Source: Raillietiella orientalis (taxonomy: Eukaryota). Taken from it: a stretch of 64,000 nt of DNA. The notes beneath the pieces are model-generated. The model saw nothing but the letters and a program-made list of their open reading frames with translations, made no database searches and was not told the origin of the DNA. This document shows positions 1 through 64,000 of the stretch, in pieces; within the stretch, counting starts at the first letter, position 1, and each line of letters begins with the position of its first letter. The position numbers and the translations under genes were made by a program. The stretch lies in NCBI GenBank assembly GCA_036172245.1, contig JAYWIR010000082.1, positions 1-64,000 on the forward strand, given 5' to 3'.

Positions 1-3000
1 ATCAAAGAGAAGGAAAACATTTCCTTTCTATTTCCGACACTAGTAACCATGAAAACGAAACAGAGTCCAAAGTGCCTCACCCTAATGAAAAGTCGGTCTC
101 ATCTCAATGTTCTTCTAAACCCAGTCAAATGGACGTTTGTGCGGCTATCCATGACGGGAATTTGCAACTCACTGCAAATGGACGCTTCGGGGAGAGGTGC
201 AAAAGTGCAAAGGTGTAATCTTCTGATTGCGAATTGATTACAAACCACCAAACGTTTAAATTCGGGCCACATAATGAATCACAGAGAAGGAAAACATTCC
301 CTTTCTATTTCCGACACTAGTAACCATGAAAACGAAACAGAGTCCAAATTGCCCCACCCTAATGAAAAGTCGGTCTCATCTCAATGTTCTTCTAAACCCA
401 GTCAAATGGACGTTTGTGCGGCTATCCATGACGGGAATTTGCAACTCACTGCAAATGGACGCTTCGGGAAGAGGCGCAAAAGTGCAAAGGTGTAATCTTC
501 TGATTCCGAATTGATTACAAACTCCCAAACGTTTCAAATTCGGACAACATAATGAATCAAAGAGAAGGAAAACATTTCCTTTCTATTTCCGACACTAGTA
601 ACCATGAAAACGAAACAGAGTCCAAAGTGCCTCACCCTAATGAAAAGTCGGTCTCATCTCAATGTTCTTCTAAACCCAGTCAAATGGACGTTTGTGCGGC
701 TATCCATGACGGGAATTTGCAACTCACTGCAAATGGAAGCTTCGGGAAGAGGTGCAAAAGTGCAAAGGTGTAATCTTCTCATTGCGAATTGATTACAAAC
801 CCCCAAACCTTGCAAGTTCGGACCACATAATGAATCAAAGAGAAGGAAAACATTCCCTTTCTATTTCCGACACTAGTAACCATGAAAACGAAACAGAGTC
901 CAAATTGCCCCACCCTAATGAAAAGTCGGTCTCATCGCAATGTTCTTCTAAACCCAGTCAAATGGACGTTTGTGCGGCTATCCATGACGGGAATTTGCAA
1001 CTCACTGCAAATGGAAGCTTCGGGAAGAGGTGCAAAAGTGCAAAGGTGTAATCTTCTCATTGCGAATTGATTACAAACCCCCAAACGTTGCAAGTTCGGA
1101 CCACATAATGAATCAAAGAGAAGGAAAACATTCCCTTTCTATTTCCGACACTAGTAACCATGAAAACGAAACAGAGTCCAAAGTGCCCCACCCTTATGAG
1201 AAGTCGGTCTCATCTCTATGTTCTTCTGAACCCAGTCAACTGGACGTTTGTGCGGCTATCCATGACGGGAATTTGCAACTCACTGCAAATGGACGCTTCG
1301 GGAAGAGGTGCAAAAGTGCAAAGGTGTAATCTTCTGATTGCGAATTGATTACAAACCCCCAAACGTTGCAAGTTCGGACCACATAATGAATCAAAGAGAA
1401 GGAAAACATTCCCTTTCTATTTCCGACACTAGTAACCATGAAAACGAAACAGAGTCCAAAGTGCCCCACCCTTATGAGAAGTCGGTCTCATCTCTATGTT
1501 CTTCTGAACCCAGTCAACTGGACGTTTGTGCGGCTATCCATGACGGGAATTTGCAACTCACTGCAAATGGAAGCTTCGGGAAGAGGTGCAAAAGTGCAAA
1601 GGTGTAATCTTCTGATTGCGAATTGATTACAAACCCCCAAACGTTGCAAGTTCGGACCACATAATGAATCAAAGAGAAGGAAAACATTCCCTTTCTATTT
1701 CCGACACTAGTAACCATGAAAACGAAACAGAGTCCAAAGTGCCCCACCCTAATGAAAAGTCGGTCTCATCTCAATGTTCTTCTAAACCCAGTCAAATGGA
1801 CGTTTGTGCGGCTATCCATGACGGGAATTTGCAACTCACTGCAAATGGACGCTTCGGGAAGAGGCGCAAAAGTGCAAAGGTGTAATCTTCTGATTGCGAA
1901 TTGATTACAAACCCCCAAACGTTGCAAATTCGGACCACATAATGAATCAAAGGGAAGGAAAACATTTCCTTTCTATTTCCGACACTAGTAACCATGAAAA
2001 CGAAACAGAGTCCAAAGTGCCCCACCCTAATGAAAAGTCGGTCTCATCTCAATGTTCTTCTAAACCCAGTCAAATGGACGTTTGTGCGGCTATCCATGAC
2101 GGGAATTTGCAACTCACTGCAAATGGAAGCTTCGGGAAGAGGTGCAAAAGTGCAAAGGTGTAATCTTCTCATTGCGAATTGATTACAAACCCCCAAACCT
2201 TGCAAGTTCGGACCACATAATGAATCAAAGAGAAGGAAAACATTCCCTTTCTATTTCCGACACTAGTAGCCATAAAAACGAAACAGAGTCCAAATTGCCC
2301 CACCCTAATGAAAAGTCGGTCTCATCACAATGTTCTTCTAAGCCCAGTCAAATGGACGTTTGTGCGGCTATCCATGACGGGAATTTGCAACTCACTGCAA
2401 ATGGAAGCTTCGGGAAGAGGTGCAAAAGTGCAAAGGTGTAATCTTCTGATTTCGAATTGATTACAAACCCCCAAACCTTGCAAGTTCGGACCACATAATG
2501 AATCAAAGAGAAGGAAAACTTTCCCTTTCTATTTCCGACACTAGCAACCATGAAAACGAAACAGAGTCCAAAGTGCCCCACCCTAATGAAAAGTCGGTCT
2601 CATCTCAATGTTCTTCTAAACCCAGTCAAATGGACGTTTGTGCGGCTATCCATGACGGGAATTTGCAACTCACTGCAAATGGACGCTTCGGGAAGGGGCG
2701 CAAAAGTGCAAAGGTGTAATCTTCTGATTTCGAATTGATTACAAACCCCCAAACGTTGCAACTTCGGACCACATAATGAATCAATAGGAAGGAAAACATT
2801 TCCTTTCGATTTCGGACAGTCGTTACCATGAAAACGAAACAGAGTCCAAAGTGCCCTACCCTAAGGAAAGGACGCACTCATCTGAAAGTTCTTCTAACCC
2901 AGTCAAATGTACGTATGTGCGGCTATCCATGACGGGAATTTGCAACTCACTGCAAATGGACGCTTCGGGAAGACGCGCAAAAGTGCAAAGGTGTAATCTT

Positions 3001-6000
3001 CTGATTGCGAATTGATTACAAACCCCCAAACGTTTAAATTCGGACAACAGAATGAATCAAAGAGAAGGAAAACATTCCCTTTCTATTTCCGACACTAGTA
3101 ACCATGAAAACGAAACAGAGTCCAAAGTGCCCCACCCTTATGAGAAGTCGGTCTCATCTCAATGTTCTTCTAAACCCAGTCAAATGGACGTTTGTGCGGC
3201 TATCCATGACGGGAATTTGCAACTCACTGCAAATGGACGCTTCGGGAAGAGGCGCAAAAGTGCAAAGGTGTAATCTTCTGATTGCGAATTGATTACAAAC
3301 CCCCAAACGTTGCAACTTCGGACCACATAATGAATCAATAGGAAGGAAAACATTTCCTTTCGATTTCGGACAGTCGTTACCATGAAAACGAAACAGAGTC
3401 CAAAGTGCCCTACCCTAAGGAAAGGACGCACTCATCTTATAGTTCTTCTAACTCAGTCAAATGTACGTATGTGCGGCTATCCATGACGGGAATTTGCAAC
3501 TCACTGCAAATGGACGCTTCGGGAAGACGCGCAAAAGTGCAAAGGTGTAATCTTCTGATTGCGAATTGATTACAAACCCCCAAACGTTTAAATTCGGACA
3601 ACAGAATGAATCAAAGAGAAGGAAAACATTCCCTTTCTATTTCCGACACTAGTAACCATGAAAACGAAACAGAGTCCAAAGTGCCCCACCCTTATGAGAA
3701 GTCGGTCTCATCTCAATGTTCTTCTAAACCCAGTCAAATGGACGTTTGTGCGGCTATCCATGACGGGAATTTGCAACTCACTGCAAATGGACGCTTCGGG
3801 AAGAGGCGCAAAAGTGCAAAGGTGTAATCTTCTGATTCCGAATTGATTACAAACTCCCAAACGTTTCAAATTCGGACAACATAATGAATCAAAGAGAAGG
3901 AAAACATTTCCTTTCTATTTCCGACACTAGTAACCATGAAAACGAAACAGAGTCCAAATTGCCCCACCCTAATGAAAAGTCGGTCTCATCTCAATGTTCT
4001 TCTAAACCCAGTCAAATGGACGTTTGTGCGGCTATCCATGACGGGAATTTGCAACTCACTGCAAATGGACGCTTCGGGAAGAGGCGCAAAAGTGCAAAGG
4101 TGTAATCTTCTGATTCCGAATTGATTACAAACTCCCAAACGTTTCAAATTCGGACAACATAATGAATCAAAGAGAAGGAAAACATTCCCTTTCTATTTCC
4201 GACACTAGTAACCATGAAAACGAAACAGAGTCCAAATTGCCCCACCCTAATGAAAAGTCGGTCTCATCTCAATGTTCTTCTAAACCCAGTCAAATGGACG
4301 TTTGTGCGGCTATCCATGACGGGAATTTGCAACTCACTGCAAATGGACGCTTCGGGAAGAGGCGCAAAAGTGCAAAGGTGTAATCTTCTGATTCCGAATT
4401 GATTACAAACTCCCAAACGTTTCAAATTCGGACAACATAATGAATCAAAGAGAAGGAAAACATTTCCTTTCTATTTCCGACACTAGTAACCATGAAAACG
4501 AAACAGAGTCCAAAGTGCCCCACCCTAATGAAAAGTCGGTCTCATCTCAATGTTCTTCTAAACCCAGTCAAATGGACGTTTGTGCGGCTATCCATGACGG
4601 GAATTTGCAACTCACTGCAAATGGAAGCTTCGGGAAGAGGCGCAAAAGTGCAAAGGTGTAATCTTCTGATTCCGAATTGATTACAAACCACCAAACGTTT
4701 ACATTCGGACCACATAATGAATCACAGAGAAAGAAAACATTCCCTTTCTATTTCCGACACTAGTAACCATGAAAACGAAACAGAGTCCAAATTGCCCCAC
4801 CCTAATGAAAAGTCGGTCTCATCTCAATGTTCTTCTAAACCCAGTCAAATGGACGTTTGTGCGGCTATCCATGACGGGAATTTGCAACTCACTGCAAATG
4901 GAAGCTTCGGGAAGAGGTGCAAAAGTGCAAAGGTGTAATCTTCTCATTGCGAATTGATTACAAACCCCCAAACGTTGCAAGTTCGGACCACATAATGAAT
5001 CAAAGAGAAGGAAAACATTCCCTTTCTATTTCCGACACTAGTAACCATGAAAACGAAACAGAGTCCAAAGTGCCCCACCCTAATGAAAAGTCGGTCTCAT
5101 CTCAATGTTCTTCTAAACCCAGTCAAATGGACGTTTGTGCGGCTATCCATGACGGGAATTTGCAACTCACTGCAAATGGACGCTTCGGGAAGACGCGCAA
5201 AAGTGCAAAGGTGTAATCTTCTGATTGCGAATTGATTACAAACCCCCAAACGTTTAAATTCGGACAACAGAATGAATCAAAGAGAAGGAAAACATTCCCT
5301 TTCTATTTCCGACACTAGTAACCATGAAAACGAAACAGAGTCCAAAGTGCCCCACCCTTATGAGAAGTCGGTCTCATCTCAATGTTCTTCTAAACCCAGT
5401 CAAATGGACGTTTGTGCGGCTATCCATGACGGGAATTTGCAACTCACTGCAAATGGACGCTTCGGGAAGAGGCGCAAAAGTGCAAAGGTGTAATCTTCTG
5501 ATTCCGAATTGATTACAAACTCCCAAACGTTTCAAATTCGGACAACATAATGAATCAAAGAGAAGGAAAACATTTCCTTTCTATTTCCGACACTAGTAAC
5601 CATGAAAACGAAACAGAGTCCAAAGTGCCCCACCCTAATGAAAAGTCGGTCTCATCTCAATGTTCTTCTAAACCCAGTCAAATGGACGTTTGTGCGGCTA
5701 TCCATGACGGGAATTTGCAACTCACTGCAAATGGAAGCTTCGGGAAGAGGTGCAAAAGTGCAAAGGTGTAATCTTCTGATTCCGAATTGATTACAAACTC
5801 CCAAACGTTTCAAATTCGGACAACATAATGAATCAAAGAGAAGGAAAACATTTCCTTTCTATTTCCGACACTAGTAACCATGAAAACGAAACAGAGTCCA
5901 AAGTGCCCCACCCTTATGAGAAGTCGGTCTCATCTCTATGTTCTTCTGAACCCAGTCAACTGGACGTTTGTGCGGCTATCCATGACGGGAATTTGCAACT

Positions 6001-8452
6001 CACTGCAAATGGACGCTTCGGGAAGAGGTGCAAAAGTGCAAAGGTGTAATCTTCTGATTTCGAATTGATTACAAACCCCCAAACGTTGCAAGTTCGGACC
6101 ACATAATGAATCAAAGAGAAGGAAAACATTCCCTTTCTATTTCCGACACTAGTAACCATGAAAACGAAACAGAGTCCAAAGTGCCCCACCCTAATGAAAA
6201 GTCGGTCTCATCGCAATGTTCTTCTAAACCCAGTCAAATGGACGTTTGTGCGGCTATCCATGACGGGAATTTGCAACTCACTGCAAATGGAAGCTTCGGG
6301 AAGAGGTGCAAAAGTGCAAAGGTGTAATCTTCTCATTGCGAATTGATTACAAACCCCCAAACGTTGCAAGTTCGGACCACATAATGAATCAAAGAGAAGG
6401 AAAACATTCCCTTTCTATTTCCGACACTAGTAACCATGAAAACGAAACAGAGTCCAAAGTGCCTCACCCTAATGAAAAGTCGGTCTCATCTCAATGTTCT
6501 TCTAAACCCAGTCAAATGGACGTTTGTGCGGCTATCCATGACGGGAATTTGCAACTCACTGCAAATGGACGCTTCGGGAAGAGGCGCAAAAGTGCAAAGG
6601 TGTAATCTTCTGATTGCGAATTGATTACAAACCCCCAAACGTTTAAATTCGGACAACAGAATGAATCAAAGAGAAGGAAAACATTCCCTTTCTATTTCCG
6701 ACACTAGTAACCATGAAAACGAAACAGAGTCCAAAGTGCCTCACCCTTATGAAAAGTCGGTCTCATCTCAATGTTCTTCTAAACCCAGTCAAATGGACGT
6801 TTGTGCGGCTATCCATGACGGGAATTTGCAACTCACTGCAAATGGACGCTTCGGGAAGAGGTGCAAAAGTGCAAAGGTGTAATCTTCTGATTGCGAATTG
6901 ATTACAAACCCCCAAACGTTTCAAATTCGGACAACATAATGAATCAAAGAGAAGGAAAACATTTCCTTTCTATTTCCGACAGTGGTTACCATGAAAACGA
7001 AACAGAGTCCAAAGTGCCCCACCCTAATGAAAAGTCGGTCTCATCTCAATGTTCTTCTGAACCCAGTCAAATGGACGTTTGTGCGGCTATCCATGACGGG
7101 AATTTGCAACTCACTGCAAATGGAAGCTTCGGGAAGAGGTGCAAAAGTGCAAAGGTGTAATCTTCTCATTGCGAATTGATTACAAACCCCCAAACGTTGC
7201 AAGTTCGGACCACATAATGAATCAAAGAGAAGGAAAACATTCCCTTTCTATTTCCGACACTAGTAACCATGAAAACGAAACAGAGTCCAAAGTGCCCCAC
7301 CCTTATGAGAAGTCGGTCTCATCTCTATGTTCTTCTGAACCCAGTCAACTGGACGTTTGTGCGGCTATCCATGACGGGAATTTGCAACTCACTGCAAATG
7401 GACGCTTCGGGAAGAGGTGCAAAAGTGCAAAGGTGTAATCTTCTGATTGCGAATTGATTACAAACCCCCAAACGTTGCAAGTTCGGACCACATAATGAAT
7501 CAAAGAGAAGGAAAACATTCCCTTTCTATTTCCGACACTAGTAACCATGAAAACGAAACAGAGTCCAAATTGCCCCACCCTAATGAAAAGTCGGTCTCAT
7601 CTCAATGTTCTTCTAAACCCAGTCAAATGGACGTTTGTGCGGCTATCCATGACGGGAATTTGCAACTCACTGCAAATGGAAGCTTCGGGAAGAGGTGCAA
7701 AAGTGCAAAGGTGTAATCTTCTCATTGCGAATTGATTACAAACCCCCAAACGTTGCAAGTTCGGACCACATAATGAATCAAAGAGAAGGAAAACATTCCC
7801 TTTCTATTTCCGACACTAGCAACCATGAAAACGAAACAGAGTCCAAAGTGCCCCACCCTAATGAAAAGTCGGTCTCATCTCTATGTTCTTCTGAACCCAG
7901 TCAACTGGACGTTTGTGCGGCTATCCATGACGGGAATTTGCAACTCACTGCAAATGGACGCTTCGGGAAGAGGTGCAAAAGTGCAAAGGTCTAATCTTTT
8001 GATTTCGAATTGATTACAAACCCCCAAACGTTGCAAGTTCGGACCACATAATGAATCAAAGAGAAGGAAAACATTCCCTTTCTATTTCCGACAGTGGTTA
8101 CCATAAAAACGAAACAGAGTCCAAAGTGCCCCACCCTAATGAAAAGTCGGTCTCATCTCAATGTTCTTCTTTACCTAGGAAAATGGACGTATGTGCGGCT
8201 ATCCATCACAAGAATTCAGCGTTCACTGCAAATGGATCCTTCATGAAGAGGCGCAAAAGTGCAAAGGTGTCTTCTGCTGATTTCGAATTGATTACAAACC
8301 CCCAAACGTTGAAAATTCGGACCACATAATGAATCAAAGAGAAGGAAAACATTCCGTTTCTATTTCCGACAGTGGTTACCATGAAAACGAAACAGAGTCC
8401 AAAGTGCCCCACCCTAATGAAAAGTCGGTCTCATCTCAATGTTCTTCTGAAC
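1..8452 (+). repeat. Tandem satellite array, ~278-bp monomer, ~30 highly similar copies
   Basis: The motif ATGAATCAAAGAGAAGGAAAACATT...GACGGGAATTTGCAACTCACTGCAAATGG recurs every 277-278 bp. The repeated 62/73-aa ORFs have the same period. Confidence 0.98.
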
Positions 8453-11400
8453 GTCCATTTGACTGTGTTCAGAAGAACGTTGAGATGAGTCCAACCTTTC
8501 CTTAGGTTGGGGCAGTGTTGACTCTGTTTCGTTTTCATGGTAACGAGTGTCGGATTTAGAAAGGGAATCTTTCCTTTCGCTCTGATTCATTATGTGGTCC
8601 AAGTTTGCAACGTTTCGGGGTTTGTAATCATTTCGAAATCGGAAAATTTCACCATTGCAAGTTTACGCCTCTTCCAATAACATTTATTTTCCGAGAGTGC
8701 CAAATTTCCGTCATGGAGTACCGCATAGCCTTCCAATTGTCTGGTTTGAGAGGATGATTAAAAAGAGCCCGACTTTTGATCAGGGCGTGGCGCTTTTTAC
8801 ACTGTGCTGCTTTCATGGTAACTAGTGTTGGAATTAGAAATGGAGTCTTTTTCTTAGCTCTGAATCATTATGTGGTCCAAATTTGCAACTTTTGGGGGTT
8901 TGTAATTAATTCCAAATCAGAAAATTTCACCATTGAGAGTTTACGCCTCTTCCAGAAACATGCATTCGCAATGAGTGGTCAATTCCCGTCATTGAGAGCA
9001 ACAAAGCCTTCCAATTTCCTTGTTTCAGAGGAGGATTAAGAAACGTTCGAAATTTCATTAGGGCGTGGCACTTTGGACTCTGTATGGTTTTCATGGTAAC
9101 CAGTGTCCGAAATACAAAGGGAATCTTTACTTTGCTGAGATTCATTATGTAGTGCAAATTTTCAATTTTGGGGGGCTTCTAATCAAACGGAAATAAGCAG
9201 ATTTCACCATTGCACTTTTGCGCCTCTTCCAGAAACATCCATTTGTAGTGATTGGCCAATTCCCGTCATGGAGAGCCGCACAGCCTTCCAATTTCCTGGT
9301 TTCAGAGGATGATTAAAAAGAGTTTGACATTAAATTAAGGCATGGCACTTTGGACTCTGTGTTGTTTTCGTGGTAACCTCTGTAGGATTCGGAAAGGGAA
9401 TCTTTTCCTTCGTTCTTATTCATTGTGTGGTCCAAATTAGCAACTTTTGGGTGTTTGTAATCAATTGGAAATTAGAAGATTTCACCATTGCACTTTTACG
9501 CCTCTTCCAGAAACCTCCATTTGCAGTCAGTGGCAAATTCCCGTCGTTGAGAGCCGCACAGCCTTCCAATTTTTGGGTTTCAGAGGATGATTAAGAAGAG
9601 TCCGACATTTGATTAAGGCGTGACACTTTGGACTCTCGGTGGTCTCCATGGAAACCAGTGTCGGACTCGGAAAGGGAATATTTCCCATCGTGCTAACTCA
9701 TTACGTAGTACAAATTTGGAACCTTTAGAGTTTTCACCTCAATTCGAAATCAGCTGATTTCATCATTGCACTCTTTCGCCTCTTCCCGTGGCATCCATTT
9801 TCATCAGTGCTAATTCCCGTCATAGAAGTCCGCGCAGCAATCCACTTTCCAGGAATCAGAGAAACATTAAGAACAGTACGAATCTTCATCAGGGCGGGGC
9901 ACTTTGGACTCTCTGTTGGTTTTATTGTAACCAGTGCAGGACTCGGAAGAGGAATATTTCCCATCGTGTGAACTCATTACGTAGTCCAAATTTGGAACAT
10001 TTATAGTTTTCTCATCAATTGGAAATCAGCTCATTTCATCATTGCACTGTTGCGTCTCCTCTCTCGCATCCATTTCTACCGAGTGGAAAACTCCTGTCAT
10101 GGAGGGCCGCGCAGGAATCCAATTTCCAGGAAACACAGAAACATTAAGAAGAGTACGAGTCTTCATTAGGGCGGGGCACTTTGGATTCTCGGTGGTCTTC
10201 ATGGAATCCAGTGTCGGACTCGGAAAGGGAATATTTCCCATCGTGCTAACTCATTACGTAGTCCAAATTTGGAACATTTATAGTTTTCTCATCAATTTGA
10301 AATCAGCTGATTTCATCATTCCACTGTTGCCTTTCTTCTGTTGCATCCATATCTACCGAGTGGTAAAATCCCATCGTACAGGTCCGCGCAGCAATCCACT
10401 TTCCACGGATCAGAGAAACATTAAGAAGAGTACGAGTCTTCTTCAGGGCGGGGCACATTGGACTTTCTGTTGTTTTCATGGTAACCAGTGTCGGACTCGG
10501 AAGGGGAATCTGTCCCTTCGTGCTAACTCATTAAGTGGTCCAAATTTTAACATTCAGTGTATTCTCATCAATTCGAAATCAGCTGATTTCTTCATTGCAA
10601 TGTTGCGCCTCTTCCCGTGGTATCCATTTTGATCAGTGTCAAATTCCTGTCATAGAGGTCCGCGCAGCAATCCACTTTCCAGGAATCAGAGAAACATTAA
10701 CAAGAGTAGGAGTCTTCATCAGGGCGGGGCACTTTGGACTCACTGTTGGTTTCATGGTAACCAGTGTCGGACTCGGAAAGGGAATATTTCCCATCGTTCT
10801 AACTCATTACGTGTTCCAAATTTGGAATATTTTGTATTTTTTCATCAATTGGAAATCAGCTCATTTCATCATTGCACTGTAGCGTCTCCTCTCTCGCATC
10901 CATTTCTACCGAGTGGCAAACTCCTGTCTTGGAGGGCTGCGCAGCATTCCCATTTCTAGGATTCATAGAATCATTAAGAAGAGTACGAGTCTTCTTTAGG
11001 GCGGGGCACTTTGGATTCTCGGTGGTCTTCATGGAATCCAGTGTCGGACTCGGAAGGGGAATATTTCCCTTCGTGCTGACTTATTACGTGGTCCAAATTT
11101 GGAACATTTTGTGTATTTTCATTAATCGGAAATCAGCTGATTTCATCATTGCACTGTTGCGTCTCTTCTGTCGCATCCATTTCTACAGAGTTGCAAATTC
11201 CCGTCATGGAGGGCCTCGCAGCATTCCTATTTCTAGGAATCCGAGAAACATTCAGAATAGTACGAGTCTTCATCAGGGCGGGGCACTTTGGACTCTGTGT
11301 TGTTTTTGTGATAACCAGTGTCGGAATTGGAAAGGAAATGTTTTCCTTCGCACTGATTCATTATGTGGTCCAAATTAGGATCTTTTTCCGTTTTGCAATG

Positions 11401-11490
11401 AATTGGAAATCAGCCACTTTCACCATTGAACTGTTGCTACATTTCCCCATGCATCCATTTTCAAGGTGTTGCAATTCCCCGTTATCGGGG
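8453..11490 (-). repeat. Same satellite family in inverted orientation, ~11 increasingly diverged monomers
   Basis: Reverse complements of monomer motifs (GGGGCACTTTGGACTC, TTTCATGGTAACCAGTGTCGGA, ATTCCCGTCATGGA) recur at ~280-bp spacing and become more degenerate towards 11490. Confidence 0.95.
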
Positions 11491-11645
11491 AACGAGTCTT
11501 TTGCATTTATTCAGTAGTTGGCACATCGTTTTGCAACCCCCAAGTCTTCTTTTTTCTGATTTCTTATTTTCCCATCTTGGATTGGTCTCATGTTGAATTT
11601 CGTTGCGCGAATGAATTCGAAATCCTGTATTCTCTGATGGTAATT

Positions 11646-11700
11646 CTTCAAGCTTTTTCCACTATTGTGGAAAAAGCTTGAAGCGTGATGCATGCATCAC
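11646..11700. repeat. Two adjacent perfect hairpins/palindromes
   Basis: CTTCAAGCTTTTTCCAC-TATT-GTGGAAAAAGCTTGAAG (17-bp stem, 11646-11683), followed by the palindrome GTGATGCATGCATCAC (11685-11700). Confidence 0.9.
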
Positions 11701-12400
11701 ACGAACTGCATGACCCTTTTCTTTGACTCTTGTGATTGAGGATGCCTTCTACATTATACTCAAGACGGAGGTAAACATTCTTCTCGTGCTGCTGGTGAAG
11801 TTGTGGCTCGCGAACTTTATTGTCATTTGTCCTTCTTTGAAGTTCCACCTTGCTTTCGTTCTTCTCGATGCCTTTCCTTCTTTCTTCCAAAGGCTCACTT
11901 TGTCCTTTTCGTATTGTATTTTATTCCTATACCTAATTTTTTTTTTTGATTTCTCGAGACTTTGTTTTGTCGGGGCTTGCCGGATTCTCTTTTGACCACT
12001 TCGTCTCGACTTTCATGCGCTAACCTTATGACTGCATTGTCCGGCGAGATGAGGAAGCTGAAGCAGCTTCCCAAACTGAACGCGACTGTCCCTTTGGTTG
12101 GCTTCATCAGTCCTACGCCACCTTGGCTTCCTTCTCCGTAGAGCTACGCATTGGCTGTCCAGGATGGGGAGTACAAGGCTTTTTTGTCCCTGCGTCGGAT
12201 TTCCCCATATATATTGTGCCACATTTCCTTTCGACGAGTTGCCACTCTCTTGCCGAGAACTAGCCATGCCAAGGAAAATATTTGGATTCCATCCATTTTC
12301 TGCCATCCCGAAAGCTCACTATCTTGGTTGGCACTCGCTTTCTGGCAAATGTCCTACTTCTACGTACTCGGGTGAAAAATACTTTTACGTCCAAGGTTTT
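11700..12400 (-). pseudogene. Possible decayed chromodomain-like coding remnant
   Basis: Minus-strand peptides EYNVEGILNHK and PEYVEV...KIVSFRDGRKW..KYFPWHG loosely resemble the chromodomain consensus EYEVEKILDHR...YLVKWKG. Frameshifted. Confidence 0.2.
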
Positions 12401-13035
12401 GCCTTGGAAACTGCATGCCTCTGATAGAGCACTGCCATAGATGTTCCCCTATTTCACCTCAATGTGGGTTTTTGTTGGTCGTTTTGTTACTTTTCCGTTA
12501 GCTTTTTGTACAGAGGAAAAGTCCTTCTAAACCATTGGGTTCAGAATGAACGGACTGGCAGGCGCAACCTGGCAACGGACGGAACATGGCGTCCGTGGAA
12601 GTCCCACGGACTTCCATACTTTGTGAAAAAAGCTATGTAGAAAACACCCAAGAAGCAGCGTTGAAGAATAAAGATGAGAGGCAAGAAGACACGTCAGGGG
12701 CAATATTACCGAGGAGTAGTAGGTTGCCGCTACTCACTCCGTGCAAGTGTCTTTCACTATATCCGGGCGAGCGTCCCGAATGTGCTCGGCAACGGAGCGA
12801 ACGGGAGGAAGGGGAACTCTGTGTGCGTCTTCGGGCTCCTCGATTTCACAGCTAGCTCCTACGAAATGAAAACACTCTAACGAAAACGTAGAACCAGGAC
12901 AGCTACTTCATGGCAACGGAAGCTCCCCGTCGAATGCCAAAACTTCCAATCCGTTGTCAAACCGTTCCACGTGGAAACCGTGCTGCCGGTCGTCCTGACA
13001 AGAACGTCGTTCTTGTGACGAAGGTTAACGGAAGT

Positions 13036-14470
13036 TTATCACCCGGTCACGCCGTGCGTTTGTGAAATAAACGAGTCGGAAAGAAAGTCGGCTACCAAGA
13101 GAAGAAAGAAACAAAGGAAAGGGTCCACCTGCCCGCAGGCCTTGAAAATGGTAATTCTGGAACGGAAGAAGTACAAAGGCACAACTACAACAACAAAAAC
13201 AAAAGAAAATTGGAAGCGAAGGGGTACGGATCTTTGGTGACGCACCACAATCGCCGCGATAAAAACGAAAAGCACCACGAAAGTTACGGAGCGGAAGGGA
13301 ACGGGAGATTCGAAAGCAAATAAGTAAACGGAGGGACGGGACAAGGATCACCGGGTTCGCCTTCCAAATCGTCCATCAACCGCAGTTGGATGTCGATGAT
13401 CTCTTCTTACGCTTCTCCTCTCAGGCCAGGCCACCTGGCAGCCGCACCGATGTAGGTGGCTGCCATGCTGGTGACCTCCCTTAGAAGCCCGGTGATTTCC
13501 TGCAGCTATCGGGCCGAAACGAGTGCGTGGGTGCAACCATGGTTGCGTTCATGGCCCCCGCAGAGAGGTCTCCAAGAGAAAAGAAACCCTGTAGCATGTA
13601 TATAGCGGCATCTTCTTGTTGCAGAAGAGCCTCTGCCACTTGTTGCGACAGTTCTTGGAGGGCAGAGGAATACAAAGCATGTGCGGGGTCGACTCCGTCG
13701 ATACGCATCTGCCATATTTCAAACACACAACCCCTCCGGAAACTCGATGTCGTCGCTCATTGCACTGCAATTCCCAGTAAATGAAGATAGTGCGGCCTGC
13801 TTCCAAGCGAGAGAGAACAACGAACAGTCCACGCAATAGGGAGGGACCGCAATTTCCTAAGGGGCAACACTCCAAAGTTCGCCCCACCGAAGGAGTCCCA
13901 TCGACTCTGCACGCGGAGTGGAGGCATCCGCAAGCTCTCGCGTTTGCCAGCCGCCAAGCAGTCTGGCTTTTCCCGCGATGGTGGAGAAAAGCTCCCCACT
14001 TCGCCGATAAGCTGCTGTCATCTCTTGCCCTGAGGGCAGACGGCGCTGCGGAGAGGGTTGAAAACTTCATTTCGTCGTGCATCACTTCTCCCAGCGGTGG
14101 AGGTATGAGATGTTGCTGGGGACGAAGACCATTAGTGAACATCCCCTGGAACGCAGTCCAGGACTCAGCAGCCTCCTGCCGCAAAGAGTTGTAGTTCACT
14201 GGAAGGCAGGAGATCCACGAGTGGGCTTCCGTTAGCAACAGTTGCCTGAGTAGGAAGCCGAGTCCCCGGATCGTGTATTGAGTGCCCGGCACCAGCGAGA
14301 GCAATCCGTCGCTGCCGGCGCTTCTCCATAGGATAATGCGTGCGAGAGCGCGCAACGGTGAAGTCCACAGCAGGCATCCCAGTTTCGCGATGCCTGCAGT
14401 TCAACTGAACATTCCCTGCTCATCTGAACATTCCATTACTCATACTGCATTCACTGTAATTAAGTAACGA
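13036..14470 (-). mobile_element. Decayed L1/Tx1-like non-LTR retrotransposon, post-RT part of ORF2 plus 3' UTR
   Basis: Peptides RIILWRS..RGLG, PAHALYSSALQELSQQVAEAL and AAARW...PGDPCPVP align with the 62.7-63.2 kb copy (TATRW...PGAPLPIP). It ends in the shared terminal motif CGG-N5-CCGGGTGATAAAC. Confidence 0.55.
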
Positions 14471-14599
14471 GTTAAAGAAATGGCGCGCTGCATTTTACGA
14501 GTAGCATCCAAACGTACTTCAATGCTCGAGAAAATTTCCACTATCATACGAGATCTGTGATTTTTTGCATACTTTTTCTTTGCTACTTTCGATCTACAA

Positions 14600-14960
14600 A
14601 CTTAAGAAGCGGCGAAGAAGGGGCGGGGGAGTGGAGAACGGCGCCAAGAAGCGGAGATGGTGTGCGGCGGCAGGAGGCAAAGGACAGCCCAGCAAATTGG
14701 TGAGCAGCCTGAGCGATGTCCAAGCGCCAGTTGGCGCCATGCCTCCACTCTTGCACAGGTGCTGGCTGTGGTGGAGGGAAGGGAATCTTCCGCTTGCCCG
14801 GAAGCAACGGATGTTGCCCTCGTCGCGAACAGGAGTCCAATGAGACCGAATCCATGTTATCAATGGAACCGTCAAAGTTTTTCAGGTCCGTCATTGATAC
14901 TCCATTTCAGACAAAAATGTTGGAATTGATTTTTCAATCATTGGTAATAAACAAATGTTA
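14600..14960 (-). mobile_element. L1/Tx1-like ORF2 fragment spanning the outer edge of the left palindrome arm
   Basis: IRCFRASGRFPSLHHSQHLCKSGGMAPTGAWT resembles IRCIPAIISYRFLKHNQPLCDSSGMEPPGAFT at 16.8 kb and carries a GGL/M-P-type motif seen after the RT domain of L1 ORF2. Confidence 0.5.
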
Positions 14961-16239
14961 TGTTTATCAACAAATGAGTGTACGCATTTATTTCTGATAC
15001 AACTTTTGTGCAAGTGCATTATGAGTTAGAAATAGGAAACATCAAAGCACTTGGAAGCCGCCTTTTCAGAACAGTCCAATGTATTGCATCTTCAGTTCTC
15101 ACTGGAGTCAAGTGATCAAAGGAAAGACATGAGATCTCTCAAGGGATGCGAAGGATCAACATACTTTCCGAAAGTTCAAAACAGACCTTTCCGACTGACC
15201 ACCTTATCAATAATAACAAATTCTTTCTTTCTTTCTGCTTTCCATCGAGAAACAGGAGCACGTTTTTCGTTCCTTCAGCTGGAGGAATTTCAACTGCTAT
15301 GCGATGTGGTCTTTTTTCTTCTGTTCATTATGCAACCCATCCTGCCACTGGAGAACCGAACCCACATAACAGGGAAACGAGTGCCAAAAAAACCCCTATA
15401 GTTCCAGACCACTGATTCCTTGTGTTAGTATGTCTCCAAACCTCAGCTTCGCGTGAAAAATGCAGTCCCTGTTGATCAATTTATATAGCGGAGGGTCCAA
15501 AGCCTCGTTTTCCTTGAGCAACAAATAAACAGGTAGAATGGAAAAAACGGAGAAGAAAGTTTCGTAACCATGGCAACGAGCAAACTGGAAAAAAAACACC
15601 CTCAGAGTGAACCACAGAACAAGAAATTATTTTTTTTTTTTCACGGCTTGTCTACTAAAAAACTGCAAAGAAAGGAAAAGAAAAAGAAAATGCTGATCCT
15701 GGTAAAAATAAAAAAAACTTTCCTCCACAAGCAGCACAGACACTTGAGAACCATTTTCCTCCTTCCGCTACTCTTGGGAAATTTCTTTTTTTTATTCCAG
15801 AATTGCATGTCACCGACGCATAACAGTACGTAATGCACCAAACATCCGAAGACAGCAGAGGGAAAAAATTTTCTCCAAGTTATTCAGTAACAACGGTGAC
15901 AACTTTCTTATCCATACATACACATAGAAGTGAACTCTTTACTTGCCAGTGTTATGCAAATTCCTTCAGAAAAGGGCGGTTACGTTGGGGTAGGTTTGAT
16001 ATCAGTTCAAAATGCAATTTCACAAAATGCTGAGGATTGCTTAGGAAAGCTTTGCGAAAAGCCAAAATATCATTTAGTTAAGGGACTGAATTCAAACCCA
16101 AGTCGAAATTCAACATTCCCTAAAAATACCAAACAGCAAGGTCTCGGAAACTCATGTACAGTCGCATATGGATGGCGATCGAGATCCTCATAGCTTTGGA
16201 GTTTCAGAGACAACTCTGTGCTCCCTCGTTTTATCCTCT

Positions 16240-17450
16240 TACATCCGCGCATCACCGTGTTCGCAGAGGTCCGTGAAGGTGAGGGTGGCCCATTTTTGCT
16301 TCCAACGTCCTACCATTCCCCGCGCTACGGAATGCGCCACCATGGAAACCAGAGTGCAGCGTTCGAAACAAGCTGCTTATGAAAAGACAAACTGCGGGTG
16401 GACAGGAATTGGCTGCTGGTTGACAGTCTGCCACGTCCAAGCATTTCTTTAGATTGCACCGGGGTGTTGCACAAGAGGTGCCATAAGCGCTCCCCGTGCC
16501 GCTTGCACGTTGGACCTGAATATCGATAGCAGCATTAGAAAACAAACACCTCCTTTCTTTCAGTTCTTCATCGTTCGCAGGAAACGTTTCGGATACATTT
16601 ACTTCGGATTTCTTCCGTACAATCCAGGTGCCTGACAGCCTTCCAATGGCATTGCGGCTGTTTACTTTGCGTCTTCTTATCAAACTTCCGCTGGCCAAAA
16701 TATGGAGCTAGTTCGTATTGAAAGGGTTTCGGATGGTGCAAAGGTTTCTCTCAAGGTCTCCTCCCGAATGCTACGTGGACATCATCCGTTGTATTCCTGC
16801 CATCATAAGCTACCGTTTTCTCAAGCACAACCAGCCCCTCTGCGACAGTTCAGGGATGGAGCCACCTGGTGCTTTCACACCGCGTACGTCTTGCTCACTG
16901 ACCTGCTCGTGGCTGATGTTGGTCATTTGCCTTCGCACAACATCCGCGCTTCTTATCGCCGTTGCCCACTCACTCCTTCCCCGCTTTCTGGGAACCCGTC
17001 CGCTCCTATCCGTTCCACCTCTTCCCCCCAATCGCCTCTGCCCTCGCATGCCACGAGCAGGGGATCGTGCACGCGGCGAACAGCGCCCACTCGAGCCTCT
17101 CCTACTTTCGCCTCCCGTTAGGACAGCTCCCAGTTCCCGAAATGCCAGCACACGCCTCCGAAACAACACGGCACCTTGCACCGCTCCAGCTCGTTGATGG
17201 TGCTCCTGCAGATGCTGCCCTGTCGCCGTTCAAAGTGACATACCCACTCGTCGTGCTCCGAGAAGCACTCCGGCGGACCATCGTAGCCGTACTGGCGCTC
17301 CATTCACTGCACGTTGTAGGAGGCGCCATCGCCGCACCAGCACGACGAGAACAAACCCCCATCCCAACTTGTTGGGGCACGCGGCTTCGACTTTGATGCG
17401 AGAAGTCTGCAAAATGCGACTTCCGCGTGCGTTCGTGCCAAAGAACTATG
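16240..17450 (+). mobile_element. Decayed L1/Tx1-like ORF2 fragment (mirror 59542-60752, minus strand)
   Basis: A degenerate GVRQG..SP-like segment (EVREGEGGP) at ~16270, plus nucleotide and peptide similarity to the 14.6-14.9 kb and 13.5-14.0 kb copies. Confidence 0.45.
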
Positions 17451-18599
17451 CACAAAACTGGTCAAGTACACAGGAAAACGGACTCAGGCAGGCTCGCGTG
17501 ACTGCGGGCAGACAGGCTGTTTCCCTCGATTGAAGAAGATTCCTTACCCAAGGAAAAAGAGCTTTCCAGCGATCTCCGATCGCCTCCATTCGCTGTCGCG
17601 GATACGAAGCGTCGAGCGTGCTCCTTTCCGTCCTAAACTCAGTGATGTTGCACTTTAACATGAAACTTAGCTGACGTAAAACTTGGAGATGCAAAATGAT
17701 TCAAAGGCAGATATTGAACGCACGCCGCCGCGATGCACATGCGAGCAAGGAGATGCTGCATCCGTGAGTACAAAATTGCTTATTTCATGCAGACAAGGTA
17801 CCTGGAGTTGCATCCAAGACGCATCACCCGCGAGCACTCGTTCATGTTCGGGAAGACTTCAGTTGAGCTGCAGGCTTTTCCTGACGGCAGGCATCATGCA
17901 GCGCCATTGGAGAGCAGTCCTTTGCATGATGCGTAGGACTCTTTTCAGGTAAATGAAATATACCCATACCAAGAACCTCGACTGGAACATGCGAGGAAAG
18001 CAGTAGATGTGAACACAAATCGCAACGTTGGCATGCTGCTGTTGAATCGCCATCACATTTGCATCATTGGACTCTCCAAAGAAACGCTCACCCCGTGCTA
18101 CTGGACGGTTCGGACGCAAGCAAGCGGTCACTGTGCTCAACCGCGTTTCAAATCCTTCGTAGACGATGATGTTGCGAGGTGTGAACGAGAAGCAGAATTG
18201 GAGGGAACTGGAAAGAGAAAGAACTAATTCCAAGTGACAAATAGAGGGCACACGATTGCTTATCTTTTTCCAGTCTGACTGGGAAGAAGGTGGACGTGCG
18301 ATGCTGCTGCGTTTCTTTTCGGACCGATTGACATGAGATGCACGGAAGGGGTCGAAGAAATAACAAGGCAGCTGCATGTACTTCGTACAAGTACCTCAAA
18401 TCGAAACGGACTGCATTCATAGCGCTGACCAACAGAGGTTTCCGTCCTTATCGCTTGCTGGCACTTGAGCAAGTGCCACGAAAATTTTAATCCTTGACTT
18501 GCTGCCAAGGAAGATGTTTGATAGAAAACCTGAGTACCCACAAAAGGCACTCTTGGTGAGGGAATTTCGACGGCGCCATTCCATCACCTAGACCAAGGG

Positions 18600-19443
18600 A
18601 AATTTTCGCCATATGCATATATGTGTATGGATGCATGCGTTCAGAAAGCAGGACAATTGCATTTCCGAATCCTTCGATTCGTGATGCTGATCGCCACCAG
18701 CATACCTGCTCGTCTTGAATCAGGTAGGGTCCTTCCCACCTTTTGCATTGCGTATGCTGTCTGCAAGATCCGGAGAGACCTGCGAACGGTTTCGGGATAC
18801 CTTCTCTTTTTCAAAGGCAAAGTTTGAACGGACTGGAAATTGCTGTAGCGATGCGCAAACAGCAATGGTAACTGGTACGCCAACTTCTGGAAACTTGACA
18901 TGAGAGTGTTCCTCCGTATCATCTAGACAAATACCATCTTTTCCGGAGCCTCTTCCTGCGTGACGCCTTGCCCCCGCCGCTTCTCCGGCAGGTCCCTACT
19001 GCGTACGCGGAATCGGGGCAAGGTGGACCGCGAACAGAAGAGGGTAAAACAGCAGGGGTGCCACCCACTGGACGGAAATCTTCATGAAGAGCGCCGTCCG
19101 ATAACCCCGACTCTGGAATATCCGCCCAGCACTTGCCAGCATTCGTAACAGGATGCAGAGGACCACTCCAGGCGACCAATGATCCTATCCCCGCCCTGCC
19201 ATTCCCGAAAAACATTTCCCTTCCTTTTTGGTGATTTTTTTATATTTGTCTTTTCGGTATTCCCTCCCCCACCGCCAACGGAGAGGACCTCACCGGTCTG
19301 CGTACCGGTTGACGGCAAGTCATCCGCGCGTGGGAAAACCAAATGCTCCACCACGCAAAACAGATCCATGACGACACATCATCAGAAACTTTCGGTTGAT
19401 AACAATTCGAATAACCAATGCTGAGGCAAATCCGAGTGACAAA
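18600..19443 (+). mobile_element. Decayed L1/Tx1-like 3' end (mirror 57549-58392, minus strand)
   Basis: Colinear similarity to 62890-63395: GCCTCTTCCTGCGTGAC, CCACTGGACG, AACAGGATGC, GGACCTCACCGGT, TGGGAAAACCAA, ATCCGAGTGACAAA. Confidence 0.7.
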
Positions 19444-20779
19444 GGGGCTACCCGTTGGTGGGCAGCGAGCCTGCAGAACAGCTGCCAAGCGACCAAGCGG
19501 CTGGATGCGTAGGGTGTGCCGCCAGCCTGCCTTGCCCGTGCGCACGGTGCGAACGCTCGTCGTCGGACGGGCGCAGAGCGCGGCGCTCGGGCGTGCGTAC
19601 GCCAGGCGTGCATGCGCGACCAGCGCCACGCTCCTCCGCTATACGCTCAGAATGAAACATGTCGTTTCCAAGGCGTCGCGCATCATGTTTCGTCGTGGAA
19701 CGTTGCAACAAAGGATGAAATATTCTTTCATCCGAGAGAAAGCTTCTGCCTTGATCAGGCGATCGTGCCTTGATGAGGCGACACGCTTGCAGGAGGAAAC
19801 AACCGTGTAGATGCAGTCCAGCAATTCCGGTGAGGCATGCGGACCAGCGTTGCCGCACAAAGTGCGCAGAAACAGGCAGAGGACCAGGATGGGGAAGATG
19901 AGACAGTTGCAGGTGCCGCGGAGCAGGTTGGGTTGCTAGTAAGGAGACGGGATTCTGGACTGGGAGAAGGAAGAAGAGGTGCTGGATCCGGAGAATCTGG
20001 CGAAGGTGATAGAGTTCCAGGAGGAACACGAAGATCGGTACTGGAATGGAGGACAGCAGCGGCGGAAACGTTGGGCAAAGCAGGCGTCTGTCGCCTCGCT
20101 GGAGCAGGTGGAGGGTGACTCACGTGCATCGGCGTCCGAGGAACAGGAAGGGCGGAAAGCGGGCGAGAGCGAGGGCACCAGTCGGAGTGCGGAGCAGGCG
20201 TCTCAGAGGGTGGTGGTTTTCCAGGAGGGGGAGGTGGAACAGTAAGAAGTAGTCGTGTTCCTGGTTGTGGAAGAGGGCACCAAGAGCGATCGGATGCGCG
20301 GAATCACCGGGTGCAAGCGGTGGGCGCTCGTCCAGGGAATTCCTCGAACCAGAACGAGAACCTAGATCGTAGGCTGCACCACAAGCGAAGGAAAGAGAAG
20401 AAAAAAGTTCGTTTCCAGGAGGTGCCGGGGAAGCTGCGGAGGATTTCCTCGACCTGGCAGTCGGCGCCTGCAGCAGGGAGCGGTGGAGATCAGCGTGACG
20501 AGAAGCGCGCCGCTCGGCAACCACGCGGACAGGCGGCAATCCCTGCGCTCTCCGAAGACGTTTCGAGCGGCGTCTCCAGGTGCCTTGGCCATTCTGGCTC
20601 CGGTGTCGACACCTACGTAGCAGGAGTTTCGTCCCTCTAGGCATCGGGAAGATAAAGTCGATTCTTCAAGTGAGCGCTCCGCGTTTTCTGTTGCGGCGCC
20701 TAGCGCTCTGCGCATCGTGCATTCCTCTTCCTTTCTCCTCCTTTCTTTCTTGTTTTAACGAATAAAGACGAGTTGTGTA

Positions 20780-21900
20780 CAGGAAACGTATGCACCTATC
20801 TTTCCGGGATTGTTGGGAAAAAGCATTTCTGAGCACGGAAGTGCAGACTGCGATCTCTCCCGGAATGCTTGGGATTCTATTACTGGATCCATCCATGTGA
20901 CGATTTCCACAGCAATCTCTACGTGGGAGAGACTGTGAAAACTCACGGGTTGAGTGCGTTCTGAGCGTTTTCGAGAGGCGCCCACGACTCACCTCGCACA
21001 TCGACCCGAGCGGAGATGAATGCATGCCGTGAGCAACATTCGGAATTCCTCGTTCTTCTCGGGGTGCAATGCTTCGAGGAGTTCCTGTCATCTTCACAGG
21101 CATCTTCCTGCATTGCTGTTGGACGAGTAGCGTAGAACTGAAGTTCCGGCTGTACACCAGCTGGAACTTGGATGAATGGAAAAACTTTCCCACTTCTATC
21201 ACCTTAAATGAGGACGTTTGTCAGCAAGAGTGGCTGACGGAAAGGAAGGAGTGATTTTCGCTAGGCGCGTCTTCCCACAGAAGCGGACCCACCCACGCTC
21301 ACGTTGCGCGTTCAGCATCCCTGCCGCTCTCCCGCCTCCGACGAAGTGCGCTGGAACTCTGCCATGCTGCAGCGCTCCTGTCATGCCTCCGGTAGGCAAC
21401 CGCGGTGGTCTCTGCCACACAAGGCGCACCCGGCTGCTTCGATCGGTCAGACTCATTGTGGGTTCCTCCAGCGTTGCTCCTGCAGAGAATCGTTTGGCTG
21501 GTTACAAGCAAGGGGTCTCCCGTGATCACGTGTTTCCGGCGCACTTGCAAGTGTCGCGGACTGCTTCCGGCAGGGACGCGTTCCGGCCCGCAGGCCTCAA
21601 GGCGGAAAGGCAGCGCTGGTCAGCCAAGAGTGGAACACCGAGTTGAGGGCGCACGCAGTTTTCTTTCGATGCGGGAGCGAGCCAACGACAAACGAGCGTA
21701 AGGAAAGGCGTGGGAAGCCCCGAGTCTGCTTGGGCGGCACCCAGCGAGCACAACGGACGGTTCCTCTCCCGTTCTGTCGACCTAGTTGCGCGGGCCTGCG
21801 CTCCCCCGTCTCGACCGCACCTGCCGACGCCCCTGCTGTACCAGCGGGAAACTCGAGCGCTGCTCACAAGCTCGGCGTTCGCGTCTTTCCGTGGCCGTTC
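20780..21900 (+). mobile_element. Heavily decayed RT/post-RT fragment, probably the same L1/Tx1 family (mirror 55092-56212)
   Basis: HPCDDF at a YADD-like position followed by LSVFER. WNLDEWKNFPTSI resembles TDLKNFDGSI of the 14.9 kb copy. Confidence 0.3.
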
Positions 21901-22789
21901 CTTCCATCGAGCCCGTAACCGTTCAGCTTGGCCGGTCGAAAATTTACGAATCGTCGAAAAGAACGCAGAATCGGGGAACGTGAGAGCTCCCCGACGTTCA
22001 TGGGCTCGCGCAACGCGTCCGTTCCGAATGACCCCAGTCTTTCGCCTTCGTTACCACCGTGCTCTGCACTTGCACACTCTGCGGGGCGCCATTGCAAGTT
22101 AGCAGCCAAGTGCGCTAGGCTGCGCAGGGCAACTAGCCCTGAGGGAGCACATCGACAGCGTGAGGTTCACTTTCGTGGTCCACAACCCGCGCAGTCTGTG
22201 CAGGCAACAGATTCGGGATCTGAAAATGAACCTCTCGCGATTGCGGCGCACTGCAATGCGAGGGACGATGGGCGCTTCTTGTCGGCTGCACCACCGCTGA
22301 AAAGCTCCATTCGTATGCACTTGTGCGACGACGGACGCGAAATAGGGACTCCTTGCTGCTACGTCCGCAACGTGCCGGAGAAATTCAAGTGACAGCGGTT
22401 CTACAGGCTACTCGCCAGTATAGGAGACGACCGATCGGTGGCACTTTCGGGATGCAGCGCGGGTGCATCCATCTGCACGATGAAGGCATCACCCGAATCT
22501 CCCTTCGTTCACACTTTGATGATGAACGTTGTCCCGAGTGATTCGCTTCAGAGTCTCCTACGGGATCAACACTTTGAGGGCGCAAGCCCTTGTGTTTGTA
22601 GCAGTGTGAGTAGCGTGTGAGAGGTAGGGATGCACATTACTTTGTGCTGTCGTCCTTTCGTCATGAGGAAGAGCGCAAGCGATGTTACTGTACATTCGGT
22701 GCTACTTGCACTTGACACTTATCCTTTCAGGCCGGTTCATTTGCCCAAGACGAAGACGAAATGAAACACCTACGAAGACAACCGCAAAC

Positions 22790-22915
22790 ATCCCTTCGAA
22801 TTTTGTTTGTCCGTTCCCATGCAAATGCGGATTCTGTTGCAGCAGTTGCGAGAAGAGTTATGGAAAGCACGGAACCAAAGTATGTCCTAGTCCAAGATGC
22901 AACAAAGAATGGGAA
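22790..22915 (+). pseudogene. Cys-rich RING-finger-like fragment (mirror 54077-54202)
   Basis: FPCKCGFCCSSCEKSYGKHGTKVCPSPRCNKEW has the spacing of the second half of a RING domain (CxC..CxxC..CPxxxC). Confidence 0.35.
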
Positions 22916-23287
22916 GCATTCAAAGGGTCTGGTCCATTGACACGGCGGCAGCTTCACCGATTAGCAGGAACGGATACTGATGAGCAGCGTAAATCCCGAC
23001 CAATTTCCATCCTTCATGTTGGCCATGTGAATTGCTTATCGGTAACCAATAAAAGGCGTTCCCGTTGACTTGTACCATATGGAGATCCGATAAGGAATCG
23101 ACATCCTGGTCAATCGTTCGTAAAAGACGTTGACAACATATGTTGCCTACTTTGTGGTTGCGCCTGACATTGGCTTGCATTGGTCCAAAGTTCGGACGTT
23201 CGCTGGAGAGCGTTTTTGAAGGGATGGAGCAGCGCGTAGCAGCTTTGCCGCCTGAGGAGGAGGAAACCAATCATTCGAGTGTCGCAT

Positions 23288-23780
23288 TAACACCCGGATG
23301 TGCCGGTGCATTTATTTAAGAATTACATTAAAAATACATTAAGCTTTCTCGCGCTGAACCCAAGGGCTCACCACGTCACATCAACTTGCAGTTTGCCGGT
23401 GCAAAGACCGGCGAGGTCCATCCACTGCGCAGCGGTAGGGAAAAAACAAATAAAGAAACACAAAGTGAAACGTGGTGAGTATAGGGACCCGTGAGGGTGA
23501 GGAGAGCAGAAAGGGGATTACATTGCGCGTGGAGCGGTCCTCTGGATCCCGTTCAGGATCCTAGCAAGTTGCGTCCTAGCTGCATCCAGGTAGGGCTACC
23601 TGGAGATGTTCCGCACAAAGATGCGCGTCCAATGGATGCGCATCTCCGCCATTCCTGCCTCTTCTGGACGCGTACCATGCCGCCACGACTCCACGAATGC
23701 AGCATAGCTCCAATACAGACGCGGCCGGGGGCAAGGCGGCACGCGAAAAGAGTCTCCTGAAAATGTCCCTGGAGCCAATG
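23288..23780 (-). mobile_element. L1/Tx1-like 3' end (mirror 53212-53704, plus strand)
   Basis: IHWTRIFVRNISR*PYLDAARTQLARILNGIQRTAP matches IHWTTISLETATRWRLPPMLKAELGCILNRMRRTDP. The UTR has GGACCTCGCCGGT and AATAAATGCACCGGCACATCCGGG. Confidence 0.75.
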
Positions 23781-25319
23781 TTCAGGATCTTCGCAAGACG
23801 ACTTCAGAGGGGACGAAGGGCGATGCAGTCCACAAGAAGGTGGCAGTCGTCCTCCTGAGCCATAGCAGGAAGACGGATCTTCCGTCCCAACCGCAGAAGG
23901 GAGGACGGACGGCGGGTGTGTACGCTTTCGTCTTTGCGTTCTCTGCAGCAGAAGATGAGACCTGCATGAGATGCTTGCGCTCCCAGCTGTCCGCTACGAG
24001 TGCGAAAGCCAGCAGCAGCAACTCAGGAGCGACATCCTCTCCCGGCGTCGCCTTCCCCCACATCCCCACCGCGCCGCCTGCTTTCGACCCTGCTCGGGCC
24101 GCCGCCTCCTCGGGAAAGCCAAGGGCAGGCTGCGAGCCGCCACCGCTGCCACCGCCCTAGTGAGCCTAGCGATCGCGATCCAACCGCCCCCGCGTCGCCA
24201 TCTGCCGCTCCGCCAGACCGGTGGGCGAGTGCGCTGCCACCCTGCTGCCCGCGACGGACGCTCGGATCGGAGGCCGAGCTGGGCGGTCGAACAGAGTCGT
24301 CGCTTCCGACCGCTGCGGAGTGAGTGGGCCGTTGCCGTCATCGCGTCTCCCCTGCTCGAGAATCCCAGGAAGCGAACCTCTTCGTGCCTTTCAGGTCTGC
24401 GTCGTGACGAACGTCCGGCATGCGGGCATCCTCTTCGCGCCCCTCCTATGCACGTCTCTCGTCGTGTCCGAATATTACGACTACGACGGCTACGGAAGTC
24501 ATCCCTGACGTCTTGCTGCCTTCGGTGTCCAAGGCAGCCTCCGCCGCGCGACGGGAGTGCAGATGCTGCTTCCGGAAGACCGAACCCCCTCCTCCTTGAA
24601 GAAGCCAGGCTTCTGCACCTCCTCTTCTCTTGGCCACCAGCCACACCTTTGGCACACCGGTCTTCCATGGTCGCGGCAGCAGAATCCGCCATCTCCTTTG
24701 GCGTCTCTTCTCTGCAAGCCACAGCTCGTCTCCAGACGCACGGATCCCTTCGCTGACTCTGCAAGCACCGTTCTCCTCGCTCAAAGGCAAAAACGTCTTT
24801 GTCGGGGTCCTGCATCCGGACGGTCGGCGTCGCGTGCCTTTCTTGATTGCTGCAAGCATCCATTCCAGCTTGCGTAGAGATTCCTCTTCCCTTTGTGCCT
24901 ACTTGGTTCCTATGCGCGCGCGTTTTCCCACGCGGCTGCGGGAATACGAGCGCAGCCCCTCCGTTTCGACGGGCGGGAATCGCGTGCGCGGGCTTTCAGG
25001 CGGCCGCAGAAGGAGCAGCTCGTCAGCCGCCTCGGTCCATCCGCTTGACGGCTCCACGTTCTGCACAGGGAAGGCGAAGCCGCGTGGCGCTGCCTCCCAG
25101 ACCGTGCACCAGGCGACTGGCAGACCGTGCGTCGAACGAACGGGGAGCACGTGAAATTTCTTCCCCTTCGTCCCGTCCGCGCTCCCGGAATTCTTGGTTG
25201 CTGCGAGCGGCGTGCGCATCTGCCGCACAGGAAGACCGGCTGTTCCGCGCGCAGCAGCGAAAGAGGGAGTTGGAGGCTGCTGCTTCCGTTCCCGTGATGG
25301 AGACCTCCGCTCCCACTGA

Positions 25320-26470
25320 TGGGCAGCTCGTCTTCCTGCTGGACAGAAGTTTCGCCGGAGTCGCTGCCGCTGCCATATGGTGTCCGAAGGCCCAAAGTTG
25401 CGGGCGTATGGGACCCTACAAGCCCGCACTCGGCTGCGAGATGAGTCACCGTGTGCCTGGGCGCCTCGAGTGGGCGTTCGCAGGGAGGGTGCTTCCCTCC
25501 TTCCTGTTCGTACGCGGCTGTCGGGTAGGGACGCGCTTCTTACGCATCAAGTGCTGCAAGCGTTGCTGACCATCCAGGAGCGAATGGTCGTTCCCGCAGC
25601 TGAGCTCCAATCTCTCGTCGTCCAATCAAGTGAGGTTGAGCGCCACCTCGAACCGTTGCGGACCTCGAACTGTTTCGCATCCTGGCGCAGAGCGCTCGCC
25701 GCTGTCTGCGCTCTGTCGAGAAAATCGAACCTTGTCAAGTGGTTCGAAGACATTCGCCACAGTGACAGTGGCGAAGCGGCTCGCCATCCCCACACGACTA
25801 CAGTCGGATGAGGCAACTGCCAAGCATCCGTGTGCGTGCGGCTAATGCGGCAAGGAAAGATAACAGAAGATGAGGTGTGCCTCCGTGGATTGCCGGCGCT
25901 GCCACGAGTACGAATACACAATGGCGAGGTGCCCGAAATTCGTGGAACAGGAGAAAAGAAGAGGTGAGTGGGCCGAAACTCCGAAATCGTGACAGCAAAA
26001 AAGTCTGCAAAAGCGTAAACCCCAAGTTCCAGCAGCGTCGCGAGAGCAGAAGAGGATGCCATCCCGTGAGCCTCCGTACCAAATGCTGCAGAGCCGCACG
26101 GTAGGAAACACGGCGGAGTAAGAGCAGCGCGTCTCTCCAGCACTCCCGAAACCAGGGACTACGCCTTGGTGAGCGCGATCCTAGAATTCCCGTTTCTTGA
26201 GGACGCCCGGCGGTGGGGTGATTGGTGGCCGGAGGCGGCAGCAGGATCGGATGTACAGCTTTCCTGATTTCGGAATTCGAGAGGCATCTCCCGTGTATTC
26301 TAGGTTGGTACACGCACTTCTGGAAGGAAAGTGTGCGCGACGAATATCATGGCAAAGGAAGAGTCGGCCAAACAAAACGGGGTCGGATGCCGGGACCCGA
26401 AAACAAGATAAGCAGATGGATGAACTGAACTCTGACAAATAGGCGTTTTTGCTTCCGTCGCTCACTGGAC
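25320..26470 (+). other. Putative endogenous toti-like dsRNA virus RdRp relic (frameshifted)
   Basis: Ordered motif-like segments across frames: LSRKSNLVKWFEDIR (motif 1), WIAGAAT (motif 2), KHGGVRA..STPETRDYALVSAILE (motif 3), MYSFPDF (motif 4, DxxDF-like), ISRWMN*TLTNR. Confidence 0.45.
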
Positions 26471-26722
26471 AGCCGGAGTAAGTTCTCGACGAAAGATGAC
26501 GTCACCGGAGTTGAGCTTTCCGCATCAGCTCAGCATCCGAGCTTCACGTGCCGCTTGCAGCTTGCGGTCGGCCGATTCATCGAGGTACTGCAGAATCGTG
26601 CAGCCACTCGTGCGAGAAAGATGGCTGTGGTGACAACCCGGACCGCATCCTTTCCCCAGTGGATTCGTCCGCCGTGCACGTGGTGGCAGAACGGCAGCCT
26701 GAGCGTTTATCGAGGGTGAAGT

Positions 26723-27710
26723 AGCTCGTTGATGCAGAAAAATCTCACAAAGTAGCTGCATTTCCAGTTAAGCATCATCTGCTGGTCTCCCCTAAGTATG
26801 TGGAACCGAAATCCCTGGTGTGCATTTCATCCGTTTGATAACTTTAGGGAACACAGGATTTTCACCCATCCGCATTTGAACAAGTGCGATGTTTTGTATC
26901 ATCGATTAAGTTCGTGTTCAAAGAACTTTCTCGTGTTCGATGCTTTGAGCATCAAGTCAAACGAGAGAGAATGAACATCGAGCACTTTTCGTCAAGAAAA
27001 GGAATGCGCGAATGCACTGAGATGCTTGCTGTTCTTCTTTACATTGAATGTTCTTCAAATTTGCTGTTGTTGATTCGGCCCTTACGGCAGCTGTGTAGTT
27101 AACAGTCATGCAAAGCAATTGAAATGCGGTCTGATGAAGAAGGCGAGCCTATGCATGGGAACGTCGTGTTAGTGACAGGTCAAATATATTGGTGCTCCAC
27201 AAGAGGATAGCATTTCTTTCGGACACTTGGCAGTATTGCAATGAAGAGCTCTTCACTTCATGCTCAGCGATTGAAAAGAGTGGGAAGTGACCAGCAGTGG
27301 GATTGTTCGTAGCATGAAGCATGCCCAGTCATCAATGGAAATTTTCATCTGCACAACATGGCACTCTTGAAAGATTTGGGAAAAAATCGAGAATTTTGGA
27401 AATGGATTGGCTTGAACTGCTGACCGGATGATTAGCAGCATGCTTCTGAATGTGCAGACGTGGAATCGGAAGGAAATCCATTAGTTTGTATTGGTCCATA
27501 GACTGAAGCATTCTTGGAAGGTCAAACGGAGTGATGGGACGATGAAACGGAGCGGTTTTACACGGTTTACCGCTCTGAATACAAAAATAAGTGTTTTGAG
27601 CATAACCGTTCATCTCCATTGATTGAGGCGACCAAGTTTTTTTTCAATCAGCTGGGTGCACAGAATCAAAGGTGGGCTACTCGGGTGGAATGAGGTGACA
27701 AGAAAAGATG
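26723..27710 (+). pseudogene. Older diverged duplicate of the DHODH exon 2 3' part plus ~0.9 kb of intron 2
   Basis: Colinear with 39374-40361 (GATGCAGAAAAATCTCACA...GTGACAAGAAAAGATG) with many substitutions. It has no other DHODH exons. Confidence 0.92.
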
Positions 27711-28451
27711 TGCGTGCGGCTAATGCGAACCCAACCGCTCCGTGGCGTCAGTTTCTTCTGCCTGAGCAGTCGATCCCGCGACTCCTGCTGCCACGCGCGG
27801 AAGCCTTAACCACAAAGCCTCCGACGCGGGCACTCGCCATTTTCCCCAATCCCACATGGGGTGGGGTGAATTTATTTCCTCATTCATTCACGCTGCATGC
27901 TGGAAGTGACGAAAGTCACCGCCGCACTTGCACTTTGAAAAGTGACTGCGCTTAGGTATGCACTGGGGGAAAACAGGAGTTGAGTGTGCCTGGACGATGT
28001 CCTAGATCCAGGCAGGCACTTTTCCGCAGTTTCTTGTTCCTGTCTCTTTCCGGATGAGTCCCGAATCAGAAAGAACCCAAATGCCTTCCCTACAAACGTA
28101 CCTTATTCGTGCCTGCATCAGGGAGACGTTTGTAAATGGATTTGCATCTTTTATAGCCACGACGCACAGTAGTCTTCCTGCAGTGGCACTTTAGCGCTTC
28201 TCCCCACCAACCGCACGCCCTTAGTTTACTCGCAAACCTTGTCGTTCCCTCCCACAGTCCTAGCTAGGGTCAGCCAAATCTCCAGCTTTCGGTATTCGAC
28301 TCACTTATCTTCGTGGAAGGGCTTTTTCCAATTGCTGAAAAAAACATCCAATATTTGCTGGCATCTAAACTAGAATGCACATCAAGAAGAAAGTGACTTG
28401 AATTTCTTATTCGTTTAGTGTACCCAAGATAATACCAATATCCAGTGTTTT

Positions 28452-28837
28452 TGGACGCATTTTGTTACATATAAATGCATAAAATGGATGTGTACGGACT
28501 GCGTGGAAGTGTGACTGTTCCTACGAAGGCAAAAACACGCTCGTGATCAATCCGGATGAATGTATTGATTGCGGATACCTGAATGCCCAGTGGATGCAAT
28601 TGTAACCGATGGCTCCACAAAAGGTACTTTGGAATTAGATGAGGAGTCACTGAGCAGCGAACAAGAAACTTTCAATTTCTTCCAACGATATAAGTGCAGA
28701 ATACTCGAAAAAGTGGCCAAATATGACAGCAACCCCTGCAACCAAAGAGCAATTTCAAAAGCAGCCTCTGGATACTGCAGAAGAGCATGTAGAAAAAAAT
28801 GGACAAAGCAGCTTATTGTGATGAAAATCTGAGGTAG
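28452..28837 (+). pseudogene. fdxA: Bacterial (Wolbachia/Rickettsiales-like) 7Fe/4Fe-4S ferredoxin pseudogene
   Basis: [74 protein letters not shown]. It has lost its start codon and carries stops and indels, and has no introns. Confidence 0.88.
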
Positions 28838-29054
28838 CGTTACTGAGGGGAGAAAGAAACTTCTTGTATCTCGCGCTATCTGTTTTTGGTTTTGGTCGAA
28901 ATGGTTGCATTTTTGGGGTTTTCCATATTATTCCATACCAAACTGATGCTAATCCGTTAAAACGCAGTAGAACGGAAATTGTCAAATTTTCGGTGAATCT
29001 AAATTACTTCAGCAGGTTTCTATTGAAGATAGGAGCACCTTTCATAGCAAAATA

Positions 29055-29740
29055 TAGAGCGCTTGTGGTTGCAACCACAGCAATTTCAAGTGGGGGATTC
29101 TCTCGTGAAAGGGAAATTCTCGTCGCTGATGAGCGGAAAAGCAGTGAAGAAGGCACTTGATTGTCTTTCATATAATGCAATAGAAATAGATGTTGATATC
29201 GACATTTTTGAAAAGCTGAAAAAAGCTGATTCTGATTTTGGTTTTATTGCTCTGCATGGATCTTCCGGAGAAGATGGCTGCATTCAAGGTTTATTATAGA
29301 TTTTAGGTATAAAATAGACACATTCAGGAGTCATGGCTTCGGCTGTCGCTATGAACGAAGCAATGTCCAAGCATGTATTTCAGTCCTCGGTATTGATACC
29401 CCAAAGGGTCACGTAATTACTCGAGAAGATATGCGAAAAGACAACATCAAAATTGGCTGTCCGTACGTCCTGATGACCGATCATTGAAGGCTCAAGCGTA
29501 GGACTTTTTTTTTTTTTAATTTTCTCGCTCGTCTCAGATTAAAAAAACGTGCTTGCTGTCAATCCAGCGCGTGACGCTGCAATTCAGGAAGCAGAATGGT
29601 CATCCACTTGAATGACAAGGGATTATAGAAGTTTGTGGATCGGGTGTAGAGTTACACACGGCTGCATTGCTAGATGTATCCGAATGGAAAACCAAAAAAG
29701 AATGGCAACTATGAATGCTAACGGCTAACCATGGATTAGA
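29055..29740 (+). pseudogene. ddl: Bacterial (Wolbachia-like) D-alanine--D-alanine ligase pseudogene, 3' truncated
   Basis: [96 protein letters not shown], with multiple stops and frameshifts. Confidence 0.92.
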
Positions 29741-30599
29741 AATAGAAAAAAGGATGAATGTCGATAGCCTATCATTCTAGCATTAATAAAAAAAAGCAGC
29801 CGATGGGCCCCTAACTTTGAGTGACAAGAATCTCACTACTTTTCACGAATTGAATGAAAATTCAAGACTTTCTACAGTTTGCATGTTTTCAGTCAGCCAG
29901 CACAGGCAATGAATTGCTGCTTCTAAATACGAGTGCGTTTGTTTGTTTTTTTTAAAGAAGGATTGTCCATAGGTTGCTCCTAGGCTTGAGCATCAATAGT
30001 GTTATTGATTTTGGCAACCCAGTGTTTTCAACTTGGTGTTTTTTGATTTTATTAAGCAAAGGTTTGCTATGCATGGAATGAAAAGCTTTTTGGAAGATGA
30101 AATCAGCCCTGAGTGGATGAAGCGTTAGAAAAAAAGAACTTCCAGATGAGACTTGTGATCAAGAGTTAGAAAAAGGCATGGGAGATATTCCAGAGTCCCC
30201 TGTTGGAAAGAAAGAAAATCGTAGCATTCTATAATTTTCTCACAAATGGGAAGGAATTGGTCCAGGCCGGAATGGGAACGGTTACCATATCGCTTTGAAA
30301 TGGTGCACATCCAAAGGATCGAATTTCAGGTACCAATTGTCTTGGAGGAGGAATTGCAACGGGAGTGGTGAGCAAAGTGTTGAAAGTATTAAGACCGTGG
30401 TGATGCGGGATGATTAACGGCATGTAAATTACCTCCTTGCAGTGAAGCAAGAGCATCGAGCGTGCAAAAGGGTCATTAAGATCCCATGTGAATTGGAGTA
30501 TAATGCTGTTTTGCATCCGTGTAGTTAATTTTTTTGACTTTATAAACAAGAGATAAGAAATCCGTGATAATAATCATGTCGATGGATACGTTCATGCCC

Positions 30600-31138
30600 T
30601 TCACGCATGAGCCGGACGTGTTTGGCGCGGTTTTGACGTATGGAGTGCGTTCCCCTCCATGCGCACTTGAAGGCGCTCGCGTGTCCACGCTCGCTCTTCG
30701 CTTCCCTGGACACCGTTGTCCAGGTGCCGCCTTCTTCCCCTGGATTCTCCCCAGACTTCTTTCCAGGGGTAACGCTTTCCTCCGCCGCGCCCTCTTCTTC
30801 CGCGGAGTTCGCCTCGCGAGTCGGGGGCTGTTCCCAATTAGGGCGAGAAGCCTCTGCTGGGTTTGCAGGGCATACCCGACTCCGAGAGACAGAGGCCGTT
30901 CTTCCCGTGTTTTTTTTGTTATTTGTTTATTTATTGTCCCCTTCATCTGTTCTTTACTTGTATGGAAGCCGGCCTGCTTGCCGGTGGTCGTCGCCGACGA
31001 ACTTCTTTCACTTTTTGTTTTTTTCTCGGGAGGGAGGCGGGGGAGAATCTTTTGTATTCAGGGGACGCCGTTTCCTCCCTCCTTCCGGAATTGTGGTTTA
31101 TTTTTTAAATAAGCATCCCGGCGTCACCAGGTGAAAAC
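30600..31138 (+). mobile_element. Diverged L1/Tx1-like 3' end (mirror ~45856-46394)
   Basis: RRALFFRG resembles RRLFLRN. T-rich UTR, hairpin CCGGC-CTGCTT-GCCGG and terminal AAATAAGCATCCCGGCGTCACCAGGTGAAAAC. Confidence 0.5.
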
Positions 31139-33287
31139 CACCTTCGCATCGGAATCGCTTCGCAACCAATCGTCCAGCAGGGAACAACAACAACCTCTGC
31201 TTCCCGGAGACGGTGTTCGGGAAGGCGACGAAGGAGCGGGCCGGCTCCGAGGAGCTGACGAAAAGGGCACGTGAGGCACGGGCCGCGCCGCCAAGGAACA
31301 GCAACAGTCGAGAATCGACGCGCTCTTCCCGTCGCGGTCCAAGGGAGAGCGCCCTTGAAGTAAGGAGCAGCACCACTCCCAGCGGAGCTCCGACGGGCTT
31401 CAAGGTCATCCAGCGAGCAGTGCAGGTGCTGCGCCCACGGTCATCGAATGAGTGGTGTGGGCGCGCGCGCTTCCGACTTTGAGGCCTGCCGTCGCGGTGC
31501 TCTGCCACGCGCGAGACCTTGCGTATGGCCGGCGCATGGAAGAGGCGCGCGCGCGCTCGTGTCGCGAGGATGCACCAGGCTTTCTCCGAATCCTGCCGGG
31601 AAGGGAGTCTGCCGAACAAGTTCGCTGGATGGAGTAGACCTCCAGAAGGTAGCCTTCCCAGAGTTCCTCGCAGTTCCCAATCCTGAGTGTGCGCTCTCAG
31701 GAGTTAGATCGTCTGCTAGTGGAGACACCAGTCGTTCGGAAGGTGCCGGGGGTTGGCCGGAGGTCGAGGGCGCCAGCACCTACCGGTTAGCTCGCGTGGA
31801 TGGTCGGAGAGCGACCGATGGGAGCAAGCAGGCGCGTTCCGCCACCCGCGATTGGAGGTGCTTGCGTACGTGCCCGGCCAGTCAGCTGCTGAAGTCCGCG
31901 TTCGCACGGAAGAGTCCCCGCCGCGGAACCAAGCCGTCCCCGCTGTCGGCCCCCACGGACGACGGGGAAGACCTTTCCGCTAGGCCGCAGAGTGGCGTGC
32001 TTTCCACCCCGCTCAAGTTTGACGACTTTCAACCGTCCTGCTTCGGAGGGGAGGGGGAACGGAAGCCTGTGGGAAGCCAGCCATCCCTTCAGGGACGTTT
32101 GGCGGAGGGAAATGGACATCCAGGCATTTCTGGAAGGACGATCGGGTTCGATCTTCCGCCTGGAGTCTGCGAGAGCGCTCATCCTCGCTGCCGGACTCAG
32201 CCGACACAATCGCTTCCGCAGCGCATCCCCCGCGTGGACTACGCGTGCTCGTCTGAATAAAGGCAGTCGCTTGAAAAGGTCACGAAAAAAACAAAGTCGG
32301 ATGGATGTGTTGCACCAGAACAGAATGGAAACAGCAAGAAAATTGGCTTGCCACGTTCCGCCCAAATTGCAACATTCCAAAATTCACCCAAATTTTCACG
32401 CATTTCCATTCCAAATTCACCCAAAGTTCGACGCACGCTAAGCACGATGGATGGATGATGCCCGGCTACGAGCGCATGACTGTAAACTTGTTTCCCATGC
32501 TACCGAACAGGAAATTCGCTGGTCTTGTAAACAGCCCTTCTCCTCCAGTGCCGGAAACTGACGCGAAGAAAATAGAACATAAACTCCACAATGCAGTGAT
32601 GAAATCTTCTCTGATGCTTGCCAAGCAAGTAGGTGATTCTCAATTCAAAGAGCACAGGTGAAACAAAACAGGCGACGCGACAGCAAGAATCACGATGCAA
32701 TCAACTACGATATGCGTTCGAACCGATTTCGCACTGCCAACCATGTGCTGGTTGGCTCGCTTGCCACTGTGGGGTCACCCAATAGAAATAAGGTTAATGT
32801 GAATAAAGGCACATGGATGGCATGCCTACACATGTTCCCGTGTTCCATTTTGTGACCAGTGCAAACCGCAGCTGATCAAAAGTATGGACTCCTGAAACTC
32901 CAAGCTCGTGACATTCTTCAGCAACACCCTACACCATTGGTTGCAAATTTTTCCCAGTACGAGAGGGTCACTGTACATAACCTTTTACTAACTTTCACAG
33001 GAATCAAAAAATACTCTATTTCTGAACAACTGGATTCCAAAATTGATGCTTGGGGAGATGAGAGACTCGAGAATCATACGGCAGAGAGCTCCCTCTCAAA
33101 GCTCTGCTCAGCAAGAGCACGAGTGAATTTTTGGTGAATCTGCAAGTCACCCATGCAAGGGAAATCATGACTACCAACTTGAAGCACAAGTCATGATGCA
33201 CGTTAATCAGGAAAACTTGGCATACAGCGTTGCAGTCCATCCATTTCTGTTCTACCCACTCCGGTGCACGTTAAAAAGGAAGGTGGA

Positions 33288-34885
33288 TCAATAACGACGT
33301 CGTTTAATAATGTCCGGTTTCCACGTTATGGGGTGAGTCTCTTCAGTCTAAGGAAGAATGCTGACATGCAAACAATCGATGCAGATTGACTTACGGCAGT
33401 TTCATCCTCTCGGAAGATTTTGATGGTTTTATCGGCATCTGTTGTTATCAGCCTGCTGTTACTCAAATCAAATGTGAGTGAGAAAATTCCAGCTTCACTG
33501 TCCATGGACCCAGGCTGCACAGGGGCCTGGAGTCTTTGGAAATTGTATCCTGTGCGCCAATCCCAAAAATGAAGGGTGCCATTATCACCACCAGATACCA
33601 AAACACCATCGCTATTGACAGTCAGACAGTTAATGATGGCATTGTGCCCAACCAGATTTTGAATAAATCGTCCTTCGGGGCATTTCCACTGTTTGATGTT
33701 ATCAGGAGAAGCGGATGCAAACATGTACAGACTAGGATGCAAAATCACAGAACGAACGCTTTTCTTGTGGTTGGTCAGCGTTGTACGACATTTGCCTGCT
33801 GATAAATCCCACAGCCGGATAGTGCAGTCATGGCTTCCCGTGATGACTTCTGGTTCAGTTGCTTGGCAAACTACATCAGCAACTGTGTTAGTGTGGCCTG
33901 TCAGAGTATGTATATTGGCTTTGGTACGCATATCCCAAACACGGGCTACGGAGTCACGTCCACAAGTGACCAGCACATCAATGGTGGGATGCAAGTCAAT
34001 GCCATACACAGCACTCAAGTGACCATGATAATGGCGAATGACCTTATTGTACTCTAAATCCCAGCATTTGACCTGTCGATCTTCTCCACAACTGAACAAG
34101 TATGGCTGCCTTGGGCTGACAACAAGGCCTCGCACTGTGCTCACATGACCAGTTAAGGATAACTTGAGCTTCCCACTAGCTAGATCCCAGATCTAGCCAA
34201 ATCAACATTCTTGATGCATTCCAACACTCTTAAACAGGCTTACCTTGATAACTCGATCTGCAGCACCAGTGCAAAACCATTTGTTTTGTGGCTCCATAGC
34301 CACACAGCGAACCCATCCCAGATGACCACTGATTACTCTATGAAGCTTCCAAGGAGGATGCCAGGTAGGTTTGGGCATAGCAAGTGGTTTTCTAGGAACT
34401 ACAGCAGATGGGCTGGTCATAACAGTGGACTGAGGTGCTGGTGATTTTGGCACTCCTACTGGGGCAGGGACCAATGCTGTTTCGCTTGAAACATCATTTT
34501 CTGAGAAACAATGAAACAAAGTAAAGGTGCTCTCCCCCCCACTCCCACCCGCATCTATGCACACCAACCTTTCAGCTGTTCTTCCTCAACAACATGGACT
34601 TTTTTTTCTTTAGACACTAGATGGCGTACTGCCTGGTAGAAATCTCGCGTCTTGCATGCTAATCGCAAACTGTGCCTAAAGAACACCACTTTAGAGTGCA
34701 GGCAGATAATTCCTGAAATATTACCCTTTAGGATCAAGAGGAGCAAGGTTGCCTTGATCAGACAGAAACATGTCATGGCTCCTCTTCAGTGATCGAAACA
34801 CCAACGTGTGCACAGAATGTCTCTGCACATCCTAAAAAATACTTAACACACAGAATTGTCAGCAACTTGCACTGACCTCCCCCAT
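33288..34885 (-). CDS. PLRG1: Pleiotropic regulator 1 / Prp46 WD40 splicing factor, left-arm copy (6 exons)
   Basis: Mirror of 42111-43708 with identical ORF translations. Confidence 0.95.
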
Positions 34886-35074
34886 GATCAGATGAACAGG
34901 AAGTGCTGACTGTCAGAACAGCAAACTGCAAAGAAACAGTGTGAGGGCAATTCATTGAAACGGTAAGGAGGTTATCAACGGGTCCAACCCTTCCTCCAAA
35001 GTAGAAAACAAAAACATGCTGTATCCCAGAAAATGAGCCTCATTTTCGATTTCCAAAAAAAATCCCCTTGACAA

Positions 35075-37653
35075 TCATTTCATCCCTGACTGCAAGGAGA
35101 GATCCACATCAACACCAACAGCATCTTCCAAACTTACGAAGCCATCAGCACTATAATGAACAAACAACAAGTAATCCAACATTCGCACAATGAAGCATTA
35201 AACCTCAAAAGTGCTTCGAGCTCTTGTTTAATTCGTGGTACCACAGGAGGACCATAGAATGCTAAAGCTGTATACAGCTGAATTAATGATGCCCCAGCTC
35301 GGATTTTTTCGTAAGCATCTCGTCCACTACTAACGCCTCCCACACCTATGATCGGTATTCTGCCTTGTGTAAGGAGATACATATCGGAAATCATCTTTGT
35401 AGACATCTCTCTCAATGGGGGTCCACTGAGACCTCCTTCCTCTTTTGAAAACCCATCCCGAAGATCAGGCCGTTCTACTGTTGTGTTACAAATCACCAAA
35501 CCATCCACCTGCACTACAGTGGCAGATCCGCTACATCAATGCTTACATACCGAAAGCTCTTTACACACTTGAGCAATCTCCTCTCTTTCATGAGGCTTGA
35601 GATCAGGAGCTAGTTTTAGTAAAATAGGCAGATTCTTGTGCCCAGATATGCTGTTCCTGGTTTCCAAAACAACAGTTAGCAATTCTCGTAATTTGCCTTG
35701 CAATTGAAAAGCACGCAAGCCCACAGTATTTGGACTAAATGAGAACTCGAAATCGATCCCACACTATTCCACTTACCTAGAAACATTGATTACAATATAA
35801 TCAGCAACATTCGAGAATAATTTCACCCCAGATATATAGTCTTCAACTGGAAAAACACTATTCTTGTTGCACCCCAAATTCACGCCAATAATTCCCTTAT
35901 AGCCAGAGCCACGTAATTTCATCAATCGCCTGTACACCTTCAAGTACCCATCACTATTGAAGCCATATCTACATATGCTAATCAAAAGAATGCAAATGAA
36001 TGGAAATTGTTACCTATTAATAATTGCCTTATCTTTGATCAGACGAAAAACTCGTGGGGGAGATGAACCCGGTTGAGGATGCATCGTAACAGAACCAACC
36101 TCCACCCAACCAAAGCCTAGCTTTATCAATCCGGTGCAGCATTCCCCTTGTTTGTCAAAACCTGCTGCTATTCCAATCGGGTTAGCAAACTGCAAACCCC
36201 AAACACATGTATTCTGGAACACAAGCAACTACCATAACCACACTGATGCAAAAAACAGATTGACCCAAACATGCAGCAACACCTGACAAATAGCATTATT
36301 GTGCTACTCCTTACAATATGAAGCACACCAAAGGAAAGAAGGTTGAGCATTCCGAATGCTGTGACAGCACAAATGTCAAAGAAAAGGGAAAAGGGTTGCA
36401 TGTTCCATGAACTTTTTGCCATGAATATACGCAGCAAGATGCACAGGATTTTCTATCCAGTGCAAGTAATCAATACAGGAATAAAATAAAGGAATTTTAT
36501 ATTCTTCAGAATCGATATTGAATTCCACTTCATGAGACCTTCATACATTCCAACTTCTTTAGCATGGATCAAACTCAGTCTGATCAACTCACTCCAATTG
36601 GCAAGGTACAACATCTTGCCACTTGCATCATCGGCATCTTTTCTTGTCACAATTCCACCTGAGTACCTCACCTTTCAATTTCTGCACTCAGATGATCAAA
36701 AAAAAAACTTCGTCACTTCAAGCATTGGAGATGAACAGTTATGCTCAAAACACTTATTTTTGTTTTCAGAGTGGTAAACCGTGTAAAACCGCTCCGTTTC
36801 ATCATCCCATCACTCCGTTTGACCTTCCAAGAATGCTTCAGTCTATGGACCTATACAAACTAATGCATTTCCTTTCAATTCCATGTCTGCACATTCAGAA
36901 GCATGCTGCTAATCATCCTGTCAGCAGTTCAAGCCAATCCATTTCCAAAATTCTCCATATTTTTCCAAATCTTTCAAGAGTGCCATGTTGTGCAGATGAA
37001 AATTTCCATTGATGACTGGGCATGCTTCATGCTACGAACAATCCCACTGTTGGTCACTTCCCACTCTTTTCAATCGCTGAGCATGAAGTGAAGAGCTCTT
37101 CATTGCAATACTGCCGAGTGTCCGAAAGAAATGCTATCCTCTTGTGGAGCACCAATATATTTGGCCTGTCACTAACACGACGTTCCCATGCATAGGCTCG
37201 CCTTCTTCATCAGACCGCATTTCAATAGGTTTGCATGACTGTTAACTACACAGCTGCCGTAAGGGCCGAATCAACAACAACAAATTTGAAGAACATTCAA
37301 TGTAAAGAAGAACAGCAAGCATCTCAGTGCATTCGCGCATTCCTTTTCTTGACGAAAAATGCTCGATGCTCATTCTCTCTCGTTTGACTTGATGCTCAAA
37401 GCATCGAACACGAGAAAGTTCTTTGAACACGAACTTAATCGATGATACAAAACATCGCACTTGTTCAAATGCGGATGGGTGAAAATCCTGTGTTCCCTAA
37501 AGTTATCAAACGGATGAAATACACACCAGGGATTTCGGATCCAAATACTTGGGGGAAAACAGCAGATGATGCTTAACTAGAAATACAGCTAACTTGTGAG
37601 ATTTTTCTGCATCAGTGAGCTGGATGAACGGCATAAGCAACCTGGTATAAAAT
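35075..37653 (-). pseudogene. DHODH: 5'-truncated DHODH copy lacking exon 1 and the start of exon 2; downstream frame intact, in-frame ATG at 37634
   Basis: Mirror of 39342-41921. Homology stops at the arm end inside exon 2. One substitution at 37615 changes Ile to Thr. Confidence 0.85.
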
Positions 37654-39341
37654 TTTTGCTCTTAAGAGATGCACACAGATGGATGACATTAATTTCAGAC
37701 CCACACCAAAGTGCAAGGGACTACAGGAAATAATGTCATCCATCTGAGAAATAAAAAATCGCGCACTCCTTAAAAAAGAAATGTTCATCTGTTTCTTTAT
37801 TTGATTTGAAATCCATAATTACAATATGCACTCTTTATAATAATCTTTTCAACATATAATTTTTAGATACAATTGGTGTGACAAACAAGTTTAGTAGGGT
37901 GTATAAAACGCTTACGTTTCGATATTGCCGAAGAAGAAGAGCATGAGCTAATTGGACAATCTGAATTCCCAAGAACTCTGAATGGACATTTAGCACGCTA
38001 GACACAGCAGAACACCAAAAATGAGCTGTAACATAATAACATGTCAATTAGTGCGCCTCGTTATTTTCGCATCTGATGGGTAGTCAGGATTCTCAAGAAT
38101 CGCGCTTTTTTCAATGGATTCATACATTCATACAGGATTCACTTCTAGCCTGTGTTTTCTATCTTTTCTCATTTTATATAGTTATCGTTTATTTGTTTTT
38201 CCTGGAATGCATTGTGATCAGTTATATATTATTTTGAGCATTGTTCGCAGATTTCTGGATTTGCTATTTTTGTTTAGATCTTAGATGTTTTTTTTCTTCT
38301 GTTTTTGCTTACATTCCTTTTCTGAAGGAACTTCAGTATTCTCCTATGCTTCCAGCTCCATGTCTTTACGATTACACGATTTATTTCAGACATTACTTAT
38401 TTATAATCCTGCCATTTCTTATGGAGTTTTCAGCACTGAAGCTCCTTATTTTGAAGTTAGCAGCATTCTCTAACAGTTTCTTTATAAGTATAATTAGTTA
38501 TCAAGAAACAGTTGCAGAACTGTATCGAAAACTATTACATTACATGCATTCGTAGGAGATTATACGAACAATGTTGCATTATTTTCCATGAAGTTGAAAT
38601 CCATTCTCCAACTAATTCTGATTGCTTGACTCCAAGTCAAGAAATTCCACTCAAGGTTTCGAAAAACATTTTAATCTGTCTTTCTTTGCTTACAATAAAA
38701 CAAATATCAAAGATTCTATCGAGAGTTGCTGTTGTTTAATATGATATCGTAAGACATTTGTGATAATCACACTCTATGAAAGATCCTGATGAAGTATGAT
38801 TTTTGAAGACACATTTGTAAGACGATCTACTACTCAAGCAAAAGGTGCTTATGTGATGATGACTTAAAATTTGTAGTAGAAATAAAGTGGTTGGGTTATC
38901 ATGGAATCAAGTACGAACATAAACTACACTTTGGGCCAGAGTACTCTAGGTATTCAAGCGAAACTTAATGCTCGGTTCTCGTCGAGTGCCCTGCAGTTTC
39001 ATTGATCACGTGATTGAGTTGGTGATCCTCTGAGTAGATGAGATCTGTTGTGAGTCGGTTTCCGTTTAAGAGCCAGTTGATAAGTTTTCGAAAAAGTTAC
39101 GGCCAGATGATTGTGATGTACATCTGCAGAATAACTCCATGAGTACATAAATGTTAGAAATGTTTCGTGGTAAATTGTCTTTCTGTGGTAACTTGATTTA
39201 TGAGTATTTTAATGTAAGATTATGCATATAGTTCATGCTCTCTTATCTGAATAATTTCTAGAAGCCAAAAACATGGTGCATTGTTGTGACTGGCGGTGTC
39301 TTGACTTTATCTGGCTTATGCTTTTATAGAGGAGAGGAGAC
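37654..39341. other. Unique AT-rich palindrome spacer (1688 bp) containing the DHODH upstream region and 5' end
   Basis: No mirror symmetry here. The DHODH N-terminal coding sequence is at its right edge. Confidence 0.9.
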
Positions 39342-41921
39342 ATTTTATACCAGGTTGCTTATGCCGTTCATCCAGCTCATTGATGCAGAAAAATCTCACA
39401 AGTTAGCTGTATTTCTAGTTAAGCATCATCTGCTGTTTTCCCCCAAGTATTTGGATCCGAAATCCCTGGTGTGTATTTCATCCGTTTGATAACTTTAGGG
39501 AACACAGGATTTTCACCCATCCGCATTTGAACAAGTGCGATGTTTTGTATCATCGATTAAGTTCGTGTTCAAAGAACTTTCTCGTGTTCGATGCTTTGAG
39601 CATCAAGTCAAACGAGAGAGAATGAGCATCGAGCATTTTTCGTCAAGAAAAGGAATGCGCGAATGCACTGAGATGCTTGCTGTTCTTCTTTACATTGAAT
39701 GTTCTTCAAATTTGTTGTTGTTGATTCGGCCCTTACGGCAGCTGTGTAGTTAACAGTCATGCAAACCTATTGAAATGCGGTCTGATGAAGAAGGCGAGCC
39801 TATGCATGGGAACGTCGTGTTAGTGACAGGCCAAATATATTGGTGCTCCACAAGAGGATAGCATTTCTTTCGGACACTCGGCAGTATTGCAATGAAGAGC
39901 TCTTCACTTCATGCTCAGCGATTGAAAAGAGTGGGAAGTGACCAACAGTGGGATTGTTCGTAGCATGAAGCATGCCCAGTCATCAATGGAAATTTTCATC
40001 TGCACAACATGGCACTCTTGAAAGATTTGGAAAAATATGGAGAATTTTGGAAATGGATTGGCTTGAACTGCTGACAGGATGATTAGCAGCATGCTTCTGA
40101 ATGTGCAGACATGGAATTGAAAGGAAATGCATTAGTTTGTATAGGTCCATAGACTGAAGCATTCTTGGAAGGTCAAACGGAGTGATGGGATGATGAAACG
40201 GAGCGGTTTTACACGGTTTACCACTCTGAAAACAAAAATAAGTGTTTTGAGCATAACTGTTCATCTCCAATGCTTGAAGTGACGAAGTTTTTTTTTTTGA
40301 TCATCTGAGTGCAGAAATTGAAAGGTGAGGTACTCAGGTGGAATTGTGACAAGAAAAGATGCCGATGATGCAAGTGGCAAGATGTTGTACCTTGCCAATT
40401 GGAGTGAGTTGATCAGACTGAGTTTGATCCATGCTAAAGAAGTTGGAATGTATGAAGGTCTCATGAAGTGGAATTCAATATCGATTCTGAAGAATATAAA
40501 ATTCCTTTATTTTATTCCTGTATTGATTACTTGCACTGGATAGAAAATCCTGTGCATCTTGCTGCGTATATTCATGGCAAAAAGTTCATGGAACATGCAA
40601 CCCTTTTCCCTTTTCTTTGACATTTGTGCTGTCACAGCATTCGGAATGCTCAACCTTCTTTCCTTTGGTGTGCTTCATATTGTAAGGAGTAGCACAATAA
40701 TGCTATTTGTCAGGTGTTGCTGCATGTTTGGGTCAATCTGTTTTTTGCATCAGTGTGGTTATGGTAGTTGCTTGTGTTCCAGAATACATGTGTTTGGGGT
40801 TTGCAGTTTGCTAACCCGATTGGAATAGCAGCAGGTTTTGACAAACAAGGGGAATGCTGCACCGGATTGATAAAGCTAGGCTTTGGTTGGGTGGAGGTTG
40901 GTTCTGTTACGATGCATCCTCAACCGGGTTCATCTCCCCCACGAGTTTTTCGTCTGATCAAAGATAAGGCAATTATTAATAGGTAACAATTTCCATTCAT
41001 TTGCATTCTTTTGATTAGCATATGTAGATATGGCTTCAATAGTGATGGGTACTTGAAGGTGTACAGGCGATTGATGAAATTACGTGGCTCTGGCTATAAG
41101 GGAATTATTGGCGTGAATTTGGGGTGCAACAAGAATAGTGTTTTTCCAGTTGAAGACTATATATCTGGGGTGAAATTATTCTCGAATGTTGCTGATTATA
41201 TTGTAATCAATGTTTCTAGGTAAGTGGAATAGTGTGGGATCGATTTCGAGTTCTCATTTAGTCCAAATACTGTGGGCTTGCGTGCTTTTCAATTGCAAGG
41301 CAAATTACGAGAATTGCTAACTGTTGTTTTGGAAACCAGGAACAGCATATCTGGGCACAAGAATCTGCCTATTTTACTAAAACTAGCTCCTGATCTCAAG
41401 CCTCATGAAAGAGAGGAGATTGCTCAAGTGTGTAAAGAGCTTTCGGTATGTAAGCATTGATGTAGCGGATCTGCCACTGTAGTGCAGGTGGATGGTTTGG
41501 TGATTTGTAACACAACAGTAGAACGGCCTGATCTTCGGGATGGGTTTTCAAAAGAGGAAGGAGGTCTCAGTGGACCCCCATTGAGAGAGATGTCTACAAA
41601 GATGATTTCCGATATGTATCTCCTTACACAAGGCAGAATACCGATCATAGGTGTGGGAGGCGTTAGTAGTGGACGAGATGCTTACGAAAAAATCCGAGCT
41701 GGGGCATCATTAATTCAGCTGTATACAGCTTTAGCATTCTATGGTCCTCCTGTGGTACCACGAATTAAACAAGAGCTCGAAGCACTTTTGAGGTTTAATG
41801 CTTCATTGTGCGAATGTTGGATTACTTGTTGTTTGTTCATTATAGTGCTGATGGCTTCGTAAGTTTGGAAGATGCTGTTGGTGTTGATGTGGATCTCTCC
41901 TTGCAGTCAGGGATGAAATGA
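39151..41921 (+). CDS. DHODH: Dihydroorotate dehydrogenase (quinone), mitochondrial, class 2. Exons 39151-39213 (tentative), 39262-39468, 40783-40982, 41028-41219, 41262-41445, 41488-41792, 41846-41921; ~408 aa
   Basis: Motifs [56 protein letters not shown] and [10 protein letters not shown], with an N-terminal hydrophobic anchor. All introns are GT-AG and restore the frame. Confidence 0.95.
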
Positions 41922-42110
41922 TTGTCAAGGGGATTTTTTTTGGAAATCGAAAATGAGGCTCATTTTCTGGGATACAGCATGTTTTTGTTTTCTACTTTGG
42001 AGGAAGGGTTGGACCCGTTGATAACCTCCTTACCGTTTCAATGAATTGCCCTCACACTGTTTCTTTGCAGTTTGCTGTTCTGACAGTCAGCACTTCCTGT
42101 TCATCTGATC

Positions 42111-43708
42111 ATGGGGGAGGTCAGTGCAAGTTGCTGACAATTCTGTGTGTTAAGTATTTTTTAGGATGTGCAGAGACATTCTGTGCACACGTTGGTGTTT
42201 CGATCACTGAAGAGGAGCCATGACATGTTTCTGTCTGATCAAGGCAACCTTGCTCCTCTTGATCCTAAAGGGTAATATTTCAGGAATTATCTGCCTGCAC
42301 TCTAAAGTGGTGTTCTTTAGGCACAGTTTGCGATTAGCATGCAAGACGCGAGATTTCTACCAGGCAGTACGCCATCTAGTGTCTAAAGAAAAAAAAGTCC
42401 ATGTTGTTGAGGAAGAACAGCTGAAAGGTTGGTGTGCATAGATGCGGGTGGGAGTGGGGGGGAGAGCACCTTTACTTTGTTTCATTGTTTCTCAGAAAAT
42501 GATGTTTCAAGCGAAACAGCATTGGTCCCTGCCCCAGTAGGAGTGCCAAAATCACCAGCACCTCAGTCCACTGTTATGACCAGCCCATCTGCTGTAGTTC
42601 CTAGAAAACCACTTGCTATGCCCAAACCTACCTGGCATCCTCCTTGGAAGCTTCATAGAGTAATCAGTGGTCATCTGGGATGGGTTCGCTGTGTGGCTAT
42701 GGAGCCACAAAACAAATGGTTTTGCACTGGTGCTGCAGATCGAGTTATCAAGGTAAGCCTGTTTAAGAGTGTTGGAATGCATCAAGAATGTTGATTTGGC
42801 TAGATCTGGGATCTAGCTAGTGGGAAGCTCAAGTTATCCTTAACTGGTCATGTGAGCACAGTGCGAGGCCTTGTTGTCAGCCCAAGGCAGCCATACTTGT
42901 TCAGTTGTGGAGAAGATCGACAGGTCAAATGCTGGGATTTAGAGTACAATAAGGTCATTCGCCATTATCATGGTCACTTGAGTGCTGTGTATGGCATTGA
43001 CTTGCATCCCACCATTGATGTGCTGGTCACTTGTGGACGTGACTCCGTAGCCCGTGTTTGGGATATGCGTACCAAAGCCAATATACATACTCTGACAGGC
43101 CACACTAACACAGTTGCTGATGTAGTTTGCCAAGCAACTGAACCAGAAGTCATCACGGGAAGCCATGACTGCACTATCCGGCTGTGGGATTTATCAGCAG
43201 GCAAATGTCGTACAACGCTGACCAACCACAAGAAAAGCGTTCGTTCTGTGATTTTGCATCCTAGTCTGTACATGTTTGCATCCGCTTCTCCTGATAACAT
43301 CAAACAGTGGAAATGCCCCGAAGGACGATTTATTCAAAATCTGGTTGGGCACAATGCCATCATTAACTGTCTGACTGTCAATAGCGATGGTGTTTTGGTA
43401 TCTGGTGGTGATAATGGCACCCTTCATTTTTGGGATTGGCGCACAGGATACAATTTCCAAAGACTCCAGGCCCCTGTGCAGCCTGGGTCCATGGACAGTG
43501 AAGCTGGAATTTTCTCACTCACATTTGATTTGAGTAACAGCAGGCTGATAACAACAGATGCCGATAAAACCATCAAAATCTTCCGAGAGGATGAAACTGC
43601 CGTAAGTCAATCTGCATCGATTGTTTGCATGTCAGCATTCTTCCTTAGACTGAAGAGACTCACCCCATAACGTGGAAACCGGACATTATTAAACGACGTC
43701 GTTATTGA
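42111..43708 (+). CDS. PLRG1: Pleiotropic regulator 1 / Prp46. Exons 42111-42119, 42165-42271, 42321-42427, 42496-42752, 42804-43601, 43649-43708
   Basis: [26 protein letters not shown]-terminus, [26 protein letters not shown]40 repeats, [12 protein letters not shown], and C-terminus [23 protein letters not shown] introns of 45-68 bp. Confidence 0.97.
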
Positions 43709-46700
43709 TCCACCTTCCTTTTTAACGTGCACCGGAGTGGGTAGAACAGAAATGGATGGACTGCAACGCTGTATGCCAAGTTTTCCTGATTAACGTGCAT
43801 CATGACTTGTGCTTCAAGTTGGTAGTCATGATTTCCCTTGCATGGGTGACTTGCAGATTCACCAAAAATTCACTCGTGCTCTTGCTGAGCAGAGCTTTGA
43901 GAGGGAGCTCTCTGCCGTATGATTCTCGAGTCTCTCATCTCCCCAAGCATCAATTTTGGAATCCAGTTGTTCAGAAATAGAGTATTTTTTGATTCCTGTG
44001 AAAGTTAGTAAAAGGTTATGTACAGTGACCCTCTCGTACTGGGAAAAATTTGCAACCAATGGTGTAGGGTGTTGCTGAAGAATGTCACGAGCTTGGAGTT
44101 TCAGGAGTCCATACTTTTGATCAGCTGCGGTTTGCACTGGTCACAAAATGGAACACGGGAACATGTGTAGGCATGCCATCCATGTGCCTTTATTCACATT
44201 AACCTTATTTCTATTGGGTGACCCCACAGTGGCAAGCGAGCCAACCAGCACATGGTTGGCAGTGCGAAATCGGTTCGAACGCATATCGTAGTTGATTGCA
44301 TCGTGATTCTTGCTGTCGCGTCGCCTGTTTTGTTTCACCTGTGCTCTTTGAATTGAGAATCACCTACTTGCTTGGCAAGCATCAGAGAAGATTTCATCAC
44401 TGCATTGTGGAGTTTATGTTCTATTTTCTTCGCGTCAGTTTCCGGCACTGGAGGAGAAGGGCTGTTTACAAGACCAGCGAATTTCCTGTTCGGTAGCATG
44501 GGAAACAAGTTTACAGTCATGCGCTCGTAGCCGGGCATCATCCATCCATCGTGCTTAGCGTGCGTCGAACTTTGGGTGAATTTGGAATGGAAATGCGTGA
44601 AAATTTGGGTGAATTTTGGAATGTTGCAATTTGGGCGGAACGTGGCAAGCCAATTTTCTTGCTGTTTCCATTCTGTTCTGGTGCAACACATCCATCCGAC
44701 TTTGTTTTTTTCGTGACCTTTTCAAGCGACTGCCTTTATTCAGACGAGCACGCGTAGTCCACGCGGGGGATGCGCTGCGGAAGCGATTGTGTCGGCTGAG
44801 TCCGGCAGCGAGGATGAGCGCTCTCGCAGACTCCAGGCGGAAGATCGAACCCGATCGTCCTTCCAGAAATGCCTGGATGTCCATTTCCCTCCGCCAAACG
44901 TCCCTGAAGGGATGGCTGGCTTCCCACAGGCTTCCGTTCCCCCTCCCCTCCGAAGCAGGACGGTTGAAAGTCGTCAAACTTGAGCGGGGTGGAAAGCACG
45001 CCACTCTGCGGCCTAGCGGAAAGGTCTTCCCCGTCGTCCGTGGGGGCCGACAGCGGGGACGGCTTGGTTCCGCGGCGGGGACTCTTCCGTGCGAACGCGG
45101 ACTTCAGCAGCTGACTGGCCGGGCACGTACGCAAGCACCTCCAATCGCGGGTGGCGGAACGCGCCTGCTTGCTCCCATCGGTCGCTCTCCGACCATCCAC
45201 GCGAGCTAACCGGTAGGTGCTGGCGCCCTCGACCTCCGGCCAACCCCCGGCACCTTCCGAACGACTGGTGTCTCCACTAGCAGACGATCTAACTCCTGAG
45301 AGCGCACACTCAGGATTGGGAACTGCGAGGAACTCTGGGAAGGCTACCTTCTGGAGGTCTACTCCATCCAGCGAACTTGTTCGGCAGACTCCCTTCCCGG
45401 CAGGATTCGGAGAAAGCCTGGTGCATCCTCGCGACACGAGCGCGCGCGCCTCTTCCATGCGCCGGCCATACGCAAGGTCTCGCGCGTGGCAGAGCACCGC
45501 GACGGCAGGCCTCAAAGTCGGAAGCGCGCGCGCCCACACCACTCATTCGATGACCGTGGGCGCAGCACCTGCACTGCTCGCTGGATGACCTTGAAGCCCG
45601 TCGGAGCTCCGCTGGGAGTGGTGCTGCTCCTTACTTCAAGGGCGCTCTCCCTTGGACCGCGACGGGAAGAGCGCGTCGATTCTCGACTGTTGCTGTTCCT
45701 TGGCGGCGCGGCCCGTGCCTCACGTGCCCTTTTCGTCAGCTCCTCGGAGCCGGCCCGCTCCTTCGTCGCCTTCCCGAACACCGTCTCCGGGAAGCAGAGG
45801 TTGTTGTTGTTCCCTGCTGGACGATTGGTTGCGAAGCGATTCCGATGCGAAGGTGGTTTTCACCTGGTGACGCCGGGATGCTTATTTAAAAAATAAACCA
45901 CAATTCCGGAAGGAGGGAGGAAACGGCGTCCCCTGAATACAAAAGATTCTCCCCCGCCTCCCTCCCGAGAAAAAAACAAAAAGTGAAAGAAGTTCGTCGG
46001 CGACGACCACCGGCAAGCAGGCCGGCTTCCATACAAGTAAAGAACAGATGAAGGGGACAATAAATAAACAAATAACAAAAAAAACACGGGAAGAACGGCC
46101 TCTGTCTCTCGGAGTCGGGTATGCCCTGCAAACCCAGCAGAGGCTTCTCGCCCTAATTGGGAACAGCCCCCGACTCGCGAGGCGAACTCCGCGGAAGAAG
46201 AGGGCGCGGCGGAGGAAAGCGTTACCCCTGGAAAGAAGTCTGGGGAGAATCCAGGGGAAGAAGGCGGCACCTGGACAACGGTGTCCAGGGAAGCGAAGAG
46301 CGAGCGTGGACACGCGAGCGCCTTCAAGTGCGCATGGAGGGGAACGCACTCCATACGTCAAAACCGCGCCAAACACGTCCGGCTCATGCGTGAAGGGCAT
46401 GAACGTATCCATCGACATGATTATTATCACGGATTTCTTATCTCTTGTTTATAAAGTCAAAAAAATTAACTACACGGATGCAAAACAGCATTATACTCCA
46501 ATTCACATGGGATCTTAATGACCCTTTTGCACGCTCGATGCTCTTGCTTCACTGCAAGGAGGTAATTTACATGCCGTTAATCATCCCGCATCACCACGGT
46601 CTTAATACTTTCAACACTTTGCTCACCACTCCCGTTGCAATTCCTCCTCCAAGACAATTGGTACCTGAAATTCGATCCTTTGGATGTGCACCATTTCAAA

Positions 46701-47253
46701 GCGATATGGTAACCGTTCCCATTCCGGCCTGGACCAATTCCTTCCCATTTGTGAGAAAATTATAGAATGCTACGATTTTCTTTCTTTCCAACAGGGGACT
46801 CTGGAATATCTCCCATGCCTTTTTCTAACTCTTGATCACAAGTCTCATCTGGAAGTTCTTTTTTTCTAACGCTTCATCCACTCAGGGCTGATTTCATCTT
46901 CCAAAAAGCTTTTCATTCCATGCATAGCAAACCTTTGCTTAATAAAATCAAAAAACACCAAGTTGAAAACACTGGGTTGCCAAAATCAATAACACTATTG
47001 ATGCTCAAGCCTAGGAGCAACCTATGGACAATCCTTCTTTAAAAAAAACAAACAAACGCACTCGTATTTAGAAGCAGCAATTCATTGCCTGTGCTGGCTG
47101 ACTGAAAACATGCAAACTGTAGAAAGTCTTGAATTTTCATTCAATTCGTGAAAAGTAGTGAGATTCTTGTCACTCAAAGTTAGGGGCCCATCGGCTGCTT
47201 TTTTTTATTAATGCTAGAATGATAGGCTATCGACATTCATCCTTTTTTCTATT

Positions 47254-47937
47254 TCTAATCCATGGTTAGCCGTTAGCATTCATAGTTGCCATTCTTTTTT
47301 GGTTTTCCATTCGGATACATCTAGCAATGCAGCCGTGTGTAACTCTACACCCGATCCACAAACTTCTATAATCCCTTGTCATTCAAGTGGATGACCATTC
47401 TGCTTCCTGAATTGCAGCGTCACGCGCTGGATTGACAGCAAGCACGTTTTTTTAATCTGAGACGAGCGAGAAAATTAAAAAAAAAAAGTCCTACGCTTGA
47501 GCCTTCAATGATCGGTCATCAGGACGTACGGACAGCCAATTTTGATGTTGTCTTTTCGCATATCTTCTCGAGTAATTACGTGACCCTTTGGGGTATCAAT
47601 ACCGAGGACTGAAATACATGCTTGGACATTGCTTCGTTCATAGCGACAGCCGAAGCCATGACTCCTGAATGTGTCTATTTTATACCTAAAATCTATAATA
47701 AACCTTGAATGCAGCCATCTTCTCCGGAAGATCCATGCAGAGCAATAAAACCAAAATCAGAATCAGCTTTTTTCAGCTTTTCAAAAATGTCGATATCAAC
47801 ATCTATTTCTATTGCATTATATGAAAGACAATCAAGTGCCTTCTTCACTGCTTTTCCGCTCATCAGCGACGAGAATTTCCCTTTCACGAGAGAATCCCCC
47901 ACTTGAAATTGCTGTGGTTGCAACCACAAGCGCTCTA
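47254..47937 (-). pseudogene. ddl: Mirror copy of the Wolbachia-like ddl pseudogene
   Basis: Reverse complement of 29055-29740. Confidence 0.92.
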
Positions 47938-48154
47938 TATTTTGCTATGAAAGGTGCTCCTATCTTCAATAGAAACCTGCTGAAGTAATTTAGATTCACC
48001 GAAAATTTGACAATTTCCGTTCTACTGCGTTTTAACGGATTAGCATCAGTTTGGTATGGAATAATATGGAAAACCCCAAAAATGCAACCATTTCGACCAA
48101 AACCAAAAACAGATAGCGCGAGATACAAGAAGTTTCTTTCTCCCCTCAGTAACG

Positions 48155-48540
48155 CTACCTCAGATTTTCATCACAATAAGCTGCTTTGTCCATTTTTTTC
48201 TACATGCTCTTCTGCAGTATCCAGAGGCTGCTTTTGAAATTGCTCTTTGGTTGCAGGGGTTGCTGTCATATTTGGCCACTTTTTCGAGTATTCTGCACTT
48301 ATATCGTTGGAAGAAATTGAAAGTTTCTTGTTCGCTGCTCAGTGACTCCTCATCTAATTCCAAAGTACCTTTTGTGGAGCCATCGGTTACAATTGCATCC
48401 ACTGGGCATTCAGGTATCCGCAATCAATACATTCATCCGGATTGATCACGAGCGTGTTTTTGCCTTCGTAGGAACAGTCACACTTCCACGCAGTCCGTAC
48501 ACATCCATTTTATGCATTTATATGTAACAAAATGCGTCCA
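48155..48540 (-). pseudogene. fdxA: Mirror copy of the Wolbachia-like ferredoxin pseudogene
   Basis: Reverse complement of 28452-28837. Confidence 0.88.
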
Positions 48541-49281
48541 AAAACACTGGATATTGGTATTATCTTGGGTACACTAAACGAATAAGAAATTCAAGTCACT
48601 TTCTTCTTGATGTGCATTCTAGTTTAGATGCCAGCAAATATTGGATGTTTTTTTCAGCAATTGGAAAAAGCCCTTCCACGAAGATAAGTGAGTCGAATAC
48701 CGAAAGCTGGAGATTTGGCTGACCCTAGCTAGGACTGTGGGAGGGAACGACAAGGTTTGCGAGTAAACTAAGGGCGTGCGGTTGGTGGGGAGAAGCGCTA
48801 AAGTGCCACTGCAGGAAGACTACTGTGCGTCGTGGCTATAAAAGATGCAAATCCATTTACAAACGTCTCCCTGATGCAGGCACGAATAAGGTACGTTTGT
48901 AGGGAAGGCATTTGGGTTCTTTCTGATTCGGGACTCATCCGGAAAGAGACAGGAACAAGAAACTGCGGAAAAGTGCCTGCCTGGATCTAGGACATCGTCC
49001 AGGCACACTCAACTCCTGTTTTCCCCCAGTGCATACCTAAGCGCAGTCACTTTTCAAAGTGCAAGTGCGGCGGTGACTTTCGTCACTTCCAGCATGCAGC
49101 GTGAATGAATGAGGAAATAAATTCACCCCACCCCATGTGGGATTGGGGAAAATGGCGAGTGCCCGCGTCGGAGGCTTTGTGGTTAAGGCTTCCGCGCGTG
49201 GCAGCAGGAGTCGCGGGATCGACTGCTCAGGCAGAAGAAACTGACGCCACGGAGCGGTTGGGTTCGCATTAGCCGCACGCA

Positions 49282-50269
49282 CATCTTTTCTTGTCACCTC
49301 ATTCCACCCGAGTAGCCCACCTTTGATTCTGTGCACCCAGCTGATTGAAAAAAAACTTGGTCGCCTCAATCAATGGAGATGAACGGTTATGCTCAAAACA
49401 CTTATTTTTGTATTCAGAGCGGTAAACCGTGTAAAACCGCTCCGTTTCATCGTCCCATCACTCCGTTTGACCTTCCAAGAATGCTTCAGTCTATGGACCA
49501 ATACAAACTAATGGATTTCCTTCCGATTCCACGTCTGCACATTCAGAAGCATGCTGCTAATCATCCGGTCAGCAGTTCAAGCCAATCCATTTCCAAAATT
49601 CTCGATTTTTTCCCAAATCTTTCAAGAGTGCCATGTTGTGCAGATGAAAATTTCCATTGATGACTGGGCATGCTTCATGCTACGAACAATCCCACTGCTG
49701 GTCACTTCCCACTCTTTTCAATCGCTGAGCATGAAGTGAAGAGCTCTTCATTGCAATACTGCCAAGTGTCCGAAAGAAATGCTATCCTCTTGTGGAGCAC
49801 CAATATATTTGACCTGTCACTAACACGACGTTCCCATGCATAGGCTCGCCTTCTTCATCAGACCGCATTTCAATTGCTTTGCATGACTGTTAACTACACA
49901 GCTGCCGTAAGGGCCGAATCAACAACAGCAAATTTGAAGAACATTCAATGTAAAGAAGAACAGCAAGCATCTCAGTGCATTCGCGCATTCCTTTTCTTGA
50001 CGAAAAGTGCTCGATGTTCATTCTCTCTCGTTTGACTTGATGCTCAAAGCATCGAACACGAGAAAGTTCTTTGAACACGAACTTAATCGATGATACAAAA
50101 CATCGCACTTGTTCAAATGCGGATGGGTGAAAATCCTGTGTTCCCTAAAGTTATCAAACGGATGAAATGCACACCAGGGATTTCGGTTCCACATACTTAG
50201 GGGAGACCAGCAGATGATGCTTAACTGGAAATGCAGCTACTTTGTGAGATTTTTCTGCATCAACGAGCT
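49282..50269 (-). pseudogene. Mirror copy of the DHODH exon 2/intron 2 duplicate
   Basis: Reverse complement of 26723-27710. Confidence 0.92.
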
Positions 50270-50521
50270 ACTTCACCCTCGATAAACGCTCAGGCTGCCG
50301 TTCTGCCACCACGTGCACGGCGGACGAATCCACTGGGGAAAGGATGCGGTCCGGGTTGTCACCACAGCCATCTTTCTCGCACGAGTGGCTGCACGATTCT
50401 GCAGTACCTCGATGAATCGGCCGACCGCAAGCTGCAAGCGGCACGTGAAGCTCGGATGCTGAGCTGATGCGGAAAGCTCAACTCCGGTGACGTCATCTTT
50501 CGTCGAGAACTTACTCCGGCT

Positions 50522-51672
50522 GTCCAGTGAGCGACGGAAGCAAAAACGCCTATTTGTCAGAGTTCAGTTCATCCATCTGCTTATCTTGTTTTCGGGTCCC
50601 GGCATCCGACCCCGTTTTGTTTGGCCGACTCTTCCTTTGCCATGATATTCGTCGCGCACACTTTCCTTCCAGAAGTGCGTGTACCAACCTAGAATACACG
50701 GGAGATGCCTCTCGAATTCCGAAATCAGGAAAGCTGTACATCCGATCCTGCTGCCGCCTCCGGCCACCAATCACCCCACCGCCGGGCGTCCTCAAGAAAC
50801 GGGAATTCTAGGATCGCGCTCACCAAGGCGTAGTCCCTGGTTTCGGGAGTGCTGGAGAGACGCGCTGCTCTTACTCCGCCGTGTTTCCTACCGTGCGGCT
50901 CTGCAGCATTTGGTACGGAGGCTCACGGGATGGCATCCTCTTCTGCTCTCGCGACGCTGCTGGAACTTGGGGTTTACGCTTTTGCAGACTTTTTTGCTGT
51001 CACGATTTCGGAGTTTCGGCCCACTCACCTCTTCTTTTCTCCTGTTCCACGAATTTCGGGCACCTCGCCATTGTGTATTCGTACTCGTGGCAGCGCCGGC
51101 AATCCACGGAGGCACACCTCATCTTCTGTTATCTTTCCTTGCCGCATTAGCCGCACGCACACGGATGCTTGGCAGTTGCCTCATCCGACTGTAGTCGTGT
51201 GGGGATGGCGAGCCGCTTCGCCACTGTCACTGTGGCGAATGTCTTCGAACCACTTGACAAGGTTCGATTTTCTCGACAGAGCGCAGACAGCGGCGAGCGC
51301 TCTGCGCCAGGATGCGAAACAGTTCGAGGTCCGCAACGGTTCGAGGTGGCGCTCAACCTCACTTGATTGGACGACGAGAGATTGGAGCTCAGCTGCGGGA
51401 ACGACCATTCGCTCCTGGATGGTCAGCAACGCTTGCAGCACTTGATGCGTAAGAAGCGCGTCCCTACCCGACAGCCGCGTACGAACAGGAAGGAGGGAAG
51501 CACCCTCCCTGCGAACGCCCACTCGAGGCGCCCAGGCACACGGTGACTCATCTCGCAGCCGAGTGCGGGCTTGTAGGGTCCCATACGCCCGCAACTTTGG
51601 GCCTTCGGACACCATATGGCAGCGGCAGCGACTCCGGCGAAACTTCTGTCCAGCAGGAAGACGAGCTGCCCA
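50522..51672 (-). other. Mirror copy of the putative toti-like RdRp relic
   Basis: Reverse complement of 25320-26470. Confidence 0.45.
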
Positions 51673-54600
51673 TCAGTGGGAGCGGAGGTCTCCATCACGG
51701 GAACGGAAGCAGCAGCCTCCAACTCCCTCTTTCGCTGCTGCGCGCGGAACAGCCGGTCTTCCTGTGCGGCAGATGCGCACGCCGCTCGCAGCAACCAAGA
51801 ATTCCGGGAGCGCGGACGGGACGAAGGGGAAGAAATTTCACGTGCTCCCCGTTCGTTCGACGCACGGTCTGCCAGTCGCCTGGTGCACGGTCTGGGAGGC
51901 AGCGCCACGCGGCTTCGCCTTCCCTGTGCAGAACGTGGAGCCGTCAAGCGGATGGACCGAGGCGGCTGACGAGCTGCTCCTTCTGCGGCCGCCTGAAAGC
52001 CCGCGCACGCGATTCCCGCCCGTCGAAACGGAGGGGCTGCGCTCGTATTCCCGCAGCCGCGTGGGAAAACGCGCGCGCATAGGAACCAAGTAGGCACAAA
52101 GGGAAGAGGAATCTCTACGCAAGCTGGAATGGATGCTTGCAGCAATCAAGAAAGGCACGCGACGCCGACCGTCCGGATGCAGGACCCCGACAAAGACGTT
52201 TTTGCCTTTGAGCGAGGAGAACGGTGCTTGCAGAGTCAGCGAAGGGATCCGTGCGTCTGGAGACGAGCTGTGGCTTGCAGAGAAGAGACGCCAAAGGAGA
52301 TGGCGGATTCTGCTGCCGCGACCATGGAAGACCGGTGTGCCAAAGGTGTGGCTGGTGGCCAAGAGAAGAGGAGGTGCAGAAGCCTGGCTTCTTCAAGGAG
52401 GAGGGGGTTCGGTCTTCCGGAAGCAGCATCTGCACTCCCGTCGCGCGGCGGAGGCTGCCTTGGACACCGAAGGCAGCAAGACGTCAGGGATGACTTCCGT
52501 AGCCGTCGTAGTCGTAATATTCGGACACGACGAGAGACGTGCATAGGAGGGGCGCGAAGAGGATGCCCGCATGCCGGACGTTCGTCACGACGCAGACCTG
52601 AAAGGCACGAAGAGGTTCGCTTCCTGGGATTCTCGAGCAGGGGAGACGCGATGACGGCAACGGCCCACTCACTCCGCAGCGGTCGGAAGCGACGACTCTG
52701 TTCGACCGCCCAGCTCGGCCTCCGATCCGAGCGTCCGTCGCGGGCAGCAGGGTGGCAGCGCACTCGCCCACCGGTCTGGCGGAGCGGCAGATGGCGACGC
52801 GGGGGCGGTTGGATCGCGATCGCTAGGCTCACTAGGGCGGTGGCAGCGGTGGCGGCTCGCAGCCTGCCCTTGGCTTTCCCGAGGAGGCGGCGGCCCGAGC
52901 AGGGTCGAAAGCAGGCGGCGCGGTGGGGATGTGGGGGAAGGCGACGCCGGGAGAGGATGTCGCTCCTGAGTTGCTGCTGCTGGCTTTCGCACTCGTAGCG
53001 GACAGCTGGGAGCGCAAGCATCTCATGCAGGTCTCATCTTCTGCTGCAGAGAACGCAAAGACGAAAGCGTACACACCCGCCGTCCGTCCTCCCTTCTGCG
53101 GTTGGGACGGAAGATCCGTCTTCCTGCTATGGCTCAGGAGGACGACTGCCACCTTCTTGTGGACTGCATCGCCCTTCGTCCCCTCTGAAGTCGTCTTGCG
53201 AAGATCCTGAACATTGGCTCCAGGGACATTTTCAGGAGACTCTTTTCGCGTGCCGCCTTGCCCCCGGCCGCGTCTGTATTGGAGCTATGCTGCATTCGTG
53301 GAGTCGTGGCGGCATGGTACGCGTCCAGAAGAGGCAGGAATGGCGGAGATGCGCATCCATTGGACGCGCATCTTTGTGCGGAACATCTCCAGGTAGCCCT
53401 ACCTGGATGCAGCTAGGACGCAACTTGCTAGGATCCTGAACGGGATCCAGAGGACCGCTCCACGCGCAATGTAATCCCCTTTCTGCTCTCCTCACCCTCA
53501 CGGGTCCCTATACTCACCACGTTTCACTTTGTGTTTCTTTATTTGTTTTTTCCCTACCGCTGCGCAGTGGATGGACCTCGCCGGTCTTTGCACCGGCAAA
53601 CTGCAAGTTGATGTGACGTGGTGAGCCCTTGGGTTCAGCGCGAGAAAGCTTAATGTATTTTTAATGTAATTCTTAAATAAATGCACCGGCACATCCGGGT
53701 GTTAATGCGACACTCGAATGATTGGTTTCCTCCTCCTCAGGCGGCAAAGCTGCTACGCGCTGCTCCATCCCTTCAAAAACGCTCTCCAGCGAACGTCCGA
53801 ACTTTGGACCAATGCAAGCCAATGTCAGGCGCAACCACAAAGTAGGCAACATATGTTGTCAACGTCTTTTACGAACGATTGACCAGGATGTCGATTCCTT
53901 ATCGGATCTCCATATGGTACAAGTCAACGGGAACGCCTTTTATTGGTTACCGATAAGCAATTCACATGGCCAACATGAAGGATGGAAATTGGTCGGGATT
54001 TACGCTGCTCATCAGTATCCGTTCCTGCTAATCGGTGAAGCTGCCGCCGTGTCAATGGACCAGACCCTTTGAATGCTTCCCATTCTTTGTTGCATCTTGG
54101 ACTAGGACATACTTTGGTTCCGTGCTTTCCATAACTCTTCTCGCAACTGCTGCAACAGAATCCGCATTTGCATGGGAACGGACAAACAAAATTCGAAGGG
54201 ATGTTTGCGGTTGTCTTCGTAGGTGTTTCATTTCGTCTTCGTCTTGGGCAAATGAACCGGCCTGAAAGGATAAGTGTCAAGTGCAAGTAGCACCGAATGT
54301 ACAGTAACATCGCTTGCGCTCTTCCTCATGACGAAAGGACGACAGCACAAAGTAATGTGCATCCCTACCTCTCACACGCTACTCACACTGCTACAAACAC
54401 AAGGGCTTGCGCCCTCAAAGTGTTGATCCCGTAGGAGACTCTGAAGCGAATCACTCGGGACAACGTTCATCATCAAAGTGTGAACGAAGGGAGATTCGGG
54501 TGATGCCTTCATCGTGCAGATGGATGCACCCGCGCTGCATCCCGAAAGTGCCACCGATCGGTCGTCTCCTATACTGGCGAGTAGCCTGTAGAACCGCTGT

Positions 54601-57600
54601 CACTTGAATTTCTCCGGCACGTTGCGGACGTAGCAGCAAGGAGTCCCTATTTCGCGTCCGTCGTCGCACAAGTGCATACGAATGGAGCTTTTCAGCGGTG
54701 GTGCAGCCGACAAGAAGCGCCCATCGTCCCTCGCATTGCAGTGCGCCGCAATCGCGAGAGGTTCATTTTCAGATCCCGAATCTGTTGCCTGCACAGACTG
54801 CGCGGGTTGTGGACCACGAAAGTGAACCTCACGCTGTCGATGTGCTCCCTCAGGGCTAGTTGCCCTGCGCAGCCTAGCGCACTTGGCTGCTAACTTGCAA
54901 TGGCGCCCCGCAGAGTGTGCAAGTGCAGAGCACGGTGGTAACGAAGGCGAAAGACTGGGGTCATTCGGAACGGACGCGTTGCGCGAGCCCATGAACGTCG
55001 GGGAGCTCTCACGTTCCCCGATTCTGCGTTCTTTTCGACGATTCGTAAATTTTCGACCGGCCAAGCTGAACGGTTACGGGCTCGATGGAAGGAACGGCCA
55101 CGGAAAGACGCGAACGCCGAGCTTGTGAGCAGCGCTCGAGTTTCCCGCTGGTACAGCAGGGGCGTCGGCAGGTGCGGTCGAGACGGGGGAGCGCAGGCCC
55201 GCGCAACTAGGTCGACAGAACGGGAGAGGAACCGTCCGTTGTGCTCGCTGGGTGCCGCCCAAGCAGACTCGGGGCTTCCCACGCCTTTCCTTACGCTCGT
55301 TTGTCGTTGGCTCGCTCCCGCATCGAAAGAAAACTGCGTGCGCCCTCAACTCGGTGTTCCACTCTTGGCTGACCAGCGCTGCCTTTCCGCCTTGAGGCCT
55401 GCGGGCCGGAACGCGTCCCTGCCGGAAGCAGTCCGCGACACTTGCAAGTGCGCCGGAAACACGTGATCACGGGAGACCCCTTGCTTGTAACCAGCCAAAC
55501 GATTCTCTGCAGGAGCAACGCTGGAGGAACCCACAATGAGTCTGACCGATCGAAGCAGCCGGGTGCGCCTTGTGTGGCAGAGACCACCGCGGTTGCCTAC
55601 CGGAGGCATGACAGGAGCGCTGCAGCATGGCAGAGTTCCAGCGCACTTCGTCGGAGGCGGGAGAGCGGCAGGGATGCTGAACGCGCAACGTGAGCGTGGG
55701 TGGGTCCGCTTCTGTGGGAAGACGCGCCTAGCGAAAATCACTCCTTCCTTTCCGTCAGCCACTCTTGCTGACAAACGTCCTCATTTAAGGTGATAGAAGT
55801 GGGAAAGTTTTTCCATTCATCCAAGTTCCAGCTGGTGTACAGCCGGAACTTCAGTTCTACGCTACTCGTCCAACAGCAATGCAGGAAGATGCCTGTGAAG
55901 ATGACAGGAACTCCTCGAAGCATTGCACCCCGAGAAGAACGAGGAATTCCGAATGTTGCTCACGGCATGCATTCATCTCCGCTCGGGTCGATGTGCGAGG
56001 TGAGTCGTGGGCGCCTCTCGAAAACGCTCAGAACGCACTCAACCCGTGAGTTTTCACAGTCTCTCCCACGTAGAGATTGCTGTGGAAATCGTCACATGGA
56101 TGGATCCAGTAATAGAATCCCAAGCATTCCGGGAGAGATCGCAGTCTGCACTTCCGTGCTCAGAAATGCTTTTTCCCAACAATCCCGGAAAGATAGGTGC
56201 ATACGTTTCCTGTACACAACTCGTCTTTATTCGTTAAAACAAGAAAGAAAGGAGGAGAAAGGAAGAGGAATGCACGATGCGCAGAGCGCTAGGCGCCGCA
56301 ACAGAAAACGCGGAGCGCTCACTTGAAGAATCGACTTTATCTTCCCGATGCCTAGAGGGACGAAACTCCTGCTACGTAGGTGTCGACACCGGAGCCAGAA
56401 TGGCCAAGGCACCTGGAGACGCCGCTCGAAACGTCTTCGGAGAGCGCAGGGATTGCCGCCTGTCCGCGTGGTTGCCGAGCGGCGCGCTTCTCGTCACGCT
56501 GATCTCCACCGCTCCCTGCTGCAGGCGCCGACTGCCAGGTCGAGGAAATCCTCCGCAGCTTCCCCGGCACCTCCTGGAAACGAACTTTTTTCTTCTCTTT
56601 CCTTCGCTTGTGGTGCAGCCTACGATCTAGGTTCTCGTTCTGGTTCGAGGAATTCCCTGGACGAGCGCCCACCGCTTGCACCCGGTGATTCCGCGCATCC
56701 GATCGCTCTTGGTGCCCTCTTCCACAACCAGGAACACGACTACTTCTTACTGTTCCACCTCCCCCTCCTGGAAAACCACCACCCTCTGAGACGCCTGCTC
56801 CGCACTCCGACTGGTGCCCTCGCTCTCGCCCGCTTTCCGCCCTTCCTGTTCCTCGGACGCCGATGCACGTGAGTCACCCTCCACCTGCTCCAGCGAGGCG
56901 ACAGACGCCTGCTTTGCCCAACGTTTCCGCCGCTGCTGTCCTCCATTCCAGTACCGATCTTCGTGTTCCTCCTGGAACTCTATCACCTTCGCCAGATTCT
57001 CCGGATCCAGCACCTCTTCTTCCTTCTCCCAGTCCAGAATCCCGTCTCCTTACTAGCAACCCAACCTGCTCCGCGGCACCTGCAACTGTCTCATCTTCCC
57101 CATCCTGGTCCTCTGCCTGTTTCTGCGCACTTTGTGCGGCAACGCTGGTCCGCATGCCTCACCGGAATTGCTGGACTGCATCTACACGGTTGTTTCCTCC
57201 TGCAAGCGTGTCGCCTCATCAAGGCACGATCGCCTGATCAAGGCAGAAGCTTTCTCTCGGATGAAAGAATATTTCATCCTTTGTTGCAACGTTCCACGAC
57301 GAAACATGATGCGCGACGCCTTGGAAACGACATGTTTCATTCTGAGCGTATAGCGGAGGAGCGTGGCGCTGGTCGCGCATGCACGCCTGGCGTACGCACG
57401 CCCGAGCGCCGCGCTCTGCGCCCGTCCGACGACGAGCGTTCGCACCGTGCGCACGGGCAAGGCAGGCTGGCGGCACACCCTACGCATCCAGCCGCTTGGT
57501 CGCTTGGCAGCTGTTCTGCAGGCTCGCTGCCCACCAACGGGTAGCCCCTTTGTCACTCGGATTTGCCTCAGCATTGGTTATTCGAATTGTTATCAACCGA

Positions 57601-60600
57601 AAGTTTCTGATGATGTGTCGTCATGGATCTGTTTTGCGTGGTGGAGCATTTGGTTTTCCCACGCGCGGATGACTTGCCGTCAACCGGTACGCAGACCGGT
57701 GAGGTCCTCTCCGTTGGCGGTGGGGGAGGGAATACCGAAAAGACAAATATAAAAAAATCACCAAAAAGGAAGGGAAATGTTTTTCGGGAATGGCAGGGCG
57801 GGGATAGGATCATTGGTCGCCTGGAGTGGTCCTCTGCATCCTGTTACGAATGCTGGCAAGTGCTGGGCGGATATTCCAGAGTCGGGGTTATCGGACGGCG
57901 CTCTTCATGAAGATTTCCGTCCAGTGGGTGGCACCCCTGCTGTTTTACCCTCTTCTGTTCGCGGTCCACCTTGCCCCGATTCCGCGTACGCAGTAGGGAC
58001 CTGCCGGAGAAGCGGCGGGGGCAAGGCGTCACGCAGGAAGAGGCTCCGGAAAAGATGGTATTTGTCTAGATGATACGGAGGAACACTCTCATGTCAAGTT
58101 TCCAGAAGTTGGCGTACCAGTTACCATTGCTGTTTGCGCATCGCTACAGCAATTTCCAGTCCGTTCAAACTTTGCCTTTGAAAAAGAGAAGGTATCCCGA
58201 AACCGTTCGCAGGTCTCTCCGGATCTTGCAGACAGCATACGCAATGCAAAAGGTGGGAAGGACCCTACCTGATTCAAGACGAGCAGGTATGCTGGTGGCG
58301 ATCAGCATCACGAATCGAAGGATTCGGAAATGCAATTGTCCTGCTTTCTGAACGCATGCATCCATACACATATATGCATATGGCGAAAATTTCCCTTGGT
58401 CTAGGTGATGGAATGGCGCCGTCGAAATTCCCTCACCAAGAGTGCCTTTTGTGGGTACTCAGGTTTTCTATCAAACATCTTCCTTGGCAGCAAGTCAAGG
58501 ATTAAAATTTTCGTGGCACTTGCTCAAGTGCCAGCAAGCGATAAGGACGGAAACCTCTGTTGGTCAGCGCTATGAATGCAGTCCGTTTCGATTTGAGGTA
58601 CTTGTACGAAGTACATGCAGCTGCCTTGTTATTTCTTCGACCCCTTCCGTGCATCTCATGTCAATCGGTCCGAAAAGAAACGCAGCAGCATCGCACGTCC
58701 ACCTTCTTCCCAGTCAGACTGGAAAAAGATAAGCAATCGTGTGCCCTCTATTTGTCACTTGGAATTAGTTCTTTCTCTTTCCAGTTCCCTCCAATTCTGC
58801 TTCTCGTTCACACCTCGCAACATCATCGTCTACGAAGGATTTGAAACGCGGTTGAGCACAGTGACCGCTTGCTTGCGTCCGAACCGTCCAGTAGCACGGG
58901 GTGAGCGTTTCTTTGGAGAGTCCAATGATGCAAATGTGATGGCGATTCAACAGCAGCATGCCAACGTTGCGATTTGTGTTCACATCTACTGCTTTCCTCG
59001 CATGTTCCAGTCGAGGTTCTTGGTATGGGTATATTTCATTTACCTGAAAAGAGTCCTACGCATCATGCAAAGGACTGCTCTCCAATGGCGCTGCATGATG
59101 CCTGCCGTCAGGAAAAGCCTGCAGCTCAACTGAAGTCTTCCCGAACATGAACGAGTGCTCGCGGGTGATGCGTCTTGGATGCAACTCCAGGTACCTTGTC
59201 TGCATGAAATAAGCAATTTTGTACTCACGGATGCAGCATCTCCTTGCTCGCATGTGCATCGCGGCGGCGTGCGTTCAATATCTGCCTTTGAATCATTTTG
59301 CATCTCCAAGTTTTACGTCAGCTAAGTTTCATGTTAAAGTGCAACATCACTGAGTTTAGGACGGAAAGGAGCACGCTCGACGCTTCGTATCCGCGACAGC
59401 GAATGGAGGCGATCGGAGATCGCTGGAAAGCTCTTTTTCCTTGGGTAAGGAATCTTCTTCAATCGAGGGAAACAGCCTGTCTGCCCGCAGTCACGCGAGC
59501 CTGCCTGAGTCCGTTTTCCTGTGTACTTGACCAGTTTTGTGCATAGTTCTTTGGCACGAACGCACGCGGAAGTCGCATTTTGCAGACTTCTCGCATCAAA
59601 GTCGAAGCCGCGTGCCCCAACAAGTTGGGATGGGGGTTTGTTCTCGTCGTGCTGGTGCGGCGATGGCGCCTCCTACAACGTGCAGTGAATGGAGCGCCAG
59701 TACGGCTACGATGGTCCGCCGGAGTGCTTCTCGGAGCACGACGAGTGGGTATGTCACTTTGAACGGCGACAGGGCAGCATCTGCAGGAGCACCATCAACG
59801 AGCTGGAGCGGTGCAAGGTGCCGTGTTGTTTCGGAGGCGTGTGCTGGCATTTCGGGAACTGGGAGCTGTCCTAACGGGAGGCGAAAGTAGGAGAGGCTCG
59901 AGTGGGCGCTGTTCGCCGCGTGCACGATCCCCTGCTCGTGGCATGCGAGGGCAGAGGCGATTGGGGGGAAGAGGTGGAACGGATAGGAGCGGACGGGTTC
60001 CCAGAAAGCGGGGAAGGAGTGAGTGGGCAACGGCGATAAGAAGCGCGGATGTTGTGCGAAGGCAAATGACCAACATCAGCCACGAGCAGGTCAGTGAGCA
60101 AGACGTACGCGGTGTGAAAGCACCAGGTGGCTCCATCCCTGAACTGTCGCAGAGGGGCTGGTTGTGCTTGAGAAAACGGTAGCTTATGATGGCAGGAATA
60201 CAACGGATGATGTCCACGTAGCATTCGGGAGGAGACCTTGAGAGAAACCTTTGCACCATCCGAAACCCTTTCAATACGAACTAGCTCCATATTTTGGCCA
60301 GCGGAAGTTTGATAAGAAGACGCAAAGTAAACAGCCGCAATGCCATTGGAAGGCTGTCAGGCACCTGGATTGTACGGAAGAAATCCGAAGTAAATGTATC
60401 CGAAACGTTTCCTGCGAACGATGAAGAACTGAAAGAAAGGAGGTGTTTGTTTTCTAATGCTGCTATCGATATTCAGGTCCAACGTGCAAGCGGCACGGGG
60501 AGCGCTTATGGCACCTCTTGTGCAACACCCCGGTGCAATCTAAAGAAATGCTTGGACGTGGCAGACTGTCAACCAGCAGCCAATTCCTGTCCACCCGCAG

Positions 60601-62099
60601 TTTGTCTTTTCATAAGCAGCTTGTTTCGAACGCTGCACTCTGGTTTCCATGGTGGCGCATTCCGTAGCGCGGGGAATGGTAGGACGTTGGAAGCAAAAAT
60701 GGGCCACCCTCACCTTCACGGACCTCTGCGAACACGGTGATGCGCGGATGTAAGAGGATAAAACGAGGGAGCACAGAGTTGTCTCTGAAACTCCAAAGCT
60801 ATGAGGATCTCGATCGCCATCCATATGCGACTGTACATGAGTTTCCGAGACCTTGCTGTTTGGTATTTTTAGGGAATGTTGAATTTCGACTTGGGTTTGA
60901 ATTCAGTCCCTTAACTAAATGATATTTTGGCTTTTCGCAAAGCTTTCCTAAGCAATCCTCAGCATTTTGTGAAATTGCATTTTGAACTGATATCAAACCT
61001 ACCCCAACGTAACCGCCCTTTTCTGAAGGAATTTGCATAACACTGGCAAGTAAAGAGTTCACTTCTATGTGTATGTATGGATAAGAAAGTTGTCACCGTT
61101 GTTACTGAATAACTTGGAGAAAATTTTTTCCCTCTGCTGTCTTCGGATGTTTGGTGCATTACGTACTGTTATGCGTCGGTGACATGCAATTCTGGAATAA
61201 AAAAAAGAAATTTCCCAAGAGTAGCGGAAGGAGGAAAATGGTTCTCAAGTGTCTGTGCTGCTTGTGGAGGAAAGTTTTTTTTATTTTTACCAGGATCAGC
61301 ATTTTCTTTTTCTTTTCCTTTCTTTGCAGTTTTTTAGTAGACAAGCCGTGAAAAAAAAAAAATAATTTCTTGTTCTGTGGTTCACTCTGAGGGTGTTTTT
61401 TTTCCAGTTTGCTCGTTGCCATGGTTACGAAACTTTCTTCTCCGTTTTTTCCATTCTACCTGTTTATTTGTTGCTCAAGGAAAACGAGGCTTTGGACCCT
61501 CCGCTATATAAATTGATCAACAGGGACTGCATTTTTCACGCGAAGCTGAGGTTTGGAGACATACTAACACAAGGAATCAGTGGTCTGGAACTATAGGGGT
61601 TTTTTTGGCACTCGTTTCCCTGTTATGTGGGTTCGGTTCTCCAGTGGCAGGATGGGTTGCATAATGAACAGAAGAAAAAAGACCACATCGCATAGCAGTT
61701 GAAATTCCTCCAGCTGAAGGAACGAAAAACGTGCTCCTGTTTCTCGATGGAAAGCAGAAAGAAAGAAAGAATTTGTTATTATTGATAAGGTGGTCAGTCG
61801 GAAAGGTCTGTTTTGAACTTTCGGAAAGTATGTTGATCCTTCGCATCCCTTGAGAGATCTCATGTCTTTCCTTTGATCACTTGACTCCAGTGAGAACTGA
61901 AGATGCAATACATTGGACTGTTCTGAAAAGGCGGCTTCCAAGTGCTTTGATGTTTCCTATTTCTAACTCATAATGCACTTGCACAAAAGTTGTATCAGAA
62001 ATAAATGCGTACACTCATTTGTTGATAAACATAACATTTGTTTATTACCAATGATTGAAAAATCAATTCCAACATTTTTGTCTGAAATGGAGTATCAAT

Positions 62100-63395
62100 G
62101 ACGGACCTGAAAAACTTTGACGGTTCCATTGATAACATGGATTCGGTCTCATTGGACTCCTGTTCGCGACGAGGGCAACATCCGTTGCTTCCGGGCAAGC
62201 GGAAGATTCCCTTCCCTCCACCACAGCCAGCACCTGTGCAAGAGTGGAGGCATGGCGCCAACTGGCGCTTGGACATCGCTCAGGCTGCTCACCAATTTGC
62301 TGGGCTTTCCTTTGCCTCATCCCTTGGTTCGGTTCTCCCTCCGGACGGAAAATCCACTGCGGAAAAAGACCACTAGGGCGGAGCTCATCTGCATGCCCGC
62401 CTGGCTCGAGAGGCTTTTCTGTCACAAGGAAGTCATCGAGGCGATTCTGCATGACACATCCATCCGCAGAGTCGCCGACTGGGACAGACTGAAGCATCGT
62501 ATCCATTTGTTCTGCAACATGCAGTTCGGGGACAAGAGACTGAGGCAGGAAGCGTTCCGGGAGCTAAACATCCAAGATGGCTCCCTCTCAAAGTACTATG
62601 AACAGTACGAGAGTCGGTACGTCTTCCAAAACGTAAAAGGGGAAGTCAGCGCGCTGGTGAAGAAGAATCTGGCAACAGACATCTTCTGCATCTAGTACGG
62701 CGGCTACAGCCGGCACACGTCGGAAGACAGAGCACGCCTGTCTCACTGGACACAGGGGAATGTGGATGCCCGATGCGTCGAGTGCGGTGAAAGGGAAACC
62801 TTCCCGTATCTCACCCTCGAGTGTGTCGCCCTGGTTGGACTCTGGAGTAGAATGGCCCCAATCCTCCATCTTCCAGTAGGCGACCCTAAGGAAATTTACC
62901 GTCGCCTCTTTCTGCGTAACAGCCTGCGCCCCGCTGCGTCTCTAGCAGTCCTCTTCTGTGTGCGCTGCATCGTGCAAAGGTGGAACGCGAGAATAAGAGG
63001 CCAAAGATTCAGGGACGCCATCCACTGGACGACGATCTCTTTGGAGACGGCGACAAGGTGGCGTCTACCTCCAATGCTAAAAGCAGAACTTGGCTGTATC
63101 CTGAACAGGATGCGGAGGACCGACCCAGGCGCCCCACTCCCTATTCCTTCCCTGCCCCCCACTCCCTCATGGAACTGTTTCCCTCCCCGTTATTTCTCTT
63201 TTTGATTCTTTTTGTTACAGTTTCCCCTCCCCCTGCGCCTCGGGAAAGGACCTAGCCGGTCTCGGCACCGGCTCCCGAAACGTCTGCCAGCGTGGGAAAA
63301 CCAAGTGTTTTCCCACAAAAAACTATTTACAGACTTTATTAACTAATTTTGTAGGAATTAGATTAATAAATGCCCCGGCATATCCGGGTGACAAA
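62100..63395 (+). mobile_element. L1/Tx1-like ORF2 C-terminus with zinc knuckle, plus 3' UTR; best-preserved copy, probably chimeric at ~62306-62318
   Basis: CVECGERETFPYLTLEC matches the CxxC..ET..H..C knuckle of L1-clade ORF2. One in-frame stop at 62693-62695. AATAAA at 63365 is followed by a terminal hairpin. Confidence 0.8.
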
Positions 63396-63397
63396 CG

Positions 63398-64000
63398 TTG
63401 GAAGACATCGTGGAGGCCTTCCAAAGGCACTACACGGGACACTTCCGACGGCAACACCTGTGTCCGGCAATTCAAAAGGCTTTCCTGAGTCATCTTGAAA
63501 AGAAGACGGATGACCTCCAACGGAAGAGACTGGAAGAGGATTTCTCCGAAGACGAGGTGAACACTGCGTTTCGAGAATTACGCAAGGATGTGGCGGTAGG
63601 TCCTGATAGTGTCCCCATCACTCACTATCAGCGATACCTGCACGCCTACCTGCGTTCATTGCACCAGCTGACCCTCTGCATCTGACAAGAAGGAAGACTA
63701 CCAGAATCCTTCTACGAGAGCAGGATGAGATTGCTGCCGAAAGGAGGCGACCTAACCAAGGTTGCCCAATCTCAATCCTCAACCCCGATGCCAAGTGGTT
63801 GGCAAAGATGTGGGCCAACCGCGTAGGCAAGGTCATGCCGAAGCTCATTTCTCCAGTCCAGACATGCGTGATGCCCGGACGCCACATGTCGGATAATGTC
63901 AAATGCGCCCAGGCCACTGTCGATACATCCGTGAGAATCTTGTGCTGGTGTGCACTGACATGGAGAAAGTTTTCGACGCCATCGACCATGGGATGCTTCT
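63398..64000 (+). mobile_element. L1/Tx1-like reverse transcriptase N-terminal region, frameshifted, running off the window
   Basis: FSEDEVNTAFRELRKDVAVGPDSVP, PISILNPDAKWLAKMWANRVGKVMPKLISPVQTCVMPGRHMSDN and DMEKVFDAIDH are non-LTR RT subdomains. Confidence 0.9.

Follow-up and report, generated by a model that had tools for sequence, protein, structure and literature searches.

The window (the whole stretch of 64,000 nt analysed here, without any N) contains a palindrome of ~47.6 kb. Using a repeat search and blastn, the left arm (14674-37653, minus strand, 22,980 nt) was aligned to the right arm (62318-39342, that is 39342-62318 on the plus strand, 22,977 nt) in one inverted alignment of 22,981 columns with 99.970% identity. 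The blastn comparison of the left half with the reverse complement of the right half gave 2 mismatches and 3 gap openings. An inverted match of 23 kb cannot have arisen by chance. Between the arms lies a spacer of 1,688 nt with 34.6% GC (37654-39341, plus strand) that is single-copy in the window: a whole-window self-blast with word size 11 detected no similarity of the spacer to anything else in the window, and its ORFs gave no Pfam match. The ~47.6-kb palindrome with near-identical 23-kb arms and a 1688-bp spacer described in an earlier note was recovered by blastn at the same coordinates. The two flanks differ. Outside the left arm, a unique stretch of 3.2 kb gives way to a satellite of more than 11 kb, which flips orientation with a 14-nt loop. 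Apart from the palindrome and the satellite, the self-blast found only a 990-bp inverted repeat in each arm (94.6% identity) with its mirror, and a 38-nt hairpin at 11646-11683.

Both arms carry a complete gene for pleiotropic regulator 1 (PLRG1), an essential splicing factor. The right copy (42111-43708, plus strand) is the exact reverse complement of the left one (33288-34885, minus strand), with 6 exons coding for 445 amino acids and five introns of 45-68 nt, all GT..AG. The product shares 332 of its 445 residues with P0001. With both copies intact, spliced and identical, the doubled PLRG1 dosage proposed in the earlier note is correct at the level of DNA, to which we confine it.

The second gene is DHODH, involved in pyrimidine synthesis. 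Its right copy (39262-41921, plus strand) codes for 387 amino acids, to which a candidate upstream ATG exon is added, and is intact, with exons at 39262-39468, 40783-40982, 41028-41219, 41262-41445, 41488-41792 and 41846-41921, a single terminal stop and GT..AG borders at every intron. The protein is identical to oyster DHODH at 205 of 387 residues, colinear from oyster residue 14, and covers positions 4-291 of Pfam PF01180. The left copy (35075-37653, minus strand) is truncated at its 5' end: a remnant of exon 2 (37653-37527) is followed by exons 3-7 identical to those of the right copy, while the promoter, the ATG exon and the codons of the transmembrane helix are missing, and the frame reaches a stop two codons outside the arm boundary. 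Altogether PLRG1 is present at the locus in two complete copies, and DHODH in an intact and a 5'-truncated one. The "bacterial relics" that had been noticed in the arms are mostly a misreading; profile matches and gene model identify DHODH as a metazoan gene, spliced and mitochondrial. Bacterial-type signal is limited to one D-Ala-D-Ala-ligase-like match of 27 residues, which barely passes the Pfam cut-off (35.3 versus 34.6 bits).

The 990-bp repeat turned out to be an older partial duplicate of DHODH. Its source, segment B (39374-40361, plus strand; left-arm mirror 36635-37621), comprises the last 95 nt of exon 2 and 893 nt of the long intron, and the older copy A (49282-50269, minus strand; left-arm mirror 26723-27710) is 94.6% identical to it. 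The start of A corresponds to a point only 32 nt inside the boundary of the young palindrome. This duplicate is the sole dispersed repeat of the arm and replaces the "decayed TE" previously suggested; among arm ORFs of at least 45 aa no transposon family was matched in Pfam. A transposon with very long terminal inverted repeats was also considered for the whole structure and rejected: the flanking bases (..GGCAG and ATCCC..) form no direct repeat, arm and spacer ORFs of at least 45 aa contain no mobility family, and the inner boundary falls inside a host exon.

Polarity of the arms

Exon 2, the first large coding exon of DHODH, crosses the boundary between spacer and right arm in frame. On the spacer side of this boundary lie 80 nt of the exon, a candidate ATG exon (39151/39160-39213) and presumably also the promoter. 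The first 130 amino acids of 120 DHODH homologues were searched against the exon-2 region of both copies. At the right copy 77 of the 120 homologues gave an exon-2 HSP (best E 5e-17) and all 77 reached at least 15 nt into the spacer, whereas the left copy was matched by 40 of 120 and none of these 40 HSPs did so. Because the exon crosses the right boundary in frame and is cut at the left one, the right arm, contiguous with the spacer through exon 2, is the parental one and the left arm its derived, inverted copy, as both the alignment and the truncation of DHODH indicate. It follows that spacer, right arm and right flank are parental and that only two junctions are new. The first (J1, 14673|14674) puts the left flank against the outer end of the new copy, its novelty following from the polarity of the arms, and at the second (J2, 37653|37654), where DHODH exon 2 is cut, the inner end of that copy meets the left edge of the spacer.

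Differences between the arms

A full listing of the differences returned exactly the five given in the earlier note. Two are substitutions, C/A at 14685 (partner 62307), 11 nt inside J1, and G/A at 37615 (partner 39380), 38 nt inside J2. At 37615 the derived base is in the new copy; T is common to the right arm and the older paralogue A, and the residue of homologues at this place is hydrophobic. The other three are indels: T13 in the left versus T11 in the right arm at 29505-29506, a 2-nt difference in a dinucleotide run, (GC)6 versus (GC)5, at 31545-31546, and A10 in the left versus 11 in the right at 36698-36707 (partner 40298), inside the long DHODH intron. They occupy two of the three homopolymers of at least 10 nt and the longest of the two dinucleotide runs, the tracts most prone to consensus error, and so may not be real. 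Neither arm has an insertion of its own, and the arm interior (~22.9 kb) has 0 substitutions. If substitutions were placed uniformly, both would lie no more than 40 nt from an arm end with a probability of 1.2e-5, the 40-nt threshold being post hoc.

From the sequence we lean towards a real and recent inverted duplication, produced by fold-back or template switching. This was one of three readings put forward in the earlier note, which had missed the polarity of the arms. The arm interiors would then be identical mainly because little time has elapsed, and the inferred age has a 95% upper bound of ~13,000-66,000 generations for assumed mutation rates of 5e-9 to 1e-9. Substitutions so close to the junctions fit error-prone repair synthesis near junctions (PMC4352052). 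However, the same clustering at the ends is also expected from gene conversion that spares the edges, which leaves the youth of the palindrome unproven.

An older palindrome, whose arms are kept alike by frequent arm-to-arm gene conversion from which the last tens of bases escape, is a possible if doubtful account. It would explain why both substitutions lie within the terminal 40 nt, and the structure falls within the operational definition of primate X palindromes, arms >8 kb with identity >99% (PMC8327919). If the mutation rate is assumed to be 3e-9, then with d = 2/22,980 = 8.7e-5 the steady state c = 2mu/d (PMC8600007) yields ~7e-5 conversions per base and generation, comparable in order of magnitude with the value for human P6. 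The single polarised change runs from AT to GC, and the inner 1 kb of the arm has a GC of 0.415, above the 0.34-0.36 of the spacer. On the other hand, the outer 1 kb shows no enrichment (0.427 versus 0.537 and 0.556 in the flanks), the CpG depletion of the gene bodies is undisturbed and the truncated DHODH has no lesion besides the one junction-proximal change. Nor is there the decayed homology past the boundaries that an eroding edge would leave. Identity ends sharply at both arm ends, and in local alignments beyond the outer boundary the observed score was reached by 12/500 shuffles for 100 nt and 161/500 for 300 nt, the corresponding values for the inner boundary being 266/500 and 184/500. 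One borderline 21-nt match was seen beyond the arm boundaries, out of register. Under a recent duplication, too, gene conversion between the arms probably acts, yet the data can be explained without it.

Origin of the inverted copy

The third reading is that the left arm is absent from the genome, and that chimeric fold-back molecules or reads made the assembler use one locus twice; whole-genome amplification of a small animal could be the source of such reads. We consider this unlikely. An artefact too would give essentially 100% identity, and the indels do lie in error-prone runs. Multiple displacement amplification often produces inverted chimeric reads, and the inverted duplications of an amplified-DNA assembly vanished once the reads were corrected (PMC6218980, PMC13265396). 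Palindromes present in the first assembly of Adineta vaga were likewise missing from the chromosome-level one (PMC8494291). But an artefact would require that a gap-free contig had been joined wrongly twice, at separate points 23 kb from each other. Beyond the left arm come unique DNA and satellite with no mirror of the right flank, and the centre is an asymmetric spacer of 1,688 bp with the 5' end of a gene, without adaptor or zero-length turn. A GTT-repeat motif, which we take to be adaptor-like, occurs only at 31183/45800, far from the centre. The signature of a missed adaptor or fold-back chimeric read, a turn with adaptor or with no spacer and symmetry to the contig end, was looked for here and was absent. 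Besides, the two substitutions adjoin precisely the pair of junctions under suspicion, a placement not expected if the same reads had been used twice, and the older diverged inverted duplications at the locus cannot be artefacts. These older natural inverted events (the A/B duplicate at 94.6% and the flip of the satellite) count for a real duplication.

If the inverted duplication is real and recent, we infer that the parental order was left flank, spacer, 23-kb segment and right flank, the contiguity of left flank and spacer being part of the reconstruction. The segment would have contained DHODH from codon 27 of exon 2 onward, then PLRG1 and a non-coding stretch of ~18.6 kb. In the region upstream of DHODH a fork may have stalled or the DNA broken, and the repair may have proceeded by synthesis with fold-back or template switching. 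If it was fold-back, a 3' end lying at the spacer's left edge would prime within DHODH exon 2, 1.7 kb off on the same strand, copy 23 kb outward and then join the other broken end. The product would be left flank, inverted copy, spacer, original and right flank, with the spacer as the former loop of the fold-back and the promoterless, 5'-truncated DHODH head to head with the intact gene. In register, only six of the first nine positions at the spacer ends are complementary, and the terminal base stays unpaired; any microhomology would be absorbed into the arms.

This is similar to the fold-back inverted duplications described in humans (Hermetz et al. 2014, PMC3907307), where an inverted copy lies beside the original with a short spacer, as also in yeast foldback inversions (PMC7467729), breakpoints are sharp, and only one of the arms is newly synthesised, the other being parental. 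The human spacers are single-copy and measure 766-70,466 bp (median 3,428 bp), a range that includes the 1,688 bp found here, single-copy within the window. However, the human cases usually end in a terminal deletion or translocation, while the duplication described here is interstitial and measures 23 kb. No distal terminal deletion, telomere, translocation or ring junction was found in the window, the new copy joining the 3.2 kb of unique DNA and then the satellite. Template-switch rearrangements (FoSTeS/MMBIR, DUP-TRP/INV-DUP, ODIRA; PMC4352052, PMC11293582, PMC10766183, PMC10766186) share with our locus an inverted extra copy and two novel junctions, as well as point changes near the junctions and older inverted repeats at the locus (PMC4352052). 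Typically they are inverted triplications flanked by duplications; here there is no hybrid repeat at the junction. An inverted triplication of the DUP-TRP/INV-DUP or ODIRA kind was discarded, as the window contains only two copies and neither flank is related to the arm.

With the primate X/Y palindromes (PMC8327919, PMC8600007), the structure has in common arms >8 kb (99.97% identity here), a short spacer, protein-coding genes and an arm divergence compatible with a balance of mutation and conversion (PMC8600007). Marks of the primate palindromes also include conservation across species, conversion tracts, sex linkage and testis-biased gene families. The structure differs from them in that PLRG1 and DHODH are housekeeping genes, and also in the truncation of one gene by the arm boundary and the lack of GC enrichment of the arms against the outer flanks. 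Palindromes are also described in assemblies of the parthenogenetic invertebrates Adineta vaga and Folsomia candida (PMC7953838, PMC8494291), with mirrored genes and the same doubt about assembly. The palindromes there are multi-gene collinear blocks detected by synteny, and those of A. vaga were traced to erroneous scaffolding of haplotypes (PMC8494291), in contrast to the 99.97% nucleotide identity in gap-free sequence found here. Real or artefact, the structure is of an already well-known kind. The rearrangement is of an ordinary type, and the host sequence is arthropod-like.

Implications of the locus

A broader scenario, to which we would give little credence, is that the early coding exons of DHODH are a recurrent point of breakage or template switching from which nested inverted duplications have arisen on two or more occasions (the 990-bp one, now 5.4% diverged, and the 23-kb one, with breakpoints 32 nt apart), and that the young palindrome is also being actively homogenised by conversion that spares the last tens of bases. 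If that were true, it would be a conversion-maintained palindrome with housekeeping genes in an arthropod, beyond the setting of sex chromosomes and testis genes in which such palindromes are known. Were the palindrome an artefact, a public assembly would contain 23 kb of spurious duplication and one PLRG1 gene too many. If it is real, the animal has a second full copy of PLRG1, and its working DHODH gene faces, head to head, a fragment of DHODH that has no promoter. It would also be a young inverted duplication in which parental and derived copy can be told apart by sequence alone, both junctions are resolved to the base, the only base changes lie beside the junctions and an older event took place at nearly the same breakpoint. 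As such, it would offer a natural example of how a palindrome is built by fold-back or template-switch repair and of the onset of gene conversion.

Geometry of the palindrome and gene content of its arms

A repeat search of the window returned four contiguous inverted blocks, each 100% complementary. By BLASTN they form a single inverted alignment of 14674-37653 against 62318-39342 (22,981 columns, 99.970% identity) with 2 mismatches and 3 gap openings. The spacer between the arms measures 1,688 bp (37654-39341) and the window is free of N. This bears out the palindrome with near-identical arms described in the earlier note, and the differences between the arms are exactly the five listed there: substitutions at 14685 (partner 62307) and 37615 (partner 39380), a T13 versus T11 length difference at 29505, a 2-nt (GC)n indel at 31545 and an A10 versus A11 length difference at 36698. 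The length differences strike two of the three arm homopolymers of at least 10 nt and the longer of the two dinucleotide runs of at least 5 units. Homopolymer and dinucleotide tracts are the most prone to slippage in vivo and also to consensus error. Apart from the palindrome, a sensitive self-comparison of the whole window gave just a 990-bp inverted repeat in each arm (94.6% identity) and a 38-nt self-complementary hairpin (11646-11683, 94.7% identity) in the unique left flank. No look-alike of the spacer was found elsewhere in the window, and an inverted triplication was not seen. A transposon with giant inverted ends was also rejected, there being no target-site duplication, no mobility gene among the ORFs of at least 45 aa and a boundary that falls inside a host exon.

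Pfam scans of stop-to-stop ORFs of at least 45 aa on both strands (left flank, left arm, spacer and right flank) found two genes, PLRG1 and DHODH, which in the left arm lie on the minus strand. Their exon coordinates were read off the sequence and then checked by script. The large PLRG1 exon matches WD40 propeller families, with pleiotropic regulator 1 as best database match (76-84% identity); among the 120 matches listed every named one is from an arthropod and none is near-identical. An exact 38-nt word of PLRG1 had no match in metagenome contigs. The gene model comprises 6 exons encoding 445 aa, of which 332 are identical to P0001, the protein used for comparison, and its five GT..AG introns of 45-68 nt rule out a processed retrocopy, indicating a normal spliced gene. 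The doubling of PLRG1 noticed earlier holds as a gene count, since both copies are full-length and the right one (42111-43708) is an exact mirror of the left. The stop codon of DHODH and the start codon of PLRG1 are only ~190 nt apart (35075-34885, and mirror), so that the PLRG1 promoter must be located within the 3' end of DHODH or close to it, a region that both arms contain.

A reading of DHODH as a bacterial relic does not fit: the gene is spliced and its closest matches are animal mitochondrial DHODH, so it is a host gene. Four of its exon ORFs span positions 4-291 of the 291 of Pfam PF01180, and the last large coding exon (35137-35535) is 63-74% identical to its best matches, which come from vertebrates, oyster, amphioxus and a damselfly.

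The remainder of the arm is poor in recognizable sequence. Between 14.7 and 33 kb the Pfam scans gave one family match only, 27 residues of the D-Ala-D-Ala ligase N-terminal domain PF01820 at ~29216-29296 (+), mirrored in the right arm (E 1.9e-8; score 35.3 bits, cut-off 34.6). No further ddl pieces appeared around 29.2 kb among plus-strand ORFs of at least 25 aa at E up to 0.01, and the match could be a bacterial-type relic in an advanced state of decay or simply marginal. In the GC-rich blocks (16.7-26.7 and 30.7-32.7 kb, and mirrors) the GC content is 56-64% and the CpG observed/expected ratio ~1.0-1.15; over PLRG1 and DHODH this ratio is 0.41-0.48. The blocks contain many long ORFs in all frames that look like chance frames, with no Pfam match, no GC periodicity by codon position and translations rich in R, A, G and P. 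Rfam at gathering thresholds and ARAGORN gave no matches.

Arm polarity

The two ends of the spacer differ in their relation to DHODH. By TBLASTN with DHODH homologues, the N-terminal coding exon starts within the spacer at 39262, where there is a splice acceptor (TTTCTAG|), crosses 39341|39342 in frame into the right arm and ends at 39468. Its first 80 nt, all spacer, code for hydrophobic N-terminal residues, which align with animal DHODH in the membrane-anchor region. The right-hand model (39262-39468, 40783-40982, 41028-41219, 41262-41445, 41488-41792 and 41846-41921) encodes 387 aa with one stop, the terminal one; its introns of 1314, 45, 42, 42 and 53 nt are all GT..AG, and 205 of the 387 residues are identical to those of an oyster DHODH, with which it is colinear from oyster residue 14. 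A plausible candidate for the ATG exon is 39151/39160-39213, followed by a GTAAGA donor and an intron of 48 nt. On the left, the same frame hits a stop two codons beyond the arm boundary, and no DHODH-like sequence was found upstream of the boundary of that copy.

We compared the first 130 residues of 120 DHODH homologues with both copies. The right copy gave an exon-2 HSP with 77 of the 120 (median start 39268, best E 5e-17), and all 77 reach at least 15 nt into the spacer; the left copy gave one with 40 of the 120, and none of these 40 does so. This asymmetry, the in-frame exon and the stop in the left copy show together that the parental sequence runs unbroken through spacer, right arm and right flank, and that the inverted copy in the left arm is the derived one. 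The sole junctions made by the event are then J1, between left flank and left arm (14673|14674), and J2, between left arm and spacer (37653|37654), while 39341|39342 and 62318|62319 merely delimit the copied segment.

Older rearrangements at the same locus

The 990-bp repeat is present in the right arm as copy B (39374-40361, mirrored at 36635-37621) and, inverted, as copy A (49282-50269, mirrored at 26723-27710). Copy B consists of the final 95 nt of DHODH exon 2 and 893 nt from the start of the long intron. A repeat that begins within an exon and runs on into the intron is not a demonstrable TE, and what had been taken for a decayed element is DHODH sequence. Copy A retains QLVDAEKSHK.. at the matching stretch of the DHODH reading and is an older inverted partial duplicate of the gene, 5.4% diverged, which must predate the palindrome because it is present in both arms. 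The point matching its start lies just 32 nt within the boundary of the young palindrome; with breakpoints uniform over an arm, and with the comparison made post hoc, the chance of two lying within 32 nt is ~2x32/22,980 = 0.003. A 13-nt polypurine run (AGAGGAGAGGAGA) in exon 2 (39328-39340) stops a single base short of the palindrome boundary, and the older duplicate has its breakpoint ~34 nt from the run; we note it and claim no role for it.

Upstream lie two arrays of one satellite, with 278-bp units at 1-8452 (30 copies, 95% matches) and, in the opposite orientation, older 277-bp units at 8509-11437 (79% matches). The flip, at 8453-8466, surrounds a 14-nt loop, next to which ~23 nt show nearly perfect complementarity; it resembles a fold-back junction and is older than the palindrome, from which it lies 6 kb away. 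Taken together, the DHODH duplicate and the satellite flip indicate a neighbourhood repeatedly subject to inverted rearrangement.

Origin and age of the palindrome

The two substitutions lie 11 nt from J1 (14685) and 38 nt from J2 (37615), and the ~22.9-kb interior of the arms has none. Under uniform placement the chance that both fall at most 40 nt from an arm end, a threshold picked post hoc, is 1.2e-5. At 37615 the right arm and copy A share a T and the left copy has C, which places the derived state in the new copy, beside a new junction; the change replaces Ile by Thr, and four homologues carry F, L, V and V at this residue. According to passages of PMC4352052 (citing Carvalho 2013), replicative repair synthesis of this type is error-prone and point changes are gained together with the rearrangement, and substitutions beside the junctions fit this.

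As in fold-back inverted duplications, the inverted copy is parted from its template by a short single-copy stretch. At human disomy-inversion junctions, passages of PMC3907307 describe a spacer in 21 of 21 sequenced cases (766-70,466 bp, median 3,428 bp) and inverted microhomology of 2-8 bp in 13 of the 21. Here the spacer would be the former fold-back loop and, since the copy is interstitial, the event must have ended with a further join, to the opposite side of the break. A replicative event with two switches (FoSTeS/MMBIR type) would give the identical product. The spacer ends pair in register at 6 of the first 9 positions, microhomology as such being scorable only against the unrearranged sequence.

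With 0 interior substitutions, the 95% upper bound on the time since formation or last homogenisation is ~13,000-66,000 generations (assumed mutation rates of 5e-9 to 1e-9). The same identity could belong to an older palindrome whose arms are kept alike by gene conversion. The structure satisfies the operational definition of a large palindrome found in part of PMC8327919 (arms >8 kb, identity >99%), and the arm divergence would fit the mutation/conversion balance c = 2mu/d, as formulated in a section of PMC8600007. Several features give no sign of a long history: the outer boundaries show no GC step-up (0.427 inside against 0.537 and 0.556 outside), decayed homology is absent past the arm ends, and neither arm has insertions of its own. 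On balance we lean towards youth. The GC of the inner arm is 0.415 against 0.34-0.36 in the spacer. No convincing leftover homology was found past the arm boundaries; a 21-nt out-of-register match just beyond the outer ones (14628-14648 against 62322-62342, 17 of 21 identical in reverse complement) has a score reached by 12 of 500 shuffles and could be fortuitous or a vestige of earlier homology. Conversion between the arms is probably occurring, though it is not required, and an old palindrome maintained by it seems to us unlikely.

A false assembly has precedents. In the portions of PMC6218980 and PMC13265396 that treat them, inverted chimeric reads are common after whole-genome amplification, and in an assembly of amplified DNA inverted duplications were no longer detected once the reads had been corrected; passages of PMC8494291 (see also PMC7953838) likewise describe Adineta vaga palindromes as not recovered in the chromosome-level assembly. 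A missed adaptor or a fold-back with zero spacer is ruled out by the 1,688-bp gene-bearing spacer. Further points against an artefact are that two false junctions would be needed, separated by 23 kb of sequence without gaps; that the left flank does not mirror the right one; that the spacer is long and asymmetric and bears the 5' end of a gene; that substitutions adjoin both suspect junctions; and that the locus also has older, diverged inverted duplications. We regard an assembly artefact as slightly less probable than long maintenance by conversion. Among the three readings left side by side in the earlier note, the other two thus rank lower, and on balance the sequence features point to a real and recent inverted duplication by fold-back or template switching.

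The palindrome belongs to an already known kind of structure, to which our analysis adds the polarity of the arms, the changes close to the junctions and a breakpoint common to an older event. Given this polarity, the locus holds two full PLRG1 genes and one intact DHODH only, the second DHODH being a predicted promoterless, 5'-truncated copy head to head with the intact gene.

Follow-up and report, generated by a model that had tools for sequence, protein, structure and literature searches.

A decayed, rearranged Wolbachia-derived fdxA–ddl tract, probably an old nuclear transfer, carried by both arms of an assembled palindrome in an animal contig

The fdxA–ddl locus and adjoining Wolbachia-like blocks

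A Wolbachia-like tract of about 2.5 kb (~28064–30570) lies in the window, by which we mean the whole 64,000-nucleotide stretch of DNA that was analysed. The tract contains pseudogenes of fdxA (7Fe-type ferredoxin; 28452..28837) and ddl (D-alanine--D-alanine ligase; 29065..~29680), both on the plus strand and separated by an intergenic spacer of 227 nt (28838..29064) that is collinear with the spacer of some Wolbachia. The sequence-only reading had recognized two co-oriented pseudogenes about 220 bp apart, and the aligned spans agree with it. It had also confined the insert to 28330..29745; both genes do lie there, but the Wolbachia-like DNA reaches further, to the limits given above.

The identity of fdxA was established by alignment with Wolbachia loci, which covers all 124 codons and gives 82.1% identity to L001 over 358 columns; a comparison of the fdx piece with proteins near it in length had brought up two candidates, neither of which scored. 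TGG stands in place of the ATG start codon, and the stop is still at its native position. The gene carries six indels, four of which shift the frame, and two deletions, one of 8 nt and one of 7 nt, take out cluster-cysteine codons. Pieces of the translation match NCBIfam FdxA_Protbact (E 5.1e-9) and, weakly, Pfam Fer4/DUF3470. The FdxA model NF045490 of NCBIfam, whose cut-off is 135 bits, gave a score of 36.3, which falls short of a full-length member with intact cysteines. This low score, together with the deleted cysteine codons and the lost start, indicates a pseudogene of the FdxA family rather than a member protein. The ferredoxin peptide ILELDEELLSSEQ, said in the sequence-only reading to match Wolbachia, does occur in Wolbachia FdxA. 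Upstream of the gene, 28171..28451 (plus strand) aligns with L002, L011, L004 and L001, being sequence that precedes fdxA in Wolbachia genomes too, and the span 28190–28860 matches L002 at 72% (blastn).

The ddl pseudogene comprises roughly codons 1–190, the first ~60% of the gene; the 3' ~40%, including the C-terminal ATP-grasp part, is absent, with possible degenerate remnants as far as ~29745. It is 83–84% identical to two genomes (G006 and G007) and 70.8–80.6% identical to 12 loci over 545 columns. The piece at 29048–29299 (83 aa) retains the N-terminal domain (Pfam Dala_Dala_lig_N, PF01820; 35.3 bits, cut-off 34.6) and matches NCBIfam PRK01372 (E 4e-17). Neither an ATP-grasp domain (PF07478) nor an open frame was found for ddl, whose homology gives out at about codon 190 of ~317. 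Positions 29297 and 29315 carry nonsense changes, there are further in-frame stops, eight indels shift the frame relative to L002, and the longest stop-free stretch is 83 aa. Thus, fdxA and ddl are pseudogenes without present function, and their initial description as such, from many stops and indels, is upheld by the lost start, the four and eight frameshifting indels and the two nonsense changes.

A short Wolbachia dispersed repeat, WPE-like and reading VNPARDAAIQEAEW..., is inserted in ddl at 29535..29621 (plus strand). In the alignment its position coincides with that of the repeat in the ddl of L002, L004 and L011, and in those three loci it is part of the reading frame of ddl; Wolbachia palindromic elements insert in frame. 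The break in ddl at ~29510–29620 represents the insertion of this repeat and not lost homology. Copies of the repeat (30–56-nt matches, 79–93% identity) occur in seven of the 12 Wolbachia genomes searched. Six of them (G001, G003, G004, G005, G006 and G007) have it at between 2 and 9 places, and G010 at a single place, beside that genome's own ddl. The WPE model (NCBIfam TIGR02697) gave no match at E <= 1 to window positions 29543–29608, a weak test on a piece of just 22 aa, and the name WPE therefore denotes a likeness rather than a tested membership.

Among the 12 Wolbachia loci compared, five have fdxA directly upstream of ddl and co-oriented with it, and in 33 of the 60 genus genomes the two genes lie <=3 kb apart on the same strand (as read from the match table), in keeping with the neighbourhood of the two genes given in the sequence-only reading. 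Single collinear HSPs over fdxA–ddl were obtained in five of the 60 genomes searched; one HSP links 28397–29496 with 9341–10428 of L007. In L002 and L011, an RDD-family ORF lies between fdxA and ddl (Pfam RDD was tested for the L011 ORF). The proposed order of fdx, a hypothetical gene and ddl agrees with this; the window itself shows fdxA and ddl with no middle gene.

Taken as a whole, the tract is mosaic, made up of at least five blocks. At its left end, inverted relative to fdxA, is a fragment of the Wolbachia gene for an RDD-family membrane protein (28064..28185, minus strand; about residues 100–141 of a 192-aa ORF), which matches contig C6 of G001 (blastn, 75% over 122 nt) and also L082. 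Its blastx match is to the ORF at 1426–2001 on the minus strand of L082, itself assigned to Pfam RDD at 7.7e-22. Beyond ddl, the block at 29724..29889 (minus strand) derives from another locus, an unannotated stretch of contig C7 of G004 (70%, E 3.8e-8; 67% over 169 nt, E 2.5e-17). The block at 29984..30384 (plus strand), likewise from another locus, contains the 3' part of a hypothetical ORF of 113 aa together with the sequence that follows it downstream (74–76%, E to 3.9e-77), and its counterpart in G003 sits between murD/COQ9-family genes and rsmD. The last block, 30375..30570 (plus strand), corresponds to sequence downstream of secF in G005 (69%, E 7.8e-12; 68.5% over 197 nt).

The best matches of the blocks flanking fdxA–ddl fall at unlinked places or on separate contigs in present-day Wolbachia genomes. 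Further matches were found in 11 of the 12 genomes, consisting of extra blocks in eight and, in three, of nothing more than fdxA, which there has a locus apart from ddl. NCBIfam and Pfam searches of the ORFs under the extra blocks named no family except RDD. Rfam returned no match in 27000–32000 (E <= 0.1), in the whole window or in the Wolbachia loci L081–L085, L001, L002 and L011, indicating that the extra blocks are not known RNA genes, and ARAGORN called no gene over the whole window. Elsewhere in the window there is no Wolbachia match beyond the tract and its mirror copy, the segment 39401–44099 being covered via its mirror stretch only.

Donor and decay of the tract

The donor of the tract is Wolbachia. 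The nucleotide search set for fdxA–ddl consisted of 60 genomes of the genus, all of which match the window; fdxA and ddl are 70–84% identical to Wolbachia genomes (blastn), and the E values of the tract descend to 2.4e-214, so that chance cannot account for the match. With a best identity of <=84%, the donor is distant from each of the 60 genus representatives searched. The Ddl translation is 63–73% identical to 12 Wolbachia proteins, as compared to 40–44% for those of six other alphaproteobacteria. Among the best 120 of 320 scored Ddl matches, the named sequences are Wolbachia, Wolbachia-like 'Rickettsiales' MAGs and insects known to bear Wolbachia DNA. In a rooted Ddl protein tree (192 residues), the window is nested within Wolbachia with a bootstrap of 99%. 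In both this tree and a nucleotide tree (899 columns) the branch of the window is long and the internal bootstraps stay under 80, too low to assign the donor to a supergroup. The Wolbachia origin put forward from the letters alone is therefore well founded, both in the nucleotide comparison and in the protein search that had been proposed as a check, and the proposed placement among supergroups reached the level of the genus.

Decay was assessed at sites invariant in 12 Wolbachia, with live Wolbachia as leave-one-out controls. Of the invariant sites, 29 of 261 in ddl and 19 of 199 in fdxA are altered in the window. By codon position, the changes number 11, 15 and 3 at 99, 133 and 29 invariant sites in ddl, and 6, 11 and 2 at 89, 91 and 19 sites in fdxA, revealing nearly equal substitution rates across the three positions. 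In the live controls, 2–21 sites differ in ddl and 1–16 in fdxA, with raised counts in two lineages (L009 and L005), and part of the substitutions in the window could predate the transfer, having arisen in the donor lineage. The direction of change is strongly skewed, with 36 A/T-to-G/C changes versus 5 in the opposite sense, and the GC contents of the two pseudogenes are 40.9% and 41.5%, as compared to 30.8–38.2% and 29.9–35.3% in Wolbachia. This bias points towards the composition of the GC-richer flanks. The substitution pattern is thus neutral and GC-ward.

Host flanks and the palindrome

The GC content of the tract is 40.7%, against 50.1% and 58.8% in its flanks, with a sharp step at ~30600. 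On the same contig, 3–6 kb from the tract, are DHODH (35203–36213, minus strand; GT-AG introns of 45, 42 and 42 nt) and a WD40 gene, PLRG1-like by its protein atlas name (33326–34585, minus strand). The last exon of DHODH is 63–74% identical to vertebrate, mollusc, amphioxus, echinoderm and insect proteins alike. The flanks of the tract are animal DNA, and at the level of the assembly the tract appears contiguous with host nuclear DNA across both junctions.

The tract and the host genes lie in the left arm (14669..37662) of a palindrome, which is followed by a unique, AT-rich spacer of 1670 nt (37663..39332) and a right arm (39333..62323) defined by arm alignment. The arms, 23 kb long, differ by two substitutions and three simple-repeat indels in 22,981 aligned columns. 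A mirror copy of the whole tract at 46424..48928 (minus strand) gives the same Wolbachia matches on the opposite strand; every lesion is common to both copies, the sole difference between them being the length of a single poly-T run. The second copy stems from the mirror-image repetition of the 23 kb around the tract, so that the duplication by a palindrome suggested at the outset is present in the assembly.

It is quite conceivable, though at somewhat less than even odds, that the tract is single in the real chromosome and that the palindrome arose in assembly, by a fold-back or an inverted-repeat mis-join. Arms as nearly identical as these would be expected from such an artefact as well; their three indels affect two homopolymer runs (poly-T and poly-A) and a GC dinucleotide repeat, sites where long-read errors concentrate; and a ~990-nt dispersed repeat adjoining the inner end of each arm could mislead an assembler. 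However, the spacer is unique and not self-complementary, which excludes a simple fold-back read, and the outer flanks of the palindrome are unique and unlike each other, the sequence running on at both sides. In addition, both substitutions, the only ones between the arms, are close to the arm ends, at distances of 16 nt and about 40 nt, as expected at the ends of gene-conversion tracts. From these features we infer that the palindrome is biological.

The remaining alternatives concern the tract itself. Invertebrate sequencing projects commonly contain Wolbachia reads (PMC4299567), and live Wolbachia reads could in principle have been misassembled into the host contig. Such contamination is very improbable, given that both genes are broken, that the substitutions are GC-ward and blind to codon position, that the blocks around fdxA–ddl, crowded into 2.5 kb, find their best counterparts in present-day genomes at unlinked sites or on different contigs, and that the stretch is no more than 84% identical to any of the 60 genomes and flanked by animal sequence on both sides. 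Likewise, insect nuclei are recorded as having acquired functional peptidoglycan genes by transfer (PMC6838666), and one might ask whether ddl or fdxA has been domesticated as a host gene, like those of mealybugs. This seems extremely unlikely for a ddl whose longest stop-free piece is 83 aa and whose ATP-grasp half is absent, and for an fdxA with deleted cysteine codons, with no constraint visible in the substitution pattern. A donor among the Rickettsiales outside Wolbachia might be suspected because the two closest genomes (L001 and L002) bear only the title 'Rickettsiales bacterium'; there is, however, hardly any likelihood of it. The Ddl proteins of these two genomes (P0001 and P0003) share 79–92% identity between themselves and with the Ddl of named Wolbachia, both genomes fall within the genus set and within the Wolbachia clade (bootstrap 99%), and non-Wolbachia Ddl reaches just 40–44% identity with that of the window.

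Origin of the tract and known counterparts

Taken together, the lesions, the codon-position-blind substitutions, the A/T-to-G/C drift and the animal flanks argue for an old transfer rather than contamination, as the sequence-only reading had held. The tract at ~28064–30570 is with high probability (about 0.9) a nuclear Wolbachia transfer, a functionless fossil in an animal chromosome. Its derivation from Wolbachia, its contiguity with host DNA at the assembly level, its inactivating mutations and its rearrangement are those by which nuclear Wolbachia transfers ('nuwts') are recognized.

As to the mechanism of integration and the age of the tract, we infer a course in which fragments of a Wolbachia genome would have entered a germline nucleus and been joined into a break as a patchwork, or a larger piece would later have been reduced by deletion and inversion. 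Neutral drift of the tract under the mutational regime of the host would have followed. At a much later time, the 23 kb around it may have been copied in inverted orientation, or homogenized by gene conversion, to yield the second copy. The decay of about 10%, set beside the near identity of the palindrome copies, implies that the insertion long preceded the duplication.

A more far-reaching interpretation, which we regard as rather unlikely, is that the host belongs to an animal lineage with compact introns (42–45 nt) and without a close relative in the protein collection, perhaps one that is not a known Wolbachia host or is now Wolbachia-free. The tract would then record an ancient lineage of Wolbachia separate from every one of the 60 species sampled, within a real, gene-converted palindrome whose conversion aided the GC-ward drift.

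As a nuclear transfer, the tract records a past germline Wolbachia in this animal lineage. It also serves as a warning for annotation, since the ddl and fdxA found here are neither bacterial contamination nor host genes. With about 10% change at otherwise invariant sites it is a neutral marker, which could date the insertion and the duplication once the host mutation rate is known. The phenomenon is well described, and the tract by itself is one more ordinary, solid case of nuclear Wolbachia transfer.

Large, near-identical palindromes, such as those of primate sex chromosomes, are kept alike by gene conversion between their arms. The palindrome described here resembles them in its arms of tens of kb, >99.9% identical around a unique spacer, in its head-to-head duplication of genes and in the location of the differences at the arm ends; unlike them, it is described at the level of the assembly. 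The repeat in ddl is like the Wolbachia palindromic element in that its core of 30–56 nt is repeated at many sites of Wolbachia genomes, but differs in that its 22-aa translation gives no match to the NCBIfam WPE model. Nine copies of that element each are given for wUni and wVitA (PMC4898810). As with the mealybug nuclear peptidoglycan genes (PMC6838666), a gene of a bacterial cell-wall pathway lies in an animal genome; the mealybug genes described there are intact and expressed, whereas ddl here is truncated and bears stops and frameshifts.

The closest counterparts are the nuwts and genomic fossils of arthropods and nematodes, known from Dictyocaulus viviparus (PMC4046930) and Drosophila ananassae (PMC4299567). 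Unlike these cited cases, we observed a single 2.5-kb tract (in a 64-kb window), doubled by a near-perfect palindrome, from a donor with <=84% identity to the 60 genomes. The likeness is otherwise close, in that short Wolbachia fragments, inactivated by mutation and rearranged as compared to living Wolbachia, are co-assembled with host DNA and, like the present tract, are read as a record of infection.

Origin of the fdxA and ddl pseudogenes

Stop-to-stop translation of 28330–29745 yielded recognisable ferredoxin and Ddl peptides. The ferredoxin pieces matched the NCBIfam model FdxA_Protbact (E 5.1e-9), and an 83-aa Ddl piece matched NCBIfam PRK01372 (E 4e-17) and, barely above the cut-off of 34.6, Pfam Dala_Dala_lig_N (35.3 bits). 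With the Ddl piece as the query of a protein search, 320 of 441 candidates matched, and those named among the best 120 of these matches were Wolbachia, Wolbachia-like MAGs and insects with Wolbachia DNA, at 68–78% identity. Twelve of the 80 ddl loci taken from genome records were from Wolbachia or from MAGs titled 'Rickettsiales bacterium', whose Ddl proteins (P0001 and P0003) share 79–92% identity with one another and with Wolbachia Ddl; the remaining 68 loci showed 42–53% identity to the query. At the nucleotide level, 28190–28886 and 28949–29676 are 71–76% and 73–83% identical, respectively, to the Wolbachia-type ddl loci. The fdxA-ddl sequence was matched in all 60 Wolbachia genus genomes searched, with top identities of 84% (G007), 83% (G006) and 82% (G044) for the ddl part; thus, no sampled species is a close donor.

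In a Ddl protein tree rooted with six non-Wolbachia alphaproteobacteria, the window sequence fell within the Wolbachia clade with 99% bootstrap support, on a long branch (0.37) and in no firm position inside the clade. A nucleotide tree built from 899 columns of fdxA and ddl agreed (window branch 0.26, bootstraps 55–78). The Wolbachia donor proposed by the sequence-only reading is therefore upheld, while its placement among Wolbachia lineages goes no further than the clade itself.

Co-oriented fdxA lies directly upstream of ddl in five of the 12 Wolbachia-type loci, and an RDD-family ORF separates the two genes in loci L002 and L011 (Pfam RDD was tested on the L011 ORF). By our own reading of the search table, fdxA precedes ddl by at most 3 kb, with both genes on one strand, in 33 of the 60 genus genomes, and in five of the 60 a single collinear HSP spans the window's fdxA, spacer and ddl. 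The predicted order of ferredoxin, hypothetical gene and ddl thus exists in L002 and L011, but the window has fdxA, a 227-nt spacer and ddl, without the middle gene.

Extent of the tract and an element within ddl

Whole-genome searches of 12 Wolbachia genomes showed that the insert, originally delimited at 28330–29745, does contain fdxA and ddl but continues on both sides. The additional blocks are an RDD-family gene fragment (28064–28185, minus strand, 75% identity to Wolbachia), an unannotated Wolbachia stretch (29724–29889, minus strand, 67–70%), a hypothetical ORF with downstream sequence (29984–30384, plus strand, 70–76%), whose counterpart in one Wolbachia genome is flanked by murD/COQ9-family genes and by rsmD, and sequence found downstream of secF (30375–30570, plus strand, 68–69%). 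For all four, the best match in the reference genomes lies apart from fdxA-ddl: in G003 and G005 it is far off on the chromosome that also carries the two genes, and in draft genomes it is on a different contig. These searches found no further Wolbachia match elsewhere in the window, 39401–44099 being covered solely via its identical mirror. The GC profile agrees with this extent: the tract has 40.7% GC and its flanks 50.1% and 58.8%, with a step from 33% to 62% at about 30600. To the right of the tract, 30600–32400 is very GC-rich host sequence (61–69% in places) with long ORFs on both strands and no Pfam match.

An apparent break in ddl at about 29510–29620 is a short element reading VNPARDAAIQEAEW. 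Its insertion site is the same as in L002, L004 and L011, and it is absent from the ddl loci L001, L003 and L007. The element core recurs at many places in Wolbachia genomes, at 79–93% identity over 30–56 nt. It resembles the Wolbachia palindromic element (WPE), a dispersed repeat for which PMC4898810 gives copy counts in Wolbachia genomes. The 22-aa translation of the window's element had no match to the NCBIfam WPE model, and we therefore do not class the element as a WPE member. WPE-like elements lie in the ddl reading frame at one shared site in L002 (about 4330–4460), L004 (about 10480–10590) and L011 (about 10480–10600), and also occur in the Ddl proteins P0003, P0005, P0036 and P0088, and, in a shorter form, in P0043. 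Some Wolbachia lack the element, among them L001, which the nucleotide tree places as sister to L002, indicating that it is often gained or lost.

Decay, age and duplication

The fdxA pseudogene (28452–28837) covers all 124 codons; its start codon has changed from ATG to TGG, it carries six indels, four of them frameshifting, and cluster-cysteine codons were lost through two deletions. The ddl pseudogene (29065 to about 29680) ends near codon 190 of about 317. It bears eight frameshifting indels relative to L002, and its reference frame is interrupted by nonsense substitutions (at 29297 and 29315) and by more stops. Decay was measured at sites invariant across 12 Wolbachia genes, with leave-one-out controls for comparison. 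In ddl, 29 of 261 such sites had changed (controls 2–21; 11/99, 15/133 and 3/29 at codon positions 1, 2 and 3), and in fdxA 19 of 199 (controls 1–16; 6/89, 11/91 and 2/19). The rates are thus nearly equal over the three codon positions, a signature of drift without selection. Of the 48 changes, 36 replaced A/T by G/C and five did the reverse, and GC content is 40.9% in ddl versus 30.8–38.2% in Wolbachia, and 41.5% versus 29.9–35.3% in fdxA, implying that the tract has long been under a GC-richer mutational regime. At generic invertebrate rates, from which the host's own may differ, about 10% neutral change would correspond to millions to tens of millions of years. Together with the animal flanks, the lesions, codon-position-blind changes and GC-ward drift bear out an old, decayed transfer, as had been suggested.

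The studied copy lies in the left arm of a palindrome (arms of 23 kb at 14669–37662 and 39333–62323). The arms differ by two substitutions in 22,981 aligned columns, one 16 nt from the outer end and the other about 40 nt short of the inner end, and by three indels, which fall in a poly-T run of the tract, a GC repeat and a poly-A run. The 1670-nt spacer is AT-rich, unique and not self-complementary, and the outer flanks are unique and unlike each other. That the palindrome is an artefact of assembly and not biological is a serious possibility, though not the one we favor. In the assembly, the proposed duplication is confirmed by a mirror copy of the tract in near-identical arms. Since all lesions are common to both copies, the insertion would be far older than the duplication or the most recent gene conversion.

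Host flanks and comparison with known transfers

Among 127 stop-to-stop ORFs of at least 90 aa in 8000–39400, three matched Pfam: two WD40 pieces and one DHODH piece. The DHODH gene (35203–36213, minus strand) is 50–53% identical to oyster, damselfly and amphioxus proteins, and its last exon is 63–74% identical to mitochondrial DHODH of vertebrates, molluscs, amphioxus, an echinoderm and an insect. Its introns are canonical GT-AG and 45, 42 and 42 nt long; very short introns are known from nematodes and from certain other compact genomes, which is at most a hint at the host's affinity. The WD40 gene (33326–34585, minus strand) is PLRG1-like. The two genes mark the flanks as animal nuclear DNA. 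A possible first exon of DHODH lies at 37527–37661, and the mirror copy in the right arm places two DHODH copies head to head across the spacer; the PLRG1-like gene is likewise doubled. Each arm also holds two inverted copies, about 95% alike, of a dispersed host repeat of about 990 nt with no Pfam match (26723–27710 and 36635–37621; mirrors 49282–50269 and 39374–40361), one about 350 nt left of the tract and the other adjoining the inner arm end. A satellite array occupies 1–8452 (278-nt unit, 30.4 copies, 95% match), and a more diverged array of this unit follows in opposite orientation at 8509–11437 (277 nt, 10.6 copies, 79%).

The tract, whose junctions with host DNA are those of the assembly, matches a well-described class, nuclear Wolbachia transfer. 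In PMC4046930 and PMC4299567, such transfers are fragments that are short, disabled and rearranged, were assembled together with host DNA, and are taken as infection fossils; the tract is like them in being short, disabled and rearranged within host DNA, and is unlike the functional peptidoglycan genes of mealybugs described in PMC6838666.

Follow-up and report, generated by a model that had tools for sequence, protein, structure and literature searches.

In the flip-flop of the plastid inverted repeat (IR), both isomers occur in roughly equal amounts within one individual. A comparable inversion is described for the palindromes of the primate X chromosome, the spacer being inverted in about 50% of the species comparisons reported by Jackson et al. 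(2021; PMC8327919). In the sections of Hermetz et al. (2014; PMC3907307) that deal with fold-back inverted duplications, the route passes through a symmetric dicentric intermediate, and all 21 sequenced junctions have single-copy spacers of 766-70,466 bp. Short inverted microhomology of 2-8 bp is expected at the spacer-inversion junction of this class; when 1000 spacers were simulated in that study, 134 of them showed microhomology of at least 2 bp (PMC3907307). As presented by Beck et al. (2015; PMC4352052), BIR/MMBIR is error-prone, point mutations are acquired together with the rearrangement, and inverted repeats promote such rearrangements.

The locus considered here lies in Raillietiella orientalis contig JAYWIR010000082.1, of which positions 1-64,000, i.e., the whole stretch of DNA analyzed, are referred to below as the window. 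The window contains a 47.6-kb inverted duplication (palindrome) around DHODH. The 23-kb palindrome is real in the assembled sequence, while its junctions and the orientation of its spacer are known from one assembly, in which an error is possible. Its architecture and gene content are as follows.

14674-37653, forward strand: left arm, 22,980 bp, with limits taken from the arm-to-arm alignment; it holds a DHODH copy truncated at the 5' end, a PLRG1-like WD40 gene, L1-like fragments and a Wolbachia-like insert that has decayed
29048-29296, left arm: Dala_Dala_lig_N domain (Pfam)
33329-34585, left arm: WD40 domain of the PLRG1-like gene (Pfam)
35137-36228, reverse strand: DHODH domain PF01180 in four ORFs (Pfam)
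37654-39341, forward strand: spacer, 1,688 bp, unique, 34.6% GC
39342-62318, reverse strand: right arm, reverse-complementary to the left one
within 40768-41862, forward strand: further DHODH exons of the right arm, forming a complete DHODH together with the spacer
42411-43670, forward strand: second PLRG1-like gene, in the right arm

The arms are 99.97% identical over 22,981 aligned columns. Over 22,980 bp they differ by two substitutions and three microsatellite indels, the latter being interior and affecting the length of a T run, of a GC repeat and of an A run, and no substitution at all is found within the 22.9-kb arm interior. Arms more than 99% identical around a unique spacer are what is seen in conversion-maintained palindromes, and the palindrome is young or homogenised, a young age being probable. 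GC content amounts to 41.5% in the inner 3 kb of the arm, 50.4% in the whole arm and 50-54% in the flanks; as the arms exhibit no uniform GC enrichment, nothing indicates a long-running GC-biased conversion. Within the window, the spacer matches only itself (blastn with word size 7, tblastx). No similarity was detected between the outer flanks beyond the arm ends (score 21, shuffle mean 21.6), nor between the two halves of the spacer (score 25, shuffle mean 23.3). Since the arm ends are sharp and no residual similarity lies outside them, the boundaries correspond to breakpoints and not to the limits of gene conversion. The possibility that they are mere conversion limits inside a longer, diverged repeat was rejected accordingly, both the flanks and the spacer halves being at shuffle level. 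A search for tandem repeats at the inner junctions returned a single 17-bp repeat, located in the spacer, and no look-alikes of 35500-41500, 62319-62887 or 14400-14900 were found in the other genomes and windows compared.

Domains were searched in 219 stop-to-stop ORFs of at least 70 amino acids from 11500-39400 and 62200-64000 (112 + 107). Above the Pfam cut-offs, DHODH was found in four of these ORFs, WD40 in two and a D-Ala-D-Ala ligase fragment in one; matches to DUF243 and CBM64 among the 219 stayed under the cut-off. The same scan found no gene spanning either outer junction.

At the inner ends, the arm boundary runs through DHODH itself, where the following features can be distinguished.

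26723-27710, forward strand: older inverted copy of DHODH exon 2 (3' part) and intron 2, 94.6% identical to 36635-37621
37527-37653, reverse strand: truncated left copy of DHODH exon 2, lacking codons 1-26 and part of codon 27
37653/37654, no strand: J1, novel head-to-head junction by which the left arm is joined to the far end of the spacer; identity stops at 37653 and the frame is broken
39038-39049, forward strand: candidate coding part of DHODH exon 1, with an ATG and three codons followed by a GTGAGT donor, proposed from the sequence alone
39262-39468, forward strand: native DHODH exon 2, 69 codons, crossing the right inner junction at 39341/39342

The open frame 39262-39468 aligns to residues 14-74 of human DHODH (E = 4e-4), and the alignment takes in both sides of the right inner junction. 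As this frame crosses 39341/39342 and aligns to the human protein, the coding sequence is continuous at the right inner junction. The left DHODH copy opens at 'FYTRLL...', and a stop in the same frame lies a short way upstream, within the spacer. The only DHODH 5' end of the window, namely the first 80 nt of exon 2 together with the candidate exon 1, is carried by the spacer. At J1, a microhomology of 2 bp ('AT') can be counted only if the right flank is the former neighbor of the spacer. The older copied segment ends at 37621, which is 32 bp from the inner arm boundary at 37653, so that J1 is located 32 bp beyond the end of an already existing 990-bp inverted repeat.

At the outer ends, the relevant features belong to an element, 'a', that spans the left outer junction.

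14607-14673, forward strand: outer part of element 'a', the last 67 bp of the left flank, colinear with the inverted paralogue at 16986-16928
16770-16986, reverse strand: inverted paralogue 'a prime' of the element spanning the left outer junction, used as the outgroup of this junction
62318/62319, no strand: J2, novel outer junction of the right arm, where element 'a' is cut
62319-63395, forward strand: right flank, of which 62319-62887 has no match in the window

Element 'a' (220 bp, 14607-14826) aligns in inverted orientation to 16986-16770, with 67 bp of the alignment lying in the left flank, and the left flank by itself matches 16971-16928 with 79.5% identity (E = 3e-4). With 1000 dinucleotide shuffles as the null, the final 100 bp of this flank scored 46 against the continuation of the paralogue (shuffle mean 16.3, maximum 27), a value reached by none of the shuffles. 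The right flank scored 11 against the same continuation, a value reached by 997 of the 1000, and the element is absent from it. J2 is blunt, and further into the right flank, an L1-like 3' end is copied at 62888-63395, with other copies at 18939-19443 and 23291-23770. The similarity between 'a' and 'a prime' stops at 14607, next to an abrupt change in composition from AT-rich to GC-rich. An origin of the left outer junction by NAHR between two copies of element 'a' was rejected, the right flank bearing no trace of the element.

The first-pass annotation had regarded the right arm as native at its inner end, where DHODH exon 2 reads through 39342, and the left arm as broken there; the human DHODH alignment and the stop in the left frame bear this out. 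Its placing of the sole DHODH 5' end in the spacer agrees with the blastn and tblastx searches, which find only the self-match in the window. The left arm had likewise been taken as native at its outer end, continuing colinearly with the paralogous element, and the right arm as lacking that segment, which is how the two flanks separate in the shuffle comparison (0/1000 vs 997/1000). That the paralogue is inverted relative to 14607-14826 is a detail absent from that annotation.

Both substitutions between the arms lie close to their ends, at 11 bp and 39 bp, a placement with a chance of 1.2e-5. The inner one is a probably derived G at 37615 in the left DHODH copy, changing Ile to Thr, and the outer one is a probably derived A at 62307, 11 bp inside J2. 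Each would be derived on the arm that bears the adjacent novel junction, as judged from one outgroup copy each, so that this polarity is probable rather than firm. The outgroup of the inner substitution is the 26723-27710 copy; that of the outer one is the 16770-16986 paralogue, which is only about 70-80% identical, with the site beside an indel. With n = 2 sites, both derived alleles would fall beside the novel junctions by chance in one case out of four. The placement of the substitutions suggests either error-prone formation of the junctions or an edge effect of conversion, and a replicative origin, drawn from these two substitutions only, may be envisaged.

The palindrome is best explained, albeit tentatively and with somewhat less than an even chance, as a genuine 23-kb inverted duplication made by a fold-back or template-switch type of event, the native junctions on opposite arms being a by-product of its formation and not the record of a later flip. 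Two native blocks would have been joined head to head, one made of the left flank and an arm, the other of an arm and the spacer with an intact DHODH. This event would have left the two novel junctions J1 (37653/37654) and J2 (62318/62319), and the present orientation of the spacer would most simply be its orientation at formation. Two mechanisms may be envisaged for the duplication. By the fold-back route, a symmetric dicentric intermediate F-A-S-A'-F' would arise; a second break on one of its sides would give one arm native at both ends, and a break on the spacer-contiguous side would give the opposite-arm pattern. Since a break on either side of the dicentric is equally expected, about half of such events would, by our own derivation, display the opposite-arm pattern without any crossover. 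Alternatively, two template switches could be involved, from a forward to a+s reverse, and then from x=0 reverse to the right flank. The spacer, with its 1,688 bp, lies within the 766-70,466 bp given for all 21 sequenced fold-back junctions in the cited data (PMC3907307). Inverted copies with a short single-copy spacer (about 0.8-70 kb), as well as one head-to-head junction (J1) accompanied by a second junction to unrelated DNA (J2), are as expected of the fold-back/template-switch class. The sharp arm ends, the two substitutions near the novel junctions, the older inverted repeat beside J1 and the lack of uniform GC enrichment in the arms also speak for this explanation. Against this explanation, a dicentric intermediate requires a healing step, the other isomer (insertion of a fragment into one break) is somewhat simpler in a break-and-join view, and substitutions at arm edges are also expected from arm-to-arm conversion of an older palindrome.

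The first-pass annotation had argued for a flip of the spacer on the ground that, after a simple duplication, both ends of the same arm would be native. This step does not follow, since a symmetric dicentric broken on either side yields both patterns. While both premises about the native junctions hold, the flip drawn from them stands on a pattern that can also arise at formation: a fold-back dicentric or two template switches give it directly, so that it is no proof of a flip. No trace in the sequence is specific to a flip, the opposite-arm pattern being present but also a direct product of formation. Such a history would begin with a duplication in which both ends of the same arm were native, in the order left flank, arm, spacer (DHODH-minus orientation), inverted copy and right flank; a crossover between the arms would later have inverted the spacer, with both isomers possibly coexisting. 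We consider this rather doubtful, although the junction pattern it starts from is confirmed and 23-kb arms with an identical interior are an ideal NAHR substrate, long and identical enough for homologous exchange with 22.9 kb free of substitutions. In the comparisons cited for primate X palindromes, spacers are inverted in about half of the cases between species and are polymorphic in humans (PMC8327919). Moreover, as the inner ends of the arms would move together with the spacer in a flip, DHODH would stay intact and the change should be neutral. On the other hand, the same pattern is equally expected without a flip, a flip adds one event to direct formation, and the adjacency that it predicts between the left-hand spacer end and the right flank is accompanied by no shared element, continuous repeat or reading frame (blastn, tblastx). 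Secondary trimming, in which one of the four 'junctions' would be a later scar and no flip would be needed, appears improbable. The arms could once have been longer inwards, DHODH exons 1-2 of the left side having been lost in an asymmetric central deletion, or longer outwards, the outer end of the right arm having later been deleted or replaced. Structural changes and deletions in primate X palindromes cluster, in the data presented, at the spacer and inner arm and mostly do not arise by NAHR (PMC8327919). Position 14607, where the similarity of the two elements ends at the compositional switch, may represent the true outer breakpoint of a left arm that was formerly longer, and each substitution adjoins a putative scar. 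Trimming nevertheless needs a third breakpoint event, and neither the spacer nor the right flank, followed up to position 64000, contains a remnant of additional arm sequence.

An assembly artefact has an equally small share of the probability. Chimeric reads could have made the palindrome or one of its junctions, or a real palindrome could have been written with an arbitrarily oriented spacer, a caution already given, rightly, in the first-pass annotation. Local junction sequences are common to both isomers, so that only reads spanning a 23-kb arm, or reads chaining the differences between the arms, would orient the spacer; besides, the differences in the arm interior concern only the length of homopolymers or of a GC repeat, as noise in a long-read consensus would give. 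However, the flank next to the right arm is a different sequence that does not mirror the left flank, so that a simple fold-back chimera needs a second chimeric junction. Both junction-proximal substitutions are non-randomly placed, and the arms are not byte-identical and are therefore not a single collapsed node written out twice.

NAHR flips should occur between arms so long and identical, and DHODH would be intact in either orientation of the spacer. It can be speculated, with no great expectation of being right, that the spacer flips recurrently by crossover of the 23-kb arms and that the isomers coexist, the lone DHODH promoter, with exon 1 and one half of exon 2, being joined alternately to either of two identical gene bodies. 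In that case, the scar of an error-prone, replicative origin triggered by the inverted repeat would be preserved in the two derived substitutions near the junctions and in the position of the breakpoint, 32 bp away from the older inverted repeat. If such flipping is true, an essential housekeeping gene would be rebuilt across the palindrome boundary in either orientation. As regards method, it cannot be told from the native junctions of a palindrome whether its spacer has been inverted, since both patterns result from the standard routes to inverted duplications. The locus is a clean natural example: an essential gene is split by a palindrome boundary, the distance from this breakpoint to an older inverted repeat is 32 bp, and point differences occur only beside the novel junctions. 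With long reads from multiple individuals, it could serve as a simple system for spacer flip rates outside mammalian sex chromosomes.

Like the plastid IR, the locus has a single-copy segment between long identical inverted repeats, which can be inverted without changing the local junctions; unlike in plastids, one orientation is seen, in one assembly. With primate X and Y palindromes, as described in the cited comparisons, it shares kilobase-scale, gene-carrying arms more than 99.9% identical around a unique spacer (PMC8327919). Spacer inversion by intrachromatid NAHR in these palindromes is the mechanism that the first-pass annotation had invoked for the present locus, which is known from one sequence. 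Unlike in primates, one arm boundary cuts an essential housekeeping gene and the arms do not hold a testis gene family. As in the fold-backs of Hermetz et al. (2014), inverted copies flank a short single-copy spacer, with one inversion-type junction and a second junction to unrelated DNA. The differences are that the present duplication is fixed in an arthropod assembly and interstitial within the window, has 23-kb arms and not megabases, and is associated with no terminal deletion or translocation partner seen within the window. Compared with FoSTeS/MMBIR as presented in PMC4352052, the product is a duplication, a single copy and an inverted duplication, and not DUP-TRP/INV-DUP. The resemblance to that class lies in the breakpoint 32 bp from a 990-bp inverted-repeat pair, the blunt J2, a microhomology at J1 that would be of at most 2 bp and the point changes near the junctions (PMC4352052).

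The palindrome in the window spans 47,645 bp. The repeat finder returns it as four abutting inverted blocks, each 100% complementary, which blastn merges into a single alignment of 22,981 columns with 99.97% identity, two mismatches and three gap openings. Base-by-base comparison gives the following parts:

14674-37653, left arm
37654-39341, spacer, 1,688 bp
39342-62318, right arm

The two substitutions lie near the outer (14685 C in the left arm, 62307 A in the right) and inner (37615 G in the left arm, 39380 A in the right) arm ends, and the three length differences affect a T homopolymer (29505), a GC dinucleotide repeat (31545) and an A homopolymer (36697). The window holds no N. Because neither the outer flanks nor the two spacer halves resemble one another, all four arm boundaries are sharp breakpoints; the idea that they are conversion limits inside a longer diverged repeat was rejected on the same grounds.

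A Pfam scan of 219 stop-to-stop ORFs of at least 70 aa, covering both flanks, the left arm and the spacer, gave matches above the cut-off only to DHODH exons, a WD40 gene and a ligase fragment. The gene and repeat features are:

26723-27710, older inverted copy of 36635-37621 (94.6% identical, ca. 990 bp), containing DHODH intron 2 and the 3' portion of exon 2
29048-29296, plus strand, ORF fragment with a D-Ala-D-Ala ligase N-terminal domain (PF01820, E 1.9e-8), mirrored in the right arm
33329-34585, minus strand, PLRG1-like WD40 gene (Pfam)
35137-36228, minus strand, four exons of DHODH, matching positions 4-291 of the PF01180 profile
39038-39049, candidate DHODH exon 1 read from the sequence (ATG and three codons, then GTGAGT)

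In the right arm, mirror copies of the DHODH and WD40 exons lie on the plus strand. The PLRG1-like splicing-factor gene is present through the palindrome in two identical copies (33329-34585, minus; 42411-43670, plus), one 288-codon exon encoding most of the propeller. A stretch of ca. 18 kb in each arm (14674-33000 and its mirror), much of it at 52-63% GC, carries numerous long ORFs on both strands, and those of 14674-33000 have no Pfam match above the cut-off apart from the ligase fragment. Three diverged copies of a repeat (62888-63395, 18939-19443 and 23291-23770; ca. 66-68% nucleotide identity) begin to resemble each other at roughly one common point, the first copy lying 570 bp beyond the right arm end. 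In the left flank, a 278-bp satellite (1-8452; 30.4 copies, 95% matches) borders on an oppositely oriented array of this unit, with a 277-bp period and greater divergence (8509-11437; 10.6 copies, 79% matches), a further head-to-head arrangement centred near 8.45-8.5 kb.

At the inner ends of the arms, the open frame 39262-39468 (plus strand) starts after a "ttctag" acceptor and stops at a GT donor; its 69-residue product aligns with human DHODH residues 14-74 (E 4e-4), which comprise the transmembrane helix and first helices. The arm boundary 39341/39342 cuts codon 27 of this exon 2, and since conserved coding sequence is present on either side, the right inner junction is native, that is, uninterrupted. 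The left copy of the exon (37527-37653, minus) starts "...FYTRLLMPF" and is preceded by an in-frame stop in unrelated AT-rich spacer sequence, for which reason the left inner junction (J1, 37653/37654) is a breakpoint, as the first-pass annotation had proposed. Word-7 blastn and tblastx find no second copy of the spacer in the window, so that, again in line with that annotation, it carries the window's sole DHODH 5' end.

At the outer junctions, a 220-bp element (14607-14826) aligns with an inverted paralogue (16986-16770; score 88), 67 bp of the alignment lying in the left flank. The left flank alone matches 16971-16928 (79.5% identity, E 3e-4) at its extreme end, colinear with the in-arm match. 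Scored against the continuation of the paralogue, the 100 bp of left flank next to the arm reach 46, a value attained by none of 1000 dinucleotide shuffles (mean 16.3, maximum 27), and the 100 bp of right flank next to the arm reach 11, attained by 997 of 1000. Because the left flank matches this continuation and the right flank does not, the element is intact across 14673/14674 and severed at the right outer junction (J2, 62318/62319). The earlier claim that 14600-14673 continues with a paralogous element thus holds for the continuity, the paralogue being inverted; that the right arm lacks the segment is borne out. An origin of the left outer junction by non-allelic homologous recombination (NAHR) between two element copies was excluded, the element leaving no trace in the right flank.

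While this distribution of native junctions on opposite arms had been taken to signal a spacer inverted by crossover between the arms, it fits a flip but does not require one, and could form directly. The ancestral locus can be written F_L - A - Sr - Z (F_L, left flank), DHODH lying on the minus strand and its 5' end falling within Sr; the present structure is F_L - A / S - A' / F_R (F_R, right flank). Two native blocks, F_L+A and A+Sr, thus meet head to head at J1, and J2 connects the far end of A+Sr with F_R. The documented route to an inverted duplication with a single-copy spacer starts with a break and fold-back; replication then yields a dicentric, which breaks a second time. Spacers of 766-70,466 bp (median 3,428 bp) are described at all 21 sequenced junctions (PMC3907307). 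The dicentric, F-A-Sr-A'-F', would be symmetric except for the spacer. If it breaks on the side that bears the novel inner junction, one arm would stay native at both ends; a break on the opposite side would leave a full arm with native flank and novel inner junction, and a truncated arm with native inner junction and novel outer end. By our own derivation, which is not that of PMC3907307, the latter outcome matches the observed structure exactly and both outcomes are equally expected. Alternatively, two template switches would lead to this structure: synthesis proceeds to a, switches to a+s on the opposite strand, returns to 0 and then switches to F_R. Two novel junctions would result, the number needed by the "simple duplication" of the first-pass annotation. 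Direct formation in the present orientation is our tentative preference, at somewhat short of even chances.

One arm substitution lies 11 bp inside the outer arm end and the other 39 bp inside the inner one (chance for two random sites, 1.2e-5). The older inverted copy 26723-27710 agrees with the right arm at the inner site, so that G at 37615 in the left arm (Ile to Thr) is derived. The paralogue of the 220-bp element agrees with the left arm at the outer site, which makes A at 62307 in the right arm the probable derived state; the alignment there is only ca. 75% identical and adjoins an indel. Each derived base thus probably adjoins a novel junction on the arm bearing it, the polarity of 62307 being only probable; the chance of both falling so is 1 in 4. 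Such placement is predicted by error-prone replicative repair, BIR/MMBIR being described as inducing point mutations together with rearrangement (PMC4352052); substitutions confined to arm edges would also be left by conversion of an older palindrome. GC content is 41.5% in the inner 3 kb of the arm, 50.4% in the whole arm and 50-54% in the flanks; this comparison reveals no uniform enrichment of the arms, and therefore no sign of long GC-biased conversion. The arthropod mutation rate is ca. 3e-9 per site per generation. If unconverted, a 22.9-kb pair without interior substitution would by our own estimate from this rate have an age below ca. 2e4 generations.

The end of the older inverted copy maps to 37621/39374, 32 bp from the present arm boundary, placing two inverted-duplication breakpoints within ca. 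30 bp in the same DHODH exon. The older pair is present within each arm (mirror coordinates 49282-50269 and 39374-40361). As an unrelated 1-kb repeat would end that near an arm end with a chance of ca. 1%, this proximity suggests that the pre-existing 990-bp pair triggered the switch at J1, by stalling replication or forming a hairpin; inverted repeats are described as "crucibles" of rearrangement (PMC4352052).

The junction pattern is not diagnostic of a flip, because fold-back, template switches, central deletion and loss of an outer end also yield or fit it. Provided that formation gives both patterns with about equal likelihood, flip dynamics alone set the chance that a net flip has occurred, which is at most one half; a net flip after formation is judged rather unlikely. 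Secondary trimming, either by asymmetric central deletion of a once-longer palindrome or by later loss of the right arm's outer end, seems improbable. Deletions in primate X palindromes are described as clustering at the spacer and inner arm, mostly not by NAHR (PMC8327919), and the similarity between the 220-bp element and its paralogue ends at 14607, adjoining a sharp composition shift, so that the actual outer breakpoint of the left copy could lie at 14607. An assembly problem is judged just as improbable. In its favour, every interior arm difference is a change of run length, as is usual for noise in a long-read consensus, and spacer isomers share identical local junctions, so that an assembler lacking arm-spanning reads would choose the orientation arbitrarily. 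A simple chimera, however, is opposed by the right arm ending in a distinct flank that does not mirror the left one, by arms that are not byte-identical and by the non-random placement of the substitutions.

Whichever orientation the spacer has, DHODH is intact, because an arm crossover moves the inner arm ends with the spacer and the downstream exons are the same in both arms; a flip should therefore be neutral, and, the two gene bodies being identical, there is no evidence of a functional switch by it. Spacer isomers of human X palindromes are described as coexisting (PMC8327919), and the same is plausible, by analogy, for the DHODH palindrome. Palindromic inverted duplications with a single-copy spacer are already a known class, to which this locus adds one member.
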